Assembly: GCA_963764975.1 (NCBI GenBank)
Contig: CAVXUF010000002.1
Span: 1,114,331-1,178,330, forward strand
Length of the DNA stretch: 64,000 nucleotides
Direction of reading: 5' to 3'
From: an uncultured Chloroflexia bacterium
Lineage (GTDB): Bacteria; Chloroflexota; Limnocylindria; Limnocylindrales; CSP1-4
The number at the start of each line of letters is the position of its first letter. Within the stretch, counting starts at the first letter, position 1. Shown piece by piece: positions 1 through 64,000 of the stretch. The notes under the pieces were generated by a model. The model had not been told where the DNA came from. It ran no database searches and saw only the letters and a program-made list of their open reading frames with translations. Made by a program: the position numbers and the translations under genes.

Positions 1-1
1 G

Positions 2-922
2 ATCCGCGCCGGGATCACGTTCCACGAGTACGGCCGGCTCGTGATGTGGCCGTACGGCTACACGAAGAAGGACGTCCCGGCCGACATGACCTTGCAGGAT
101 CGCAACGCACTGGCCAGGATCGGGCGGGCCATGGCTGCCACGAACGGGTACCGCCCACAGCAGGCGAGCGACCTGTACATCACGTCCGGGACGCTTCGCG
201 ACTACGCGTACGGGGTCTATCGCATCTTCTCGTACACCTTCGAGCTCTCGAAGCGCGACTACCCCGACGACTCGAGGATCTCGCGCGAGACGCAGCGCAA
301 CCTTGAGGCGGTCTCGTACCTGCTGACGCACGCCTGGTGCCCGCTGTCGGTCCTCGGCGCGACCGTCCGGGACGCACGCTGCGGCGCGTTCGATGACGAC
401 CTCGAGGTCGCGCGCGGTTGGACGGTGGACCCCGATGGCACCGACACGGCGCCGGCGGACGCGCGCTTCAGCCGATCGAACCCGCAGTCGACGTCGTCGA
501 AGGGCCCGAAGCAGCTCGGGACGGTCACGTCCGGGCGCAAGGCGTTCGTGACGGGCGCGGAGGCGGGGTCGAAGGCGACGGTGCACGACCTCGACGGCAC
601 GACGACCGTGCGCTCACGGTCCATCACGTTGCCGGGGGACCTCGGGCAGCGGCTGACGTTCCGGTACAACGTCGCGCACAGCGCCGGAAGCTCGACGGCG
701 GACTACCTGCGGGCGATCGTCGAGGTCAGCGGGGTGCCGACCGTGGTCTTCGAGCGGCTCGGGAGCGCGGTGGACGTCGATGGGGTCTGGCGCAAGGCCA
801 CGATCTCCCTGGACGCGTTCGCCGGCGAGACGATCCGGATCCGGTTCGAGGCCGCTGACGGCGGCGCCCCGAACCTGCTCGAGGTGGAGATCGACGACGT
901 CCGGGTGACGCGCGGTTCGTAG
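2..922 (+). CDS. M14-family zinc carboxypeptidase, C-terminal part (5' end lies upstream of the window)
   Basis: The frame is open from base 2. ITFHEYGRLVMWPYGYT and SGTLRDYAYG..SYTFEL are typical M14 motifs. A beta-rich C-terminal domain follows. Confidence 0.8.
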   Translation: MRAGITFHEYGRLVMWPYGYTKKDVPADMTLQDRNALARIGRAMAATNGYRPQQASDLYITSGTLRDYAYGVYRIFSYTFELSKRDYPDDSRISRETQRNLEAVSYLLTHAWCPLSVLGATVRDARCGAFDDDLEVARGWTVDPDGTDTAPADARFSRSNPQSTSSKGPKQLGTVTSGRKAFVTGAEAGSKATVHDLDGTTTVRSRSITLPGDLGQRLTFRYNVAHSAGSSTADYLRAIVEVSGVPTVVFERLGSAVDVDGVWRKATISLDAFAGETIRIRFEAADGGAPNLLEVEIDDVRVTRGS

Positions 923-956
923 CCTGCCGCGCACTGCAGGAACCTGGCTCCGGGCT

Positions 957-1064
957 CCAATACCAGTGGAAACCTCCACACGAACGAGCGTGGGCGGTAG
1001 ACCATCTCGCACGCTGAGTGTCAGTCCACGAGGGACCTGTGAGGAACGTACCAATACCAGTGGA
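957..1064 (+). repeat. Two exact copies of the 14-mer CCAATACCAGTGGA (957-970 and 1051-1064) in the msrA upstream region
   Basis: Read directly. Each copy sits next to a complementary TCCAC pentamer (975-979 and 1024-1028). Confidence 0.6.
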
Positions 1065-1116
1065 GGCGGGCCGTCGTCGTTACGAATCCGTCATCAGTGC
1101 GGAGTAGATTCCCGGC

Positions 1117-1788
1117 ATGTGGTTCTTCGACTCCAAGCCTCAGACCGTCCCCTCCCCCGCCGATAGCCTCCCCGGTCGACCGGATCCCATCATGACCCCC
1201 GGCGTGCACACGATCCTCGGCACGCCCCTCGCCGGTCCGTGGCCGGATGGCACGAAGACCGCGATCTTCGGGCTCGGCTGCTTCTGGGGCCCCGAGAAGG
1301 AGTTCTGGCAGCTCCCCGGGGTGGTGACCACGGCCGTCGGATATGCCGGTGGCCACACGCCCAATCCCACGTATCGCGAAGCGTGCTCCGGTGACACCGG
1401 CCACGCCGAAGTCGTGTTCATCGCCTACGACCCGGCCCGGATCACGTACGAGCAGCTGCTCAAGGTGTTCTGGGAGGACCACGACCCCACCCAGGTCATG
1501 CGCCAGGGCAACGACGTCGGGACCCAGTACCGCTCGATCATCCTGGTCGCCGACGACGAGCAGCGAGCCGCCGCCGAGGCCTCAAAGGCGATGTACCAGG
1601 ACCGCCTGTCCGCCGCCGGCTACGGCCCGATCACGACCGAGATCGTCGACGCCGACCGATTCTTCTACGCCGAGGACTACCACCAGCAATATCTGGACAA
1701 GAACCCCGGCGGCTACTGCCCGATCCACGCCACCGGCGTGAAGCTGCCGGACGACTTCCTGGTCACGCCGCTTCAGTACGTGGACTAG
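1117..1788 (+). CDS. msrA: Peptide-methionine (S)-S-oxide reductase MsrA
   Basis: GLGCFWGPE active-site motif, GYAGG, GHAEVV and [17 protein letters not shown]-terminal motif. 223 aa. Confidence 0.95.
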
Positions 1789-1947
1789 GGCTGGCTACGG
1801 CTTTCTCCCACTCGACGCGGAGTCGCGCGACAAGCTCGGCAAGGAGGAACTTGGCCTCGGCCTTCGAGGTCCATCCGAAGTGAGCGGATGGGGCTCAGGG
1901 CCTACTACGAGGCCGACCTCCGGGTCGCCAACGCGCTTCGGGCGTGG

Positions 1948-2080
1948 TACGCAGCCGAGACGGGCGAAGACCAGCAGCAGTCTCGCTGAGAACCCAATTG
2001 GGTACCACTGCAACAACTCTACTGGCGTCTCATGCCCAATCGGGCTCGGAGTCGAGGCGCGGGCTAACCTCCGACGCTAG
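1948..2080 (+). pseudogene. Orphan msrA 3'-end fragment (divergent variant, one frameshift)
   Basis: WYAAETGEDQQQ then, after a frameshift, LAENPIGYHCNNSTGVSCPIGLGVEA..stop. This parallels [26 protein letters not shown] of the intact gene. Confidence 0.6.
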
Positions 2081-2553
2081 GGGTCTTGTGGCCCGCAGAT
2101 GCTGGCGAGTTCGCGAGCGCCCAAGACCCGCCGCACAGCCTTCTCTCCAGTGCGCTGTTTGATCAGTCCCTCCTTTGCATTGCCGGTCAACGCGGCAAGA
2201 CATCGTCCCTCAACCCGAGGCGCGATCCGGACCTCGACGACCGCCGGGTTCATGTTCATGAAGCCACCGCCGATCACGCCCGAAACCGTACGCTCCGATC
2301 CGCTTGGATCGCCATCGAGCAGCCGGCCCAGCCGAGCCATCGCGTCGGAGAACGCCATCGCCGCCTGGACAGGGTCCGCGCGGACTTCGACCACGGTCTC
2401 GAACTTCTGACTCTTGAGGTACCGCGCGGCGATCCCGCCGCCGCCGACGCCAAATTCGCCAGGGGTCAACTTGCCCAGCTCATCCTCGAGCACACGGTCG
2501 ACGGTCCCGACGGGAGCATGTCCTCCACGCAGCCGTTCCCAGAGGCGATGCAT
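2077..2553 (-). CDS. Hypothetical protein (158 aa from MHRLWERL)
   Basis: Longest ORF in the interval with GC3-rich codon usage. No family recognised. The ORF-track N-terminus (to 2736) overlaps the msrA fragment and is probably not translated. Confidence 0.5.
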   Translation of the reverse strand: MHRLWERLRGGHAPVGTVDRVLEDELGKLTPGEFGVGGGGIAARYLKSQKFETVVEVRADPVQAAMAFSDAMARLGRLLDGDPSGSERTVSGVIGGGFMNMNPAVVEVRIAPRVEGRCLAALTGNAKEGLIKQRTGEKAVRRVLGARELASICGPQDP

Positions 2554-2620
2554 AAAGCGGATTATCGTGCCCAAGGGCACGTCAGACAAGCGAGGAGGCA
2601 AGAGTCGTACAGGCGCCAGC

Positions 2621-2710
2621 GAACAACCCCTGCGGCTACTGCCTGATCCACGCCACCGGTGTGAAGCTGCCGGATGACTTCGCGGTAACCCGCTGCAGTA
2701 CGTGGACTGA
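2621..2710 (+). pseudogene. Orphan msrA 3'-end fragment (recent copy)
   Basis: About 88% nt identity to 1696-1788 with a 1-nt indel and its own TGA. Translates as [23 protein letters not shown]. Confidence 0.85.
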
Positions 2711-2906
2711 GCCCGGCATGGGCGTGGCGACCGCAAACCTCTGCGTCGCGCTCCTCTATGAGGGTGTCGACATATGGAGGCCGATCGAGGCGGAGCTTCT
2801 CGGACGCGGGAGATACCGCTTGGTAGCGACCCAGACTATGACCCCGGAGTGAGGTCCGGCTAGACCAGTCGCCCGAACTCCGTGGGTCGATGTGGGGATT
2901 CGGCAG

Positions 2907-3065
2907 TCAGCGGGGTCGCGCGAGCAGACGGGCGCTGGTCACGATCGACCAAGCGATCACAAGGGCTACGGTAACGATGGCGGCCGGTATGTTCTCATTG
3001 ACCACACCCACGGAACCGGTCAAGATCGATGCGGCGAGCAGCAGTCGATCTTCGAGGGGCCTCAT
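2907..3065 (-). CDS. Possible small membrane protein (52 aa, below the ORF-track cutoff)
   Basis: Hand translation gives MRPLEDRLLLAASILTGSVGVVNENIPAAIVTVALVIAWSIVTSARLLARPR. It has an ATG start and two hydrophobic stretches. Confidence 0.3.
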   Translation of the reverse strand: MRPLEDRLLLAASILTGSVGVVNENIPAAIVTVALVIAWSIVTSARLLARPR

Positions 3066-3180
3066 CTCGAGCCTCCTTGGCCAGGCAGTGCAGGAGCCAG
3101 AGACTGCTCCGCGTCACCATGACGCTGGCAGGACGACATTGTTACGCAGCGGCAATCGCTCGCCAGGCCTGCAACCGGGC

Positions 3181-3275
3181 CGCCAGCAGTAGTTGAACGT
3201 GTCTGAGAATCCCCGGGGCTACTGGCCCGACCACGAGACGGGGGTGGCGTGCCCCGTGGGCCAAGGGAGCACGCT
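3181..3275 (+). pseudogene. Orphan msrA 3'-end fragment (divergent variant, in-frame stop)
   Basis: RQQ(TAG)LNVSENPRGYWPDHETGVACPVGQGS. The TAG replaces the conserved Tyr of HQQYL. Confidence 0.55.
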
Positions 3276-3334
3276 GGCACCGACGGCACTTCCAAGCCGA
3301 GCGCTTCGAGGCGCGACGAAACGGATCGTGACGC

Positions 3335-3655
3335 TCAGAGCAGCCAGGCGACGACCGCGAGCATCACGATCGGGAACCAAAGGACGATCGTGTTCCCGAC
3401 GACCTGGGCGACGGTGCCGACCACGGGAACAGGTGCGAGCCAGGCCACGACGACGGCGGTACCGTCAACGAGCACCCTCACCACGAGTCCACCGAGGGGG
3501 TGGTCGTTCACGAGCAGGACGAACACCAGCCCGATGAGCGTCGCGGAGATCACGGCCTCGTGCGGCGTCGCCAGTTGAACCACGAGGCACACGGCGCCGG
3601 CGAACATCGCCATCGCGGGCATGAGGATCGCGAAGAATCCGAAATTGAACCCCAT
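3335..3655 (-). CDS. Hypothetical integral membrane protein (106 aa from MGFNFGFF)
   Basis: Three or four hydrophobic helices. ATG at 3655. Confidence 0.5.
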   Translation of the reverse strand: MGFNFGFFAILMPAMAMFAGAVCLVVQLATPHEAVISATLIGLVFVLLVNDHPLGGLVVRVLVDGTAVVVAWLAPVPVVGTVAQVVGNTIVLWFPIVMLAVVAWLL

Positions 3656-3824
3656 TTCGTCGCGGGTTTCCTCCAGCCCCGCGGCGCGCTTGCGTTCGCT
3701 CAATTCCAGACTCCGGAAGCTCTCCTCACATCGAAGAGACGCCTTCCTTCGGAAAGCGTTACCGCCCGCCCCGTCACAGGCCCGGTCGTCGGTGAAGAGG
3801 TTGAGCTGCCCGGATCCGCTCAGG

Positions 3825-4298
3825 TCAGAGATATCCCTCGGGAACCGGACCAAGGACCTCCATGTGATGACGACGGGCGATCTCGTCGAGCCGATCTGCG
3901 TCCGCCCGGCCGCTCGTGATCGCGGCGCTGAGTTGTTCGAAGTACCCGACCATCGCCGTCGGCGTGTATAGGTTCAGCTTCCGGCTGGGGGCGTCGCCGA
4001 CGCGAAAGCCGTGTCGGATCCCCGCCGGGATGAAGACGAACGAACCTGCCGGGCAGGCATACGCTCGTTCGTCGATGAAGATGCGGTACTCACCCGCGAG
4101 AACGTAGAACGCCTCGGCGGCGTCGTGGTGGATGTGCAACGGGGGCCCGAAGCCGGGCGGTTCGGTGGCCTCGAGCAGAGCGAACGCGCCCCCGGTCTCC
4201 TCGCCCGTCGCCTTGAGAGACATCTCGAAGTTGCCGAGGTCGATGGACCGTCCTTCGCCTGGCCCAAGCACGAACGCGGTGCCGAGATGATCTGCCAT
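3825..4298 (-). CDS. Cupin-domain protein (copy 1, intact)
   Basis: GGAFALLEATEPPGFGPPLHIHHDAAEAFYVLAGEY...GSFVFIPAGIRHGF matches the two-motif cupin signature. Confidence 0.85.
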   Translation of the reverse strand: MADHLGTAFVLGPGEGRSIDLGNFEMSLKATGEETGGAFALLEATEPPGFGPPLHIHHDAAEAFYVLAGEYRIFIDERAYACPAGSFVFIPAGIRHGFRVGDAPSRKLNLYTPTAMVGYFEQLSAAITSGRADADRLDEIARRHHMEVLGPVPEGYL

Positions 4299-4425
4299 CC
4301 TGAGACCCCTCGCGATTCGCGGCGCGGTCCGGCCGGGGTGGACCGCCCCTTCTGAGGGCAGTATCCGGATTGGCCCGACCCGCGTCGACCCGTGGCGGGC
4401 GCGATCGGCGGCGTATGCTCCGACC

Positions 4426-4722
4426 GTGAAACAGGCTCGACTGGCCCTGACACTCGGAATCGTCGGATTCCTGGTGTGGCCGCTGTCCTACGCGTGGATC
4501 CCGAATGCCGGCAACAACCCGGACTGGATCGGCGTGATCGTCCCGGTCGCCGAGTGGGGAGCGATCGCGTGTGCCATCGGCGCGATCTGGCTCGGGATGC
4601 GGTCCCGGCGCGCCGGGATCACGTCGCTCGACTCGGTTTGGGCTCCCCGCGTGGGCTGGTTGACCCTGGGGATGATGGCGATGGCGTTCGTGGTGGTCGC
4701 AGCCTCGTATCGCGAAGCCTGA
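4426..4722 (+). CDS. Hypothetical membrane protein (98 aa)
   Basis: Three predicted TM helices. GTG start. No family recognised. Confidence 0.45.
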   Translation: MKQARLALTLGIVGFLVWPLSYAWIPNAGNNPDWIGVIVPVAEWGAIACAIGAIWLGMRSRRAGITSLDSVWAPRVGWLTLGMMAMAFVVVAASYREA

Positions 4723-4803
4723 GGGCCCGGGTGTAGCCTCGCCAGACACGGTGCGACATCTTCAACGGAGGCCGAGCATGCCCCGCCCCTGCGACACGGC
4801 GTC

Positions 4804-5190
4804 ATGACGATCGAGCTGAACCACACGATCGTCTACTCGCGGGACAAGCGCGCTTCATCGGACTTTCTTGCGGGACTCTTCGGGCTGGCGGAACCGGTGG
4901 CGTGGGGTCCGTTCCTCGCCGTCGAAGTCTCGAATCACGTGACACTCGACTTCTACCACGCCGACGGCGAGATCGCGTCCCAGCACTATTGCTTCCTCGT
5001 GGGTGAAGACGACTTCGACCAGATCTTCGGTCGGATCCAGGCGCGGGGGCTCGACCACTGGGCCGACCCGGGCCATGACCAGCCGGGCGAGATCAACACG
5101 CACGACGGCGGACGCGGCGTCTACTTCGAAGACCCGAGCGGGCACAACCTCGAGATCATCACGAGGCCATACGGCGAGGATCGCGGCTAG
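4804..5190 (+). CDS. VOC-family (glyoxalase/bleomycin-resistance fold) protein
   Basis: 128 aa. LNHTIVYSRD...HYCFLV...GVYFEDPSGHNLEI is typical of the VOC fold. Confidence 0.8.
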   Translation: MTIELNHTIVYSRDKRASSDFLAGLFGLAEPVAWGPFLAVEVSNHVTLDFYHADGEIASQHYCFLVGEDDFDQIFGRIQARGLDHWADPGHDQPGEINTHDGGRGVYFEDPSGHNLEIITRPYGEDRG

Positions 5191-5295
5191 ATCGCAGCGC
5201 TGGCGAACGCCGATGGCGGGCAGAAGGCTGACGTGTCCGAGGTCCCGCACGGCTTCGTGGTCACGCCGCGGGACGCCGACTGACATTCCGCCCGC

Positions 5296-5540
5296 GGGTT
5301 CGCCGAGCATAAGGGCGACCTTCCCGGCGACGTCCCGGTTCTTCAGCCGATCCATCGCCTCGGCGATCGCTTTCCCAGGGCAGCTCGGCACCGAGCTGCG
5401 GATCGAGCTTGCCGTCGGCTACGAGCGAGGCGAGGTACCCAAGGTCGCGACCGAACGGATCGCCACCGAAGAACAACTCGAACCCCTGCAGACGGACAAG
5501 GGCTCGGGAACGTCCTGCATGGAGATCCTGCCGGGAGCCG
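5296..5540 (-). pseudogene. Remnant of a zinc-type (MDR) quinone oxidoreductase / alcohol dehydrogenase C-terminus, frameshifted
   Basis: LQGFELFFGG..LASLVADGKLDPQLGAELPW in one frame, then AIAEAMDRLKNRDVAGKVALML in another. The N-terminal two-thirds of the protein is absent. Confidence 0.5.
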
Positions 5541-5672
5541 AGCTGTCTGCCACCATTGCGCGCATCGGTCGGCCTTCCGGTCGAGTCTCCCTCGTCCAGA
5601 CGATCGCACTTCGCGGCGCTGTGGGCGAAACGCTGACCTGTCCGAGGACCGAGGACCCGGAGAAGGGGTGAG

Positions 5673-6272
5673 ATGACCGACCCGATCGCGGACATCATCG
5701 GTGACTACCGAGCGTTCGCGGCCCAACAGCGCGACCGGTTGCTGTGGCGTGGCATCGACATCGCCCCGTACGCGCTCAGCCACCTCGCGTACCGGGTGCC
5801 CGAGTGGGACCAGTACGTGCAGGTCCGGACGCTCCTCGAGCGTCACGCGAGCGCGAATCGGGAGAACGTCTGGAACGGCCGGCCGATCTCCCTGATCCTT
5901 CCCGAGGAGCCGCTCGAAGTCCTCGACGGCAAGGCGGTTCCGATGATCGAGCTCATCCCGCCCGTCCACCAGCGTGTCTACAAGATGGGGCTAGAGCACC
6001 TCGGCGTCGTCGTCGGCGACACGTTCGACGCCTTCGTCGAAGCCCACAAGCCCGTCCTGACAGGGCAGCAGTTCCAGGGCCCAAGCAGCACGCCCGATCC
6101 CGTCTACATCCTGTTCGAGGACTTCACCCACGTGAAGTTCTATCGACTGTCCCTGCAGGCATCCGTCGAACTCGTCGAGGGGCACGCCTTCAAGGATGGA
6201 TTCCACCACGTCGACGGCTGGGTGCCCCAGCGGCTGGTAACCGCGACGGGGCCCAACCCGCTGCCCCGATGA
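5673..6272 (+). CDS. YecM-like VOC-family metalloprotein
   Basis: SHLAYRV...NGRPISLI...MIELIPP...GLEHLGVVVG...VKFYRLSL parallels E. coli YecM (ADHISLRC..NGRPICLF..GWEHIEIVL). Confidence 0.65.
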   Translation: MTDPIADIIGDYRAFAAQQRDRLLWRGIDIAPYALSHLAYRVPEWDQYVQVRTLLERHASANRENVWNGRPISLILPEEPLEVLDGKAVPMIELIPPVHQRVYKMGLEHLGVVVGDTFDAFVEAHKPVLTGQQFQGPSSTPDPVYILFEDFTHVKFYRLSLQASVELVEGHAFKDGFHHVDGWVPQRLVTATGPNPLPR

Positions 6273-6632
6273 CGTCGACCGAGCGGTCATCTGATACCAG
6301 GGAACGCCCCGGCTGTTCTCCATCACGCCCGGAACGTCATCGCGACGCTCGACATCAGATCGTGAGCCACGCCTCGATGGCGCTCGGCCTGTCAGCGATC
6401 AACGACGGGCCCGGACCCCGCCGGTCGAGCTCGTTAGCGAGTTGCGTGCGATCGCCGAGTCGGCCACGTTCGACAGGCCCTGACCGTCGCCAACCTAAGA
6501 GTGACGCGCGGGCGGCCCGGGTGGACGACGCTGAGCGAAGGACTCGGTTGACTTGGTTTCCGGGTCATGCGTTCACAGGCACAACCGCGATCGGCTGCGT
6601 CGTCCGCTGAGCCCACAGGCTGCAGGCCCTCG

Positions 6633-6800
6633 CAGCGGGGGCCCGATTCCCGCCGGCTCGGCGGCTTCGAGCAGGGCGCAGGCGCCCCCGGTTGGCGCGC
6701 CATCAGCCTTCGGGGACATCTCGAAGTTGCCAGGATCAGTCGCCCGTCCCTGGCCGGGCTGAAGGACGAAAGCTCCGCCTGGGCGAACTGACAAGGCCAT
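6633..6800 (-). pseudogene. Cupin fragment (copy 3, N-terminal 55 aa only)
   Basis: AFVLQPGQGRATDPGNFEMSPKADGAPTGGACALLEAAEPAGIGPPL aligns with copies 1 and 2. Homology stops before the HIHHD metal motif. Confidence 0.7.
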
Positions 6801-6891
6801 CGCCTCCTTGCATGTCCCCGACCGCTTTGCATCGCACGGGAGCGTGCGCCGATGCCTCGGGACCGGCAGCGCTTGAAATGCTGGGGGCAAA

Positions 6892-7596
6892 TTATGGCCA
6901 GCGGGGGTTTGGCGTGACCCCGGCGAGGTAAGCCCCGACGCTGACCAGCCCGAGGATGATTGCCACGCCGACGAATCGATAGAGCCTCCGACTTCCCCGA
7001 GGCTTGATCAGGGCGAAGACGCCGGGGAGGACGATGATCGCGCAGACGAGCACGAACGTGCAGATCGTCGTCCACGTGGTCCCCAGGAAGGTAGTCCATG
7101 TCGTGATCGACCAGACGAGCCAGACGCCGGCGATCCAGGCGATGATCAGGACGCCGATCCAGCCGACGTTCCGACTTCCCAGCCACTCATCGAACGGAAC
7201 CCCCGAGATCTCGGGATACATCGACCGGTAGGCGAGGAATGGTGGCCCGATGAACATGACGAGAAAGAGCAGAAAGCCGATGTTCGTCCTGCCGACTTCG
7301 CGTTGCGCCGGCTCGCCGATCACGACGCCGAACGCGAGCATGGCGATCAGGAACCACCCTGCAACCACCATGGGGAACAGCAGCGTCGAATTGAACCCTT
7401 CGAGTCGGCCACGGGTGGCTCTGCCGACGACCGTGGGCGTCGCCCGAAACAGCCCGAGTCCGGCCGCCGGGGATCGAACCCACAGGACCGCCCACCCGAT
7501 GATCAGGACCGGGAGCATCGGGATCGATGCGACGATCCCCAGCGCCACCGAGACCGCCGTGACCCAATCGAGGATGCGGGCGCCTGAGGACATCAT
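6892..7596 (-). CDS. Hypothetical polytopic membrane protein (234 aa)
   Basis: Six or seven hydrophobic helices. Its start overlaps the stop of the upstream SRPBCC gene (ATGATGA). Confidence 0.55.
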   Translation of the reverse strand: MMSSGARILDWVTAVSVALGIVASIPMLPVLIIGWAVLWVRSPAAGLGLFRATPTVVGRATRGRLEGFNSTLLFPMVVAGWFLIAMLAFGVVIGEPAQREVGRTNIGFLLFLVMFIGPPFLAYRSMYPEISGVPFDEWLGSRNVGWIGVLIIAWIAGVWLVWSITTWTTFLGTTWTTICTFVLVCAIIVLPGVFALIKPRGSRRLYRFVGVAIILGLVSVGAYLAGVTPNPRWP

Positions 7597-8045
7597 CAGG
7601 GCGACGCGTCGCGGTTCGCGCCGGCTTCGAGGGCTGCCTTGAGCAATGCGGCCCGCTTCCTGAGGTCGCGCCGCATGATTCCGTCCGACAGGGCCACCAG
7701 GAAGCGTCCGGGCATCGAGGTCGGTCGAACGGTGTCCACGAATGCGACCCGGGTCCCAGATTCGGTGGCGACGAGCACTGCGGTCTCATCCATCTCGTAA
7801 CCCATCCCGCGAACGGCGACGCGTATGTGCCTTGGGCGCTCGAGCTCCGTGACTCCCCAGGTCGAACGGGCGGCCATGCCGCCCCGGCGATGAACGAATG
7901 TTCCCGCGAGCCCCACGCGCATCGGTCCGTCGGGCGTGTAGGTCACGAGGGCGCGGTCGATGACCGGGAAGCTGGCCGTGTCGGCGAGGAAGTCGAAGAC
8001 GACCTCTGGCGATCGTTTGATGTTGATCTCGAATCGGATCTCCAC
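7596..8045 (-). CDS. SRPBCC-superfamily (polyketide cyclase/dehydrase-like) protein
   Basis: 149 aa. IKRSPEVVFDFLAD..FP N-terminus and length are typical of SRPBCC proteins. Confidence 0.75.
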   Translation of the reverse strand: MEIRFEINIKRSPEVVFDFLADTASFPVIDRALVTYTPDGPMRVGLAGTFVHRRGGMAARSTWGVTELERPRHIRVAVRGMGYEMDETAVLVATESGTRVAFVDTVRPTSMPGRFLVALSDGIMRRDLRKRAALLKAALEAGANRDASP

Positions 8046-8119
8046 GTCACTCCCATCGTCGATGGCGACGAGTCCAGATCACGACATGGTGCGCCGACCG
8101 AGGGTGACTCACAACCTGC

Positions 8120-8690
8120 CCCGACGGACGCCCAGATGCGGGCGATCGACCCGTCGAAAATCGCCGCCGTCCCAATTCCCGCTCGCCGGTGGGATCTACC
8201 AGTGGTCCGACTCGTCTACTCGTTCGCACGGGACGGCATGGTCGCCGGGTCCAGGCTCCGCTCGAGCGTGCATCCGCGTCTGCACATGCCGCCCGGAGCG
8301 GTGCCCGTGGCGACGGTCGTGCCTGCTGTGATCACACTGCTCCCGTCGGCCACGGTCGCGATCATCATCACGTTCGCGGTCGTGGGCATCTATATCGGGT
8401 TCCAGAGCGTCGTCTTCGCCGCCCTGATCGCCCGAGCCCGTGGTTGGCGCCCGACCGGATCGTTCAGGCTTGGTCGTTGGGGTCGACCGGTCAACGTCAT
8501 CGGCCTTGTCCACAGCATCTCGGCGATCATCATCCTGTCGGTCAAGACCGGCGAAGGCCAGGAAGACAGGTGGCTCGTGCCGATCAGCGCCGGGATCGTC
8601 TCCCTGCTGGGGCTCGCGTACCTGTTGATCGTCCGACCCACCGAGAATGTCCGCGAGGATGCCCGCGCCGACGCGATCGACATGGGCTAG
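8120..8690 (+). pseudogene. APC-family amino-acid permease remnant (internal deletion plus frameshifts)
   Basis: KIAAVPIP / LAGGIYQW (early-TM motif) is joined directly, in another frame, to RLVYSFARDGMV and the last about 150 aa of a permease. Confidence 0.7.
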
Positions 8691-8776
8691 CCGAGGCCTG
8701 CCGGACGCGCCTCCGGTCGGTCCGCCGGCCGGAGGCCACCCTTCTTCCTGATCGGCCCACGTGACTCGGTCGCACC

Positions 8777-9248
8777 TTAGAGGTAGCCCTCGGAAACCGG
8801 GCCGGTGATCTCCATGCCATGGTCTCGGGCGATCGCGTCGAGTCTTTGCGGATCGGCGTCGACCATCGCTGATCGCCGCGCTCAGCGCATCGAAGTAGCC
8901 GACCATCGCCGCCGGCGTGTAGAGGTTGAGCTTCCTGCTCGGGGCCGCGCCCACCCGAAACCCGTGTCGGATCCCGGACGGGATGAAGATGAACGATCCC
9001 GCCGGGCACGCGTACTCCTGCGCCTCGATGAAGATGCGGTATTCGCCTTCGAGGACGTAGAACGCCTCCGCGGCGTCGTGATGGATGTGCATCGGTGGCC
9101 CGAAGTCCGGTGGCTCGGTGGCCTCGAGCAGCGAGAAGGCGCCGCCGGTCTCTTGGTTCGTGGCCTTCAGGGACATCGTGAATGCGCCCAGGTCGATGGC
9201 GCGTCCCTCACCGGGGCGCAGGACCATCGCACCGATGTCGTCCGTCAT
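8777..9248 (-). pseudogene. Cupin-domain protein (copy 2, frameshifted near the C-terminus as sequenced)
   Basis: About 80% nt identity to 3825-4298. The frame breaks after AAISDG, and VDADPQRLDAIARDHGMEITGPVSEGYL continues in the next frame. Length is 472 nt. Confidence 0.8.
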
Positions 9249-9961
9249 ACGGAAGCCTCCATCTCCGACGTGGTCGACGTCGCTGCCGCCCGTCGAACCA
9301 GCACCAGCCCGAGCAACAGGCACCAGAGCAAGGTGCCCGGGATCGCGCCGATCGACATGACCCAGAGCGCGTCGGGGAGCGCGTCGGCTGCACCGAGCGG
9401 CCCAAGGATCAGGGCGATGATGCGGAACGCGGGGATCACGCCAAGCGCCGCAAGTGCGACGGGGATGGCCCGGGTCCGACCACCGACCAGGCTCACCCCG
9501 ACGGCCCACAGGCACAGCGCGAAGATCCCGCCCTGGGCGAACCCGTGGATCCCCACCATCTGAACGGCGGTGTAGGCCGCTTCGCCCCAGGCGGTATCGA
9601 GACTGTCGATGTAGAGGAGCAATTCGACGCTTGACCGCATCACGCCGTGGAGGAAGGACCCGACGGCCGACAGCAGGCCGAACGCCGTGACCGATCGAAC
9701 GACCAGCGGGCTCGAACGGCGAGCCAGCACGTCCGCCACGGCGAGCGTCCCGATGATCAGGGTCACGGCCATCACGAGGAGCGCGATCCCGGCCTGCGCC
9801 CAGATGATCGAGTGCTCGCGCAGGAACCGCAGGCTGACCGCCGGGCTGTCGGTGTCCTCGAAGCCGAGCCTTGGCGGCGCCAGCTCGAGCGCGAACCAGA
9901 TCATGCCCGCCACGGCGAAGACGATGATCGATACAGCCCCGATCACGTTGGTGGTTCGCAC
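9245..9961 (-). CDS. Polytopic membrane protein (possibly DUF4386-like), translationally coupled to cupin copy 2
   Basis: 238 aa with six or seven TM helices. Its stop overlaps the cupin ATG (ATGA). Confidence 0.6.
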   Translation of the reverse strand: MRTTNVIGAVSIIVFAVAGMIWFALELAPPRLGFEDTDSPAVSLRFLREHSIIWAQAGIALLVMAVTLIIGTLAVADVLARRSSPLVVRSVTAFGLLSAVGSFLHGVMRSSVELLLYIDSLDTAWGEAAYTAVQMVGIHGFAQGGIFALCLWAVGVSLVGGRTRAIPVALAALGVIPAFRIIALILGPLGAADALPDALWVMSIGAIPGTLLWCLLLGLVLVRRAAATSTTSEMEASV

Positions 9962-10299
9962 GTAGAGCCTCCAGCGACCTCGGCCGACGCGCGCATGGAA
10001 GGCTCGAGTCGGATCGTGGCTGCGATGAGTATCACGGAGCAGATGTCACGAGGAGTGCCGCCACGGCACGCTCGATCGCCGGTGTACGCTGCGTCTCGAT
10101 CAACACCGACGCAGCAGAGTGACGACCCGATGCCGAGCGATCGCACGCCGCGACGACGCCAACGCGCCGACGGATCCGGGAGTTTCCTGGGGAACCTCGG
10201 GATCGTGGAGACGGGGACGGGGATGCAGCACGGTCCATCCGCGATCCTGCTCGCCGTCGTCGGCGCGCTGGTCATCTACCCCTTCACGCGTTTCGTCCG

Positions 10300-11065
10300 G
10301 TGGCTCACGCGCCGGTGATCCCGGCGCGAACCTCGCCTTCGCCCTGGGTCATCGGGTCGGCGCTGCTATCCCTCGCGCTGCTCTCGATGCCCGCCCTGTT
10401 CGTGCTGGCGTTCCCGGACCAGGCGAGCGGGACGCGCGACCAGCTCGGCGTCGACTACCAGCTGTACATGGACGTCGCGCGGCGGTGGCTCGCGGGCGGC
10501 TCGTACTTCGAGCCGTACCAGCTCGCCGGTCCGTACGAGATCCGCGCGGGCGATGTCCTGTACCCGCCGGTCGCCCTGCTGTTCTTCGCCCCCTTCACCG
10601 TGCTGCCGGCGCTGGTCTACTGGGCCGTGCCGATCGCCGTGCTCGCGTGGAGTCGTGTGGCATTGGCGGCCACGCCCGGAGGTCTGGCCGCTCATCGCGT
10701 TCTGTGCCGCGTGGCCGACGACCGCCCTCAAGACGTGGACCGGCAATCCCGTCCTGTGGATCGCGGCGGCCTTGGCCATCGCCACCCTGTGGCGCGGCGC
10801 GGCGGTGCTCGTGTTGTTGAAGCCGAGCCTGTTGCCGTTCGCGCTGTTCGGGATCCGACAGCGCTCGTGGTGGGTTGCGCTGGTGGTGCTGGTCGTGGTG
10901 TCGATCCCGTTCGGTTCGCTCTGGGTGGACTGGCTGACCGCGCTCTCGAACTCGCGTGGCGGCGGGTGGCTGTACTCCGCGCTCGAGATCCCGTTCCTCG
11001 CCCTGCCGCTCGTCGCCTGGGCCGGGCGGACTCGGGGTCGCCCGGGGGCCGCGCAGGGCACATGA
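10300..11065 (+). pseudogene. DUF2029 / GT87-like membrane glycosyltransferase-family protein (one frameshift near 10670)
   Basis: DYQLYMDVARRWLAGGSYFEPY..VLYPPVALLFFAPF resembles DUF2029. The reading continues in the +1 frame (WPLIAFCAAWPTTALKTW...). Confidence 0.6.
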
Positions 11066-11350
11066 CCGTCCACTTGGGCTCGTTTCGCTCGATCGGCCTG
11101 GCCCGTCCGCTTGCGCCGGTCCGCAAGCCCCCCAGCCTTATCGAGCGGCCTTCGGTGTCGCATCGCGGCCCGGGACACTCCCAGACGACGCACAGCTGGT
11201 GGGTCTCACGCTCGACGGGAGCGCCCCACGCTCGTGCGGACACGTTGGCTGCCCTCCTGACCTCTCGGATGCGACCGATGTGACCTCGTTGACCGCCAGG
11301 TAAGGCTCACAGACTTGCGAGGAGGCGCATGGGTGTTCGCGCGGCTCCAA

Positions 11351-11426
11351 CCCGACGCACTGAACCCGACGCACTGAACCTGGCACTGAACTCGGCGCAG
11401 AACCTGGCGCTGAGCCCGGCACGCTC
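11351..11426 (+). repeat. Degenerate tandem repeat, six units of 12-14 nt (CCCGACGCACTGAA x2, CCTGGCACTGAA, CTCGGCGCAGAA, CCTGGCGCTGAG, CCCGGCACGCTC)
   Basis: Read directly. It ends 18 nt before the eda start codon. Confidence 0.85.
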
Positions 11427-11444
11427 GCCCGCTACCCTTGGCCG

Positions 11445-12104
11445 ATGACCGAACACCACGATCGTCCGCCGATCCCGGCTGGACTCACGACCGGCGGTGT
11501 CGTGGCGATCGCCCGACACCTCGACGCCACGACCGCTCCCCGCGTCGCCGAAGCTCTCGCCGCGGGCGGCGTCGGAGCCTTCGAGATCACGCTCAATGAG
11601 CCCCTTGCCATAGCTCTTCGCGCGATCGAAGCGGTGGCGGCCGCCGCGCCGGCCGGCCTCGCCATCGGCGCCGGCACCGTCCTGACCATCGAAGCCGCCA
11701 AGGCCGCCCTCGATGCCGGGGCGACGTTCCTCGTGATGCCCCATTCGGACCCGGAGCTCGTCGCCTGGGCCACGTCCCGTGGCGTCCCCACGTTCCCAGG
11801 CGCCATGACGCCGACCGAGATCCTCGCTGCCTGGCGCGCCGGCGCGTCGGCCGTGAAACTCTTCCCCGCGTCGGCGGTCGGCCCCAACCTCGTTCGCGAG
11901 ATGCGCGGGCCCTTCCCGGAGATCTCGCTGGTCCCCACGGGTGGCGTCACGGCGGACACCGCTGGGTCGTTCATCGCCGCCGGCGCACTCGCCGTGGGCC
12001 TCGGCAGCTGGCTGATCGGCGACGGGGTGCCGGCCGGCGTGACCGAGCGCGCGCGACGGGTCGTGGCCGCAGTCGCCGACGCCCGCTCGGGCACCGACCG
12101 ATGA
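11445..12104 (+). CDS. eda: KDPG / KHG aldolase (Eda family)
   Basis: VVAIAR...EITL...GAGTVL...GATFLVMP...PGAMTPTE...KLFPA...PTGGV is the typical Eda motif order. Confidence 0.85.
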   Translation: MTEHHDRPPIPAGLTTGGVVAIARHLDATTAPRVAEALAAGGVGAFEITLNEPLAIALRAIEAVAAAAPAGLAIGAGTVLTIEAAKAALDAGATFLVMPHSDPELVAWATSRGVPTFPGAMTPTEILAAWRAGASAVKLFPASAVGPNLVREMRGPFPEISLVPTGGVTADTAGSFIAAGALAVGLGSWLIGDGVPAGVTERARRVVAAVADARSGTDR

Positions 12105-13420
12105 CCGCCACGGACCCGGCCGCCCGCGACCCCGACGCCGCCGCTTCGCTCGCGGCCGCCCGCGCGCTGGACGCCGCCCGCGCGCTCGACGCCGCCGATC
12201 CCCTGACGCGCTATCGGGACCAATTCCTGCTCCCCGACGGCCCGGAAGGACCCGACGGCCCTCCGGCCGTCTATCTCGCCGGGCAGTCGCTCGGGCTCCA
12301 ATCGATCGGCGTCCGCGACGCCATCGGTGCCCAACTTGACGCGTGGGCCCACCTCGGGATCGAGGGTATGTTCACCGCTCCGCACGACTGGTTCACGCTC
12401 GACGACACGCTGCGTGCCGGCATGGGCCGGATCGTGGGGGCACGACCGGATGAGATCGCGATCCTCAACACGCTCACAGTGAACATCCAGCTGCTCCTCG
12501 CCTCGTTCTTCCGCCCGTCTGGCGCCCGTCGCCGGATCCTCGTCGACGGCCCGCTCTTCCCGTCCGATCGACACGCCCTCACGAGCCACCTCGCATGGCA
12601 CGGCCTCGATCCCGCCATGGACCTGGTCACCATCGACCCTCGAGCGGGCGAGGACTGCGTCCGGATCGATGATCTCGAGGTGGCGATCCGGGACCACGGC
12701 CCCACGCTCGCGCTCGTCTTCCTCGCGGGCGTCAACTTCGCCACGGGCCAGGTCCTGCCGATCGGCCGGCTCACCGCCGCGGCCCACGACGTCGGCGCCG
12801 TCGCCGGGTGGGATCTTGCGCACTCGGCCGGGAACGTCCCACTGGCCCTCCACGACGACGGCGTCGATTTCGCCGCCTGGTGCACGTACAAGTACCTCAA
12901 CAGCGGACCGGGCGGACCGGGCGCGATCTTCGTCCACGAGCGCCAGAGCGCGCGCGACGACGTTCCTCGACTCACCGGCTGGTGGGGCGCGCGTCCCGAC
13001 CACCGCTTCGACCCCGACGGCCCGTTCGTCTCGGCTCCGGGCGCGTCGGCCTGGAAGGCTTCGACCAACCCCGTCCTCTCCCTGACGCCCCTCGCGGTCT
13101 CGCTCGCGATCTTCGACGAGGTCGGGATGCCGGCCCTTCGCGAGCGTTCGATCCGCCTCACCGGCGACCTGGCGGGGCGCCTCGCCAGCCTCGGTGTCGA
13201 GGTGCTCACACCGCCGGAGCCCGACCAGCGCGGCTGTCAACTGTCGATGCGCTTTGCGAACGCGCCGGCCGTCCTCGACGCCCTTGCAGCACGCGGGATC
13301 GTCGCCGACTACCGGAGCCCGGACATCATCCGGGTGGCCCCGATCCCGCTCTACAACACGTTCGGAGACAACCAGCGCCTTGAGGCCGCCCTGGCCGAAG
13401 TGATGACCGCTCGCGGCTAG
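12101..13420 (+). CDS. kynU: Kynureninase
   Basis: YLAGQSLGLQ, DFAAWCTYKYLNSGPGGPGAIFVHE (PLP-lysine region) and RVAPIPLYNTF. 439 aa. ATGA overlap with eda. Confidence 0.9.
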   Translation: MTATDPAARDPDAAASLAAARALDAARALDAADPLTRYRDQFLLPDGPEGPDGPPAVYLAGQSLGLQSIGVRDAIGAQLDAWAHLGIEGMFTAPHDWFTLDDTLRAGMGRIVGARPDEIAILNTLTVNIQLLLASFFRPSGARRRILVDGPLFPSDRHALTSHLAWHGLDPAMDLVTIDPRAGEDCVRIDDLEVAIRDHGPTLALVFLAGVNFATGQVLPIGRLTAAAHDVGAVAGWDLAHSAGNVPLALHDDGVDFAAWCTYKYLNSGPGGPGAIFVHERQSARDDVPRLTGWWGARPDHRFDPDGPFVSAPGASAWKASTNPVLSLTPLAVSLAIFDEVGMPALRERSIRLTGDLAGRLASLGVEVLTPPEPDQRGCQLSMRFANAPAVLDALAARGIVADYRSPDIIRVAPIPLYNTFGDNQRLEAALAEVMTARG

Positions 13421-13502
13421 CCGCCACAGGCGCTTGACGCCACCCGTCCCGGAAGTGGGGCATCCTTAGGTTCGCCAGCCATGCACCGGAGACGATCGAA
13501 GC

Positions 13503-16328
13503 TTGCAGACCGCGCATCCCGACCGCCCACGCCGCCGCCAACCACCGCCATCCAACGGAGGCGCGTCGTCCGGTGGCTACATCGGGGTCATCCTCGTCCT
13601 GTTCTTCGCCGGCGTCGGGGCTATCGCGTCGATCGCGCTCGTGGGCGCCTACACGTCGCTCGCGAGCGACCTGCCCCCCACGAGCGAGCTGACCAAGTTC
13701 GTCCTCTCCGAGGAATCGATCATCTACGACCGCACCGGCGAGACCGAACTCGCGCGGTTCGGGGACGCCAAGCGCGAGGTCGTGACGTTCGAGGAGATCC
13801 CGCCGATCATCCTTGATGCCACGACGGCGATCGAAGACAAGACCTTCTGGGAGAACGCCGGCTTCGATCCGGTGGCGATCGTGGCGGCGGCGCTCGATTC
13901 CCTGCGCGGCAACAGCCGCGGTGCGTCCACGATCACCCAGCAACTGGTGCGGGCGCGGCTGCTCGACCCGGAGTTGGTCCAGGACCCGTCACGGACCGCG
14001 GAACGGAAGCTCAAGGAAATCATCCAGTCCATCCGCGTGACCCAGGCGTACCCGGGCGACCCCGGCAAGCGCGAGATCATCACCGCCTACCTCAACCAGA
14101 ACTACTACGGCAACCAGAGCTACGGCGTGAAGTCGGCCTACGAGGGCTACTTCGGCAAGCCGTTCCTCGCGGAGAACATCACCCCGGCCGAGGCCGCGAT
14201 CATCGCCGGGCTGCCCAAGTCACCGTCGAACTACGACCTGGTTCGCAACGCCATCGAGGAGTGCGATGTCGTGCTGGACGAGGGCCAGGTCTGCCCGAAC
14301 CCCGTCCTGGTCGTCCCCGAGGACACGACCGTGGTCCAGCGCCGAAACGACATCCTGGACCTGATGGCCGAGGGCGGCCGGACGCCGATCTCCGAGGATC
14401 TGTACTCCCCATCCGACTTCGAAGCCGCGAAGCTCGACGAGGTGTTGCTGGCCGGCCAGACCGCGACGCGATGGCTGGCGCCCCACTTCGTGTGGGCGGT
14501 GCGCGACGAGCTGACGGAGAAACTGTGCGGCCCCGACGCCGAGTCGTGCGACGCGCTCGAACGCGGGGGTCTGCGGATCACCACGACGGTCGATCTGCGG
14601 CTCCAGGCCATCGCCGAACGGTGGGTGGAAGCCGCCGCCATCGTGCCGCACCGCAAGAACCCGGTCGCGGCAGCCCGGGCGCTCGGGTTCGAGGAGTACC
14701 CCGCGTGGCTGGCGAACCTCGAGAACAAGAACCTCCGAAACGGGGCGCTCGTGGCGCTCGACTACCAGACCGGCGAGCTGGTGGCGTACGTCGGCTCCGC
14801 GAAGTACTACGCGACGAATAGCAGCAAGCGGTTCCAGCCGCAATACGACGTCGTCGGCCAGGGCTTCCGCCAGCCTGGATCGGCGTTCAAGCCGTTCAAC
14901 TACGCCATCGGCATCGAAGACCAGAAACTGACCGCCGGCACGATGCTCATGGACGCGGCGACGGACTTCAGCGGCTACACGCCCAACAACGCGGACAACC
15001 TCGAGCGCGGGCCGGTCCGTGTGCGCAGCGCGCTCCAGTTCTCGCTCAACATCCCCTCGGTCAAGGCGGCCGCGATCAACGGCGTCGATCACATCTTCGA
15101 TCGGGCCAAGGACTTCGGGATGACGTTCCAGAGCGAGCGCTCCGACGCGGGCCTCGCGCTCGCGCTCGGCGTCCAGGAGGACGCGACCCGTGGACCTCGT
15201 CACGGCCTATGGGACCCTGGCCAACGGCGGGCAGCGGGTCGACCACACGACGATCCTCACCGTGCAGGACCGGAACGGCAACGATGTCGTGCCGCCGCAC
15301 AAGGTGGTCCCGGTGCCGGTGGTCAGCCCGCAGACGGCGTTCATCGTCACGGACATCCTGGCGGGCAACACGAACTCGCAACATCAACCCGTTCTGGGGC
15401 CGGTTCGCCATCCAGGGCCCCGACGGCCGCCGGTCGGCCACGCTCAAGACCGGGACCAACAACGACGCGAAGGACCTCAACGCCTACGGGTATATCGCCC
15501 CACCGACCGAGGACGGCCGGGCCGACGGGGCGTATGCGCTGGCGGTGGGCGTTTGGAACGGCAACAGCGACAACAGCCCGGTCTCCACCGCCGCGCGACC
15601 GGTCTTCTCGATCGACGTCTCCACCTACGTGTGGCAGGGGTTCCTCCAGGAGGCGAGCCAGGACTGGCCGCTGACCCGGTTCGAGCGTCCCGCCGACGGG
15701 CTCACGCGCGTCCGGATCGACCCGTTCACCGGGATGCGCGCGGCCGACGGGGCCGAATCGGTCAACGAGTGGTTCATCCCGGGCACCGAGCCCCGCGATC
15801 AGCTGGCGGCCGACGCCTGCGGCGAGGACGTGCTGACCGCATTCAGTGCCCCGCGCGCCTACGAGAACCAGTTCTCGGCGTGGATGGCCGCGGACCGGGA
15901 CTGGTTGCGCCGCGCCGGCCGTGGTACCGGGCGTCGCCGGCGGCCCGGACCGGACGCGCACGTCGTACTTCTACAACGGCGGGTTCCGGCCGTACGGGTC
16001 GTCCTGGGGGGCGCTCGTGACCGAAGGATGCGGAGAGCCGAGCCCGTCACCGTCGTGCATCCCGCTCCCGACGCCGGACGCGAGTGGCGTCATCCCGTCG
16101 CTCGTGATCCCCTCGCCAAGCGGCTCGGAGGTGGTGGCCTTGCCGTGCGAGCCGCCGTCCCCATCCCCATCGGCGTCCGAGTCCGAGACACCGCCACCCA
16201 CCGACACGCCACCCCCGACGCCGACGCCGACGCCCACACCGACCCCGACACCCACACCGACGCCGACGCCCACCCCGACCCCGACACCCACGCCCACGCC
16301 CACACCGACACCGACACCCACGCCCTGA
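13503..16328 (+). pseudogene. Class A penicillin-binding protein (transglycosylase/transpeptidase), three +1 frameshifts as sequenced, with a (Thr-Pro)n tail
   Basis: GT51 motifs EDKTFWENAGFD and RGASTITQQL. Transpeptidase motifs SAFKP and KTGTNND. Frames switch near 15185, 15390 and 15935. Confidence 0.85.
16218..16325 (+). repeat. About 18 consecutive Thr-Pro codon pairs (ACN CCN) forming the C-terminal tail of the PBP
   Basis: Read directly. In frame with the last PBP segment; stop at 16326-16328. Confidence 0.9.
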
Positions 16329-16330
16329 CG

Positions 16331-17144
16331 ATGATCGTCGACCTGGCGGGGGTCACGGTCCGGCGCGGCGGTCGCACGATCCTCGGGCCGGTCGACTGGC
16401 AGGTGCGTTCGGGCGAGCGGTGGGTCGTCCTCGGACCCAACGGGTCAGGCAAGACCACGCTCCTCTCCGTGGCCGGACTCGACGCTCTGGCCGACGAGCG
16501 GGTCGGTGGCCGTCCTCGGGGAGCGGTATGGACGCGTGGATGTCCGCGACGTACGCCGCCGCATCGGGTTCGCGGGGAGTGCCGTCGAGGGCGTCTTCCG
16601 TGACGACCTCGCACCGGTGGATCTCGTCATGACCGCTCGGCACGCGGCCACCGAACCCTGGTGGCACGAGTACGGCGACGGAGGATCGCGATCGGGCGCG
16701 GGCCGTCATCGAGCGGCTCGGGATGAGCGCGGTGGCGGATCAGCCGTTCGGCACCCTGTCCGCCGGGGAGCGGCGGCGCGTCTCGATCGCGCGCGCCCTC
16801 ATGCCGGATCCGGACCTGCTGCTGCTCGACGAACCTGCGGCGGCCTGGACCTCGCCGCGCGCGAGACGCTCCTGGCCGATCTGACCCGACTGGCGGCGGA
16901 GCCGCGTCCTGCCGCGATGATCCTGGTCTCGCACCACGTCGAGGAGATCCCGCCGGGGTTCGAGCACGCCTTGGTACTCGCGGCCGGCGCCGTCGTGGCC
17001 GCCGGACCGATCGAGGACGTGATGAGCAGCGAGGTCCTGTCTGCGGCCTTCGGGATGCCATTGAAGGTGGAGCGTCGGGATGGGCGAGCCTGGGCGCGAC
17101 TTGACACGCCACTGTCACACGGGGCGCGCACGATCCCCTCGTGA
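16331..17144 (+). pseudogene. ABC transporter ATP-binding protein (about 3 frameshifts as sequenced)
   Basis: Walker A GPNGSGKTTLL, signature LSAGERRRV, Walker B LLLLDEP and H-loop VSHH are spread over three frames. Confidence 0.75.
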
Positions 17145-18691
17145 ACAAGCCACTTCGATCCGGGATCGCCGGCGCCATCGCGACGGGGGTCGCCCTCGGC
17201 GCCTCGGAACTCATCGCCGGCGTCCTCCGCGGCGCCACGTCGCTCGTCGCCGCCGTCGGCCAGTTCGTCATCGATCACCAGCCGCCCGGTGCCAAGGACG
17301 TCGTCGTGGCGCTGTTCGGCACCAACGACAAGCTCGCGCTCGAGCTGTTCGTGGTCATCGTCGCGCTGGCCATCGGCGCCGGCCTCGGGGTCGTCGCGTT
17401 GCGGCGGCCGTGGCTCACGATGGGCGCATTCGTCGCGTTCGGGATCGTCGGATTCCTCGCGGCGTTGGGCGATCCGGACGGCACGGAACCGGCGATCGCC
17501 GCCGCCGCGACGGCCGTCGCCGTCGGGAGTGGCCTGTGGATCCTGGAGCGACTGTTACCGCGCGAGACGATGGCGTCGGCCGAACGAGAGACCGGACCGT
17601 CCGGGTCGATGCCCGACTGGGATCGACGCTCGTTCCTGGTTCGCGCCGGATCGTACGGAGCGGCCGCGATCGTGGCCGGGGTGGCCGGTCGAACCCTCCT
17701 CGACCGCCAGCGATCGGCCCCGAGCTTCGGCGGGACCCCGCTCCCGCCGCCGTCCGATACGGTCGCGGACCTTCCGCCCGGCGCGGACATGTCACCCACG
17801 ATCGAAGGATTGACCCCGCTCGTCATGCCCAACGACCGGTTCTACCGGATCGACACATCGCTCCTGCCGCCCGTCATCGACGTCGACACGTGGACGCTCA
17901 AGGTGCACGGCATGGTCGAACGCGAGACGACGCTCACGTTCGCGGAGCTCGTCGGGCTGCCGATGTTCGAGCAGTACGTGACGATCGCCTGCGTCAGCAA
18001 CGAGGTCGGCGGCAACCTCGTCGGCAACGCCAAGTGGACCGGCGTCCGGCTGCGCGAGGTCCTCGAGCTCGCCGGTGTGCAACCCGGCCGCGACGCAACT
18101 GGTCGGCCGGTCCGTCGACGGCTGGACCGCCGGCATGCCGACGGCGTGGGTCATGGATCCGTCCCGCGAACCGATGATCGCGCTCAAGATGAACGACGAG
18201 CCACTGCCGGTCATCCACGGCTTCCCGGCCCGGCTCATCATCCCCGGGCTCTACGGCTACGTGTCGGCGACCAAGTGGCTGTCGGACCTCGAGCTGACCA
18301 CGATGGAGGCCTTCGACGGCTACTGGGTCCCGCTCGGCTGGGCCAAGGAGGCGCCGATCCTCACGCAGTCGCGCATCGACGCGCCGGCTCGTGGCAAGAC
18401 GATCGCGAGCGGCCGCGTTCGGATCGCGGGCATCGCCTGGGCACCGGACCGCGGCGTGTCGCGGGTCGAGGTCGCGGTCGACGGTGACTGGCGCGACGCG
18501 ACCGCTGTCGGCGCCGATCTCCGATACGACGTGGGTCCAGTGGGTCCGCGACTGGGACGCGACTCCCGGCGAGCACCAGATCATGGTCCGGGCCACCGAC
18601 GGCAACGGCGTCGTCCAGACCGAGGAACGGACGCCGGCCGGCACCCGACGGCGCGCGCGGCTGGCACACCATCCCGGTCAAGGTCGCCTGA
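17141..18691 (+). pseudogene. Membrane-anchored molybdopterin-dependent (sulfite-oxidase-family) oxidoreductase (3 frameshifts as sequenced)
   Basis: N-terminal TM helices, then FYRID, TIACVSNEVGG, HGFPARLIIPGLYGYVSATKWL and an Ig-like C-terminal domain. All shifts are +1. Confidence 0.8.
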
Positions 18692-18726
18692 CCGCTCGGA
18701 CCGGTCATTCGGTATAGAGTCCGGGC

Positions 18727-19290
18727 ATGACCCGACGACGCTATATCTTCGATCCGCCGGACCGCTTCGTGGCTGGGACGGTCGGTGAGCCGGGCAGCCG
18801 GACGTTCTTCCTCCAGGCCCGCGAGGGGGCGCGGCTCGTCAGTGTCGCGCTCGAGAAGGTCCAGGTGGCCGTGCTCGCCGAGCGTCTCACGGACCTCCTG
18901 TCGGAGCTCGACCGTCGCGGGATCGCCGCGGCGGCCGCGAGCCCGGTGGAGCCCGACTCGGATGTCGCGCCGCTGGACGAACCGCTGAAGGAGGCGTTCC
19001 GCGCTGGCACGCTGACCCTCGGCTGGGACACCGTTGACGAGCGAGTCCTCCTCGAGGCGCGCGCGCTCGACGAGGACGGCGAGGCGGTCGACCCAGACGA
19101 TGACGACGACGAGGACGAGGACGGCCCGGACCTGCTGCGGGTGCGGATCACCGCCGCGGCCGCGCAGACGTTCGTCGCTCGGGCCGCGCGGATCGTGGCC
19201 GCCGGCCGCCTGCCCTGCCCGCTGTGCGGGACGCCGCTCGACCCGCGGGGCCACATCTGCCCTCGGCGCAACGGCCACTACGTCAACTAG
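18727..19290 (+). CDS. DUF3090-family protein
   Basis: FVAGTVGEPGSRTFFLQA, an acidic linker and C-terminal CPLCGTPLDPRGHICPRRNGH are typical of DUF3090. Confidence 0.75.
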   Translation: MTRRRYIFDPPDRFVAGTVGEPGSRTFFLQAREGARLVSVALEKVQVAVLAERLTDLLSELDRRGIAAAAASPVEPDSDVAPLDEPLKEAFRAGTLTLGWDTVDERVLLEARALDEDGEAVDPDDDDDEDEDGPDLLRVRITAAAAQTFVARAARIVAAGRLPCPLCGTPLDPRGHICPRRNGHYVN

Positions 19291-19302
19291 GGCCTCGACG
19301 GC

Positions 19303-20048
19303 GTGATCGACCCCGCCGCGACGCTGGCCGCCCTTGCGGAGGGCGAGATCGAGGTCGTCGGACGCATCGTCGGCCTCGTCGAACAACGCGCTGTTCGTGC
19401 GCGTGACCCGGATCTGCCCGGACCCGGAGCCACCGATGGTGCTCGATGCCATCTACAAGCCGACCATCGGCGAGCGACCGCTCGACGACTTCCCCGACGG
19501 GACGCTTGGCGCGACGCGAGGTGGCCGCGTGGCACGTCTCGGAGGCCAGCGGCTGGGGGATCGTCCCGCCGACCGTCCTGCGCGACGGACCGTTCGGCGA
19601 GGGGATGGTCCAGGCGTACGTGGAGGCCGATCCGGACGTCGACGTCGATCGCGATGGTGGTGGGCGACGACGAGCGACTCCGGCGGATGGCCGTGCTGGA
19701 TGCCGCGATGAACAACACGGATCGCAAGGGCGGCCACATCCTCCCGGTCGATGGCGGCCGGCACTGTCTACGGCGTGGACCACGGCGTGTGCTTCTCGAC
19801 CGTGCCGAAGCTCCGGACCGTGCTCTGGGGCTGGCGGGGTCAGCCGTTCGAGACCGGACGAGGTCGACGGGCTCGAGCGGATCCGGGACGGCCTGGCGGC
19901 AGGTGGCGAGCTCGCCGCGCGGCTGCGGGAGCTCCTTGCGACGGCCGAGGTCCGGGCCACGCGTCGACGGGTGGATGCCCTGCTCGAGACCAGCCGGTTC
20001 CCGTTCCCGTCTCCGACGTGGCCGGCGGTCCCGTGGCCTCCGTACTGA
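19303..20048 (+). pseudogene. SCO1664-family (PI3/4-kinase-like) protein (5 frameshifts as sequenced)
   Basis: YKPTIGERPLDDFP, REVAAWHVSEASGW, NNTDRKGGHIL and YGVDHGVCF are spread over three frames in cyclic +1 order. This family is the usual partner of DUF3090. Confidence 0.7.
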
Positions 20049-20093
20049 CCGCCGTGCAGCGGGGCGGTCCGTAGCGCACGATGAGCGCCGGAG

Positions 20094-21706
20094 GTGGCGA
20101 TGCGGCGCTGGAACGGCTGGGGCGATGACGCGATCGACTCGACGCTGCCCGCGGCCGCCGCCGGTCTGCTCGCCCGCCTGATCGGACCCGGCCGACCGCC
20201 GGCGGACGCCACGCTCGACGACGTGGTCGCCGCTGTCGCGCCCACGCGTCTCGCGGCGCACGTCCGGCTGGACCTCGACCCGGAGGTCCGCGTGCGGCAC
20301 GCCCGCGGCCAGAGCCTGCCCGACTGGATCGCCCTTCGCTCCGGGCGGCTCGGGCGCCGTGCCCGACGCCGTCGCGCGGCCCGTCGGACGTGGCCGGGGT
20401 CCGAGACGTCCTCGCCCTGGCCGCGTCGCGGGGCGCGCGGCTCGATCCCGTACGGCGGCGGCACGAGCGTGGTCGGCGGCGTCAACGTCGCTCCGGACGA
20501 TCGGCCGGTCATCACGGTCTCCCTCGAGCGGATGGCCGGGCTCCGCGACCTGGATCCGGGCAGTCGGCCTGGCGACGTTCGGTGCCGGGACGACCGGGCC
20601 GGAACTCGAGGCGGCCCTGGCCGAGCACGGGCTGGTCCTCGGCCACTGGCCGCAGTCCTGGGAACTCTCGACGGTCGGCGGCTGGGTCGCCACGCGCTCG
20701 GCCGGCCAGGAGTCGCTCGGGTACGGGCGGATCGAGGACCTGTTCGCCGGCGGCCACCTCGAGACCCCGGCCGGACCGCTGGACCTGCCGACCGCACCCC
20801 GCGTCCGCCGCCGGCCCGGACCTCCGGCAGCTCGTCCTCGGGTCGGAGGGTCGGGCCGGGATCATCACCGATGTCGTCGTCCGCGCATCCGCCATGCCCG
20901 AGGCGGAGCACCGGGTCGCCTTCGTCGTCGGCGGCTGGGATCGCGCGGTCGACCTGGCCCAGGCGCTCGCGCAGGCCGACCTGCCGCTCTCGATGGTCCG
21001 CGTCTCGACGCCGCTCGAGACCGCGACCACGTTCGCGCTCGGCGCCGAGGCCCGCGGCGCGGGCATCCTGCGTCGCTACCTCGGCCTGCGCGGGCCTGAC
21101 GGGGAGCGCTGCCTGGCCATCGTCGGAACCGCTGGACCGGCGGGCGTGGTCCGGGCCGTCGCCCGAGCGGTCGGGGCCGTTGCCGGGGATCACCGCGCCG
21201 TCCGGGCACCCGGCGTCGCGAGCGCGTGGGCGCACCAGCGGTTCCGCGGCGCCGTACCTGCGCAACACCCTGTGGGACGCGGGCTACGCCGTGGACACGC
21301 TCGAGACGGCCGTGGACTGGAGCCGGCTGCGGGCCGACTGGCGGCGGCGCTCGGTCCGGCCCTTCGCCACGGACTCGCGGACGACGACGAGCGGGTCCAC
21401 GCGTTCAGCCACCTGTCGCACGTCTACCCGAGCGGCTCCAGCCTCTACACGACCTACGTGTTCCGACTCGCCGACGACCCGGACGAGACCCTCGAGCGCT
21501 GGCGGCGGCTCAAGACCGCGGCGAGCGGGGTCATCGTCGCGCACGGCGGGACGATCAGCCACCAGCACGGCGTCGGGCCGGGACCACGCCCCGTACCTCG
21601 CCGCGGAGAAGGGGCCGCTCGGGATGGCGGCGCTCCGTGGCGCGCTCGCGCGCGCTCGACCCGGACGGCGATGATGGCGCCGGGCGTGCTCCTCGGGGAG
21701 GACTGA
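20094..21706 (+). pseudogene. FAD-linked oxidase of the alkyl-DHAP-synthase-like type (about 10 frameshifts as sequenced)
   Basis: RRWNGWGD start, PYGGGTSVVGGV, TVGGWVATRSAGQ, LVLGSEGRAGIIT, SHLSHVYPSGSSLY and ISHQHGVG. Confidence 0.8.
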
Positions 21707-21709
21707 CGA

Positions 21710-23284
21710 GTGGCCGGCGACACGATCGTCGCGATCGATGTGGGGACCCAGAGCGTCCGGGCGATCGCCTTCGACCCGCACGGGACGCTCCTGGCGTCGG
21801 CGCGGGTGCCGATCGAGCCGTACGTCTCGCCCCGACCCGGCTGCGCCGAGCAGGATCCGGAGCTGTACTGGCGCTCCGTCGGCGAGGCGATGCCAGACGC
21901 CTGCTCGCGCGACCCGGCGGTCCGCGTCGAGTCGCATCGCCGCCGCCACGATCACCACCCAGCGCGGCGACGGTCGTCGTGACCGACGAGGCCGGCGACC
22001 CGACTGCGACCCGCGATGGTCTGGCTCGACCAGTGCCGGGCCGCGAACCCGCCACGGGTCGGCGGCGCGATGGGCGTCGTCTTCCGCCTGACCGGCCTGA
22101 CCGACACGGTCGAGGGGTTCGCGGCCGACTGCGAGGCGAACTGGCTGCGCGAGACCGAGCCCGAGACGTGGGGCAAGGTCCGCCACTATCTCGGTCTCTC
22201 GGGGTTCCTCGACCCAACGCCTCGATCGGGCGGTTGGTGGACTCCACGGCCGCGCAGGTGGGCTACCTGCCGTTCGACAACAAGCCGGTTCACGTGGGCC
22301 GCGCCGCGGCGACTGGAAGTGGACCGTCGCGCCCATCGAGCGCGACTGGCTGCCCGAGCCTGGTCCCCCCGACTGGCCCGCTCGGAGAGATCACGGCTGC
22401 TGCGGCGCGCCACACCGGACTGCCGGCCGGGCTGCCGGTCATGGCGGCGGCCGCGCGACAAGGCGTGCGAGGTCCTCGGGTCCGGCGCCGTGACACCCGA
22501 CGTCCTGGGCCTCTCCTACGGCACCGCCGCGACCGCCAACGTGACCAGTGCCCGGTACGTGGAGCCGATCCCGCTCATCCCGCCGTTCCCCGCCGCCATC
22601 CCCGGACGCCTGGACCCTCGAGACGCAGGTCTATCGCGGGTACTGGATGGTGGAGTGGTTCAAGCGCGAGTTCGGGGACCGCGAGGTGGCCGAGTCGCGG
22701 CGGAGCGCGGCGTCGCGCCAGAGACGCTGTTCGAGCGAGCTCGCTTGAGGCCGTTCCGGCGGGCTCCGACGGCCTCGTGCTCCAGCCGTACTGGTCACCG
22801 GGGGTCCGCATCCCCGGGCCGGAGGCGCGCGGCGCGGTCATCGGGTTCAACGCGATCCACACCCGTGCCCACGTGTATCGCGCGATGCTCGAGGGCCTCG
22901 CCTATGCCCTCCGCGAAGGCGCGGAGCGCACCGCCAAGCGGACCGGCGTGCCGCTGACGTCGATGCGGATCGCGGGCGGAGGGTCACAGAGCCCGGCCGC
23001 GGTCCAGCTCACCGCGGACGTCTTCGGGCTCCCGGTCAGCCGCGCCCACACGCACGAGACCTCGGCCCTGGGCGCGGCCATCGATGCCGCCGTCGGCGCT
23101 GGGTTCCATCCGGATGTCGCGGACCGCGGCGGCGGCCATGATCCGCCTCGCCGAGACGCGGGATCCCGACCCCGTGGCCCACGCCCGCTACGAGGACCTG
23201 TACCGGGCGGTCTATCGCCCGATGTACCGGCGCCTGCGGCCGCTGTACCACGAGCTTCGTCGGATCACGCGCGCGGATCGCTGA
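21710..23284 (+). pseudogene. FGGY-family carbohydrate kinase (about 12 frameshifts as sequenced)
   Basis: [31 protein letters not shown] and RIAGGGSQSPAAVQLTADVFGLPV. Confidence 0.8.
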
Positions 23285-23321
23285 CCGCGGCTCGGCGCCG
23301 AGCGCGGACATCGGACATGAC

Positions 23322-23346
23322 GACGCCCCGGCATCACCGGGGCGTC
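23322..23346. terminator. Perfect 10-bp GC-rich hairpin (GACGCCCCGG-CATCA-CCGGGGCGTC) between convergent genes
   Basis: Read directly. There is no U-tract, as is common in high-GC actinobacteria. Confidence 0.55.
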
Positions 23347-23368
23347 GAACCTCAGAGCGGAATGAAGG

Positions 23369-23941
23369 TCAGGCGCCGCGCGCCGACTTCACGACCGCGC
23401 TGCCCACGAACATGTCGTGGAAGCCCTGCTTGGTGGGGCTCTTGTATGTGGTGTACAGCAGGTAGATGAACCACCCGAGCGCCACGACGCTCAAGAGCGT
23501 TCCGATCCCGGACATGCCCTGGAAGGCCTGCGCGATGACCGCCGGCACGGCGATGACCGCCCAGCGTCGAACAGCCTGATCCATGGTCAGGGTCTTGCCG
23601 TCCGCCGCGTTGCCGATCTGCATGCCGAGGACCTTCATCCCGATCGTCGCCCGCATCGCGGTCCACGTGTAGATGAAGTAGGCCGCGCTGATCACCAGCC
23701 CGATGACCGCGTACACGACGAGGATGCCGATCCCGAGGCCCAACAGTATCCCGAACAACACGAGGTTCACGACGAAGAGGATGATCGCGTCGATGATGTA
23801 GGCGATCGCCCGGTTCGGGACATCGGCGTAGACCATGCCCGCGGCCCCGGGTACCGCAGCCGCCGGAGGGGGCGCCGCTGGAGCTGTCCAGCCTCCGCCG
23901 CCGGTCCCGCCCGAGTCGCCGCCTGTTCCGCTGTCGGTCAT
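23369..23941 (-). CDS. RDD-family membrane protein
   Basis: Gly/Pro-rich N-terminus, RAIAYIIDAIILFVV, TIGMKVLGMQI and FHDMFVGSAVV. Confidence 0.8.
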   Translation of the reverse strand: MTDSGTGGDSGGTGGGGWTAPAAPPPAAAVPGAAGMVYADVPNRAIAYIIDAIILFVVNLVLFGILLGLGIGILVVYAVIGLVISAAYFIYTWTAMRATIGMKVLGMQIGNAADGKTLTMDQAVRRWAVIAVPAVIAQAFQGMSGIGTLLSVVALGWFIYLLYTTYKSPTKQGFHDMFVGSAVVKSARGA

Positions 23942-24089
23942 ACGTTCGGCCCTCTCTCCTGGCTGGGCGTGGCTCGCACGACCCATGCCGTTCGAATATA
24001 CGCACCGGCGGCCCGCCCGACTAGGGGTTTCTGCAGATCACCGGCCTCCACGCACCAGATTCCCGGCACGTCAACCCGTCACGGACCGG

Positions 24090-25129
24090 TCAGGCGCGGA
24101 CCTCCTGGCGCATGAACAGCGCGTACGCCGCCGCGAAACAGAGCACGGTCAGCGCCACGAGAGCGACCACCTGCGGCCAGACCAGCAGCATGCTCTGGTC
24201 GAGCGAGAGCAGCCCCGGGATCTGCCACTGCGCTTGCTCCAACTGGCCGATCGTGGCGGGGGTCGAGATCTGGGTGAGGTTGGGCTGGAGGATGACGCTC
24301 GAGACCTCGCGGTAGAGCGTGCTCGGCAGGAGCCGTGTGACCCACTCCTGCGCCTGGTAGCTCCCCAGGACCTGGTCCGCCGTAGCGTTCGCCGCGGGCC
24401 GGAACAACCCCGAAACGAGGGTGACGATGAGCTGGCCGAAGATCGTGAACAGGAGCCAGACCCCGAACCCGATGAGCGCCGACGTGGCTGCCCGTCGGAC
24501 GACGACCGACAGCAGCAGGCCGAACGCGAGCCACAGGGCGACGTACAGGAATGTCACGAACAGCCAGGCGACGATGCGGATGATCTCCGGCCCCTGCGGG
24601 ACGATCCCGAGCCGCAGCATCCCGAACCCGGCGATGAACAGCACGACGGCGACGCAGGACCAGCCCGATGACCCCAAGGCCCGCCGCGAACTTGCCGTTG
24701 ATGACGTCGTCGCGGTAGATGGGCTGCGACAGGAGGCGCGGCAGCGTGCCCTCCGACCGTTCGCCGTTGACGGCATCGAACGCGAACGCCAGCCCGAGCA
24801 GCGGCGCGACGATCCCGACGAACGTGTCGACGCGCAGGATCGCGATGTCGGATGGCCCGAGCGTGAACAGCGCCAGGAAGATCGCGGGGGCGCCGCTGGC
24901 GGCCTGGGCGGCACCGCGGATCAGGTCGGCCGCGAAGTAGAGCGGGATCGCCGCCGCCAGCCCGAGGACGATCAGCAGGACCGACGAAGCGGACGCTCAG
25001 GACGTGGTCGCCGAACTCCTTGGTCGCGATCACCCACCAGCCGGCCGGCAATCGAGCTCGCTTGTGAGCCGTGCTCGCATCGGTCGCGTCAGGCGCGGCG
25101 CTCGGGATGGGTGCGGCATCCGCGGTCAT
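24090..25129 (-). pseudogene. ABC-2-type transporter permease (one frameshift as sequenced)
   Basis: N-terminus WWVIATKEFGDHVLSVRF in one frame; four or five C-terminal TM helices in another. Confidence 0.7.
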
Positions 25130-26174
25130 GCGGCGGTCCTCCCGTCGGCGGTCGGGAGCGCCTCGACCCACGGCCTTGTCGGCGAGGCCGCGACGCTCGA
25201 GGGCCGTCCGGTAGATGTCATCGAGCGACGGGACGATCGGCCGGATCGCCGTGAGATGGAGTCCGTTGCTCAAGGGCCGCCGCCAGGACCGCCTGACGGA
25301 CCTTGCCCTCCTCGGCCGCCGGCCGGACGGTCAGTCGCCAGATGCCGGAACGCCTGGGCGGTCGCGTCACCGAGATCACGCTCGCCAGGCCGGCCAGGAC
25401 CCGTTCGGCGCGCGCGAGGTCGTCGTCGCCGGTCAGTTCGAGCTCCACCTCGATCGCGGCGGACCCGTCGCCGAACAGGCTGGCGAGCCGGCTCACGGTC
25501 CCTTCGCCCACCAGCCGCCCCGACGCGAAGATCCCGATCCGGTCGCAGACCGACTGGACCTGGGTGAGCAGGTGGCTCGAGAGCAGGATCGCCAGTCCGC
25601 GTTCGTCGACGAGGCGTCGAAGCAGGTCGAGGATCTCGACGACGCCCAGCGGGTCGATCGAGGTCGTCGGTTCGTCGAGGATGAGGATGTCGGGCGACTT
25701 CACGAGCGCATCGGCGATGCCGAGACGCTGCCGCATGCCGCGCGAGTACGTCTCGAACGCGGTCGTCCGCCCGGTCCGGTGAGGCCGACCTGCTCGAGGA
25801 CCTCGTCGATCGCGATCTCGGCCGCCTTGCCCTTGAGGCCGTTGAGCCGAGCGGTGTAGCGCAGGTTCTGGCGACCCGTCATCTCGCCGTAGAACCCGAC
25901 GGCATCGGGCAGGTACCCGACCCGTCGCTTGACCTCACGCGGATATCGAGCCGGGTCAAGGCCCGACCACGCGCGCCTGGCCGCTGGTCGGCTCCGTAAG
26001 CCCGAGGAGCATCAGGATCGTCGTGGTCTTGCCCGCGCCGTTCTGGCCGAGCAACCCGAAGATCTCGCCCCGGCGCACCTCGAGGTCGAGCTTGTCGACG
26101 GCGGTGAGCGTGCCGTAGCGCTTCGTCAGCGCGCGGGTTCGGATGAGCGCCGCGGAGCGATCCTCACGGGACAT
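25126..26174 (-). pseudogene. ABC transporter ATP-binding protein (about 4 frameshifts as sequenced)
   Basis: Walker [22 protein letters not shown], Walker B ILILDEPT, SSH and a C-terminal regulatory-like domain. Confidence 0.8.
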
Positions 26175-26194
26175 GGTCTTGGTACCCCGTTCGC

Positions 26195-27354
26195 TCACCG
26201 GCGCCCGTAGCGCAGGAAGACCCAGCCGAGCCCGGCGAGCACCAGCGCGATCAGGCCGATCCCGATGGCCCCACCGAGGAGGCCGGTCTGGATGGTCACC
26301 CGGATGTCCGCGGCGCCGTTGGCCTGCTCGCCGCTCGCCCGGAAGGACACGACGTAATCGCCCGCGATCGCGTCGCCCGAGGGCGTCATGTGGGCGATGA
26401 TCGTTTGCTCGGTGTTCGCCTCGACGTCCACGGTCTCGGGCTCGAAGGTGATGTTCCAGCCCGTCGGCGCGGTCGCCGTGACCTTGACGCCGGTCGACGG
26501 TCGCTGTGCCCGTGTTCTGGACCACGAGCGAGAGGTCCGTGTTCGATCCGGCGGACGCCTGGGCGTTGAGCCGGGCGTCGGGCGTCGTGAGCCGTGAGCG
26601 AGTAGGTGCCGGTGACTTCGGCCGCCAGATCGGCGGTCGCGGTCCGGGTCCCGCTCGTGACTTCCACCGTGATCGGGTAGATGCCGGCCGGGACGTTGGC
26701 CGGCGCGGTCGCGGTCACCGTCACGGGCGTGGTCGCGCCGGCCTTCACGATCGCGCTGGCGGCCTGGCTCTCCGAGGACACCTGGGTCGTGACGGTCCAC
26801 CCGGCCGGACCGGTGGAGGTTCCGCCGAACGTCAGGTCCTCGGCCGTGTCGTTGCGGAGGGTCAGGTTGAACTTGAAGCTCGTGGTGGATGTGCCCTTGA
26901 GCTGCGGGAAGTCCGTGGTGAGCGTGACCTCACCGGCAGCCTGCGGGGTCACGCGGATATCGAGGGGCAAGGTCGTCGTCAGCCCGCCGCCCACCGCCGT
27001 CGCAACGAGCTTGACCGTTGACGCGCCGGCGGTCTCGGGGACGCTCACATCGAGCCGAACGTCCGTGGCCTTGCTGCCGTCCGACAGGATCCCGTCGACG
27101 ACGAAGCCACCACCAAGGAATTGCGCCGTCCAGCCGGCGGGTACCCCGGTCACGCTCAGGTTCACGCGCTGACTCGTCGCAGTCTCGATCGACAGATCGA
27201 AGCTGACCTTGGCGCCCGGCGCCACCGCGACGGCCGGATATGGCGTCGTCAGCGTCAGGCCGTCCGCGGCGGCCGTTCCCGGCACGCCGACCAGGAGCGC
27301 CGTCAGGAGCGTCAGCAGGCCGAGCGTGGCCCGCCGCTGCGGTCGTCGTCCCAT
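26195..27354 (-). pseudogene. Secreted, C-terminally anchored protein with repeated Ig-like (NEW3/CARDB-like) domains (2 frameshifts as sequenced)
   Basis: Signal peptide LLTLLTALLVGVPGTAAA. Repeated motif P..W..T...: VTGVPAGWTAQF, GPAGWTVTTQV and [11 protein letters not shown]. Terminal TM helix. First gene of the ABC operon. Confidence 0.6.
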
Positions 27355-27599
27355 CCCGGATGAACCTCCTCCAGATGCCTCGAATGTCGTCGTGGTCCGG
27401 GTCGTCCCAAGCCGGGCACGGCCGGTACGACCGCACGCGCTGATCACCGAGTCCTTCGGATCACGTCCGGGAATCTGCGTCCGCGCTTGCTGCGAATCAA
27501 CCAAGCCTTGGTGAAGACTCGTGAATCTTCGGTCATCCTCGCATGTTCGGGGCGAGTTCGCGCCCGTTCGAAGACCCCCGACCCGACGACCCTGACCGG

Positions 27600-27926
27600 T
27601 CAGCCGCAGACGAACCGATCGAGCCTCGCGGAGCGCGTGGCGACCATCGCCTCCAGGCGCGCTCGAACGGTCGCCAGGGCGTCCGCCATCGAGGCGTCAG
27701 GCGGTAGAGCCAGTCGCATATCCGGATCATTCGACAGCGGGTGCCAGAACCAGCCCTCGGCGTCGCACGTCAGCTCCGGGGCGATGTCCTGCGGGCGGAT
27801 GGGCTCGCCCTCCGTCGCGGCTCCACGCAGCGCGATGGGTCGGAAGATGCGGTCTTCAGGGCTGATCGCCAAGGAGTCGGCGAGGCGATGGAGGTCCGGG
27901 ATCTCATCGAGCGCCGCTTCCGGCAA
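27600..27926 (-). CDS. Hypothetical protein or 5'-truncated remnant
   Basis: Only a TTG start is available. The open frame continues upstream to about 28086 with HRGLGAHAGAL (faintly GNAT motif-A-like) but no ATG. Confidence 0.3.
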   Translation of the reverse strand: MPEAALDEIPDLHRLADSLAISPEDRIFRPIALRGAATEGEPIRPQDIAPELTCDAEGWFWHPLSNDPDMRLALPPDASMADALATVRARLEAMVATRSARLDRFVCG

Positions 27927-28119
27927 GGACGCCGCCAGCCTGACACGTGCCCCGGCGTCGACGAGCGTGCGGATGCCGCGGAGGGCCCCGGCATGGGCAC
28001 CGAGCCCGCGGTGGGCGTCGTGTCGACGTGCGTCCGCCGAATTGAGGCTCAGCCGAGGGCGCGCAACGCCGTGGTGTCGAAAGCGACGCGGGCGGTATCA
28101 CCGGGCCAGCATCCCTCTC

Positions 28120-29007
28120 GCCGCGGCCCAGTCGCCGCCGCTCGCCTACAACCACCCCGTGACCCTCGACGGGATCCTGTGGCTCGTCAGCGGAACCCAG
28201 TTCCGAGGCCAGTTCGGCTTCCTCGTGTCGAACGGGGTGACGGACTTCACCGGATCGTTGGGCGCCCTCTGGCGGACGCTCGCGAGTCAGGGCACGCCGG
28301 TCCTGCCGGTGCTCGGTCTGATCGGCCTGGCCATCCTCATCCACCGACGCCGTGCCTTCGGTCTGATGTGCGTCGCGATCCTGCTGGCGAACCTGTACTT
28401 CTGGGCGACGTACCTCCGACTGGAGCACTACCTGCTGGTCCCATGGCTCCTGCTCGCGATCGGCGCGGGCGTCGCGATCGATGCCGCCGCTCGAGGGCTG
28501 GCGGCCTTGCCATCGCGCAAACCGGGACCGCGCGGCCGCCAGTCCGGCCGGCTCATCGGAATGACTGCGCTCGTGTTGGCCGTCGGTCTCGCGGTGATGC
28601 ACTGGGACGCCGCCGACCGCAGCTCCGATCGCACGGCCGAGATGTTCGTCGACGAGGTCCTGACGGCCCTTCCACCCGATGCCGCGATCCTGTCGGAGTG
28701 GGACGCGACGACCCCCCTATGGCATGCCAGATATGTGCTTGGCCGCCGGCCCGATGTCCTGATCATCGACGACACGAACATCGACTACGACGGTTGGGCA
28801 TCTCGCGACCAACGCGTCGAGGCGCTCTTCTGCCATCGGCCCGTGTTCATGGTGCGGCTGCGGGACAGGGACCTGCCTTCGGCGGGCGACGTGTACCGCC
28901 TGGAGCCGTTCCTCACCGTCCGCGTCGCGTTCGGCGGGCCATCCGCCGCAGTCACGCGCCAGGTGTTCCGGGTCGTTCCCAGTGATCCACGGCGATGTGG
29001 CGACTGA
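28120..29007 (+). pseudogene. DUF2723-like membrane protein, C-terminal half only
   Basis: NHPVTLDGILWLVSGTQFRGQF, TM helices and a C-terminal soluble domain. The N-terminal multi-TM part is missing and no credible start exists. Confidence 0.55.
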
Positions 29008-29216
29008 TCATCGATGCCCACCCGGACCATCGGCGCGATTGACAGAACACCTGTTCTGACCCATCATGGGCGATGTCACCGGTCCGAACCAAGTCGCGTG
29101 AGCCCGGTCGAGCGCCTCAAAGAGGGACGCTCTCGAGCCCGCACTCGGACCACATCACAGAACCGCTCCGGCCCGCAAGAACGGTCGTGGAGCGAGCAAC
29201 CAAGGTCGCGCAGCCG

Positions 29217-29477
29217 ATGGCCGATACCGCCATCACAGCGCGCCAGAAGGAACCAAGAGCACAACCCATGTTGTCCCGTACCGCTACCGCGTCCGTCGCT
29301 GGACGCGCCACCTCCATGCGCCGGCTTCGCCGCCGCGCTTCCGCGGCGTCCACGTCGCCCACATTCGAGACCCGCACGTTCTGCCGGACCAACGGCTGCG
29401 CGAGCTTCCTCGAAGTCGATCCCGGCACCGGCACCGCCACGTGCCCCATCTGCGGGTACGTTCGCTTCAGCCACTGA
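29217..29477 (+). CDS. Small zinc-ribbon protein (86 aa)
   Basis: FCRTNGC...ATCPICGY is a C-x4-C ... C-x2-C arrangement. ATG at 29217. Confidence 0.4.
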   Translation: MADTAITARQKEPRAQPMLSRTATASVAGRATSMRRLRRRASAASTSPTFETRTFCRTNGCASFLEVDPGTGTATCPICGYVRFSH

Positions 29478-29564
29478 GGCCCCGACCAAGAGCCTGACCA
29501 CTCCCCCGTCGCGAGTGGCGGGATGACCCGAACGCGGCGGCGCGCGCCGGTCCATGCTCCGCGC

Positions 29565-30934
29565 ATGACCACCGACCGTGCCGTCGATCGCGCCCACCTC
29601 GCCACCTTGATGGCCGCCGAGACCGAGCGGTTCGTCGCGGAGCATCCCCGCTCCGCCGCCCTGTTCGAGCAGGCCAGGCGTTCGCTCCTCGAAGGCGTCC
29701 CCATGCCCTGGATGGTCAAGTGGGCCGGGCCGTTCCCGCCGTTCGTCGAGTCCGCGTCGGGCGCATCCTTCCGCTGCGTCGACGGCCATGACTACGTCGA
29801 CTTCTGCCTCGGCGACACCGGCGCGATGGCGGGTCACGGCCCGGCACCCACGATCGCGGCCGTCGAACGGCAGTTGCGGCGCGGGATCACCCACATGCTG
29901 CCCGACCGAGGACGCCGCGTGGGTCGGCGACGAGCTGACGCGACGCTTCGGCCTGCCTCTGTGGCAGTTCGCGCTGTCGGCCACGGACGCCAACCGATTC
30001 GCCCTGCGCCTCGCGCGACACATCACCGGCCGCTCCAAGGTGGTCGTCCACGACCACTGCTACCACGGGTCGGTCGACGAGGCGATCGCGATGCTCGACG
30101 AGGACGGGCGGGTCGTCCCGGTCCGTGGGTCCGTCGGGCCACAGACCGATGTCGCCGGCACGACACGCGTCGTGCCGTTCAACGACGTCGCCGGCGCTCG
30201 AAGCCGCCCTGGCCGAGGGCGACGTCGCGGCGGTCCTCATCGAACCGGCGCTGACCAACGTCGGCATCGTGCTGCCGGAGCCCGGCTACCTCGAAGCGAT
30301 TCGCGAGATCACGACGCGCACCGGGACCATCCTGATCAACGACGAGACGCACACGATCTGCGCCGGGCCGGGCGGAGCCACGCGGCTCTGGGATCTGCAC
30401 CCAGACATGCTCGTCATCGGCAAGACGATCGGCGGCGGGATCCCGGTCGCCGCCTATGGCTTCACGAGCGAGATCGGCGAGCGCATCCATCGCTCCCTGG
30501 AGATCGTCGACTCGGACGTCGGCGGGATCGGCGGGACGCTGGCCGGGTATGCGCTCTCCCTGGCCGCGACGCGCGCGACGCTCGGCGAGGTCCTGACCGA
30601 GGCCGCCTTCGAGCGGATGATCCCGCTCGCGGAGCGCTGGGAGCAGGGCGTCAACGACGTGCTCGCGACGACCCACGTCCCGTGGCACGTCACGCGGCTC
30701 GGCGCCCGCGCCGAGTACCACTTCATGCCGGACCCGCCGCGCACCGGCGCCGAGCAGTGGGCCCATTCGGATCCTGACCTCGAGCAGTTCCTCCATCTGT
30801 GGGCGATGAACCGGCGCGTGCTGATGACGCCGTTCCACAACATGGCCCTGATGTCGCCGTCGACCACCGACGCGGATGTCGACCGCCACACCAAGGTGTT
30901 CGGCGACGCGATCGCGGCGCTCTTCCCCGCCTGA
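29565..30934 (+). pseudogene. Class III (GSA-aminomutase-like) aminotransferase (2 frameshifts as sequenced)
   Basis: VDFCLGDTGAM, SATDANRFALRLAR, LIEPALTNVGIVLP, INDETHT and GKTIGGGIP. Confidence 0.8.
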
Positions 30935-30940
30935 GGCCGA

Positions 30941-31401
30941 TCAGCCCGCGGGTTCGAATGCGGCCTCGAGGGTCGCGAGCTCCGTGGCGAGATCCAGCGG
31001 GCGTCGATGCTGGCGTGGCGTGGGTGCTTCGCTGTTGAGACGCAGGGTCGCGCGGTTGATCTCGGTCACGAGCCGGGTCATCTCGGCGCGCGCCCGCGGC
31101 CGGGCGATCGATGACGCCCACGGCGCCCGTGTCAGAAGCCGGTCTCGCTGGTCGAGCATCGTCCGGATGGCCTTGTCGGCCTCGATCCACCCCGGCGCCA
31201 CCTCGGCGTTGCGAAGGATCCGGTAGCCCATCGCCCAGTCACCGGCGGCGCTGTCGTCCTCGAGCGGGAGACGCTGGCCCTGGTGCGGCAGGTCGTCGAA
31301 GGCGCCCGCTTCGGTCGCCTCACGGATCTGCCGCTCGACGAGGCTCTCCCACTCGGGCCGACCTGTCGCATCCCCGCGTCGTCGCGTCGCTGCGCTGGCA
31401 T
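30941..31401 (-). CDS. DUF1992 (DnaJ-homolog subfamily C28-like) protein; start uncertain
   Basis: WESLVERQIREATEAGAFDDLPHQGQRLPL and AGDWAMGYRILRNAEVAPGWIE. No in-frame ATG lies near the N-terminus. Confidence 0.6.
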
Positions 31402-31460
31402 GTCCGTATCGTACCGCCGCTGACAGGCGAGCTGGCACGACCAGCCGGTATGGTGCGGGG

Positions 31461-34400
31461 GTGCAGAAGATCGATGGTCGGCCTGTCTTCGCGGCCACGG
31501 ATCTCGTCGCGTACCTCGCCTGCGAGCACCTGACCCAGCTCGAGCGCGCTGCCCTCGGCGACCTCGTCAAACGGCCGTTCCGCGACGACCCTGAGCTGGA
31601 CATCATCCGCAAGCGTGGGTTCGCCCACGAGGCTCGCTTCCTCGCCGACCTCAAGGCCACGGGCAGAACGGCGATCGAGATCGATCCGGACGGCTACGAG
31701 GAAGATCAGGGCGCCCGGCTCAGCGCCGCGGCCCAGGCAACGGTCGCGGCCATGACCGACGGCGCGGACGTCATCTACCAGGCGACCTTCTTCGACGGCA
31801 CGTGGCGGGGCCACGCGGACTTCCTCCTGCGGGTCGACGACCCTTCACGCCCGTCGGCGTGGGGCGACTACCACTACGAGGTCGCCGACACCAAGCTCGC
31901 CCGGCACGTCAAGGCGAGCGCCGTGCTCCAGATCTGCTCCTACATCGACCAGCTGGTCCGCCTCCAGGGCGTCCAGCCGGAGTGGATGCACGTGGCGCTC
32001 GGCGGCAGCGCCCGGGCCGTCGAGCGGCTGCGCGTCGACGACTACATGGCCTACTACCGGAGCGCGAAGGCGCGCTTCCTCGCGACGATGGCGGACCCGA
32101 TCCCGGCGTCGTACCCGCCGGCCGACACCTACCCGGATCCGGTGGAGCATTGCGATGTGTGCCGCTGGGCCGAAGGCTGCTCGGACCGACGACGGGCCGA
32201 CGATCACCTCAGTCTCGTCGCGGGGATCAGCGCTCGCCAGCGCCAGGGACTCATCGAGCGTGGCGTCCCGACCCTCGAGGCGCTCGGGAGGCTGCCGCTC
32301 CCCATGGAGCCGCGACTCGAAGGAGCGAGCCCGACGGCCCTGCTGCGTGTTCGCGAACAGGCACGAATCCAGCTCCAGGGCCGTCTCGACCGTGCGCCGC
32401 GCTACGAGCTCCTGCTCCCGGAACCGGGCGCCCCCATCGATCCGGAACGCGGCCTCGCCATCCTGCCGCCGCCGTCGCCGGGCGACCTGTTCCTCGACAT
32501 CGAGGGCGACCCGTTCGCCTTCGACGACGGGATCGACTACCTGTTCGGCGTCCTCGAGGCGGACGAGACGTTCCATGCGTTCTGGTCCCGCGACGCCGGC
32601 GGCGAGTTCACACTCGATGGGGAGCGAGTGGCGTTCGAGCGCCTGATGGACTTCTTCGCGGCGCACCTTGCCCGCCACCCTGAGGCCCACATCTACCACT
32701 ACGCGCCGTACGAACCCACGGCGCTGAAACGACTTATGGGCCGCTACGGGACCCGCGAGGACGAGGTGGACGCGCTCCTGCGCGGCGGCGTGCTCGTGGA
32801 CCTGCTGCGAGCGGTCCGCCAATCGCTCCGGGCGTCGGTCGAGAGCTACTCGATCAAGAAGATGGAGCCGTTCTACGGGTTCGTCCGGGAGGTGTCCCTG
32901 CGCGACGCCGGCTCCAGCATCGTGGCCTTCGAGCAATGGCTGGAGCTGGGCGAGGGAGAGCGGCCGGCCGCAGACCACCTGGACCGCATCGAGCGCTACA
33001 ACCGCGACGACGTGGTGAGCAACCTGCGACTGCGCGACTGGCTGGAGGACCGACGCGGGGAACTGGCGGATCGGACGGGGCTGGCCATCCCGAGGCCCGG
33101 GCCCGCGGGGCGAATTGCCGGAGCGGCTGACCGACGAGATGCGCACCACGCAGGCACTCGTCGACCGGCTCGCGGACCCCAGTGTCGTGCCTGTCGATGC
33201 GGCCGAGCGGACAGCGGACCAGCACGGGCAGTGGCTCCTGGCCCAGCTCCTTGGCTGGCATCGGCGTGAGGACAAGGCCACGTGGTGGGAATTCCATCGC
33301 CTGATGGACCTCAGCGCGGCCGAGCTCTTGGACGAGTCGGACCCGATCGCCGGACTGGAACCGATCGGGCCGGTCGACGAGGTGGCCAAGGGCAAGCAGA
33401 CCTGGCGCTACCGGTTCCCGGAGCAGGACTTCGACCTCGGTCGGGGCACCGTCTACGAGCCCCGTCGCAAAGCCGAGCGACCCGACGAGAAGCCATCGGC
33501 GTGGGTCTGCGGCGACGTGGTCGGGATCGATGTGGCCGCATCCACGATCGACATCCGGCGAGTCCCGGGCGACCCACATCCCGAGGCCATCGTCCCGCTG
33601 ACCATCTATCAGACGCCACAGCACCGTGCCCGCCTCCTCGAGCTCGGGACGTGGGTGGCCGAGCACGGGATCGACGCCGACGGCCCGCACCGTGCGGCAC
33701 GGGACCTGCTGATGAGCCGGCCGGCCCGCGCCGGACAGGGCATCGGCGATCCACTCCGGGCGCCGGGTGAACTCGACCTCCACGCCGCCAGACGACTCGC
33801 GCTGACGCTCGACCGAACGATCCTACCGATCCAGGGCCCACCGGGGACCGGCAAGACCTACGGCGGCGCCCGGATGATCCTGACGCTCCTCCAGGCCGGT
33901 CGCCGCGTCGGGATCACCGGGATGAGCCACAAGGTCATCGGCAACCTCCTCGGGGCGGTGTTGCAGGCCGCCGAGGAGGAGGGCGTGGACGTGCTACCGG
34001 TCCAGCACGGGGATGTCCACCAGGTGCTCGCCGATGAGCGGGTCGTCCGGGGGAACGGTGCGGCCGACGTCGCGGCACGACTCGCGGACGGTCGCTCGAA
34101 TCTCGCCGCGGGGACATCCTGGCTGTGGGTCTCGCCGACGATGCTGGAGACGGTCGATGTCCTGTTCGTGGATGAAGCGGGACAGAACTCGCTCGCGAAC
34201 GTCGTCGCGATGGCGGCCGCGGCCGAGAGCGTCGTCCTTCTCGGCGACCCGCAGCAACTCGACCAGCCGCTCCAGGGATCGCACCCGCCGGGCGCCGAGC
34301 GATCCGCCCTTGCCCACGTCCTCGGGAGCGCGTCCACCGTCCCGCCGGACCGCGGCCTCTTCTTCGAGACGACCTGGCGGCTGCACCCGACCCTGACGGC

Positions 34401-35074
34401 CTTTACGTCGGAGGTCTTCTACGACGACCGGCTCGAGTCGGAGGCGCGTCTCGTCGTCCAGCGGATCCTGGACGCGCCGGCCGGGCTGGACGGGACGGGT
34501 CTTCGGCTCGTCGAGGTCGCCTCGGCGGGCGCTGACAACGAGTCGCCGACCGAGGCCGCGGCGGTCGCGGCCCTGGTCACGGGCCTCATCGAGGCTGGCG
34601 CGTCGTGGATCGACCAGGATGGCGTCCAGCGGCCGCTCGACCTGGAAGGAGATCCTCGTCGTGGCGCCGTACAACGCGCAGGTCGGCGCGATCGCGAGGC
34701 TTCTCCCGCCGGAGGCCCGGGTCGGTACCGTCGACAAGTTCCAGGGCCAGGAGGCGCCTGTCAGCGTCTACTCCCTCACGACGTCCAGCCCGGAGCTCGC
34801 CCCGCGCGGGATGGACTTCCTGTACAGCCGAAATCGACTCAACGTCGCGACGTCCAGGGCCCGCTGCATCGCGATCGTCGTGGGGTCCCCGGACCTGTGG
34901 CGCGTCCGGGCGCGAACGCCCGCCCAGATGCGCCTGGCGAACGCGTTCTGTCGGTTCGTCGAACTGGCGACGGTCGTGCCGAAGACGGTCGGGCGGACGG
35001 CCGCGTCCACGGATCAGTTGATCGAAGGCCCAGGCCTCGACGACGTCGGGGACCTGACGCTCGGCCTGGACTGA
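31461..35074 (+). pseudogene. Fusion of Cas4/RecB-like nuclease, DEDD-like exonuclease and SF1 (Dna2/Upf1-like) helicase, TM0106-type (2 frameshifts as sequenced)
   Basis: YLACEH...EVADTK..QICSY..CDVCRWAEGC gives PD-(D/E)xK plus four Cys. Then DIEGDP...HYAPYE...YNRDDV. Helicase motifs GPPGTGKT, FVDEAGQ, LGDPQQL, VDKFQGQE and NVATSRAR. Confidence 0.8.
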
Positions 35075-35093
35075 CCGCCACCCGTATCATCGC

Positions 35094-36356
35094 GTGATGC
35101 CCGAACCGATCGCCTATAGCCCGGCGCGCCTCGAGAGCCTGCGGCGGCGCAGCACGTGGTCGCTCGTCGCGGGCGTGGCGCTCGGCAGCACAGGACACAT
35201 CGCCGCGGTGACGGTGGCCGCGATCGTGGCCGCGCACGTCGGCGGATCTGCCTTGTGGAGCGGTGTCAACGGCGCCGCCGTGGTCCTCGGGGCGGCCGTT
35301 GGCGCGGTGGCGCTGTCGCGCATGATGGTCGCTCGGAATCGCCGGACCGGGCTTGCGGCCGGCTATGCGATCGGCGTGATCGGCGCGCTGATCGCGGCCG
35401 TGGCGGTCATCACGGTGTCGCTCCCGGTGCTCCTGATCGGGACGTTCCTCGTCGGGTTCGGGAACGCGTCCAACCAGCTGTCGCGGTACGCCGCCGCCGA
35501 CCTGTATCCCGACGAACGTCGGGCATCCGCGATCGGCGTCGTCGTGTGGGGCGCCACCGCGGGCGCGATCATCGGACCGAACCTGGTCGCACCGGCGGGC
35601 GCCGCGGCTCGAGCCCTCGGTCTGCCGGAGCTCGCCGGGCCATACCTCGTCCCCATGCTCTTCGTCGGGGCGGCGGCACTGCTCACCTGGTTCCTCCTTC
35701 GACCCGATCCCTACGAGCTCGCCCACGAGACCGAGTCGGCCGTCGCCGAGGACGGGGCGTCGGTCGTCGTCTCGCTCGCGTCGGTCCTGCGCCGACCGCA
35801 CGTCCCGGTGGCTGTCGTGGCGCTCATCACGGGTCAGGTGGTCATGGTCCTGATCATGACGATGACCCCGCTCCATATGGGCGAGCACGGGCATTCGCTG
35901 AGTGCCGTCGGCCTGGTGATCAGCGGCCACACCTTCGGGATGTTCGGGTTGTCGCCGCTGTCGGGGCGCCTCACGGACCGCTTCGGGAGCGTACCGGTCA
36001 TCCTTGCCGGACTCGCCACGACGGCCACCGCGAGTGTCCTGGCCGCGGCGGCGCCGCCGGACGGTGGCACGATCCTGTTCATCGCCCTGTTCCTGCTCGG
36101 GTACGGCTGGAACCTCGGGTACGTGGCCGGCTCGGCGCTGCTCACGACCGGCCTCGGCGTCGCCGAGCGGACGAAGCTCCAGGGCACCACGGACGCGCTC
36201 ATCTGGAGTTCTGCGGCGGCCGCCAGCCTCAGCAGCGGGTTGATCATGGCCGCGGCCAACTTCGCCGTCCTGGGCCTGATCGGAGCGGCGCTCGTCGTCG
36301 TGCCCGTCGTCCTGACCGTCGCTCGCCGGCGCGAGCTGGCCACGACCGCCTCGTAG
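35094..36356 (+). CDS. MFS transporter
   Basis: 420 aa with 12 predicted TM helices and loop motif RLTDRFG. Confidence 0.85.
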   Translation: MMPEPIAYSPARLESLRRRSTWSLVAGVALGSTGHIAAVTVAAIVAAHVGGSALWSGVNGAAVVLGAAVGAVALSRMMVARNRRTGLAAGYAIGVIGALIAAVAVITVSLPVLLIGTFLVGFGNASNQLSRYAAADLYPDERRASAIGVVVWGATAGAIIGPNLVAPAGAAARALGLPELAGPYLVPMLFVGAAALLTWFLLRPDPYELAHETESAVAEDGASVVVSLASVLRRPHVPVAVVALITGQVVMVLIMTMTPLHMGEHGHSLSAVGLVISGHTFGMFGLSPLSGRLTDRFGSVPVILAGLATTATASVLAAAAPPDGGTILFIALFLLGYGWNLGYVAGSALLTTGLGVAERTKLQGTTDALIWSSAAAASLSSGLIMAAANFAVLGLIGAALVVVPVVLTVARRRELATTAS

Positions 36357-36406
36357 CTCGAGCCGCGGCCCTTGGCGCGCGCCGCGTGGCGTCGTACCCT
36401 GCCGTC

Positions 36407-36637
36407 ATGGACGCCTACTCGGCCATGGCCCACATCGTCAGCGTGCGACCGCAACGACGCGGCGGGATGCCCGGCTCGGTGGTTCGTGAGGCGCTCTCCA
36501 CGGGCGACCTGGACCGGCTCGCCCAGGTCCTCGGGAGCGCGGCGCCCGACGAAGACTGGACCGAGCGCTGGCATCACATCCGGGCCGGATGGGCACAGAC
36601 GACGTTCTTCCTGTTCGATCCCGAGAGCTGGCGATAA
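36407..36637 (+). CDS. Hypothetical small protein (76 aa)
   Basis: ATG-initiated tail of a longer spurious ORF. No family recognised. Confidence 0.3.
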   Translation: MDAYSAMAHIVSVRPQRRGGMPGSVVREALSTGDLDRLAQVLGSAAPDEDWTERWHHIRAGWAQTTFFLFDPESWR

Positions 36638-36702
36638 AGCCCGGGTCCTTGCGCCGTCAACGACCGTGACGATCGGATCGCAAGGTGTAGCATCAGCCCG
36701 CC

Positions 36703-37239
36703 ATGGCCACCAGCGACACCGTCGACCGACCCGTCACCGCCCAGGATCCCCGGCTGGGATCGTGGCGTGCCTTCCTCCAGGCCCACGCCCGGGTGGCACG
36801 CCGCCTCGATGAGGAACTCCGCGCCGAGCATGACCTGTCGGTCGCCGAGTACGACGCCATGCTGAACATCGCCGAGTCACCCGGTCGCCGGATCCGGATG
36901 CGCCAGCTCGCGGATCGCGTCGTGCTCTCCAAGAGCGGGGTCACGCGGCTGGTCGACCGGCTCGTCGCCGATGGGCTCGTGGAACGCAGCGCGTGCGAGA
37001 CCGATGCCAGGGGCGCCGAAGCGGTCCTCACCGACGCCGGGCTCCGGCGGCTGCGATCGGCCTCGCGGACGCACCTCCGCGGCATCTCGGACCATTTCAT
37101 CGACGTTCTCGACCCGCGTCAACTCGAGGCCGTGGGCCAGGCGATGCAGACCGTCGCAGAGCGAGCCGGTCCGGGCTCATCGATCGGGGACGGCGGACGC
37201 TGCCTGTCCGACGCCCGCGACACCGCCGGCCACGACTGA
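36703..37239 (+). CDS. MarR-family transcriptional regulator
   Basis: LSVAEYDAMLNIAE..IRMRQLADRVVLSKSGVTRLVDRLVADGLVER is a winged helix-turn-helix. Confidence 0.85.
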   Translation: MATSDTVDRPVTAQDPRLGSWRAFLQAHARVARRLDEELRAEHDLSVAEYDAMLNIAESPGRRIRMRQLADRVVLSKSGVTRLVDRLVADGLVERSACETDARGAEAVLTDAGLRRLRSASRTHLRGISDHFIDVLDPRQLEAVGQAMQTVAERAGPGSSIGDGGRCLSDARDTAGHD

Positions 37240-37246
37240 CCGCGTC

Positions 37247-37966
37247 ATGACCGGGCGCCTGCTCGTGGGGACGAGCGGGTTCGCCTACCCGGACTGGGTG
37301 CCGCGGTTCTATCCGGTCGGATCGCGCGCGACGGACTTCCTGCCGTCGTACGCCTCGCGGCTCCCCGCCGTCGAGCTCAACAACACCTTCTACCAGCAGC
37401 CGGCGCCGGCCAAGGTCGCGGCCTGGCTCGCGGCCACCCCGTCCGACTTCCGCTTCACGGTCAAGGCGCAACGGGGCGGCGCGATCCGGTCCTTCGCGGC
37501 ACCGACGCCGGGCCTCCCCTGGCTGACCGACCCGTACCGGGCGTTCGGGGAGCGGCTGGGTACCGTGTTCGTCCGGGTCCCGGCGGGCAAGCGCGACGAC
37601 GCGCGCCTGGGCGCCTTCCTCGCCGCCTGGCCCACGGACCTGCCGCTGACCATGGAGTTCCAGGACCCGAGCTGGATCGCGGACGAGACGTTCGACGCCC
37701 TGCGCGCCGCGGGTGCGGTCCTGTGCGCGACCGACGCGCCGGAAGACCCGGACGCACCGGACCTGCGACGCACCGGCTCATTCCTGTACCTGCGGCTGCG
37801 CCGCCACGACTACGACGAGTCGGCGATCGAGATGTGGGCGGCCCGGCTCGAGCCGTTCCTCGCGTCGGGGATGGACGCGTTCGTCTTCTTTCGCCACGAC
37901 GATGTCGGCCGCGGTGGGGAACTCGCACTCGGGCTCAAGGCGGCCGTCGCGCGCCGGACAGGCTAG
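37247..37966 (+). CDS. DUF72-family protein
   Basis: VGTSGFAYPDW...FYP, VELNNTFY and FRFTVKA. Confidence 0.85.
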   Translation: MTGRLLVGTSGFAYPDWVPRFYPVGSRATDFLPSYASRLPAVELNNTFYQQPAPAKVAAWLAATPSDFRFTVKAQRGGAIRSFAAPTPGLPWLTDPYRAFGERLGTVFVRVPAGKRDDARLGAFLAAWPTDLPLTMEFQDPSWIADETFDALRAAGAVLCATDAPEDPDAPDLRRTGSFLYLRLRRHDYDESAIEMWAARLEPFLASGMDAFVFFRHDDVGRGGELALGLKAAVARRTG

Positions 37967-38295
37967 GCTCGGTCGCCCTCGGCCGGCCCGAACACCACAA
38001 GCAGGACGAGCCGCTCCGCGATGTCGTGGAACCGATGCGGCACGGTCGCCCCGACGAAGACCAGGGATCCGGGCCCGATGTCGCGGACGGCCTCGCCGAC
38101 GGTGACTCGCGCGATGCCGCTGACGACGTAGTAGAGCTCATCTTCTGTGTGCGGCGATTGCGGATCGCGCTCGCCCGCCTCAAGCACGTACAGACCCGCC
38201 GACAGGTCCGCTTCGCGCAGGAATTCGTGGTAGCGGATGCCCGTCGCGGCACGCTCGGCCTCGACCTCGTCGATCTCCCAGGACTGCATCGTCAC
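37963..38295 (-). CDS. Small cupin-domain protein (110 aa)
   Basis: PHTEDELYYVVSG...GSLVFVGATVPHRF. Confidence 0.8.
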   Translation of the reverse strand: MTMQSWEIDEVEAERAATGIRYHEFLREADLSAGLYVLEAGERDPQSPHTEDELYYVVSGIARVTVGEAVRDIGPGSLVFVGATVPHRFHDIAERLVLLVVFGPAEGDRA

Positions 38296-39863
38296 GCCTC
38301 CGTCGGCCCGATCGGGTCGGGTTCGATCACCGCATCAGGATGTGGCATCGGCGCCTCGATCGCGACCCCGCCGGTCGCCACCAGGCCGCTCTCGTCCAGG
38401 AGCGCGGCGGCGGCGCGATCGCGAGCCATGGCGTCGTCGAACGACAGCATGATCGGCCCCGTACCGGCCACGATCCGGAGCGCCGGCCGAGGTCCGTGCA
38501 GCGGCATGACGGATCCTGCGGTGAGCCGTCGCGTCTCGCCAAGACCAAGCGCCACGCCTTCGGGCCGACCGCGGCGCTCCACGATGAGCGTCGAGACCGG
38601 CTCGCTCACGTCGGCGGAGACCGTGGGCGGCGGCGGCGAGGTGACGTAGCGCACGAGGTCGCCCGGTGCCTCGCGGACGTGAATCAGCCCAGCCGACGAT
38701 CGCAGCAGGCCGGTGACGCGGAGCGGGATCCGCTCACCCGGCGCGAGGCCCGCAGCCGGCATCGGCAGGCCCTCGGGATCACGGCGATAGACCAGGTAGC
38801 CGCCGGCCCACCCGATGATGATCAGTCCCGCGATCAGCAGGCAGAGACCGGCGACCCCGTACGCGATCATCGGGTTCGCCGGGCTGGCACCGTCATCGAG
38901 GACATAGCGGTCGCTCACGGACAGGGCCAGCGTCGCGAACTCGAGGCCGGGCGTCGTCCGTGCGTCATCGACCGCGCGCTCGTCGCGACGCAGCAGGCCC
39001 GTGAACGTCGCCGGGACGAACTCGATGGTCGTGGTCGTGTACACGATGATCCCAAGGTCGGTCGCGGGGTCGAACAGGATCACGTCGTAGAAACGCTCGT
39101 CCGCATCGAGGCAGTCGAGGTCGGTCTCCATCCCCTCGCATGACGGACCCGCGTAGCTCAGGGTGGAGGCCGACAGCGATACGACGGTCCCCTCGCTCGG
39201 CGGGTTCGCCAGATCGAGCGGGATCGCATCGCCGACCGTCGGGTCGGTCGTGTCGATCATGTAGGTCGGGTCGATCATGAGATCCCGTCCCGCGATCTCC
39301 GCCTTCATGATCTCGAGATCGTCTGCGACGTACGTCGGGTCAGCCACGAGCCGGCCGACGACATCGAGCACGAACACGTCCTCCGGCGTCCGGCTGGAAC
39401 GAACCGTCAGGCCGGCGTGCGTCGTCGGATCCACCAGGAAGTAGTACCAGGCCTGGCCGGATTCCTCCGGATCCTGCTCTGCATCGCCGTCGACGTCGAT
39501 ATACGTCTCGACGTAGGCGCCATGGACCACGCCCTCGACCGTCGCATACGTCCTCGTCGCGAGATCCGGGTCGTCGGCGATGTCCACCGCCTGGAGGGGG
39601 CGCGGGTTCGGGTCTCCGGACGATTCGGCACCCACGAGGCCGAGCACGATGGCGGCGACCACGAGCAGCCCGGCGACGATCGGCGAGCCCGGTCGCGACC
39701 CCAGGACCTCGCGTCCCACGCGCCCCGTGACGAGCCGTGCCGCCCGGTCCGCCAGGTCGGTGACCGCCCCGGCGCCAGAGATCAGTCGATCGAGCAAGTG
39801 GTGCCTCCCGGGCGGAGGGTAGCAGGCGGAGAAACCGCGTCTCGCGCCGATGCGGGGTAGCAT
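38292..39863 (-). CDS. Uncharacterised two-TM protein with an acidic extracytoplasmic domain and a cytoplasmic C-terminal domain
   Basis: 523-aa intact ORF. TM1 IVAGLLVVAAIVLGLVG and TM2 IAYGVAGLCLLIAGLIIIGW. The start may instead be the GTG at 39764. Its stop overlaps the cupin ATG. Confidence 0.55.
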   Translation of the reverse strand: MLPRIGARRGFSACYPPPGRHHLLDRLISGAGAVTDLADRAARLVTGRVGREVLGSRPGSPIVAGLLVVAAIVLGLVGAESSGDPNPRPLQAVDIADDPDLATRTYATVEGVVHGAYVETYIDVDGDAEQDPEESGQAWYYFLVDPTTHAGLTVRSSRTPEDVFVLDVVGRLVADPTYVADDLEIMKAEIAGRDLMIDPTYMIDTTDPTVGDAIPLDLANPPSEGTVVSLSASTLSYAGPSCEGMETDLDCLDADERFYDVILFDPATDLGIIVYTTTTIEFVPATFTGLLRRDERAVDDARTTPGLEFATLALSVSDRYVLDDGASPANPMIAYGVAGLCLLIAGLIIIGWAGGYLVYRRDPEGLPMPAAGLAPGERIPLRVTGLLRSSAGLIHVREAPGDLVRYVTSPPPPTVSADVSEPVSTLIVERRGRPEGVALGLGETRRLTAGSVMPLHGPRPALRIVAGTGPIMLSFDDAMARDRAAAALLDESGLVATGGVAIEAPMPHPDAVIEPDPIGPTEA

Positions 39864-39869
39864 CGAGCG

Positions 39870-41139
39870 ATGGTCGCCCGTTGGACGCTTCTGACCCGAG
39901 CCGTCGCCGGGCTGGTCGGGCTGGTCATCGCGGTCGTCGCATGCGCCAACGGCGGGGCGAGCCCATCACCGATCACCGCGCGACCGACGTCGAGCGCGGC
40001 GACGCCCACCGTCGTCCCATCCGGGTCGACCGACACGAGTCCCACGATCTCGCCCGTCCCGCACCCGGTCGGCGAGATCCAGCTCCAGGTGGTCGTTGAC
40101 GGCCTTGACCAGCCGCTCGACCTCGATCCTGCGCGAGACGGGAGCGGGCGGCTGTTCGTCGCCGAGCAGGGCGGGCGGATCCGGATCGTGGTGGATGGGG
40201 ATCTCGTCGAACGACCGTTCCTCGACATCTCGGACCGGATCACCACCGGCGGGGAGCGCGGGTTGCTCGGCATCGCCCTGCACCCGGCGTTCCCCGACGA
40301 CCCGCGCATCTTCGTCGACTACACGGACCGCCAGGGCGACACGGTCGTCTCGTCCTTCGATGTGTCGGCCGACCCGGATGTCGCGGACCCGGACAGCGAG
40401 CGGATCATCCTCGGGGTGGCCCAGCCGTACGGGAACCACAATGGCGGCGCGGTGGCCTTCGGACCGGACGGGTTCCTGTACATCGCGCTCGGCGATGGTG
40501 GTGGGGGCGGCGACCCAGAGGGCAACGGACGTCGTCTGGACACGCTCCTCGCCAAGATCCTGCGCATCGACGTCGACGTTCCGACGAGTGGCGCCTCCCC
40601 GTATGACATCCCCGAGGACAACCCGTGGGTCGGCGGGGCGAACGGGGCCCGGCCGGAGATCTGGCTGACCGGGCTCCGCAACCCGTGGCGCATGCGGTTC
40701 GATCGTGCCACGGGTGACCTGTGGATCGGGGACGTCGGCCAGGGCGAGTGGGAGGAGATCGACGTCGCGCCGCAACGGTGTGGGCGGACTCGACTTCGGC
40801 TGGAACACGATGGAGGGGTCGCACTGCTACAACGCCGATGACTGCGACCAGACCGGGCTGACGCTCCCGCTGGCCGAGTACGACCACGCGTTCGGCTGTG
40901 CGGTGGTCGGCGGCGTCGTCATGCGCGACCCAACCCAGCCCGGTCTCCTCGAACGCTACCTCTTCGCCGATGCGTGCACCGGGCGGTTCTGGACGATCCC
41001 CCTGAGCGGTGACGGGCTGCGGCCCGCGACCATCGTGGCCGAGACCAGCCGACAGGTCAGCGCGATCGGCGAGGACGCGGACGGGCGGATCCTCGTGACC
41101 GATCTGCGCTCGGGCGAGCTGCTCCGGGTCACGCAGTAG
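39870..41139 (+). pseudogene. PQQ-dependent (soluble aldose) sugar dehydrogenase-like lipoprotein (one frameshift near 40780)
   Basis: Lipobox VVAC, GSGRLFVAEQGGRI, ERGLLGIALHP, NHNGGAVAFGPDGFLYIALGDGG and GLRNPWR. Confidence 0.8.
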
Positions 41140-41153
41140 CGGCGGGCGCCCGC

Positions 41154-43865
41154 CTAGAGGGCGAGTGGATCCAGCTTGTCCGGATCGATGTCGAGCTCGC
41201 GGATCGCCTTGGCGACCTTGGCGCCCGGCATCGCGCCGCAACGTGCCAGCTCCGCGAGGGTGGCCGCCGCGATGTGCGGCGGGTCGATCTCGAACAGTGA
41301 GCGCAGGGATTCGCGCGTGTCGCTGCGACCGAAGCCGTCGGTCCCGAGGCTGACGTAGTGCTCGGGCAGCCATCGGCTCACCATGTCGGGGAGAGCCTTC
41401 ATCCAGTCCGTCGCGACGACGATCGGGCCGCCGTCGCCCGGCAGGATGGTGCTCACGAGGGGGACGCGACGGTCCTTCGCCTCCGGATGGAGCCGGTTCG
41501 ACCGCTCCACGTCGAGCGCATCCCGGCGGAGCCGGCCGAACGATGGCGCGCTGTAGACCTCGGCCGCCACGCCGAACCGCTCGGCCAGGAGGTCGCGGGC
41601 GGCGATGACCTGCATGAGGATCGAGCCGGACCCCACGAGCCGCGCTGGATGCGCGTTGCGTCCCAACCTGGGCGCCGGCGCGAACCGATACAGGCCGCGG
41701 ATGATGTCGTCATCCGTCACGCCCTCGGGACGAGCCGGCTGGGCGTAGTTCTCGTTGTAGAGCGTGACGTAGTAGAAGACGTCCTCGGGTGACGCCCCGT
41801 ACATCCGGACGATGCCGTCGCGCACGACCGCCGCGAGCTCGTAGGCGAAGGCCGGATCGTACGTCCGCACATTGGGGACGGTGGAGGCCAGGATGAGCGA
41901 GTGGCCGTCGTCGTGCTGGAGGCCCTCGCCGGCAAGGGTCGTGCGACCCGCGGTGGCGCCCATGAGGAAGCCGCGACCGCGCGCGTCCCCGAACGCCCAC
42001 ATCTGGTCACCGGTCCGCTGGAACCCGAACATCGAGTAGAAGATGTAGAACGGGATCGCGGCGAGGCCGTGGCTCGCGTACGAGGTGCCGGCGGCCTGGA
42101 AGCTGGCCATCGACCCGGCTTCCGTGATGCCTTCCTCGAGGACCTGACCGTCGGTCGCCTCGCGATAGGACAGGACGAGATCCGAGTCCACGGGCTCATA
42201 CCGCTGGCCCAACGCCGAGTAGATCCCGACCTCCTTGAAGAGGGGGTCCAGACCGAAGGTCCGTGCCTCGTCCGGGACGATGGGCACGATCCGCGGGCCA
42301 AGCTCCTTGTCGCGGATCAGGTTGCGCAGGATGCGCGCGAAGACCATGGTCGTCGAGACGGGGTTGGCGCTGCCCTGGGCGAACTCGGCATCGATGGCCG
42401 GCGGGGGCGTCGGCAGCGCGGCCGCCCGGACCACGCGCCGCGGCACCGGCCCTCCGAGCGCCTTGCGACGTTCGTTGATGTACGCCACCTCGTCCGAATC
42501 CGTGCCGGGGTGGTAGTACGGGGCGTCCTTGAGCTTCGAGTCGGGGATCGGCAGCTCCAGGCGGTCCCGGAAGACGCGCAGCTCTTGCTCGGAGAGCTTC
42601 TTGGCCTGGTGCGTCATGTTGCGGGCCTCGACGCCGGGGCCGAGCGTCCAGCCCTTGACCGTCTTGGCGAGGATCACGGTCGGGGCGCCCTTGTGCTCGG
42701 TGGCGGCCTTGTAGGCGGCGAACATCTTTCGGTAGTCGTGGCCGCCTCGGCGGAGCTTCGCGAGGTCGTCGTCGGAGAGGTGCTCGACCAGCTTGCGGAG
42801 CCGCTCGTCCGGGCCGAAGAAGTGCTCCCGGATGTAGGCACCACCGGCGACGGAGAACTTCTGGAACTCGCCGTCGAGCGTGTCGTTCATCTGTTGGACG
42901 AGCAGACCGTCCACGTCGCGCGCGAGGAGGTCGTCCCACTCGCGCGCCCAGATGACCTTGATGACGTTCCAGCCGGAGCCGCGGAAGACGGCCTCGAGCT
43001 CCTGGATGATCTTGCCGTTGCCACGGACCGGACCGTCGAGGCGCTGCAGGTTGCAGTTGACGACGAAGGTCAGGTTATCGAGTCCCTCGCGCGCGGCCAG
43101 GTGGAGCGCGCCAAGCGATTCGGGTTCGTCCGTCTCGCCGTCGCCCAGGAACGCCCAGACGCGCGAGCCCGAGGTGTCGAGCAGGCCGCGGTTGTGGAGG
43201 TAGCGGTTGTAGCGCGCCTGGTACACGGCGCTGATGGGACCCAGGCCCATCGAGACGGTCGGGAACTCCCAGAACTCCGGCATCAGGCGCGGGTGGGGGT
43301 ACGACGACAGGCCGACGCCGGGGACCGACTCGCGGCGGAAGTGGTCCAGCTGGTCCTCCGTCAGGCGCCCCTCGAGGAACGCCCTGGCGTAGATCCCCGG
43401 GGCCGCGTGGCCCTGATAGAAGATCTGGTCGCCACTCCCTTCCCCGTCCTTGCCGCGGAAGAAGTGGTTGAACCCGGTCTCGTACAGGCTCGCCGACGAG
43501 GCGTACGTCGAGAGGTGGCCGCCGATCCCGGGGAACCGGGTGTTCGCGCGCAGGACCATGGCGACCGCGTTCCAGCGCACGATCCGCCGGATCCGCAACT
43601 CCATCGCCTCGTCGCCCGGGAAGTCGGGCTCCTGTTCCGGGCTGATGGTGTTGATGTAGCGGGTCTGGGTCAGCGGCGGCAGGCCGATCTGGAGCTGACG
43701 GGCCCGCTTGAGGAGCTTGTAGACGAGGAACCGGGCGCGTTGCTCGCCCTCCTGCGCCACGACCTGGTCGAGGGAGTCGATCCAGTCGTCCGTCTCGGAC
43801 TCGTCGATGTCGGGCAGCTGGTGCTTGAACTGGTCGAAGTACATATCCAAGGGAGCGTAGCCCAT
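41154..43865 (-). CDS. aceE: Pyruvate dehydrogenase E1 component, homodimeric type
   Basis: LPDIDESETDDWIDSL start, GGHLSTYASSA, GDGETDEPES and about 900 aa. The start at 43865 was chosen to avoid overlap with the divergent pncA. Confidence 0.92.
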   Translation of the reverse strand: MGYAPLDMYFDQFKHQLPDIDESETDDWIDSLDQVVAQEGEQRARFLVYKLLKRARQLQIGLPPLTQTRYINTISPEQEPDFPGDEAMELRIRRIVRWNAVAMVLRANTRFPGIGGHLSTYASSASLYETGFNHFFRGKDGEGSGDQIFYQGHAAPGIYARAFLEGRLTEDQLDHFRRESVPGVGLSSYPHPRLMPEFWEFPTVSMGLGPISAVYQARYNRYLHNRGLLDTSGSRVWAFLGDGETDEPESLGALHLAAREGLDNLTFVVNCNLQRLDGPVRGNGKIIQELEAVFRGSGWNVIKVIWAREWDDLLARDVDGLLVQQMNDTLDGEFQKFSVAGGAYIREHFFGPDERLRKLVEHLSDDDLAKLRRGGHDYRKMFAAYKAATEHKGAPTVILAKTVKGWTLGPGVEARNMTHQAKKLSEQELRVFRDRLELPIPDSKLKDAPYYHPGTDSDEVAYINERRKALGGPVPRRVVRAAALPTPPPAIDAEFAQGSANPVSTTMVFARILRNLIRDKELGPRIVPIVPDEARTFGLDPLFKEVGIYSALGQRYEPVDSDLVLSYREATDGQVLEEGITEAGSMASFQAAGTSYASHGLAAIPFYIFYSMFGFQRTGDQMWAFGDARGRGFLMGATAGRTTLAGEGLQHDDGHSLILASTVPNVRTYDPAFAYELAAVVRDGIVRMYGASPEDVFYYVTLYNENYAQPARPEGVTDDDIIRGLYRFAPAPRLGRNAHPARLVGSGSILMQVIAARDLLAERFGVAAEVYSAPSFGRLRRDALDVERSNRLHPEAKDRRVPLVSTILPGDGGPIVVATDWMKALPDMVSRWLPEHYVSLGTDGFGRSDTRESLRSLFEIDPPHIAAATLAELARCGAMPGAKVAKAIRELDIDPDKLDPLAL

Positions 43866-43921
43866 CCTTTCCCGGGACGATGGTGACGAAACAGGCACAT
43901 CGACCGACGTAGACTCTCCCG

Positions 43922-44527
43922 ATGCAGCGGTACGACCCCACGACCGCACTCATCGTCGTCGATGTGCAGAACGACTTCGCCGATCCAGCCGGCGGCTTGA
44001 GTGTCGCGGGCGGGGACGCGATCATCGGTCCGGTGAACGGCGAGATCGACATCGCGCTCCGCGATGGCGCGACCGTGGTCTTCACCCAGGATTGGCACCC
44101 GGCCGTGACGCCGCACTTCGCCAAAGACGGGGGGATCTGGCCGGTCCACTGTGTCGGCGACACCTGGGGTTCGGAGCTGCATCCGGCCCTGTCCGTGCCA
44201 CTCGACGCCACCCGGATCCGCAAGGGGGTCGGTGGCGAAGATGGCTATTCCGGGTTCACGCTGCGCGATCCGCGGACCGGGGACACGGTCCCGACCGAGC
44301 TTGACGGGCGCCTGCGCGACGCGGGGATCGCCAGGGTCGTCGTGGTGGGCCTCGCGACCGACTACTGCGTCAAGGCGACCGCGCTCGATGCCGTCGGGCT
44401 GGGGTACGACACCGTGCTGCTGACCGATGCCGTCGCCGCGGTCGACATCGAGCCCGGGGACGGCGCGAGCGCCGTCGACGAGATGCGCGAGGCGGGTGTC
44501 CGTCTCGAGCGAACCACCGAATCGTGA
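43922..44527 (+). CDS. pncA: Nicotinamidase / pyrazinamidase (isochorismatase family)
   Basis: LIVVDVQNDF, QDWHP, HCV and GLATDYCV. Confidence 0.88.
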   Translation: MQRYDPTTALIVVDVQNDFADPAGGLSVAGGDAIIGPVNGEIDIALRDGATVVFTQDWHPAVTPHFAKDGGIWPVHCVGDTWGSELHPALSVPLDATRIRKGVGGEDGYSGFTLRDPRTGDTVPTELDGRLRDAGIARVVVVGLATDYCVKATALDAVGLGYDTVLLTDAVAAVDIEPGDGASAVDEMREAGVRLERTTES

Positions 44528-44534
44528 TGACGGC

Positions 44535-45119
44535 GTGATCCTGGCGTTGCTGCGGCTGGCCACGCTTGGCGCCGTCGGCGCATGGTTCGCGGATGAGGTG
44601 CTGCGCGCCCGTGGCGCGGGTGGACCGCCGCCCCCGGTCCGGACCCGGATCGTGATCGACGCGCCGATCGAGCGGGTCTGGGCCGTGCTCGCCGACATCG
44701 AGGGCCAGCCGCGCTGGATGCACGACATGAAGCGGGTGTCGATGTCGACGCCGGGGCCGACGCGCGTCGGGAGCCGCGGCGAAGCCACGGTTCGGATGTA
44801 TGGCCTGAGCACGACGGACCCCGTTACGGTCACCGCGTTCGAGCCGCCAACGAGATTCGCGGTCGCCCACGAGGGCCGCTTCTCGGGCAGCGGGACCTTC
44901 GAGCTGGAGCCCGGCGCCGACGGGACGACGACGATCGTGCGCTGGGAGGAGACGCTGATCGCCCCGGAACTCGCACACCTCGTGGCCCTCGCCGCTGCGC
45001 CCGTGTTCCATCGGATCTTCCAGCGAGACCTCGAGCGGCTCCGCGACCTGGTCGAGGCCGGCGAAGGCGTCGATGGTGGCGAGCCCAGTCGCGCGGGCGC
45101 GGCCGTCCGGACCGGCTGA
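44535..45119 (+). CDS. SRPBCC-family protein with an N-terminal hydrophobic segment
   Basis: IDAPIERVWAVLADIEGQPRWM. GTG start just after the pncA stop. Confidence 0.65.
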   Translation: MILALLRLATLGAVGAWFADEVLRARGAGGPPPPVRTRIVIDAPIERVWAVLADIEGQPRWMHDMKRVSMSTPGPTRVGSRGEATVRMYGLSTTDPVTVTAFEPPTRFAVAHEGRFSGSGTFELEPGADGTTTIVRWEETLIAPELAHLVALAAAPVFHRIFQRDLERLRDLVEAGEGVDGGEPSRAGAAVRTG

Positions 45120-45134
45120 GACGAAGCCCCGTCG

Positions 45135-46040
45135 ATGCAGATCCACCTCGTCGACGCTACCTACGAGCTGTTCCGTGCGCACTTCGCGCCACGGCCGCCG
45201 GTGCTTGGCCGGGACGGACGCAACCTCTCCGGGGTATCCGGGCTGTGCGACCAGCTCCTGTACCTGCTCCGCGAGGAAGGGGCGACCCATGTCGGTTGCG
45301 CCACGGACCGGGTGATCGAGTCGTTCCGCAACGACCTGTACCCCGGCTACAAGTCCTCGGCCGGGATGGCGCCCGAGCTGCTGTCCCAGTTCCCCATCGC
45401 GGAGGCCGCGGTCGAGGCGCTTGGGATCGTCCTCTGGCCGATGGTCGAATTCGAAGCCGACGACGCGATCGGGGCGGCCGCCTGGCGGTTCGCGGCCGAT
45501 CCGGCGGTCGAGCGCATCGTCGTTTGCACGCCGGACAAGGACATGGCCCAGCTCGTCGTCGGTGATCGAGTCGTCCTGTGGGACCGTCGCCGCGGGATCA
45601 CGTATGACGAAGCGGGCGTCCGCGAGAAATGGGGCGTGGCCCCGACATCGATCCCGGACTGGCTCGCCGTCGTCGGTGATTCATCGGACGGCTACCCGGG
45701 GCTGCCCGGCTGGGGCGCGAAAGGCGCCGCCGCGGTGCTCGCCGTCTACGGCCATCTTGAGGACGTTCCGGCCAAGGCGTCGGCGTGGGAGGTCCCGGGC
45801 GTGGGTGGCTCGCGCGCGATCACCCTCGCGGCAACCCTGCGCGACCACTGGGAGGACGCCCTGCTGTATCGCGACCTGGCGCGGCTCCGATCCGTGGATG
45901 ACGGTGTCCCGATCCGCCAGCGCGTGCCCGACGATCTTCGCTGGGACGGAACACCTCGGGCCACGTGGGAGGCCTTCTGCGAAGAGTGGGGCCTCGACCG
46001 CCTGCGGGCGCGACCCCATCGCTGGCTCGAGGACGGCTGA
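45135..46040 (+). CDS. 5'-3' exonuclease (FEN / Pol I N-terminal-domain family)
   Basis: LVDATYELFRA, EADDAIG, TPDKDMAQL and GDSSDGYPGLPGWGAKGAA. Confidence 0.85.
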   Translation: MQIHLVDATYELFRAHFAPRPPVLGRDGRNLSGVSGLCDQLLYLLREEGATHVGCATDRVIESFRNDLYPGYKSSAGMAPELLSQFPIAEAAVEALGIVLWPMVEFEADDAIGAAAWRFAADPAVERIVVCTPDKDMAQLVVGDRVVLWDRRRGITYDEAGVREKWGVAPTSIPDWLAVVGDSSDGYPGLPGWGAKGAAAVLAVYGHLEDVPAKASAWEVPGVGGSRAITLAATLRDHWEDALLYRDLARLRSVDDGVPIRQRVPDDLRWDGTPRATWEAFCEEWGLDRLRARPHRWLEDG

Positions 46041-46055
46041 CGGACCCGGTCCGCG

Positions 46056-46847
46056 CTATCGCGTGAGCCGGAGCAGCTCCGCGTGATGCTGCGGCGGGGC
46101 CGCCAACGCCCCGATCGACCGCGGCGGTCGAGCGATGTCGAACCACGGTCCGCCATCGGCCGCGGTCACCGTGGCGCCACCTCGTTCCGCGATCAGCCCG
46201 GCCGCCGCGATATCCCATGACGAGAGACCGCCCTGCTGGACGAAGGCATCGAACCGCCCGTTCGCGACGTACGCGAGAGCGAGCGCCGCGGACCCCATCG
46301 ATCGGGAGATGCGAACGGCGCGACGCACGTTGCGCGAGCGCGACGTTGCGGCTCGACCGTTGAGCGCCATCGAAACCACGAAGTCCGACAGCTTGTCCTT
46401 GCGGGACGCCTTGATCGCGTGGCCGTTCAGGGTCGCCGGACCGTCTGCGGTGGCCGCGAAGGTCTCTCCGCGCGTGGGATCGTGGATGACCCCGACCGAC
46501 GGGCGCCCGTCGATCACCAGCCCGATCGCGACGCAGAAGACCGGCAGGCCATTGGCGTAGTTCACGGTGCCGTCAAGCGGATCGACGATCCAGACGCGGC
46601 CACGGCCCGAGGTCGCCGCCTCGCCCGCAGGCGCGGGGTGCTCGCCGGTCTCCTCGGCCATGATCGCGTCCGCCGGATACGTCGAGCGGATCGCGTCAAG
46701 GATCAGGGCCTCGGACAGATGGTCCGCCTCGGTCACGACGTCGCGGGCGCTCTTGTGGTCGATGCGTTCCAGTCGCTCGTAGCGGTCCATGAGGATCTCG
46801 CCGGCCCGCACGGCCAGGCCGGTCGCGAACGCCAGGTCCGTGGTCAT
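46056..46847 (-). CDS. Inositol monophosphatase-family protein
   Basis: EADHLSE, WIVDPLDGTVNY and WDIAAAGLI. Confidence 0.88.
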   Translation of the reverse strand: MTTDLAFATGLAVRAGEILMDRYERLERIDHKSARDVVTEADHLSEALILDAIRSTYPADAIMAEETGEHPAPAGEAATSGRGRVWIVDPLDGTVNYANGLPVFCVAIGLVIDGRPSVGVIHDPTRGETFAATADGPATLNGHAIKASRKDKLSDFVVSMALNGRAATSRSRNVRRAVRISRSMGSAALALAYVANGRFDAFVQQGGLSSWDIAAAGLIAERGGATVTAADGGPWFDIARPPRSIGALAAPPQHHAELLRLTR

Positions 46848-47332
46848 GGCGCGGGACAGTCGACGACCAGGTCTCGCGCGACGGCACCCAGTCCCGTCAC
46901 GGTCTGGCTGAACGTGGCCGTCTCGCCCGGTCCGATCCGCGGGCTGAGGATGATCGCGATGCCGACCCCGTTGCGGTCGTTCGGGTCGACGACTCGACAC
47001 GGGCTCTGACCCTCGGCGGCGCCCTGATTGGTCACGGTCAGCGTGATCGTCAGTCCCTCCCCTGCCAAGACGACGTCGCCGACGCTGGCGTCGAACGGGC
47101 CGACACCCGACACGGAGAGCCTCGCCAGCAGGGCCAGGACGATGATCGCCCCGACGACGGCGACGAAGACCGTTCCGTGGACCTGCGACGAGGCGACGTC
47201 CTTGAGCCCGAGGGGATTGCAGCGCTCGCACAGCCCGACGTCCAGCGCCACGGGGGCGCCGCAGCGGATGCACCCGTGCGTGCCGTCCGGGGCGCCCGGG
47301 ATCGCGGCCGGACGGGAAGCGGGGTCACTCAC
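46844..47332 (-). CDS. Zinc-ribbon / single-TM protein of unknown function
   Basis: CIRCGAP..CERCNP, then TM helix VFVAVVGAIIVLALLA, then a beta-rich domain. GTG start. Its stop overlaps the IMPase ATG. Confidence 0.45.
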   Translation of the reverse strand: MSDPASRPAAIPGAPDGTHGCIRCGAPVALDVGLCERCNPLGLKDVASSQVHGTVFVAVVGAIIVLALLARLSVSGVGPFDASVGDVVLAGEGLTITLTVTNQGAAEGQSPCRVVDPNDRNGVGIAIILSPRIGPGETATFSQTVTGLGAVARDLVVDCPAP

Positions 47333-47357
47333 GACTCGATGGTGCCACGAACGAGCC

Positions 47358-48197
47358 CTACCAGCGGTCGGCCGCCCTGACGAGCGCATCGATGTCGGCG
47401 GTGGTCCGGGCGAGCACGATCGCGCCATCCGCCCCCGCCTCGCGCCAGCGCGCCCATGTCTCGACCGGGGCGTCGACCCAGGGCGACCCGACCAGCGTCT
47501 CGTCCGAGAGGACCTGACCCTGGAACCCCACGTGGACCTGCTGGTCGGCGCGCGCTCGCCCGGCCGCGTCGAGCGATTCGAGATAGATCGGGAGGTTGCG
47601 CTCGAAGTTGTCATCGAAGGCGGACCAGCCGTCGCCGATCCGTCCGGCGAGGCGCGCTCCGGCCGCCGTCTCCCCGCCGATCACGATCGCCGGTGTCGGC
47701 ACCGGGACCGGCCAGGCGTGCGCGTCGGTGAGCGGGTAGAACGGTGATCCCCGTGTCACGGGACCGCCGGTCCACAGGGCGCGGATCACGGCCACGGCCT
47801 CCTCGAGACGCGCGACACGTTCCGGAGCCGGCGGGAAATCGATCCCGTAGGCGTCGTGCTCGGGGGGATGACCGCCGATCCCGATCCCGAGCGTCAATCG
47901 CCCGCCACTCGCGATCTGGAGCGTGGACGCCATCCGCGCCAGGAGCGACGGGTGCCGGTTCATCACGTTGATCACGAACGGCGCGACCCCGATCCGCGAT
48001 GTCTGCGCGGCCGCCATCGACAAGGCGGTCCAGCATTCGACGACGGGGACGGTCAGGTCGACCCGGCCCATGAAGTGGTCCCAGGCCCAGACCCCGGCAT
48101 AGCCGGCCGCATCGAGGCGGCGGGCGCTCTCGAGCCACCAGGTCGGTTCCGCGCGGATGGTCCGGATCGCGACACCGATCGGGAGCCCGTCGGTCAC
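47358..48197 (-). CDS. LLM-class (luciferase-like, probably F420-dependent) oxidoreductase
   Basis: GYAGVWAWDHF, GRLTLGIGIGG and VIGGET. Confidence 0.8.
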   Translation of the reverse strand: MTDGLPIGVAIRTIRAEPTWWLESARRLDAAGYAGVWAWDHFMGRVDLTVPVVECWTALSMAAAQTSRIGVAPFVINVMNRHPSLLARMASTLQIASGGRLTLGIGIGGHPPEHDAYGIDFPPAPERVARLEEAVAVIRALWTGGPVTRGSPFYPLTDAHAWPVPVPTPAIVIGGETAAGARLAGRIGDGWSAFDDNFERNLPIYLESLDAAGRARADQQVHVGFQGQVLSDETLVGSPWVDAPVETWARWREAGADGAIVLARTTADIDALVRAADRW

Positions 48198-49042
48198 AGG
48201 CCGGTCTCGAACAGCCGGATGTCCTCGCGGGTGATCGTGTGACCGTCGCCGCGGGTGGGTTCGAGCGCGGCTCGGGCGCCGAGCGCGTCGAGATCGGTCG
48301 GGAAGCGTCCGATCAGGTCCAGCACCACCCCCTGGATCCGGGTGGCGTTCTGCTGGAAGACCTCGAGGACGTCGGTGGCGTTGACGGCTTCGGTGCCCTC
48401 GTGGACACCCGCGTCGTAGTCGGTGATGAGGCTGATGTTCACGACGGCGATCCCAAGTTCACGACACAGCCAGGCCTCGGGGTACTGAGTCATGTTGATG
48501 ACCTCCCAGCCAGCGTCGCTGAACCACTTGGATTCGGCCTTCGTCGAGAAGCGCGGCCCGGAGATGACCACGACGGTCCCGTGCTCGTGGACCTCGATCC
48601 CGTGGTCGCGGATGGTCTCGATCGCCAGGCGCCGCAGGACCGGGTCGTACGTCTCCGCCGACGACAGGTGCGTGACGATCGGGCCGTCGAAGAACGTGTC
48701 GGCGCGGCCGCGGGTCCGATCCACGAACTGGTCACAGACCACGAAATCGCCGGGCTTCACCGCGAGCTGGAGGGACCCCGCGGCACACGGCGAGATCGCC
48801 GCCTTGACCCCGAGCGAGCGCATCGCCCACACGTTGGCCCGGTAGTTGATCGCGTGCGGCGGGATCGTGTGTCGGCGTCCGTGCCGTGGCAGGAACGCGA
48901 CCCGGCGGCCGGCGACGTCGGCGAGGAAGACCGAGTCCGATGGCGCCCCGTACGGCGTGTCGACCTTGATCTCGCGCACATCGTCGAGCAGCGAGTAGAA
49001 CCCCGACCCGCCGAAGACCCCGATCTCCGCACTGTCCGCCAC
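48194..49042 (-). CDS. mtnP: S-methyl-5'-thioadenosine phosphorylase
   Basis: IGVFGGSGFY, FLPRHG..H.IPPH.INYRAN and INMTQYPEA. Confidence 0.9.
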   Translation of the reverse strand: MADSAEIGVFGGSGFYSLLDDVREIKVDTPYGAPSDSVFLADVAGRRVAFLPRHGRRHTIPPHAINYRANVWAMRSLGVKAAISPCAAGSLQLAVKPGDFVVCDQFVDRTRGRADTFFDGPIVTHLSSAETYDPVLRRLAIETIRDHGIEVHEHGTVVVISGPRFSTKAESKWFSDAGWEVINMTQYPEAWLCRELGIAVVNISLITDYDAGVHEGTEAVNATDVLEVFQQNATRIQGVVLDLIGRFPTDLDALGARAALEPTRGDGHTITREDIRLFETGL

Positions 49043-49113
49043 GACCTGCCTCCCATCCGTTCGACACCGGGCGACGCGGCCGGCCGGCCCGATTCTAGGC
49101 GCCGCGGGCTAGG

Positions 49114-49404
49114 ATGGTCGTGACGAGCGAAACCCGCCGATGCGAGGCCGCCATGGATGACCCGACCACACCGCCCGAACCCACGACGCGGACCGCGAAC
49201 CCGCGACCCCGGCAACGTGACGAGGGTCGCTGGGCATCGCTCATCACCGGGTTCATCGTCCTCGGGATCGGACTGTGGTTCTTCGCGGACCACACGCTCG
49301 GCCTGGACATGCCGCTCCTGCGCTGGAGCCAGCTGTGGCCCCTCATCGTGATCGGGGTCGGGGCGTTGATCCTGGTCGGGGCGCTGCGGCGAGACCGGCG
49401 CTGA
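49114..49404 (+). CDS. Small two-TM membrane protein (LiaF/DUF5668-like)
   Basis: LITGFIVLGIGLWFF and LWPLIVIGVGALILVGAL. The start may be 49153. Confidence 0.45.
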   Translation: MVVTSETRRCEAAMDDPTTPPEPTTRTANPRPRQRDEGRWASLITGFIVLGIGLWFFADHTLGLDMPLLRWSQLWPLIVIGVGALILVGALRRDRR

Positions 49405-49409
49405 CCGAG

Positions 49410-50063
49410 GTGGCCTGGAGCCAGGGCGACGGGTCGGCGACCGACCGTCTGTGGCTGGCGGATTGGCGGCGACGGATCGCGACGCTCTATAGCGAGATCC
49501 GGGCGATGCGTGCGTCCGACCCTGACGGCGCGCTCGAGCATTGGCGCTCGACGCGCGAGTCGCTCTTCCGCGAGCACCCGCAATCGCCGGTCCCGCCGGC
49601 CGAACGCGCGGCCTTTCGCGCCCGGCACTTCCCATCAGACGGCGGATTGCGCTTCGAGGTCCCGCTGGTCCCGGCCGAGGCGTCGACCGGTGCCGTGAGC
49701 CTCGCGCTCCCGAACAGCGGCCCTGACACGCTGTCGTTCACTCGGATCGGCACCGTGACGCTGCCCTTCACGGAGGGCCCCGCGACGCTGGCCGTGTACT
49801 GGATGGCCGGGTATGCCGGTGGCCTGTTCATCCCGTTCCGTGACGCGACCAACGGCACCGAGACCTATGGCGCCGGACGCTACCTCGTGGACGCGGCAAA
49901 GAGCGCCGATCTGGGTGGCGACCCGGAGGCCGGCACGCTGGTCCTGGACTTCGACTACGCGATCCAGCCGTCGTGCGCGTTCGATCCACGGTGGGCCTGC
50001 CCGCTCGCGCCACCCGAGAATCGGCTCGACCGCCCGATCCGCGCAGGTGAACGCCTCGCCTGA
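49410..50063 (+). CDS. DUF1684-family protein
   Basis: FIPFRDATNGTETYGAGRYL, LDFDYAIQPSCAFDPRWACPLAPPENRL. GTG start. Confidence 0.75.
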   Translation: MAWSQGDGSATDRLWLADWRRRIATLYSEIRAMRASDPDGALEHWRSTRESLFREHPQSPVPPAERAAFRARHFPSDGGLRFEVPLVPAEASTGAVSLALPNSGPDTLSFTRIGTVTLPFTEGPATLAVYWMAGYAGGLFIPFRDATNGTETYGAGRYLVDAAKSADLGGDPEAGTLVLDFDYAIQPSCAFDPRWACPLAPPENRLDRPIRAGERLA

Positions 50064-50151
50064 CGGTCGCCGACCGGGACGAACGTACCCGGTACCGCGG
50101 GACCCCCGGGCGTGTCCGGCAAGGCGATCCGGCGAGCATCATCGCCAAGCG

Positions 50152-51285
50152 ATGCGCATCTTCAACGCCCCGCGCCGAGCGCCCGACGAGCGACTCCTCT
50201 GGTCGCGCGATATCCGGTTCGTCCATCACCTCGCCGGGATGGCTGCTGGCGCGCGGACCATCGAGCTCGATGCGGGCACGGTCCTCATCGCTCCGGCCGC
50301 GGTCCTGACCGAGCGCCTCGTCGAGCGGGCGGCAGAGGCCGCTGGGGATCCGGACTTCGGTCTGGTCTCCGTCGACACGGATCTGCCCGAGTCCGAGCGC
50401 TACCTCATCTCCACATCGGCCGCGATCCAGCTCTCCGGATTGGCTGACCGGATCGGGATGGCGCAGTCGTCGCAGATGGTCCAGACCAAGATGCTCGACT
50501 ACTTCTTCAGCCTGCGCACGCTCCACCGCGTCGCATTCCAGCCGATCGTGGACCTGGCGACCGGTGACCTGCACGAATACGAGTGCCTCTTCCGGCCCGA
50601 GATGCCGATGCTCCCCCAGTCGATCTCCGACGTGGTCGCGGCCGCGATCAACACGAACCGCGCGGTGGAGCTCGACACGTTCATCGTCAACACGATCCTG
50701 GCTCGCGCCGGGGAGATGGAGGCGGTGGGGCGCGAGATCGGTCGGCCGCCGCGACGCTACGCGATCAACTTCGCGCCGGCGAGCCTCCTGCACCCCACGT
50801 TCGAGGCTCGGGCGATCGCCGCGATGGTCCGCGACGCCGGACTCACGCCGTCACGGATCACGATCGAATGCACGGAACAGCAGGCGGTCGCGGACGTCGA
50901 CCCGCTGCGCCGCCAGGTCAAGGCGCTGCGCCGGCTCGGGTTCGGCTTCGCGGTCGATGATGCGGGCGCCGGCTATGCGAGCTTCGCGCTCGTCGCGTCG
51001 CTGCGCCCATCGATCATCAAGATCGACCGCGACATCGCCCACGGCGTCGCCCGCGATGATGCCCGGCTCGCGCTCGTCGAAGCGTTCGTCTCCTTCGGTC
51101 GCCGGATCGACGCCAAGCTCGTGGCTGAAGGGATCGACCGTCGCGCCGACCTCGCCATGCTCAAGTCGCTTGGCGTCGACTATGGCCAGGGATACCTGCT
51201 GGGGCGCCCCTCGGCGGAGCCAGCCAGACCGCGCCAGCTCGGTCCGAGCCGCCCACGAGCCGCTCGCGTACCATCGAGGGCATGA
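50152..51285 (+). CDS. EAL-domain c-di-GMP phosphodiesterase with an uncharacterised N-terminal domain
   Basis: FQPIVDL, YECLFRP, INFAP, ECTEQ, FAVDDAGAGYAS, IKIDR, VAEGID and GQGYLLGRP. Confidence 0.85.
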   Translation: MRIFNAPRRAPDERLLWSRDIRFVHHLAGMAAGARTIELDAGTVLIAPAAVLTERLVERAAEAAGDPDFGLVSVDTDLPESERYLISTSAAIQLSGLADRIGMAQSSQMVQTKMLDYFFSLRTLHRVAFQPIVDLATGDLHEYECLFRPEMPMLPQSISDVVAAAINTNRAVELDTFIVNTILARAGEMEAVGREIGRPPRRYAINFAPASLLHPTFEARAIAAMVRDAGLTPSRITIECTEQQAVADVDPLRRQVKALRRLGFGFAVDDAGAGYASFALVASLRPSIIKIDRDIAHGVARDDARLALVEAFVSFGRRIDAKLVAEGIDRRADLAMLKSLGVDYGQGYLLGRPSAEPARPRQLGPSRPRAARVPSRA

Positions 51286-51704
51286 CCCTTCCCGACCACG
51301 TTCGCGCGTTCCTGGGTGACACGAACCGATACGCCGTCATCGCGACCACCGACGACGACGGGAGCGCCCGTCAGGCGGTCATCTGGTACCGGCTCGACGG
51401 CGACGACCTCGTGATCAACAGCCTCGTCGGGCGCCGCTGGCCCACGAACCTGCTTCGCGACCCACGCATCTCCGTGGCGGTCAATGACCACACCGGCGGT
51501 GAGTTCTGGGTGGGGCTGACCGGTACGGTCACGCCGATCGAGGACCAGCCCACGGCACAGGCCGACATCGCCGAGATGGCCCGCCGCTACAACGCCGATG
51601 ACCCCGACGCCGGCGAGGCGGTGATCCGCGATCGCTTTCAGACCCAGGTCCGGATCTCGTTCCGCGTCACGATCGCGGCGATCCACGACCACCTGACGCT
51701 GTGA
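51282..51704 (+). CDS. PPOX-class (pyridoxamine-5'-phosphate-oxidase fold) probable F420-dependent enzyme
   Basis: 140 aa. AVIATTDDDGSARQAVIWY. Overlaps both neighbours by 4 nt. Confidence 0.75.
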   Translation: MTLPDHVRAFLGDTNRYAVIATTDDDGSARQAVIWYRLDGDDLVINSLVGRRWPTNLLRDPRISVAVNDHTGGEFWVGLTGTVTPIEDQPTAQADIAEMARRYNADDPDAGEAVIRDRFQTQVRISFRVTIAAIHDHLTL

Positions 51705-52624
51705 AGTTCGGCCTGCAGCTCTGGTCGCAGCAGACCGATTGGGCCGGATTCCGGGATGCGGCGCAACGGGCCGACGGCGCCGGCTGGGACTCGGTCTGGA
51801 CCTGGGATCACCTCATGGCCATCTTCGGGCCGTGGGAGCAGCCCATCTTCGAGGGCTGGAGCGTCCTGTCCGCGCTGGGGCCGATCACCACGCGGGTCCG
51901 CCTCGGGTTGATGGTCGGCGCGAATACGTTCCGCAACCCGGGGCACACCGCCAAGCTGGCCACGACGCTCGACCATGTCTCCGACGGGCGGGCGGTCCTG
52001 GGGATCGGCGGGGCCTGGTTCGATCGAGAGCACGAGGCCTTCGGGATCCCGTTCGGCGAAACGCCGGGCTGGCGGCTGGACCGGCTCGACGAGGCAGTCA
52101 TGCTGCTTCGCCGCCTGTTGGACGGGGAGCGATTCGACCACGACGGTCCGGCGTACCCGATGCGTGACGCCCTGAGCACGCCCAGTCCCATCCAGGGGCA
52201 CCTGCCGATCCTCATCGGCGGCTCGGGGCGCCGAAAGACGCTGCGCATCGTCGCCGAGCGGGCCGATGGCTGGAACACGTCGGGAGACCTCGACGTGGTG
52301 ACCGAGACGGTCGAGACGCTGCGCGAGCACGCTGACGCGGTCGGACGAGACCTCGCCACGCTCGAGATGACCGTCAGCTTCCCGATCGTCATCCGGGATC
52401 GCGTCGAGGATGCCGTGGCCGTCCAGGCGGCACTCCTGACGGCCAACGGGACGCCGGACATGGGTCACGGCCCCGTCCTGTCCGGACCGCCGGAGCACAT
52501 CGCCGACGCCATCCGGCCGTACCAGGCGCTGGGTTTCGAGACCGTCATCGTCCGGATGCCCGCCCCGTATGACCACGAGACGATCGATCGGATGTCCGAC
52601 GTCGAAGAGCGCCTCCGCTCGTGA
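51701..52624 (+). CDS. LLM-class F420-dependent oxidoreductase
   Basis: GWDSVWTWDHL, GRAVLGIGGAW and ILIGGSG. Confidence 0.85.
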   Translation: MKFGLQLWSQQTDWAGFRDAAQRADGAGWDSVWTWDHLMAIFGPWEQPIFEGWSVLSALGPITTRVRLGLMVGANTFRNPGHTAKLATTLDHVSDGRAVLGIGGAWFDREHEAFGIPFGETPGWRLDRLDEAVMLLRRLLDGERFDHDGPAYPMRDALSTPSPIQGHLPILIGGSGRRKTLRIVAERADGWNTSGDLDVVTETVETLREHADAVGRDLATLEMTVSFPIVIRDRVEDAVAVQAALLTANGTPDMGHGPVLSGPPEHIADAIRPYQALGFETVIVRMPAPYDHETIDRMSDVEERLRS

Positions 52625-53592
52625 CGGTCGTCGCCCTCGCCGGCGGCACCGGGGGCGCCAAGCTCGCGGCAGGGCTGCAGGCGGTCCTGCCACCGGGCAA
52701 CCTCACCGTGGTCGTCAATACGGGCGACGACACTGAACGGCACGGCCTGCTCGTGATGCCCGATCACGACGCGGTCCTGTACATGCTGACGGGCCGGTTC
52801 GACTTCGAGCGCGGCTGGGGCGTGACCGGTGAGACCTGGGCGGTGATGGACGCCCTGGCCAACTACGGCGAGCAGGATTGGTTCCGGCTCGGGGACCGCG
52901 ACATCGCCACCCTGATCGCTCGCGGGGCGCGCCTGCAGGCCGGGGCGTCCCTGACCGAGGCTGTCCGGGCCCTCCAGGTGGCCTCCGGCACGCCCACCGG
53001 AATCCTGCCGATGACCGACGATCGGGTCCGGACGCGGATCCGGATCGAGGAGGGCTGGCTGGACTTCCAGGAGTACTTCGTCCACCGCCGGCAAGGGCCT
53101 GACGTCCTCGAGGTCGCGTTCGATGGCCTGGCGGACGCTCGCCCCACCGCCGCGGTGCTCGCCGCGCTCGAGGCCGCCACGTCGATCGTGATCGGACCCT
53201 CGAACCCGATCGTGTCCGTCGGTCCGATCCTCGCCGTCCCGGGGATGCGTGACGCGCTCATGGCCGCGCGAGGGCGCGGGACCCCGATCGTGGCGGTCAG
53301 CCCGATCATCGGCGGTGTCGCGCTCAAGGGCCCGGCGGGCCGGATGCTGACCTCGCTCGGTCATGAATCGAGCGCACTGGGTGTCGCGCGCCTGTACACC
53401 GATCTGGTCGATGGATTCGTGCTCGACGTCGTGGACGCCGAGACCATCCCGGCGGTCGAGCAGCTCGGACCGCGGGTGCTCGCCACGGACACGATCATGG
53501 CCGACGCGGAGGGTCGCGCCCGGGTCGCGCGCGCGGTCGTCGACTTCGCCGCGACGCTTCGCAGTGGCGGGTCCGTATCATCGCGACCGTGA
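52621..53592 (+). CDS. cofD: 2-phospho-L-lactate transferase (F420 biosynthesis)
   Basis: VVALAGGTGGAKL, VVNTGDD, WFRLGDRD and GPSNPIVS. Confidence 0.9.
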   Translation: MTVVALAGGTGGAKLAAGLQAVLPPGNLTVVVNTGDDTERHGLLVMPDHDAVLYMLTGRFDFERGWGVTGETWAVMDALANYGEQDWFRLGDRDIATLIARGARLQAGASLTEAVRALQVASGTPTGILPMTDDRVRTRIRIEEGWLDFQEYFVHRRQGPDVLEVAFDGLADARPTAAVLAALEAATSIVIGPSNPIVSVGPILAVPGMRDALMAARGRGTPIVAVSPIIGGVALKGPAGRMLTSLGHESSALGVARLYTDLVDGFVLDVVDAETIPAVEQLGPRVLATDTIMADAEGRARVARAVVDFAATLRSGGSVSSRP

Positions 53593-54209
53593 ACAGGCTC
53601 GCGGCGATCATCCCGGTCGGCACGTTCGAGGGCGCGAAGACGCGACTCGGCGGATCGCTCGACGCGGAGGAGCGCCAGGATCTCGTCGACGGCCTGCTGG
53701 CACGGACCGTGCGCACGGCCCTGGACGTGACCCGATTCGACGACGTGCTCGTCATCACACCTGATCCTGCCGTCATCGAGCGGGCCGCCGGGCTCGGTGC
53801 TCGCACGCTGCGGCAACGCTCGGACGGGCTTCGACCCGGTCTCGAGGAAGCGCGCGAGGACGTCGTGGCGGGGGGAGCCGACGCGATCATCGTCCTGCCC
53901 ATCGATCTGCCGTACCTGACGGTCGCGGCCGTGGACGCGGTCATCGACGAGCTGGTCGCGACCGACGGACCGGCCGTCGTGCTCGTCGCCGACCGGCATG
54001 GCACCGGGACGAACACGCTCGCGCTCCGGCCGCCGTCGATCATCGAGTTCGCGTTCGGACCCGGGAGTCTGGCGGCCCACCGGCAGCTGGCGGCCGACAC
54101 GGGCGCCCGGTACGTGGAGATGGCGTCGCCCCTCGCGATGGACCTCGATACGCCGGAGGATCTCGTTCTCGTGGGGTCGGTCGACCCGGAGCGCCTCGGT
54201 GTCGGCTGA
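53589..54209 (+). CDS. cofC: Phospholactate / phosphoenolpyruvate guanylyltransferase (F420 biosynthesis)
   Basis: IIPV..FEGAKTRL, LPIDLPYL, ADRHGTGTN and DLDTPEDL. Confidence 0.85.
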   Translation: MNRLAAIIPVGTFEGAKTRLGGSLDAEERQDLVDGLLARTVRTALDVTRFDDVLVITPDPAVIERAAGLGARTLRQRSDGLRPGLEEAREDVVAGGADAIIVLPIDLPYLTVAAVDAVIDELVATDGPAVVLVADRHGTGTNTLALRPPSIIEFAFGPGSLAAHRQLAADTGARYVEMASPLAMDLDTPEDLVLVGSVDPERLGVG

Positions 54210-54977
54210 CGTACGGACGATCTCGGCGATCGCGCTCGAGGGGATCCCGGAGATCGGGCTCCGAGACGACCTCGCCACCCTGATCGGCGATGCCATCGAA
54301 CGGACTCCCGGGACGCTGCCGCTCCGCGACGACGACATCCTGGTGGTCACCCAGAAGGTGGTCTCGAAGGCCGAGGGCGCGATCATCGACCTCGACGGCG
54401 TCACGCCGAGCCCGGCCGCGCTCGAGTTCGGTCGGCGACGTTCGATCGCGACCCGCGCCAGGTGCAGGTCGTCCTCGACCAGGCGGTGCGCGTCGTGCGG
54501 ATGGAGCGCGGCGTGCTGATCACCGAGACGCCGCACGGGTTCATCTGCGCGAACGGTGGCGTGGACGCGTCGAACGTGGGGCCCGGTTCGGGTTCGATCG
54601 TCACGCTCCTCCCGCGCGATCCCGATCGGTCGGCGGCCGGGATCCGTTCGGCGATCCGGGCACGGTTCGGGGTGGATGTGCCGGTCATCGTGTCGGACTC
54701 GTTCGGTCGGCCGTGGCGCTGGGGCATCGTCGATGTCGCCATCGGGGTGAGCGGGCTGCTGCCCCTCGAGGACCTTCGTGGGACGCCGGACGCCGACGGA
54801 CGGGTGATGCGCAGCACGGTCCGGGCGGTCGCCGACGAGATCGCCTCCACCGCGGAACTGGTCCTGGGCAAGCTCGCCGCGCGGCCGGTCGCGATCGTCC
54901 GGGGTGCGACGTTCACGCGCGGTGAAGCCACCATCCGCGAGGCCCTGATCCCCGCCGAGAGCGATCTCTTTCCCTGA
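54199..54977 (+). pseudogene. cofE: F420-0:gamma-glutamyl ligase, stand-alone form (one frameshift near 54435 as sequenced)
   Basis: ILVVTQKVVSKAEG, GFICANGGVDASN, IVSDSFGRPWRWG and VADEIAS. About 259 aa with no nitroreductase-like extension. Confidence 0.8.
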
Positions 54978-55059
54978 CGGGACGTGCCGCTCGTCGGCTA
55001 TCGCGAGGTCCCGCGGTCCGTTGCGCGCGCAACCGAGTTTCGTCGTAGGCTCCGCCGAT

Positions 55060-55939
55060 ATGAAGCTCGGGATCCAGATCTCGTCGTTCAGCTGGCCGGG
55101 AGGCAGCGAGGCCATCGGCCCGACGCTCGCGCGGATCGTCCGCCAGGCCGACGACATCGGCCTCGATTCCATCTGGGTCATGGACCACTTCTTCCAGATC
55201 CGAAGCTCCGGGCGCCCCGAGGAGCCGATGCTCGAGGGCATGACGGCGCTCGGGTTCATGGCCGCCCACTCGTCCCGGGCGCGACTCGGTCTGATGGTCG
55301 GGGGCGATCCACTACCGCCAGCCCGGGCTGTGGATCAAGGCGACCACGACGCTCGACGTCCTGTCCGGCGGCCGAGCGTGGCTTGGCATCGGCGCGGCCT
55401 GGAACGAGGAGGAGTCGCGGGCGCTCGGGTTCCCGTTCCCCCCGCTCGGCGAACGGTTCGAGCGGCTCGAGGAGACGCTCCGGTTCGCGCACGGGATGTG
55501 GGAGGGCGAGCGCGGGAGCGAGGCGGCGCTCGAGGGCCGGCACGTCCGCGCGACGCGGCTGCTCAACTCGCCCCAGTCGTTGTCGCGGCCACGGGTCCCG
55601 ATCATGGTCGGCGGTGGCGGGGAGCGGAAGACGCTCCGGCTCGTGGCCCAGTACGCGGACGCGACGAACGTCTTCGGGGCACCGGAGGCGATCGCGCGCA
55701 AGTACGCGATCCTGGCACAGCACTGCGCGGACATCGGTCGCGACCCCGACGAGATCGAACGCTCGACCCTGCAGGGCATCAATCTCGCGAATGAGTCGAC
55801 GGCGCGGGTGGTGGATCGGTTCGGGGAGCTCGGTGATGCCGGCGCCCAGCACGTGATCTTCAGCCTGAAGCACGCCGACGATGCCGCCAATCTCGAGGCG
55901 ATCGGTCGGGACGTCGTCCCGGCACTGGCCAAGCTTTGA
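55060..55939 (+). pseudogene. LLM-class F420-dependent oxidoreductase (Rv1855c-like; one frameshift near 55305)
   Basis: MKLGIQISSFSWPGG, WVMDHFFQ, GRAWLGIGAAWNEEE and IMVGGGGERKTL. Confidence 0.8.
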
Positions 55940-55964
55940 ACCCCGGCCCGCGACCCCTCCCCTT

Positions 55965-55983
55965 GATACTCCCAGGGGGTATC
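55965..55983. promoter_or_regulatory. Inverted repeat GATACTCCC-A-GGGGGTATC upstream of a TAGGAT -10-like hexamer (55994-55999); the trxB ATG lies 6 nt after the hexamer
   Basis: Read directly. The spacing suggests a leaderless transcript. No binding factor is known. Confidence 0.35.
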
Positions 55984-56005
55984 AGAAACATGGTAGGATG
56001 CGACG

Positions 56006-57067
56006 ATGACTGACAAGGACCCATTCGGCGGCTTCTCGATCGCGATCATCGACGACGCGCCCGGGGCCGCCACGCCGACGACTGGTGGTCCGTCGACCGT
56101 CGCGAGTGGCGAGGGTCGGGTGGATGCCAAGGTCGTGATCGTCGGCTCCGGGCCGGCCGGACTGACCGCCGCGATCTATGCCGCCCGCGCGAACCTTGAG
56201 CCCGTGGTGCTCGCCGGATCGGCACCGGGCGGCCAACTGATGCTGACCAGCGACGTCGAGAACTACCCTGGGTTCGCGGACGGGATCCAGGGGCCGGACC
56301 TCATGGCGGCGATGCGGGCCCAGGCTGAACGATTCGGGACGACGCTGGTCGATGTCGATATCGATCGCGTGGACTTCTCCAGCCGCCCGTACCGCCTGTG
56401 GGCGCGCGGCACCGAGTACCGGGCGCAGTCGGTGATCGTCGCGACTGGCGCGTCGGCCCTGTGGCTGGGGCTCGAGTCCGAGACACGGCTGCGGGGGCGA
56501 GGGGTCTCCGCGTGCGCTACGTGCGACGGGTTCTTCTTCAAGGATCGCGAGATCGCGGTCGTCGGGGGCGGCGATACGGCGTTCGAGGAGGCCACGTATC
56601 TGACGCGCTTCGCCTCAAAGGTCCACCTGTATCACCGGCGCGACTCGTTCCGTGCGTCGAAGATCATGGTGGACCGCGCGAAGGACCATCCGAAGATCGA
56701 GATCCACACGAATACGGCGATCGAGGAGGTCCTCGGCAAGAGCAAGGTCGATGGGCTCCGCCTGCGAGATACGGTCTCCGGTGAGGAGCGGTCGGTGCCG
56801 ATCGAGGGCTTGTTCATCGCCATCGGCTACCGGCCGAACACGGACGCGTTCCGCGACTGGCTCGACGTGGATGCCGCCGGCTATCTCGTGGTCCACGACG
56901 AGACGGCGTCCAAACTGGATGGCGTCTTCATCGCGGGCGACGTCCACGACCATCGCTATCGTCAGGCCGTGACGGCGGCCGCGGACGGGTGCAAGGCAGC
57001 GATCGACGCCGAGCGCTGGCTGGAATCTCAGGGCATCACCGAGATCGCCACGGCCACGGCCTGGTAG
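56006..57067 (+). CDS. trxB: Thioredoxin-disulfide reductase
   Basis: IVGSGPAGLTAAIYAAR, redox-active CATCDG, VVGGGDTAFEEA and GVFIAGDV. An alternative GTG start lies at 56120. Confidence 0.92.
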   Translation: MTDKDPFGGFSIAIIDDAPGAATPTTGGPSTVASGEGRVDAKVVIVGSGPAGLTAAIYAARANLEPVVLAGSAPGGQLMLTSDVENYPGFADGIQGPDLMAAMRAQAERFGTTLVDVDIDRVDFSSRPYRLWARGTEYRAQSVIVATGASALWLGLESETRLRGRGVSACATCDGFFFKDREIAVVGGGDTAFEEATYLTRFASKVHLYHRRDSFRASKIMVDRAKDHPKIEIHTNTAIEEVLGKSKVDGLRLRDTVSGEERSVPIEGLFIAIGYRPNTDAFRDWLDVDAAGYLVVHDETASKLDGVFIAGDVHDHRYRQAVTAAADGCKAAIDAERWLESQGITEIATATAW

Positions 57068-57291
57068 GTCAGGACTGGTCGGAACCCGAGCGTTCGCGCC
57101 CGAGGTCATGCACCTTTGGCGGCGCCGACTACGACTCGCGCCCCGTATGCCCGTCGACCGCATCGGCGCCAGCGTCAGTTGCCGATCGACGGGGCAGCCT
57201 CCTCGTTGGCTCGAAGACAGCTTCGACGGCGGCGGGCGTGCGGCGGCGGGCGATGTCGCCCGATCTTCGCCGTCGATGGGCCGACGCTCAC

Positions 57292-57642
57292 TCACGGTTC
57301 GTCGAGCCCGCTGTCGTCAGATCCGAAGTCGATGCCGTCGGGGATCAGCGACACGAACCGGAGCGTCCCCTTGGCGACCCATTCGGGGATCGGATCGTCG
57401 TCCGAGAGGCCGCCCATAGCCCCGATGAGGGTCAGGAACTTCGAGTGCTTGATGCCCTTGAGTCGACCCGTCTCGAGCCGGCTGATGATGGTCTGATCGA
57501 CGCCGGTCTCTGCCTCGAGTCGCCGTTGCGGGATCCCGAGCTGCTGACGTCGTCGCCGAAACAGCCGGCCGATGCAGCGAGCACCAGCGACCGCGTGATC
57601 ACCGTCCTCGTCTTCGTCGATCGCGAATGTGCGCCAGGGCAT
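57292..57642 (-). CDS. XRE-family helix-turn-helix transcriptional regulator (116 aa)
   Basis: RRRRQQLGIPQRRLEAETGVDQTIISRLETG. Confidence 0.75.
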   Translation of the reverse strand: MPWRTFAIDEDEDGDHAVAGARCIGRLFRRRRQQLGIPQRRLEAETGVDQTIISRLETGRLKGIKHSKFLTLIGAMGGLSDDDPIPEWVAKGTLRFVSLIPDGIDFGSDDSGLDEP

Positions 57643-57720
57643 GACCCGACGGTAGCGAACGACGCTCACCCCGCCCTCATCAGCGACTTCTCGATGGATC
57701 ATCTGGCCGATCGGCCCTGC

Positions 57721-57848
57721 GGCGGCCGCGCATGCCGGGCCCGTATGCAGTCGACGGGCATACGCCGGTCGAACGCGGCGGCCCGGCGGCGGCGGCCGTC
57801 GCATGCCGAGCCCGTATGCAGTCGACGGGCATACGCCGGTCGAACGCG
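57721..57848 (+). repeat. Two 57-58-bp direct repeats (period 70 bp), each containing the quasi-palindrome CCCGTATGCAGTCGACGGGCATACG
   Basis: Read directly: 57721-57777 and 57791-57848 differ at 3 positions. A degenerate third palindrome lies at 57128-57160. Confidence 0.9.
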
Positions 57849-57966
57849 ACCCGGCGGGGGAAAAGGTGCATAGCGCCGTCGAGCGAAACGCCACCGACCA
57901 CACTCCCGGCGACCGCCTAAGCGACGGTCGTGGTAGCGTCGGCGCGATGACCCTCCGAGCACGAGC

Positions 57967-60081
57967 ATGAGCTTTCCGCGCGGCCGGACGCGGGCGGCGA
58001 CCGGTGGGGTCGCCGGTGGTCGCGGGACCCGGATGATGGGTGGCGGCGGGATGTTCGGCGGGGGCGGCCCGTCCACGGAGTTCACGCCCGTCCCGAAGGA
58101 ACGTCGAGGACAGACGATCGGCCGCATCGTCGTCTTCTTCCGACCGTATCGGACCCAGGTCGGCGTCGTCCTGGTGGCGATCCTCGCGACCAGCTTCATC
58201 GGGCTCGCCAACCCGTACCTGCTCAAGCTGCTGATCGACGACGCGATCCCGAACCGCGATTGGGGCCGGCTCAACCTATACGTGGGCCTGATGATCATCC
58301 TGCCGATCGTCACCGGGCTCATCGGCGTCGGCCAGGCGTACCTCAACAACGCGATCGGCCAGAGCGTCATGCAGGACCTGCGCGGCGCGCTCTACGCCCA
58401 TCTCCAGGGCATGCCGCTGCGATTCTTCACCGAAACGCGGACCGGCGAGATCCAGAGCCGCCTGGCGAACGATGTCGGCGGCGTCCAGTCCGTCGTAACG
58501 GACACCGCCAGCTCGGTGACCAGCAACGTCGCGATCGCCCTGAGCACGATCGTGGCGATGCTCCTCATCGACTGGCGACTCACGGCCCTCTCGCTCGGGA
58601 TGCTGCCGTTCTTCGCGTTGCTCACGTTCCGTGTCGGCAAGATCCGCCGCGAAGTCAGCGGGGAGACCCAGAAGTCCCTTGCCGAGATGTCCGCGATGAC
58701 CGAGGAGACGCTCAGCGTGAGCGGGATCCTGCTGTCCAAGACGTTCGGCCAGCAGGCCAACTCGATCTCCAGGTTCCGTGCCCTCAACGGACGGCTCGCC
58801 GCGCTCCAGATCCGACAGGCGATGGTCGGCCGCTGGTTCTTCATGATCATCGGCACGATCTTCAGTATCACGCCCGCATTCGTGTACTGGCTGGCGGGCT
58901 TCCTGGCGATCCAGGGTGACCCGACCGCCCCGACGGTCGGCAGCATCGTGGCCTTTACGACACTCCAGAGCCGGCTCTTCTTCCCGCTTGGGCAGCTGCT
59001 CAACGTCCAGGTCGAGATCCAGGGCGCGCTGGCGCTGTTCGACCGGATCTTCGAGTACCTCGAGATGGATCCGGAGATCGTGGACGCACCCGACGCCGTG
59101 TCGCTTGACCGCGCGGGCGTTCGCGGCGCCGTCCGGTTCGGCGACGTGGCGTTCCGCTATCCGACCGAGGCCGTGCCGTCCACCCGGGCCGCCGAGGCGC
59201 TGACGCGAAGCGGGCCGGGCGACGCGGGCGACGGGCTTGGCGACGCGGGCGACGGGCTTGGCGACACCGGCGTTGGGCTTGGCGACACCGAGGACGGGCT
59301 TGGCGACACCGAGGACGGGCTTGGCGACATCGGCGATGCCCCACTCCCCACCATCGAATTGCTGCCGACGTTCGCCCTCGACCACGTCTCGTTCGAGGCG
59401 CAGCCCGGCGAACTGGTCGCGCTGGTCGGCCCGTCAGGGAGTGGCAAGACGACGACCACGTACCTGATCCCGCGGCTGTACGACGTCGATACCGGGGCCG
59501 TGGAGATCGACGGGGTCGACGTCCGGCGGATCAAGCTCGAGTCACTCGGCGACATCATCGGTGTGGTGACCCAGGAGACATATCTCTTCCATGACTCGGT
59601 CCGGGCCAACCTGGTCTATGCGCGACCGGACGCGACGGAGGACGACCTTCGCCGCGCGGCGACGGCCGCGGCCATCCACGATCGGATCATGGAGCTGCCC
59701 GATGGCTACGAGACGATCGTCGGGGAGCGCGGGTACAAGCTCTCGGGCGGCGAGAAGCAGCGGATCGCGATCGCCCGCGTGCTGCTCAAGGACCCGCGCA
59801 TCCTGATCCTCGATGAGGCCACATCGGCCCTCGATACGGTCTCCGAGCGGCTCATCCAGGGCGCGTTCGAGCGGCTCATGGAAGGACGCACCACGATCGC
59901 GATCGCCCATCGCCTCTCGACGATCCTGCGGGCCGACCGCATCCTGGTCTACGACCGGGGCAGCATCGTGGAGCGTGGCACCCACGGCGAACTCCTGGCC
60001 CTGGACGGTCTGTACGCGAGGCTCTACCGCGAGCAGTTCCTGTCCGACCGCCCAACCGTCCCCGAGGAGCTGCCGGCGTGA
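57967..60081 (+). CDS. ABC exporter, fused permease/ATPase (MsbA-like), with a repeat insertion in the NBD
   Basis: Six TM helices, Walker A GPSGSGKTT, LSGGEKQRIAIARV, ILILDEATSALD and IAHRL. Confidence 0.9.
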   Translation: MSFPRGRTRAATGGVAGGRGTRMMGGGGMFGGGGPSTEFTPVPKERRGQTIGRIVVFFRPYRTQVGVVLVAILATSFIGLANPYLLKLLIDDAIPNRDWGRLNLYVGLMIILPIVTGLIGVGQAYLNNAIGQSVMQDLRGALYAHLQGMPLRFFTETRTGEIQSRLANDVGGVQSVVTDTASSVTSNVAIALSTIVAMLLIDWRLTALSLGMLPFFALLTFRVGKIRREVSGETQKSLAEMSAMTEETLSVSGILLSKTFGQQANSISRFRALNGRLAALQIRQAMVGRWFFMIIGTIFSITPAFVYWLAGFLAIQGDPTAPTVGSIVAFTTLQSRLFFPLGQLLNVQVEIQGALALFDRIFEYLEMDPEIVDAPDAVSLDRAGVRGAVRFGDVAFRYPTEAVPSTRAAEALTRSGPGDAGDGLGDAGDGLGDTGVGLGDTEDGLGDTEDGLGDIGDAPLPTIELLPTFALDHVSFEAQPGELVALVGPSGSGKTTTTYLIPRLYDVDTGAVEIDGVDVRRIKLESLGDIIGVVTQETYLFHDSVRANLVYARPDATEDDLRRAATAAAIHDRIMELPDGYETIVGERGYKLSGGEKQRIAIARVLLKDPRILILDEATSALDTVSERLIQGAFERLMEGRTTIAIAHRLSTILRADRILVYDRGSIVERGTHGELLALDGLYARLYREQFLSDRPTVPEELPA
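59218..59340 (+). repeat. In-frame 21-bp tandem repeat, about 5.8 units, encoding GD(A/T)(G/E)DGL heptads
   Basis: Read directly: GGCGACGCGGGCGACGGGCTT x2, one GGCGACACCGGCGTTGGGCTT, GGCGACACCGAGGACGGGCTT x2 and a partial unit. Confidence 0.9.
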
Positions 60082-60572
60082 CGAGCGAGCGCCGCGTCAC
60101 CTTCGTTCACGAGGGTGGGTCGCGGTTCAGCGGCCAGTCGGACACGGGGCGCTCGATGGTCTTCGGTGACCAGCCCGAGGCCAACGAGTACTCCCCCGTC
60201 GAGATGCTCGTCGCCGCGCTCGCCTCCTGCTCGGCGATGGACGTGATCTCCATCGCGACAAAGAAGCGCCAGGCGATCGAGCGCTACGAGGTCCATGGGG
60301 TCGCCGACCAGCGCGAGGCGTACCCGCAGATCCTGACCGAGGCGACGGTGACCCACGAGGTCTGGGGCCGCGACATCGCCGAGGCGGCGATCCGGCGCAG
60401 CATCGAGCTGTCCGCGACGAAGTACTGCCCGGTCAATGCGACGATCTCGGCCGGCGCGACGACGGTCCACCATCGATACGTCATCCACTCCACGGGCGAC
60501 CGTCCATACGAGGCCGATGGCGAGGTGATCGCGACCGGGCCCTTCCGCCGCCCCGAAATCTCGGGCGACTGA
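60078..60572 (+). CDS. OsmC-family peroxiredoxin-like protein
   Basis: SPVEMLVAALASCSAMDV and LSATKYCPV (the two conserved Cys). GTGA overlap with the exporter. Confidence 0.85.
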   Translation: MTSERRVTFVHEGGSRFSGQSDTGRSMVFGDQPEANEYSPVEMLVAALASCSAMDVISIATKKRQAIERYEVHGVADQREAYPQILTEATVTHEVWGRDIAEAAIRRSIELSATKYCPVNATISAGATTVHHRYVIHSTGDRPYEADGEVIATGPFRRPEISGD

Positions 60573-60676
60573 CCCAGTTCTGACCGACTCGACCCGTCGC
60601 TATCGGCGCAAATCCCAGTAACTCGGTCGGATATGTATGGTATGGTCGCGGCTCCACCTTCATCAGGAGCCGATCG

Positions 60677-61207
60677 ATGCCTGTCGCCGTCCCACCCGAT
60701 GCCGCCGCCCGCCTCCCCAAGGCGCGCATGATCGACCCACGCGGTCATCGATTCGGGGCGGGCCTTTCCGCGATCCTGCTGCTCGTCGCCTTCGTGGCGA
60801 ACATCCCGGCGCTGGTCGCCGTCGCGCTGGCGTCGATCGGCGTGAGCGCAGCCTTCGGACTCCGCTATTCGATCTATGGCGCGATCTGGCGGCGCATCGT
60901 CAAGGTCGCGAAGCTGGGCCCCACGGAACCGGAACACGAGTATCCGCCCCGCTTCGCCCAGGTCCTGGGATCGGTCGCGCTCATCCTGTCGCTCGTCGCG
61001 TTCGCACTCGGCGTGCCGGTCCTCGGCTGGGTCTTCGCGCTGGCCGTCGCTGGTCTCCAGAGCGTGCTTGGCCTGACCGGCTATTGCCTCGGGTGCCGGC
61101 TCTACTTCCTTCGATGGTGGGTGCCGGACCTCGTGACCCGCATCTGGACCCGCGGGGCGAGCGCCAAGGGCCGTCTCGCCGTGGAGCCGATCAGCTACAA
61201 CCGCTGA
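60677..61207 (+). CDS. DUF4395-family membrane protein
   Basis: IDPRGHRFGA, four TM helices and GYCLGCRLY. Confidence 0.7.
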   Translation: MPVAVPPDAAARLPKARMIDPRGHRFGAGLSAILLLVAFVANIPALVAVALASIGVSAAFGLRYSIYGAIWRRIVKVAKLGPTEPEHEYPPRFAQVLGSVALILSLVAFALGVPVLGWVFALAVAGLQSVLGLTGYCLGCRLYFLRWWVPDLVTRIWTRGASAKGRLAVEPISYNR

Positions 61208-61246
61208 CGTCCACGTGGCCCCGGTCGGCTCGGGTCGGCTGGGGCT

Positions 61247-61282
61247 ATTGCATGACTATGCATCTTGACTGTATAGTCATCC
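61247..61282. promoter_or_regulatory. Two adjacent 14-bp palindromes (TGCATGACTATGCA, TGACTGTATAGTCA) resembling ARG boxes, immediately upstream of argC
   Basis: Locally AT-rich stretch in a 70% GC genome. TGCAT-N4-ATGCA matches the actinobacterial ArgR half-site pattern as I recall it. Confidence 0.5.
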
Positions 61283-61286
61283 GACT

Positions 61287-62420
61287 ATGACGAGGACCCA
61301 CCCCGGTTCGACGACCCCGACATCCCGCGCCCAGCGCGGGATCGACCCGTCGGGGGGCCCTCGCCGGATCCGGGTCGGGATCATCGGCGCGACTGGCTAC
61401 GTGGGCTCCGAGCTGGTCAGGCTGCTCGCGCGACACCCGAACGTCGTCATCGCCGGCCTCCAGGGACGCGATCGCGACGGCGACCCCCTCGGCGGGATCC
61501 ACCCGCACCTGTCGACCACCGGTCTGACCGTCCGTGCGACGCTCCCGCCGGTCGACGCGGCGTTCCTCGCGCTCCCGCACGGTACCGCGGCGGCCCTGGT
61601 CCCCGATGTCATCGCGGATGGCACAGCGATCATCGATCTCGGGCCGGATTTCCGGCTCCGTGATCCCGCCGACTATCCACGCTGGTACGGGTTCGAGCAC
61701 CCGCGTCCGGACCTGCTCGCCGAAGCGGTCTACGGGCTCCCGGAGCTGCATCGAGTCGAATTGCGCGCGCTCGCGGACACCGACGTGGCGATCGTCGGGT
61801 CTCCCGGGTGCTATCCGACGGCGACGATCCTCGGGCTCGCACCGCTGGCACGGGCCGGCCTGATCGGCGACCTCGTGGTCGACGCCAAGAGCGGCGTGTC
61901 CGGCGCGGGTCGCGAACCGAAGCCCGAGATGATGTTCGGGGAGGTCAACGAGAGCGTCCGCGCGTACGGTGTTGGCGGTCATCGACACGTCGCCGAGATC
62001 GAACAGGAACTCGCGGTGGTCGCGGCCGGCGCCGGACTGAGCGCCGGCGCGAACCCCGGTGCCGCCCCGGTCGACTTCCTGCCGCACTTGATCCCGATGA
62101 CGCGGGGCATCCTCGCCTCCTCGCATGTCCGCCCGACGCGCCCGGTCACGCAGGCCGAGATCGACGCCCTCTACGCCACGGCGTATGCCGACGAGCCGTT
62201 CGTGACGGTCGTGGACGCCCCACCGGCCACCAAGCACGTCACCGGCAGCAACGAGGTCCGCATCCACGTCCGCGTGGACGATCGCACCGGGCGGATCCTC
62301 GTCCTGAGCGTCGAGGACAACATCGTCAAGGGCGCCGCGGGCCAGGCGGTCCAGGCCTTCAATCTCGTCCACGGCCTGCCGGAGGCCACCGGCCTCGAAC
62401 AGCTGCCGCTCGCCCCATGA
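61287..62420 (+). CDS. argC: N-acetyl-gamma-glutamyl-phosphate reductase
   Basis: VGIIGATGYVGSELVRLL, SPGCYPTA, DAKSGVSGAG and DNIVKGAAGQAVQ. Confidence 0.92.
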   Translation: MTRTHPGSTTPTSRAQRGIDPSGGPRRIRVGIIGATGYVGSELVRLLARHPNVVIAGLQGRDRDGDPLGGIHPHLSTTGLTVRATLPPVDAAFLALPHGTAAALVPDVIADGTAIIDLGPDFRLRDPADYPRWYGFEHPRPDLLAEAVYGLPELHRVELRALADTDVAIVGSPGCYPTATILGLAPLARAGLIGDLVVDAKSGVSGAGREPKPEMMFGEVNESVRAYGVGGHRHVAEIEQELAVVAAGAGLSAGANPGAAPVDFLPHLIPMTRGILASSHVRPTRPVTQAEIDALYATAYADEPFVTVVDAPPATKHVTGSNEVRIHVRVDDRTGRILVLSVEDNIVKGAAGQAVQAFNLVHGLPEATGLEQLPLAP

Positions 62421-63793
62421 CCGCCACGCGACTTCCCCCGGTCCCGGTGTCGACGACCGATCTCCCGCCGGTCGAGCGACGCGCCGCCATGCCAGCCGGC
62501 TTTCGGGCCGGTGGGCTGGCGGCCGGGATCAAGGCGTCGGGCCGACCCGACGTGGCCTTGTTCGTCGCAGACGGAGGTCCCGCGGCGGTCGCCGCCGTGT
62601 TCACCCCGAACCTGTTCGCAGCCGCGCCGGTGCGTCTGTCGCAAGCCAACCTCGCCGCGTCGTCCGGCGATCCCCGCGGCCGCTTCGGCTGGGCCCGTGC
62701 GGTCGTCTCGACGAGCGGCTGCGCGAATGCCGCCACGGCCGCGGCCGGTGATGCGGACCAGGCGCAGGTCGGACGGCTGGTCGCTGATGCCCTCGGTATG
62801 GGCCTGGACCACGTCCTGCACCTCTCGACGGGCGTGATCGGCACGCGTCTGCCGCTCGATCGGGTGCATGCCGGGATCCAGGCGCTCGCTCCGCGGCTAT
62901 TGGCGACGGACGACGGTCTCGAAGGGGCTGCCGTCGCGCTGCGAACGACCGACTCGGTCACGAAGGTCGCGACCAGCCGTGTCGAGCTGCCCGATGCCGA
63001 CGGACGACCGGTCACCGTCACGGTCAGCGGCGTCGCGAAGGGCGTCGGGATGATCCATCCGCGGATGGCGACGATGCTGTCCGTCGTGCTCACGGACGCC
63101 TCGATCGCGCCCGAGACGCTGTGGGCTCTCCTGCGACCGGCCGCGGCCCGGACCTGGGACCAACTGTCGGTCGACGGCGACACCAGCACGAACGACACGG
63201 TCTTCGTCCTCGCATCCGGCGCCAGCGGGGCGGCGCCGGTCGGGCCGGGGAGCGCCGAAGCGAGCGTTCTCGGGCTGGCCATCGAGGCCGTCGCCCGCGA
63301 TCTGGCGCGCCAGCAGGCGGCCGACGGCGAGGGAGCATCCACGCTGATCACCGCGTCCGTCACGGGCGCCCTCGACGACGCCGACGCTCGGGCGGTCGCG
63401 CGAGCGGTCGTCTCCTCGAGCCTGGTCAAGGCCGCGGCGCACGGCCGCGATCCGAACTGGGGCCGCATCGCGGGGGCGGCCGGCAACGGTCGTCTCGCCG
63501 ATGCCGCAGTCCTTGAAGCCGGTGGCCTGGCCACCGCGGAAGCGACCCGTCGTGCCGGGACGGCCGCGCAGGTAGACCCGGATCGGTTGCGGATCTCGAT
63601 CGCGGGGTTCCCGGTCTTCGATGGCGCGGCCGGCGGCCCGCTGTCGTTCGATCGCGGCGCCGCCCGCGCGGCAATGGCCGAACCGGAGCTGATCCTGGGG
63701 CTGGACCTGGGCCTCGGCGACGGTCACGGCGAGGCCTTCGGCTGTGACCTCACTGAGGCCTACGTCATCGAGAACTCGGAGTACACGACGTGA
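62417..63793 (+). CDS. argJ: Bifunctional ornithine acetyltransferase / N-acetylglutamate synthase
   Basis: GFRAGGLAAGIK, KGVGMIHPRMATMLS (autoprocessing site), DGDTSTND, NWGRI and ENSEYTT end. ATGA overlap with argC. Confidence 0.92.
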   Translation: MTATRLPPVPVSTTDLPPVERRAAMPAGFRAGGLAAGIKASGRPDVALFVADGGPAAVAAVFTPNLFAAAPVRLSQANLAASSGDPRGRFGWARAVVSTSGCANAATAAAGDADQAQVGRLVADALGMGLDHVLHLSTGVIGTRLPLDRVHAGIQALAPRLLATDDGLEGAAVALRTTDSVTKVATSRVELPDADGRPVTVTVSGVAKGVGMIHPRMATMLSVVLTDASIAPETLWALLRPAAARTWDQLSVDGDTSTNDTVFVLASGASGAAPVGPGSAEASVLGLAIEAVARDLARQQAADGEGASTLITASVTGALDDADARAVARAVVSSSLVKAAAHGRDPNWGRIAGAAGNGRLADAAVLEAGGLATAEATRRAGTAAQVDPDRLRISIAGFPVFDGAAGGPLSFDRGAARAAMAEPELILGLDLGLGDGHGEAFGCDLTEAYVIENSEYTT

Positions 63794-63947
63794 CGGCCGA
63801 CGCGCTGACGGCCGATCGCGGCGTTGGCGCCTGCGCGCGGTCGCTCACGCACCTCGAAGTGCGCTCGCTCCCGTGCTCGTCGCCGCCTTGCGCTCGGACC
63901 GCCATGGCGCCAGCCGTGTCTGGAACGGCGACGAGGCAGGACGTCAG

Positions 63948-64000
63948 ATGAGCGAGATCCTCGTCATCAAACTTGGTGGGACGACGATCGCGGACCAGTC
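63948..64000 (+). CDS. argB: Acetylglutamate kinase, N-terminal 17 codons (continues beyond the window)
   Basis: MSEILVIKLGGTTIADQ matches the amino-acid-kinase N-terminal motif. Position after argJ fits the arg operon order. Confidence 0.75.
   Translation, partial: MSEILVIKLGGTTIADQ

Follow-up and report, generated by a model that had tools for sequence, protein, structure and literature searches.

In the stretch of DNA analyzed here (64 kb; hereafter the window), the intact msrA gene is followed, on the same strand, by a stack of orphan copies of its own 3' end that are separated by unrelated genes. We consider it likely that the last ~90 nt of msrA serve as an attachment site for site-specific recombination and that serial insertion of units at this site built the stack. 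The process is of a known kind, and the msrA 3' coding end is a target without an earlier description. Direct support comes from repeats that share a common register, the empty site of a relative and an element-specific left arm, and further from whole units that occupy different positions across genomes and from integrase-bearing elements at the same target elsewhere.

The intact msrA gene (1117-1788, plus strand) encodes a 223-aa protein (Pfam PMSR, 3.4e-63) that is 100% identical to a protein called on a public contig (P0001); its last ~75-90 nt represent the current gene end, and the corresponding C-terminus is of the type kept across the lineage. The Pfam PMSR model stops at NPxGYC and hence cannot score the ends of these proteins, so we took the last 45-50 residues of 76 diverse MsrA proteins, turned them into a tail profile HMM and ran it against 34,250 six-frame peptides (1.39 Mb). 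A family-wide profile was required for this purpose: a tblastn search with the window's own MsrA yielded E = 0.06 for orphan C and 2.5 for orphan A. Besides msrA itself, the tail profile produced three matches in the window, all on the plus strand (E = 3e-5 to 6e-5). Thus, the three orphan ends described in the initial annotation are real, including the two divergent ones, for which the similarity to MsrA is significant, but their number was underestimated because two degraded ends, D and E, bring the total to five and extend the stack from msrA to yecM (1699-5672).

Orphan A (1948-2080, plus strand; HMM match 1982-2056, E = 6e-5) consists of a left arm (1948-1999) and an SCPIG-type end (2000-2077) followed by a TAG stop. 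It reads ...DQQQ and then, after a 2-nt deficit at the Tyr codon, LAENPIGYHCNNSTGVSCPIGLGVEA. Its left arm, CAGCAGCAGTCT, is 2 nt short compared to msrA, and the same short arm is found in the third orphan of L055, whereas the end is homologous to L167rc 9921-9980. Orphan B (2604-2710, plus strand; HMM match 2619-2690, E = 5e-5) includes a left arm (about 2604-2633) and a KLPDDF-type end (2634-2710) that lacks 1 nt and has a TGA stop of its own; positions 2622-2710 and 1699-1788 agree in 78 of the 90 alignment columns (87-88%), as originally reported. Orphan C (3182-3275, plus strand; HMM match 3205-3270, E = 3e-5; nhmmer site profile, E = 1.4e-9) joins a left arm of the common '+6' class (3182-3216; CAGCAGTAGTTGAACGTGTCTGAGAA) to an ACPVG-type end that starts at 3217, and reads RQQ-TAG-LNVSENPRGYWPDHETGVACPVGQGS, the TAG being located at 3190-3192. 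The ends of A and C are about 60-70% identical to the msrA end and have 12 of 25 residues in common with each other; nine of these 12 are encoded by different codons, which bears out the earlier count of at least nine synonymous differences. Orphan D (5218-5283, plus strand), which was aligned to orphan 2 of L166, carries a '+6'-class left arm and an end that has lost ~45 nt internally and closes with a TGA stop; the copy reads 'QKADVSEVPHG/FVVTPRDAD*' (nhmmer, E = 0.014 for 5217-5255). Orphan E (5623-5662, plus strand; 90% match to L167rc 7829-7859) retains only a '+6'-class left arm and the first codons of an 'NRGPGA'-type end and breaks off 10 nt ahead of the yecM ATG; the remainder of this end has been deleted together with the spacer.

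The left arms were searched with an nhmmer profile, which replaced a loose regular expression that produced noise. The '+6' left arm (about GGCAGTAGGCTGACCTGTCTGAGAA) is present in at least 10 of the 19 aligned orphans, in addition to D, E and a second L014 orphan, and is missing from 12 intact msrA genes; it is 6 nt longer than the corresponding part of msrA and often carries TAG at the Tyr codon. The TAG in orphan C had been taken for a local change of the conserved Tyr codon, but the same TAG is common to at least five independent orphans and is a feature of the element-derived left arm and not a product of local decay. KLPDDF-type, ACPxG-type and RGPGA-type ends all occur behind this same '+6' arm. 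Left of GAGAA, the orphan left arms are unlike msrA, and right of GAGAA the ends vary. Where shared units or empty sites are compared between genomes, homology starts or stops in the interval from 6 nt upstream to 15 nt downstream of the G with which the G-Y codons begin. Given that one left arm precedes ends of at least three kinds, the exchange point probably lies within the N-P-x-G-Y-C-P codons, about 1705-1726. The putative attachment region in msrA itself (1699-1726, plus strand) encompasses the codons K-N-P-G-G-Y-C-P-I, with the most conserved stretch, GGCTACTGCCCG, starting at 1711. The exchange point is resolved to ~20 nt. Although the QQY codons (GCAGTA) and the YC codons (TACTGC) are complementary, we dropped the idea of a hairpin or inverted-repeat structure, since the repeats are 5-8 bp long and those of the orphans do not exceed in strength those of intact genes.

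The sites delimit units with diverse content. The first unit, directly after the msrA stop, holds a fragment of a DUF5655-type gene (1790-1869, plus strand), a longer version of which is found in L001 (10761-10928; weak DUF5655 match). The second unit (2011-2649, plus strand), comprising end A, ORF158 and the left arm of B, is 87.7% identical to L167rc 9938-10575; in L167, the ORF158 unit sits after yecM and an adenosine-deaminase unit, and homology breaks at both sites. ORF158 (2080-2553, minus strand), the cargo between A and B, encodes a conserved protein of 158 aa with no assigned function and no Pfam or PADLOC match, which has 52 homologues, mostly of about 135-160 aa (P0121 is 100% and P0122 87% identical). 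The third unit contains a small hydrophobic ORF of 52 aa (2907-3065, minus strand) with no family match and an uncertain coding status. The cargo of the fourth unit (3335-5190, both strands) consists of genes for a membrane protein (3335-3853, minus strand), a cupin (3825-4298, minus strand; Pfam Cupin_2, 7.5e-13), a small membrane protein (4426-4722, plus strand) and a glyoxalase-family protein (4804-5190, plus strand; Pfam Glyoxalase, 2.1e-6), and part of it (within 4453-4574) is found again in the L165 stack. Next comes the remnant of a zinc-type alcohol dehydrogenase (ADH) unit (5245-5650, minus strand) with an internal deletion, 85.5% identical to L166 11459-11719 and 12366-12517, the two segments that flank the ADH gene between orphans 2 and 3 of L166. 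The far end of the stack is marked by yecM (5673-6272, plus strand; Pfam YecM, 2.1e-15), which is 92.8% identical to L003 3913-4510 and comes next after msrA in relatives whose site is empty. A PADLOC search with ten cargo proteins without assigned function identified no defence family, and base composition does not mark the stack (G+C 0.62-0.68 compared to 0.65-0.73 in the flanks). The intervals had been described as heavily decayed elements that hold only small ORFs; the decay is apparent in the truncated D, E, ADH and DUF5655 sequences, but the description does not fit the conserved ORF158 and the units that recur elsewhere.

Comparison with related genomes places the variable content exactly at this position. 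In L003 and L002, which represent a relative at 88% DNA identity, only 70 bp separate msrA from yecM, and window positions 1787-5670 are entirely missing from L003; the msrA-yecM interval is 3.9 kb in the window and 2.5 kb in L165. Similar stacks are present in about 11 of about 20 related Chloroflexota (Limnocylindria-like) loci, the pattern being found also in L001, L011, L012, L014, L055, L085, L165, L166, L167 and L181. Altogether, the 11 stacks include at least 26 orphans, with site-to-site spacing of about 0.1-3.5 kb, most of it 0.3-1.1 kb. Over all msrA-containing loci, 22 of the 23 significant orphan ends are located downstream of msrA and on the same strand. The units in these stacks carry ordinary small genes on either strand, among them genes of the glyoxalase/bleomycin-resistance family, DHFR-like RibD_C genes and toxin-antitoxin pairs, and many units are a single intact conserved gene between two sites. 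A MarR unit is the first in L165 and the second in L014, with homology breaking at the sites. The genes upstream of msrA differ among the loci (M14 peptidase, sigma factor, guanylate cyclase, CBS) and include no recombinase. In L167, the orphan adjoining yecM has a full end followed by the native msrA-yecM spacer, which aligns with the L003 spacer, as the insertion model predicts for the original, displaced end. Additional sites lie beyond yecM in L167, so that the order of events is not that of a simple one-way stack. L001 8885-10753 and window positions 1-1869 are 99.4% identical and then diverge; the flanks of the two genomes are ~99% identical, and the differences are confined to the stack (inside 1870-3319). 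The point of divergence, 1869, is located inside the first unit and not at a site, which implies that rearrangements of other kinds act here too.

No recombinase gene or fragment was detected in the window's stack by Pfam searches of the interval ORFs on both strands, in agreement with the initial annotation, and none was found in the rest of the 64 kb by tblastn with four integrases, two of them serine and two tyrosine enzymes. The Limnocylindria-like stacks (at least 26 orphan sites in 11 stacks), together with the DNA up to 10 kb from them, likewise yielded no recombinase gene or fragment. A 37-residue tblastn match to an integrase in L167 is located inside a luciferase-like gene and was rejected as spurious. 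The same target is served by recombinases in other genomes. In L019, a Herbidospora AICE occupies the msrA 3' end and encodes RepSA and a 507-aa large serine recombinase, the gene for which abuts the orphan end. In L110, a fragment of an L019-type large serine recombinase is fused to a truncated msrA end. L178 is a phage-like element with capsid, portal and terminase genes and a 528-aa serine recombinase beside the orphan end, and L179 is a phage-like viral contig with a tyrosine integrase beside an msrA 3' fragment. In both L019 and L178, the integrase-bearing element lies between the intact msrA and the orphan end. A tblastn search of the phage and plasmid collections with the consensus end returned mostly whole msrA genes; an exact left-arm search of viral contigs matched only an unrelated phage gene, and neither a free circular form of a unit nor an attP-like copy turned up for this lineage. 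That msrA is not known as a described integration target, as the initial annotation put it, holds for the 3' coding end, of which we found no report in the literature, but not for the neighbourhood of the gene: the msrA 5' end was previously reported as a phage target in Lactobacillus crispatus (PMC10763512), and our phiNIH1.1 match turned out to be the flanking msrAB gene, with attL located 16 nt past the msrAB stop.

We propose the following scenario for the origin of the stack. The incoming unit would be a small circle equipped with the shared core (the N-P-x-G-Y-C-P codons), with a left arm ahead of it and with an entire msrA end to replace the resident one. Recombination of this circle with msrA inside the core would make msrA read into the end supplied by the unit, so that the gene would remain functional, and the earlier end, now behind the left arm of the unit, would be displaced downstream. 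Repeated insertion would yield the order msrA, A, B, C, D, E, yecM, and subsequent deletions would have shortened several ends and some of the cargo. Presumably, a recombinase made the exchanges in the window's stack; given that none is encoded in or near any Limnocylindria-like stack, it would be supplied by another part of the genome or by a transient element. The examples of L019, L110 and L178 lead us to predict, by analogy, a large serine recombinase. The units may still be moving. Serial integration of elements that bring a replacement end had been suggested already in the initial annotation and is supported by each of the checks proposed there, namely the similarity of the divergent copies to MsrA, their common start point, synteny in relatives and recombinases beside msrA in other genomes.

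Several other explanations have to be weighed against serial site-specific insertion of small units. It seems unlikely to us that the units are fixed debris of complete prophages or integrative conjugative elements that inserted serially and then lost the integrase and most of their genes, with the differing positions of the units resulting from deletions and rearrangements within inherited stacks. Decay of this kind would be in line with the visible truncation of D, E, the ADH remnant and the DUF5655 fragment, is exemplified by the fused recombinase fragment of L110, and would fit a point of divergence between the window and L001 that is not a site. However, it would have had to erase recombinase fragments from 11 stacks with at least 26 orphans and, at the same time, leave many units as one intact conserved gene neatly placed between two sites; moreover, the ORF158 and MarR units retain both boundaries at different positions, and two genomes with a 99% identical flank differ by whole units. 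No dedicated recombinase would be needed if the units entered by RecA-dependent, Campbell-type crossover at the msrA end and were lost via the direct repeats, and repeats of 70-90 nt, with some pairs 80-90% identical and no recombinase near any stack, are compatible with such general homologous recombination. We nevertheless regard it as quite improbable because neighbouring ends often belong to different classes and, at about 60-70% identity, are a poor substrate for RecA, and because one left arm is joined to three end classes, all orphans start in a single register, and dedicated serine and tyrosine recombinases serve the same target in other lineages.

The existence of end classes with one or two cysteines (GYCP...KLPDDF vs GYCP...CPxG) in the same orientation as msrA could be taken to suggest a store of silent alternative C-termini that are swapped into msrA and vary the resolving-cysteine tail. 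Such a function is very hard to reconcile with orphans most of which are frameshifted, truncated or behind a stop codon, with unrelated genes between the ends, with content that varies in close relatives, and with relatives that have an empty site; silent-cassette and shufflon systems are a poor match for ends with frameshifts, stops and truncations that are all direct repeats with no recombinase. Finally, the 87-88% identity of B to the msrA end is what local tandem duplication of this end, or an assembly artefact, would produce, but the flanks of the copies are unrelated and the same pattern is seen in independent assemblies from ENA, NCBI and JGI, which leaves these explanations a negligible probability; simple tandem duplication, in particular, is excluded by the different end classes and the unrelated unit contents.

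Within the framework of site-specific insertion, a bolder reading deserves attention even though we do not expect it to hold: the Limnocylindria-like stacks might function as a live platform for gene cassettes and not as a repository of dead ones, with single-gene mini-circles, each bearing a left arm and an entire replacement end, captured and reshuffled at the msrA end. As a similarly tentative part of this reading, the recombinase would be encoded elsewhere in the genome and would possibly be of the serine type, so that the system would resemble an integron in which the attachment site is the end of a protein-coding gene. Each capture could then switch the cysteine-bearing MsrA tail. If small integrase-less units still moved in trans, they would constitute a cassette system parallel to integrons, one open to direct tests, with both its 60-nt target and its partner site defined. 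The msrA 3' coding end (YHQQYL...NPxGYC) is a new addition to the few protein-coding genes that serve as hot spots for site-specific integration, and it has been adopted convergently, in several phyla, by two recombinase families that are unrelated to each other. The mobile elements of Limnocylindria-like Chloroflexota are little known. Throughout this lineage, the msrA site is variable, even among genomes with a 99% identical flank, and it is therefore a convenient marker for gene transfer of recent date. The L019 and L178 serine integrases, which are specific for msrA, are candidate tools because many bacteria conserve their target.

Among the known systems, the msrA stacks share their organization with elements that target gene 3' ends and undergo tandem accretion (ICE/IME/CIME, SCC and ssrA-GI): repeats in the same orientation bound the units, the target gene is kept intact by a replacement end, relatives show the empty site, and there is an element-derived arm (attP arm). 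A recombinase encoded by some of the units, another trait of this class, is seen only in L019, L110, L178 and L179 and neither in the window nor in the Limnocylindria-like stacks. In staphylococci, SCC elements are inserted by large serine recombinases (CcrAB) at the 3' end of rlmH (orfX), which stays intact; SCC arrays contain several direct repeats and include composite elements and ccr-less pseudo-SCC, and a recombinase acting in trans can mobilize units that lack one of their own. The msrA stack differs from SCC in target, host and unit size and in that no recombinase was identified in it; SCC repeats measure only about 15-18 bp and involve no long coding mimic. Integrons resemble the msrA stacks as rows of short units, mostly of one small gene, with a repeated recombination site and a similar cargo flavour. 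They differ in that the msrA site is a coding gene end and not an attC hairpin with GTTRRRY cores, and that the cargo lies on either strand; there is no intI beside the first site, and of the attC features (RYYYAAC/GTTRRRY) no GTTRRRY was seen by eye, the inverted repeats (5-8 bp) being no better than those of intact genes.

ICESt1/ICESt3 and the related CIME of Streptococcus thermophilus use the 3' end of fda (reviewed in PMC5704250; Pavlovic et al. 2004, cited in PMC3146451). Unlike the msrA stack, ICESt1 and CIME involve a tyrosine integrase and large conjugative elements of Firmicutes, and their arrays comprise no more than two or three units. The L019 element is a pSAM2-type AICE (PMC2440964), with a RepSA initiator, that resides at the msrA 3' end and carries a replacement end, whereas classical AICEs use tyrosine integrases and tRNA genes, and the AICE review (PMC2440964) mentions neither serine recombinases nor msrA; no RepSA, transfer or integrase gene was identified by Pfam in the window's stack. 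The ssrA islands of Dehalococcoides are arranged in tandem downstream of a single-copy conserved gene and are bounded by repeats of its 3' end, with a conserved motif just upstream of each repeat, outside the target gene; about half of them lack an integrase and have been interpreted as cis-mobilizable elements joined by accretion (McMurdie et al. 2011; PMC3146451). Their target is a tmRNA gene with a 20 bp repeat, whereas the msrA repeat is a coding end of about 75-90 nt that must encode a working C-terminus; the islands measure kilobases to tens of kilobases, compared to msrA units that often consist of one small gene (most spacings 0.3-1.1 kb); and 16 of 31 islands carry a six-gene integration module that includes the serine recombinase DsiB, compared to none of the at least 26 msrA orphan sites with a recombinase. 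These differences notwithstanding, the anatomy of the ssrA islands, with the upstream motif and the integrase-less islands, closely parallels that of the msrA stacks, and it does so within the same phylum, Chloroflexota (PMC3146451).

The intact msrA gene of the window (1117-1788, plus strand) encodes a 223-aa protein (Pfam PMSR, 3.4e-63) that is a 100% match to a protein on a 2.14 Mb public contig; its nearest named relatives belong to metagenome-assembled Chloroflexota or 'Candidatus Limnocylindria' genomes, and its type of C-terminus is conserved throughout the Limnocylindria lineage. A tblastn search with this protein clearly detected one orphan 3' end, B (E = 9e-8), and saw two others, C (E = 0.06) and A (E = 2.5), weakly. 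We therefore trained a tail profile on the last 45-50 residues of 76 diverse MsrAs and ran it against the window plus 83 related loci, translated in all six frames (1.39 Mb; 34,250 peptides). Orphans A (1982-2056, E = 6e-5), B (2619-2690, E = 5e-5) and C (3205-3270, E = 3e-5), all on the plus strand, are the sole significant matches in the window outside msrA, which bears out the three orphan ends that the initial annotation had placed behind msrA on its strand, including those at 1948-2080 and 3181-3275. Aligned with 1699-1788, orphan B is identical in 78 of 90 columns, shows a single 1-nt deletion and has a stop codon of its own, in agreement with the earlier estimate of about 88% identity; A and C have 12 of 25 residues in common and use different codons for 9 of these 12, matching the previous count of at least nine synonymous differences in conserved codons.

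Comparison with related loci delineates the insert. In L003 and L002 (88% identical at the DNA level), 70 bp separate msrA from yecM; the window has yecM at 5673, and 1787-5670 is extra relative to these loci. The L001 locus is 99.4% identical to window 1-1869, and the match resumes at window 3320, but between these points L001 has 425 bp of different sequence, ending with a truncated 'ANNPRGYCP' remnant, versus 1,451 bp in the window. L165 has 2.5 kb between msrA and yecM, with other small genes in it. Thus, some relatives have nothing inserted directly after the msrA core, and the site varies even between genomes with near-identical flanks. Beyond yecM, a second block of ~3.8 kb (6269-10072), absent from L003, where 95 bp take its place, holds membrane-protein-like ORFs, e.g., 6892-7596 (minus strand); since neither an msrA end nor a left arm (see below) was detected in it, it appears to form a variable region of its own.

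Comparison of the window with other stacks revealed two further, degraded sites. Site D (5218-5283) consists of the common left arm followed by an end lacking ~45 internal nt ('QKADVSEVPHG/FVVTPRDAD*') and aligns with the second orphan of L166. The DNA that follows (5245-5650) corresponds to the L166 alcohol dehydrogenase unit with an internal deletion. Site E (5623-5662) retains the left arm and the opening codons of an 'NRGPGA'-type end, which breaks off 10 nt ahead of the yecM start. Its L167 counterpart has the same arm, then a full end and a spacer that aligns with the msrA-yecM spacer of L003, as would be expected if this were the original end, pushed away when the first unit inserted. 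The three copies reported at 1696-3275 are thus part of a longer, five-orphan stack that extends from the msrA core (~1711) to yecM by way of A (2000), B (2634), C (3217), D and E.

With all sites aligned on the G-Y codons, every orphan is msrA-like from about the QQY codons onward and unlike msrA before, consistent with the original observation that all copies begin near the same point of the gene. In at least 10 of 19 aligned orphans, and in D, E and the second L014 orphan, a common left arm missing from intact genes (consensus GGCAGTAGGCTGACCTGTCTGAGAA, 6 nt longer than msrA) lies between QQY and N-P; a second arm (CAGCAGCAGTCT, 2 nt short) is found in orphan A and the third L055 orphan. 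The common arm has TAG at the Tyr codon in at least five independent cases. Being common to several orphans, such defects must travel with the units (the DNA between successive sites) and never enter msrA, rather than reflect local decay. Because KLPDDF-type, ACPxG-type and RGPGA-type ends all occur behind the common arm, exchange takes place to its right. Window 2011-2649 encompasses end A, a 158-aa gene (ORF158; 2080-2553, minus strand) and the left arm of B; this segment recurs, with 87.7% identity, at 9938-10575 of the L167 reverse strand, where the unit follows yecM and an adenosine deaminase unit; the homology begins 11 nt and ceases 15 nt after the respective G-Y anchors. The end-spacer-yecM block of L003 matches the L167 orphan from anchor +5, and a MarR unit is second in L014 and first in L165. 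Because the arm/end joins and the breakpoints of shared units agree, the predicted exchange point is within ~1705-1726, the N-P-x-G-Y-C-P codons.

The pattern extends across the lineage: the tail profile detected same-strand downstream orphans in L011, L012, L014, L055 (3), L085 (3-4), L165, L166 (3), L167 (4) and L181, all with Limnocylindria/Chloroflexia-type MsrA, and in other lineages in L019, L110 (2-3), L140 and L178; among loci containing msrA, 22 of 23 significant orphans are downstream on the msrA strand. The msrA genes of L055 (10001-10714) and L167 (reverse strand, 14357-14243 and upstream) read through frameshifts, due either to long-read assembly indel errors or to msrA being a pseudogene there, and some apparent frameshifts in the orphans of these loci carry the same caveat. 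Sites are mostly 0.3-1.1 kb apart (range ~0.1-3.5 kb), and the units carry ordinary small genes, one to a few apiece and in either orientation (RibD_C, glyoxalase, YecM, EamA, RidA, dienelactone hydrolase, MarR, SnoaL, zinc alcohol dehydrogenase; in L110, additionally, AbiEii toxin and a Phd/PIN pair). The intervals had been described as holding only small minus-strand ORFs; ORF158 is indeed on the minus strand, but it has 52 homologs, with no family assignment. Two of its paralogs (~1105-1524 and 6243-6650) occur in L168 (1-11524), a JGI contig crowded with small ORFs (60-235 aa), most of which match no family, and because no msrA ends are present there, the family also belongs to another kind of small-gene cluster. 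In L140, a 638-aa TIR-TPR protein, of a type often associated with anti-phage defense, is encoded directly after an orphan end (12166-14079). In L166, an orphan start ('MSKAPNGYCPPATT...', 10689-10730) just 17 nt past the msrA stop represents either a product of deletion or a unit with almost no content. A glyoxalase gene between two L085 orphans (10569-11011) is 89% identical to 11457-11899 of L005, located 0.8 kb downstream of msrA in a locus without detected orphan ends, which suggests that units may become fixed after erosion of their sites. Elsewhere in the window, ARAGORN called a 95-nt tRNA-Thr(CGT) at 44575-44669; at gathering thresholds, Rfam found no tRNA or other RNA family anywhere in the window, and the call is probably false.

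As noted originally, no integrase remains: Pfam scans of ORFs found no recombinase in the window stack, nor did tblastn across the whole window, with two integrases each of the serine and tyrosine families as queries. Our Pfam scans of ~60 ORFs, together with precomputed Pfam annotation of ten loci, identified none within 10 kb of any Limnocylindria-like stack. The anticipated recombinase genes adjoining msrA in relatives are, however, present in other lineages. In L019 (Herbidospora cretacea), an 8.8 kb element with pSAM2-type RepSA lies between msrA and an orphan end, which abuts a 507-aa large serine recombinase gene; in the decayed stack of L110, a fragment of this recombinase (80% over 30 residues) is fused to a truncated end. 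L178 contains a 9.4 kb phage-like element (capsid, portal, terminase) with a 528-aa serine recombinase adjoining the orphan, and in L179, a 124 kb viral contig, genes for a tyrosine integrase and a repressor directly adjoin an msrA fragment, the arrangement that a phage attP should show. The use of the same target with dedicated enzymes in these four loci establishes in principle that the msrA end serves as an attachment site to which elements bring a replacement end. The intact msrA of L014 (10001-10729, Chloroflexia) encodes 242 aa, with a 19-residue in-frame insertion duplicating the FY[YF]AED motif; this looks like the scar of an event with a replacement fragment beginning further upstream, as in L179.

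The orphans, empty site, arms and shared units support the initial reading, and the stack quite likely arose through site-specific insertions at the msrA core, one after another, with a new msrA end supplied each time; tandem duplication, an assembly artifact and a silent-end variation system are either ruled out or highly improbable. General homologous recombination between ends is less likely, given that adjacent ends are often too divergent and that the arm/end mosaics indicate a single exchange window. We favor mobilization of the units in trans, by analogy with cis-mobilizable elements or ccr-less SCC units, because they are small, intact and free of integrase remnants, keep both boundaries while recurring at different positions, and vary between genomes that are nearly the same. 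In-place decay of complete elements is still a serious rival to this view.

The initial annotation knew of no msrA integration target. In the literature searched, we found no report of the msrA 3' coding end in this role; the only phage targets at msrA described there are the 5' end, for phiM247 (PMC10763512), and a position just past the msrAB stop, for phiNIH1.1. The closest published anatomy is the array of Dehalococcoides ssrA islands, which lie in tandem behind a conserved single-copy gene, with repeats of the gene 3' end, a conserved motif upstream of each repeat that is missing from the target, and a serine recombinase as integrase, absent from many islands (PMC3146451). SCC at rlmH and ICESt1/CIME at fda have the same mode of working. 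The msrA units would be of greater interest if they prove to be an active, integron-like cassette system. The Limnocylindria-like msrA stacks differ from the ssrA, SCC and ICESt1/CIME systems in that the target is the end of a protein-coding gene, imitated over 75-90 nt by several classes of ends, many of the units are very small, and entire stacks are without recombinases.

Follow-up and report, generated by a model that had tools for sequence, protein, structure and literature searches.

Clustered single-base insertions in a Limnocylindria metagenome contig likely reflect a strain-merged consensus

The 64,000-nt stretch analysed here (the window), from an uncultured Limnocylindria lineage, contains between positions 13503 and 35074 a series of recognizable genes whose reading frames are broken, some of them many times over. 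Has a block of housekeeping genes decayed in this organism, or were the breaks introduced when its genome was assembled? A preliminary description had counted about 44 shifts of the downstream frame by +1 against about 8 by -1, noted their strong patchiness, and favored assembly or consensus error, arising from low coverage or insertion-prone chemistry, over real decay. We recounted the breaks by alignment, located each extra base and compared it with the corresponding position in relatives. Our conclusion is that the breaks are, in all likelihood, consensus or polishing errors of a metagenome assembly, probably made from long reads, in which strains were merged, and not mutations of the organism; for the long-read origin, the one indication is the single 2.14-Mb (2,140,877-nt) contig to which the window belongs.

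Recount of the frame breaks

The 13.5-35 kb region was compared with two sets of sequences: contigs from the short-read metagenomes of three studies, representing relatives of 96.6-99% identity, and orthologues in synteny that are intact and 70-87% identical. At the protein level, orthologues from two syntenic sets (L005; L009/L010/L006) were matched to the window DNA by frameshift-aware alignment, while at the DNA level the window was compared with near-identical contigs. Between 13503 and 35074, 55 insertion events shift the frame, 54 by a single nucleotide and the other by 2 nt, against two deletions of one base each, at 16841 and 31350 (binomial p = 2e-14), the latter lying upstream of the nuclease-helicase gene. 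The +1 bias thus persists in an alignment-based recount and is stronger than first estimated, most of the presumed -1 moves being 2-nt or paired 1-nt insertions. Compared with the 4,195-nt short-read contig L012, all 33 indel events in 19039-23267 add sequence to the window, 32 of them a single nucleotide and the remaining one 2 nt, with 0 deletions; the remainder of the region contributed 22 further insertion events and the two deletions. The switch points listed in the preliminary description each lie within 15 nt of an exact single extra base (15179, 15375, 15927, 19371, 19506, 19646, 19768 and 19850).

Table 1. Affected genes and reference tracts in the window, with the position of each extra base.
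Feature	Coordinates	Strand	Indels in the window	Restored frame (codons)	Remarks
Class A penicillin-binding protein, PBP (Transgly + Transpeptidase)	13503-16325	+	extra bases 15179, 15375, 15927	951	orthologues 909-930 aa
ABC transporter ATPase	16331-17141	+	extra bases 16481/2, 16678; one base missing after 16841		seen at protein level and in four runs, two studies
Molybdopterin oxidoreductase (Oxidored_molyb)	17141-18688	+	extra bases 18080, 18505, 18632	527	additional net 3-nt in-frame difference at 17471/17474
DUF3090	18727-19287	+	0 frameshifts at protein level		intact, within the affected tract
SCO1664/TIGR03843 family	19303-20045	+	extra bases 19371, 19506, 19646, 19768, 19850		read-through protein 98% identical to P0121
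FAD-linked oxidase	20100-21703	+	extra bases 20351, 20380, 20443, 20566, 20791, 21252, 21334-21335, 21574, 21648, 21667	536	orthologues 531-532 aa
FGGY carbohydrate kinase	21707-23281	+	18 extra bases: 21889, 21899, 21904, 21935, 21965, 22002, 22210, 22225, 22282, 22310, 22358, 22455, 22604, 22690, 22693, 22737, 22743, 23119	519	orthologue 520 aa; one more extra base just downstream, at 23301
ABC-2 transporter operon and NPCBM-associated genes	24093-27360	-	extra bases 24653, 24984, 25157, 25270, 25759, 25780, 25962, 26496, 26595		every indel versus contigs is a 1-nt window insertion; ~24654 and ~26592 seen at protein level
Class III aminotransferase	29565-30931	+	extra bases 29904, 30190
Nuclease-helicase, ~1,200 aa	31461-35071	+	extra bases 33105, 34638	1,281
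Tract free of frame-shifting indels	34893-54431				includes aceE (41154-43949); 0.0-1.1% divergent from X1 population
Small second patch	54432-57707		extra bases 54432-54433 (2 nt), 55020, 55305, 57707

Gene by gene (Table 1), the protein-level alignment reproduced the numbers of breaks first reported for the PBP (3), the ABC ATPase (3, comprising two extra bases and one missing base), the molybdopterin oxidoreductase (3), the SCO1664-family gene (5), the FAD-linked oxidase (10) and the aminotransferase (2). The two events reported for the nuclease-helicase were both recovered at the DNA level, one of them also by protein-level alignment. For the FGGY kinase, the earlier figure of about 12 agrees with the 12 net switches seen at the protein level and falls short of the 18 true insertions, because clustered insertions cancel in frame. 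Similarly, the seven events assigned to the ABC-2 operon are present in the ABC-2 block, and two more lie at 26496 and 26595; at the protein level, one break was detected in the ABC-2 permease and one in the NPCBM-like gene.

The extra bases are specific to this record. They are missing in L001 (97.5% identical) and in L002-L004 (87% identical), contigs from three studies, four runs in all, lack the same bases, and 28 of 34 were absent in all five relatives of a multiple alignment. Sequences L001-L004, L012, L005 and L009, which represent conspecific populations or relatives and not the source sample, are free of the lesions. Skipping 53 extra bases yields open frames of 951, 527, 250, 536, 519, 484 and 1,281 codons, fitting the lengths of the orthologues, which are unbroken single ORFs. 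In public reads, 31-mers sampled from 21870-21990, each spanning an extra base, occurred in no indexed run, whereas the surrounding neighborhood was present in 17-20 indexed runs, all of conspecific populations and not of the source sample; the best-matching run shares 0.33-0.76 of the window's words. Short insertions of 1-2 nt found in this record but in neither relatives nor indexed reads, together with the return of a full-length frame in every affected gene on their removal, strongly support the initial preference for assembly or consensus error over decay.

True pseudogene blocks, such as those of Mycobacterium leprae, also contain many adjacent housekeeping genes with frame disruptions, and in this respect they resemble the window. 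Real decay, however, is deletion-biased, and its deletions come together with nonsense mutations, larger losses and IS insertions. The lesions described here are nearly all insertions of 1-2 nt in otherwise conserved frames and are absent from conspecific read sets. Frameshift-aware protein alignment revealed no in-frame stop codons across the aligned genes, and there were no larger deletions or IS elements among the lesions. In the densest tract, 94 of 141 substitutions fall at codon position 3, and 89 are synonymous versus 52 non-synonymous; since substitutions are mostly at third positions, the frames were under selection. The window strain does stand apart from each of the relatives sampled, with 19 differences private to it in 1.1 kb, and its branch has a somewhat higher proportion of non-synonymous changes (25 of 48, with 23 synonymous) than the X1 branch (25 of 78, with 53 synonymous), a difference that could reflect extra substitution errors or some relaxed selection. 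Both observations would suit genuine inactivation, by single-base insertions, of a series of housekeeping genes that includes the PBP, the FGGY kinase and the FAD oxidase. Against it stand the 55:2 ratio of insertion events to deletions, all of 1-2 nt and without nonsense codons, larger deletions or IS elements, the continued dominance of third-position substitutions, the concentration of as many as 18 independent hits in a single 1.6-kb gene with the neighboring DUF3090 and RDD genes untouched (the RDD gene, too, has 0 frameshifts in protein-level alignment), and the absence of insertion-bearing words from indexed public read sets. Bacterial decay is reportedly deletion-biased, an observation attributed to Mira, Ochman and Moran in 2001. 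We therefore regard real pseudogenization as very improbable.

Distribution and sequence context of the extra bases

Event density is strongly heterogeneous along the window (chi-square 162, 27 d.f., p = 3e-21), which bears out the patchiness claimed at the outset. It reaches 7.9 events per kb at 19.0-23.3 kb. Of the two tracts first described as clean, 41.1-54.2 kb, including aceE, indeed lacks frame-shifting indels; 56.0-63.8 kb contains one event, at 57707. Pfam scans of the ORFs around 53.4-58.4 kb gave no help in placing the breaks of the small second patch. Between 34893 and 54431 the sole indel is a G at 41143, which is intergenic and polymorphic. GC content does not explain the pattern: the densest 2 kb has the highest GC in the window (0.764), yet no events occur at 36-38 kb (0.721) or 62-64 kb (0.727), where GC is equal to that of 18-20 kb (0.722). 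Insertion density correlated with divergence from X1, an outside population and not a within-sample strain (Spearman 0.47, p = 0.011). The 7.9 events per kb coincide with 3.4% divergence, as against 0 per kb at 34.9-48.4 kb, where the ten X1 pieces are 0.0-1.1% divergent. Some dense stretches are nonetheless little diverged, and 14750-16480 carries 3 insertions despite 0.6% divergence to X1.

Locating the indels against orthologues and tabulating their homopolymer context, as the preliminary description had proposed, revealed that homopolymers are avoided: only 11 of 55 extra bases (20%) adjoin an identical base, compared with a background of 42% (p = 6e-4). The other 44 lie in no run, and the longest run touched is 3 nt. 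Miscalled homopolymer lengths of the 454, Ion Torrent or Nanopore type are hard to reconcile with this distribution. Programmed frameshifting or slippage sites fare no better, as the contexts are heterogeneous with no slippery motif in common and the sites are missing from all orthologues. We give hardly any credence to either of these origins. A new CpG was made by 30 of the 55 extra bases against a background of 33% (p = 8e-4), and the junctions showed no significant preference for sites beside third codon positions (23 of 31 versus an expected 2/3).

Neighboring alleles and the origin of the insertions

Comparison with all relatives revealed what the extra bases are. Of the 28 single events that could be tested, 24 have an extra base equal to a relative's allele at the adjacent aligned column, where the window itself carries a different base. 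The analytic null expectation was 0.247 (p = 2e-11), and when random insertions were simulated and re-aligned 15 times, the matching share averaged 0.27 and never exceeded 13/31. At 19506, for instance, the window reads C|T where L012 carries C and L001 carries T; TGT/TGC at 19768 appears as TGTC, GCC/GCG at 21252 as GCCG, and A|C occurs at ~20791/20792. Further upstream, 16481, 18505 and 18632 are of the same kind. The matching allele often comes from a relative that is 13-25% divergent rather than from a co-occurring strain, and the two closest contigs give 4 of 28 matches (null there 0.018); the link emerged only with all relatives in the comparison. With X1 as the only comparison, mismatches were not enriched beside indels (8 of 142 within 3 nt, ~8 expected). 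We also considered the window as a chimeric alternation of the L012 and L001 haplotypes. No such pattern emerged: at 19 of the 27 variable sites the window agrees with neither contig, and it constitutes a third haplotype.

The identity of extra bases with adjacent alleles, together with a density that tracks divergence, points to co-existing strains merged in the consensus. At a single-nucleotide difference between two co-assembled strains (x/y), consensus building or polishing would keep both alleles in tandem ('xy'), and each such site would add one base and shift the frame by +1. Under an indel-favoring error model of the PacBio-CLR kind, 'xy' would cost x-reads and y-reads one cheap deletion each and could thereby outscore either single allele. 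Insertions would then be dense only where the strains diverge most, at 13.5-35 kb with a peak at 19.0-23.3 kb; this most divergent tract is probably a recombined segment. The tandem-allele model accounts for the near insertion-only lesions, the avoidance of homopolymers, the gain of CpG and the density in the divergent tract, CpG being created frequently because third-position C and G alleles fall in tandem. The one-base deletions at 16841 and 31350 do not fit its simple form. Judging from the assembled sequence, the source reads would show a two-strain pile-up at these sites.

The cause first suggested, low coverage or insertion-prone chemistry, is refined accordingly by what was observed of the extra bases: they are non-random, not homopolymer-linked, equal to adjacent alleles and correlated with strain divergence. 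An indel-dominated error model remains a plausible ingredient. Plain random consensus error, in which noisy insertion-prone long reads met low coverage or failed polishing and strain polymorphism played no part, would suit several observations. Insertion-only lesions and 10-20-kb patchiness resemble the effect of read-length-scale dips in coverage, the PBP segment carries insertions at only 0.6% divergence, and the non-synonymous excess on the window branch could consist of substitution errors. PacBio CLR raw errors also lean to insertions, at ~8% compared with 3% for deletions and 2% for substitutions (preprint 10.1101/2021.08.23.457338). Nevertheless, the 33:0 ratio of insertions to deletions exceeds the raw-read ratio of ~8:3, random or stutter insertions should be neutral or enriched beside identical bases rather than depleted (20% vs 42%), and matches to neighboring alleles would be expected at ~25-27% rather than the observed 86%. 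We consider random error without strain polymorphism rather unlikely.

The allele matches bear equally on the reality of the insertions. Extra bases equal to neighboring alleles speak against real pseudogenization, and we know of no mutational process that would yield them. One could imagine that heteroduplex mismatches between diverged strains were resolved by recombination-linked retention of both nucleotides, pseudogenizing a ~20-kb imported tract, and with it a class A PBP, in a free-living member of the Limnocylindria; we think it extremely improbable that the extra bases are real in this sense.

Related artefacts and consequences for the record

Merging of variants is a documented source of such errors. 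Long-read assemblers collapse strains of ~98.7% identity (PMC8302730), and early PacBio/FALCON assemblies contained computational indels at nucleotides differing between merged haplotypes (Korlach et al. 2017, GigaScience, PMC5632298). As proposed for the window, the PacBio/FALCON artefact consists of false frameshifts in otherwise intact genes at sites that differ between haplotypes, and it was cured by phasing. In that case the merged sequences were haplotypes of diploid birds, two in number; the window would instead combine co-existing bacterial strains of a metagenome. The tandem signature of both alleles and the insertion-only bias, both seen in the window, receive no detailed account there.

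The lesions also resemble generic long-read frameshift errors, small ORF-breaking indels in long contiguous MAGs that comparisons to orthologous proteins reveal and polishing removes (proovframe preprint 10.1101/2021.08.23.457338; Sereika et al. 2022, PMC9262707). Those usual errors are described in PMC9262707 as homopolymer-linked and including many deletions, whereas those in the window avoid homopolymers, are nearly all insertions and lie at polymorphic sites.

The locus thus offers no new biology, and the value of the finding is practical. The ~60 apparent pseudogenes or split ORFs in the window, including the class A PBP, FGGY kinase, FAD oxidase, ABC-2 transporter and nuclease-helicase, are almost certainly artefacts, and inferences of pseudogenes, gene loss, metabolism or novel ORFs from this record should be suspended until strain-aware re-polishing. 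An extra base equal to the neighboring alternative allele, insertion-only lesions and homopolymer avoidance together form a signature that can be read without the source reads and that would tell strain-merge consensus errors from real decay and from ordinary long-read noise in public MAGs.

Single-base insertions between 13503 and 35074

The window has a G+C content of ~70% and its class A PBP homologues belong to Candidatus Limnocylindria/Limnocylindrales (Chloroflexota); its own ORF is listed on a contig of 2,140,877 nt. Near-identical DNA is present in 17-20 public metagenome runs from eight studies; these comparison populations are conspecific and come from a different sample than the window's source. 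Among the relatives' contigs, L001 is 97.5% identical to the window and L002-L004 are 87% identical. Loose ends of run X5 at 40559 and 41933 read TGTCTCTTATACACATCT, the Nextera transposase adapter, and these Logan contigs therefore stem from Illumina libraries with the adapter left untrimmed.

The preliminary description had reported dense frame breaks in 13503-35074, and comparison with relatives confirmed them, revealing 55 frame-shifting insertions versus 2 deletions (p = 2e-14). When 19.0-23.5 kb was compared with contigs from four runs (three studies), exact extra bases were located within 15 nt of the proposed switch points, at 19371, 19506/19507, 19646, 19768, 19850 and further sites. 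Global alignment of 19039-23267 with L012, a 4,195-nt contig of metagenome run X1, gave 142 mismatches and 33 indel events, all 33 of them window insertions (32 of 1 nt, one of 2 nt), with no deletions in the window. In a multiple alignment, 28 of the 34 extra bases of this interval were missing in all five relatives. The earlier hand count (~44 shifts of +1, ~8 of -1) had captured a real bias, which is stronger at the DNA level, where most of the apparent -1 moves resolve into 2-nt insertions or pairs of 1-nt insertions.

Frameshift-aware protein-to-DNA alignment to syntenic relatives whose genes are unbroken (L005, L006, L009 and L010) reproduced the gene counts proposed earlier: three each in PBP, ABC ATPase and Mo-oxidoreductase, five in SCO1664, 10 in FAD oxidase and two in the aminotransferase. 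For the FGGY kinase, the estimate of about 12 held as net protein-level switches, but the DNA contains 18 extra bases. DUF3090 and RDD showed no frameshifts in this alignment, and none of the aligned genes contained in-frame stop codons. In the Mo-oxidoreductase, the window carries 1 + 2 extra bases relative to X1 at 17471-17474 (net 3 nt, in frame); either a genuine additional codon or a pair of artefacts that offset each other would explain this.

The events are patchy (chi-square 162, 27 d.f., p = 3e-21), reaching 7.9 per kb in 19.0-23.3 kb, and insertions are denser where the window locally diverges more from the X1 population (Spearman 0.47, p = 0.011). Of two spans previously described as clean, 41.1-54.2 kb stood, as no frame-shifting indels were found against relatives' contigs at 34.9-54.4 kb, aceE included; 56.0-63.8 kb did not, since it contains one event of a second small patch (54432, 55020, 55305 and 57707). 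Near 57500 the GC3 frame plot shifts phase within 57116-57873, where relatives lack one base at 57707; a small unannotated gene without a Pfam domain is probably also split there. Separately, X1 has one more G at 41143, in the spacer just 3' of the aceE stop, while X5 matches the window; this is natural polymorphism outside the artefact.

Alleles in series and conserved frames

Placing each indel against orthologues and tabulating its context, as had been suggested, showed that 44 of the 55 extra bases are singletons. They adjoin an identical base less often than background (20% vs 42%, p = 6e-4) and create CpG more often (55% vs 33%, p = 8e-4). This sequence context, together with the intact orthologues, contradicts homopolymer error or programmed frameshifting as the source. 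Viewed column by column, one variable column of the relatives corresponds to two window letters, both alleles. Among single events, the extra base equals a relative's adjacent-column allele unlike the window base there in 24/28 cases (analytic null 0.247, p = 2e-11), many of these other alleles being seen only in more distant relatives; fully re-aligned null simulations (15 runs of 33 random insertions) gave a mean of 0.27 and a maximum of 13/31. Random noise from low coverage, the cause suggested initially, is contradicted both by this allele match and by the rarity of extra bases next to identical ones.

Extra or missing bases and two-allele sites (window positions)
Feature	Position	Detail	Comparison
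Extra bases	15179, 15375, 15927		X1 and other runs
Extra bases	16481/2, 16678	base missing at 16841	relatives' runs
Extra bases	18080, 18505, 18632		relatives' contigs
Extra base	23301		X1 and other runs
Extra bases	24653, 24984, 25157, 25270, 25759, 25780, 25962, 26496, 26595, 29904, 30190		X1 and other runs
Extra bases	33105, 34638	base missing at 31350	X1 and other runs
Two-allele site	16481	C/G in series	
Two-allele site	18505	G/C in series	
Two-allele site	18632	C/G in series	
Two-allele site	19506	C/T in series	L012 = C, L001 = T
Two-allele site	19768	TGT/TGC -> TGTC	
Two-allele site	20792	A/C in series	
Two-allele site	21252	GCC/GCG -> GCCG	

Skipping 53 extra bases known from relatives restored frames of 951 (PBP), 527, 250, 536, 519, 484 and 1,281 codons, in agreement with orthologue lengths, whereas the unedited window yields fragments only. 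Read across its five breaks, SCO1664/TIGR03843 gives a 246-aa protein with 98% identity to an unbroken Logan protein. Because differences from L012 fall mostly at third positions (94/141; 89 synonymous vs 52 non-synonymous), the frames, including parts 3' of the breaks, have been shaped by purifying selection. With L002/L003 as outgroup, substitutions show no excess length on the window branch (48 changes vs 78 on that of X1). Its larger non-synonymous fraction (25/48 vs 25/78) would fit some additional substitution errors but does not decide the matter by itself. In 21870-21990, every 31-mer spans an extra base, and the sampled 31-mers occurred in no indexed public run. Several observations contradict real pseudogenisation: the lesion spectrum, the conserved frames, the match of extra bases to alleles and their absence from any conspecific read set. 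The earlier preference for artefact over decay is supported and becomes more specific.

Strain variation elsewhere in the window

At 1900-4460, X1 word depth is ~1 against 7-10 in the flanks, and this scarcely covered stretch looks like a strain-specific accessory segment. Two further segments diverge from X1 far more than the sequence around them, 9155-10328 with 6.1% mismatches and 11383-12195 with 34 mismatches plus 32 gaps over 0.8 kb, and look recombined or hypervariable. Collinearity with the X1 contig breaks down at 34686-34890, the 3' end of the nuclease-helicase gene: several small indels lie close together, and X1 coverage is then missing up to 34893. Strains appear to vary in the C-terminus of this protein or in the intergenic junction. 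Ordinary polymorphism explains two in-frame length differences: the window differs by 15 nt from X1's own contig at 63791, and by 3 nt at 59241 from a high-depth contig that probably belongs to another organism. Summed word depth peaks of 330-1,250 at 15926-16562, 41952-42072 and 42920-43282 mark conserved segments (ABC ATPase, aceE core) common to many metagenome organisms and carry no copy-number signal.

Origin of the extra bases

From these sequence comparisons, the extra bases are best explained as an artefact of merging strains at the consensus or polishing step, in which two co-assembled haplotypes differing at a site would leave both alleles in series. A likely reason is that, under an indel-dominated error model, writing "xy" would cost x-reads and y-reads one cheap deletion each, while choosing x or y alone would cost expensive substitutions in half of the reads. 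Long-read assemblers collapse strains that are ~98.7% identical (PMC8302730), insertions (~8%) outnumber deletions (~3%) and substitutions (~2%) among raw PacBio errors (preprint 10.1101/2021.08.23.457338), and consensus indels from merged haplotypes are already documented (PMC5632298). Retention of both alleles at strain-variable sites would by itself account for the insertion-only bias, the homopolymer avoidance, the CpG excess (through third-position C/G alleles in tandem) and the patchiness (through a probably recombined tract with many strain SNPs). Two observations fall outside this simple both-alleles model: the two deletions of one base and the higher non-synonymous fraction of the window branch. 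The frame-break tract is no real biological feature of the organism, and the worth of the finding is diagnostic.
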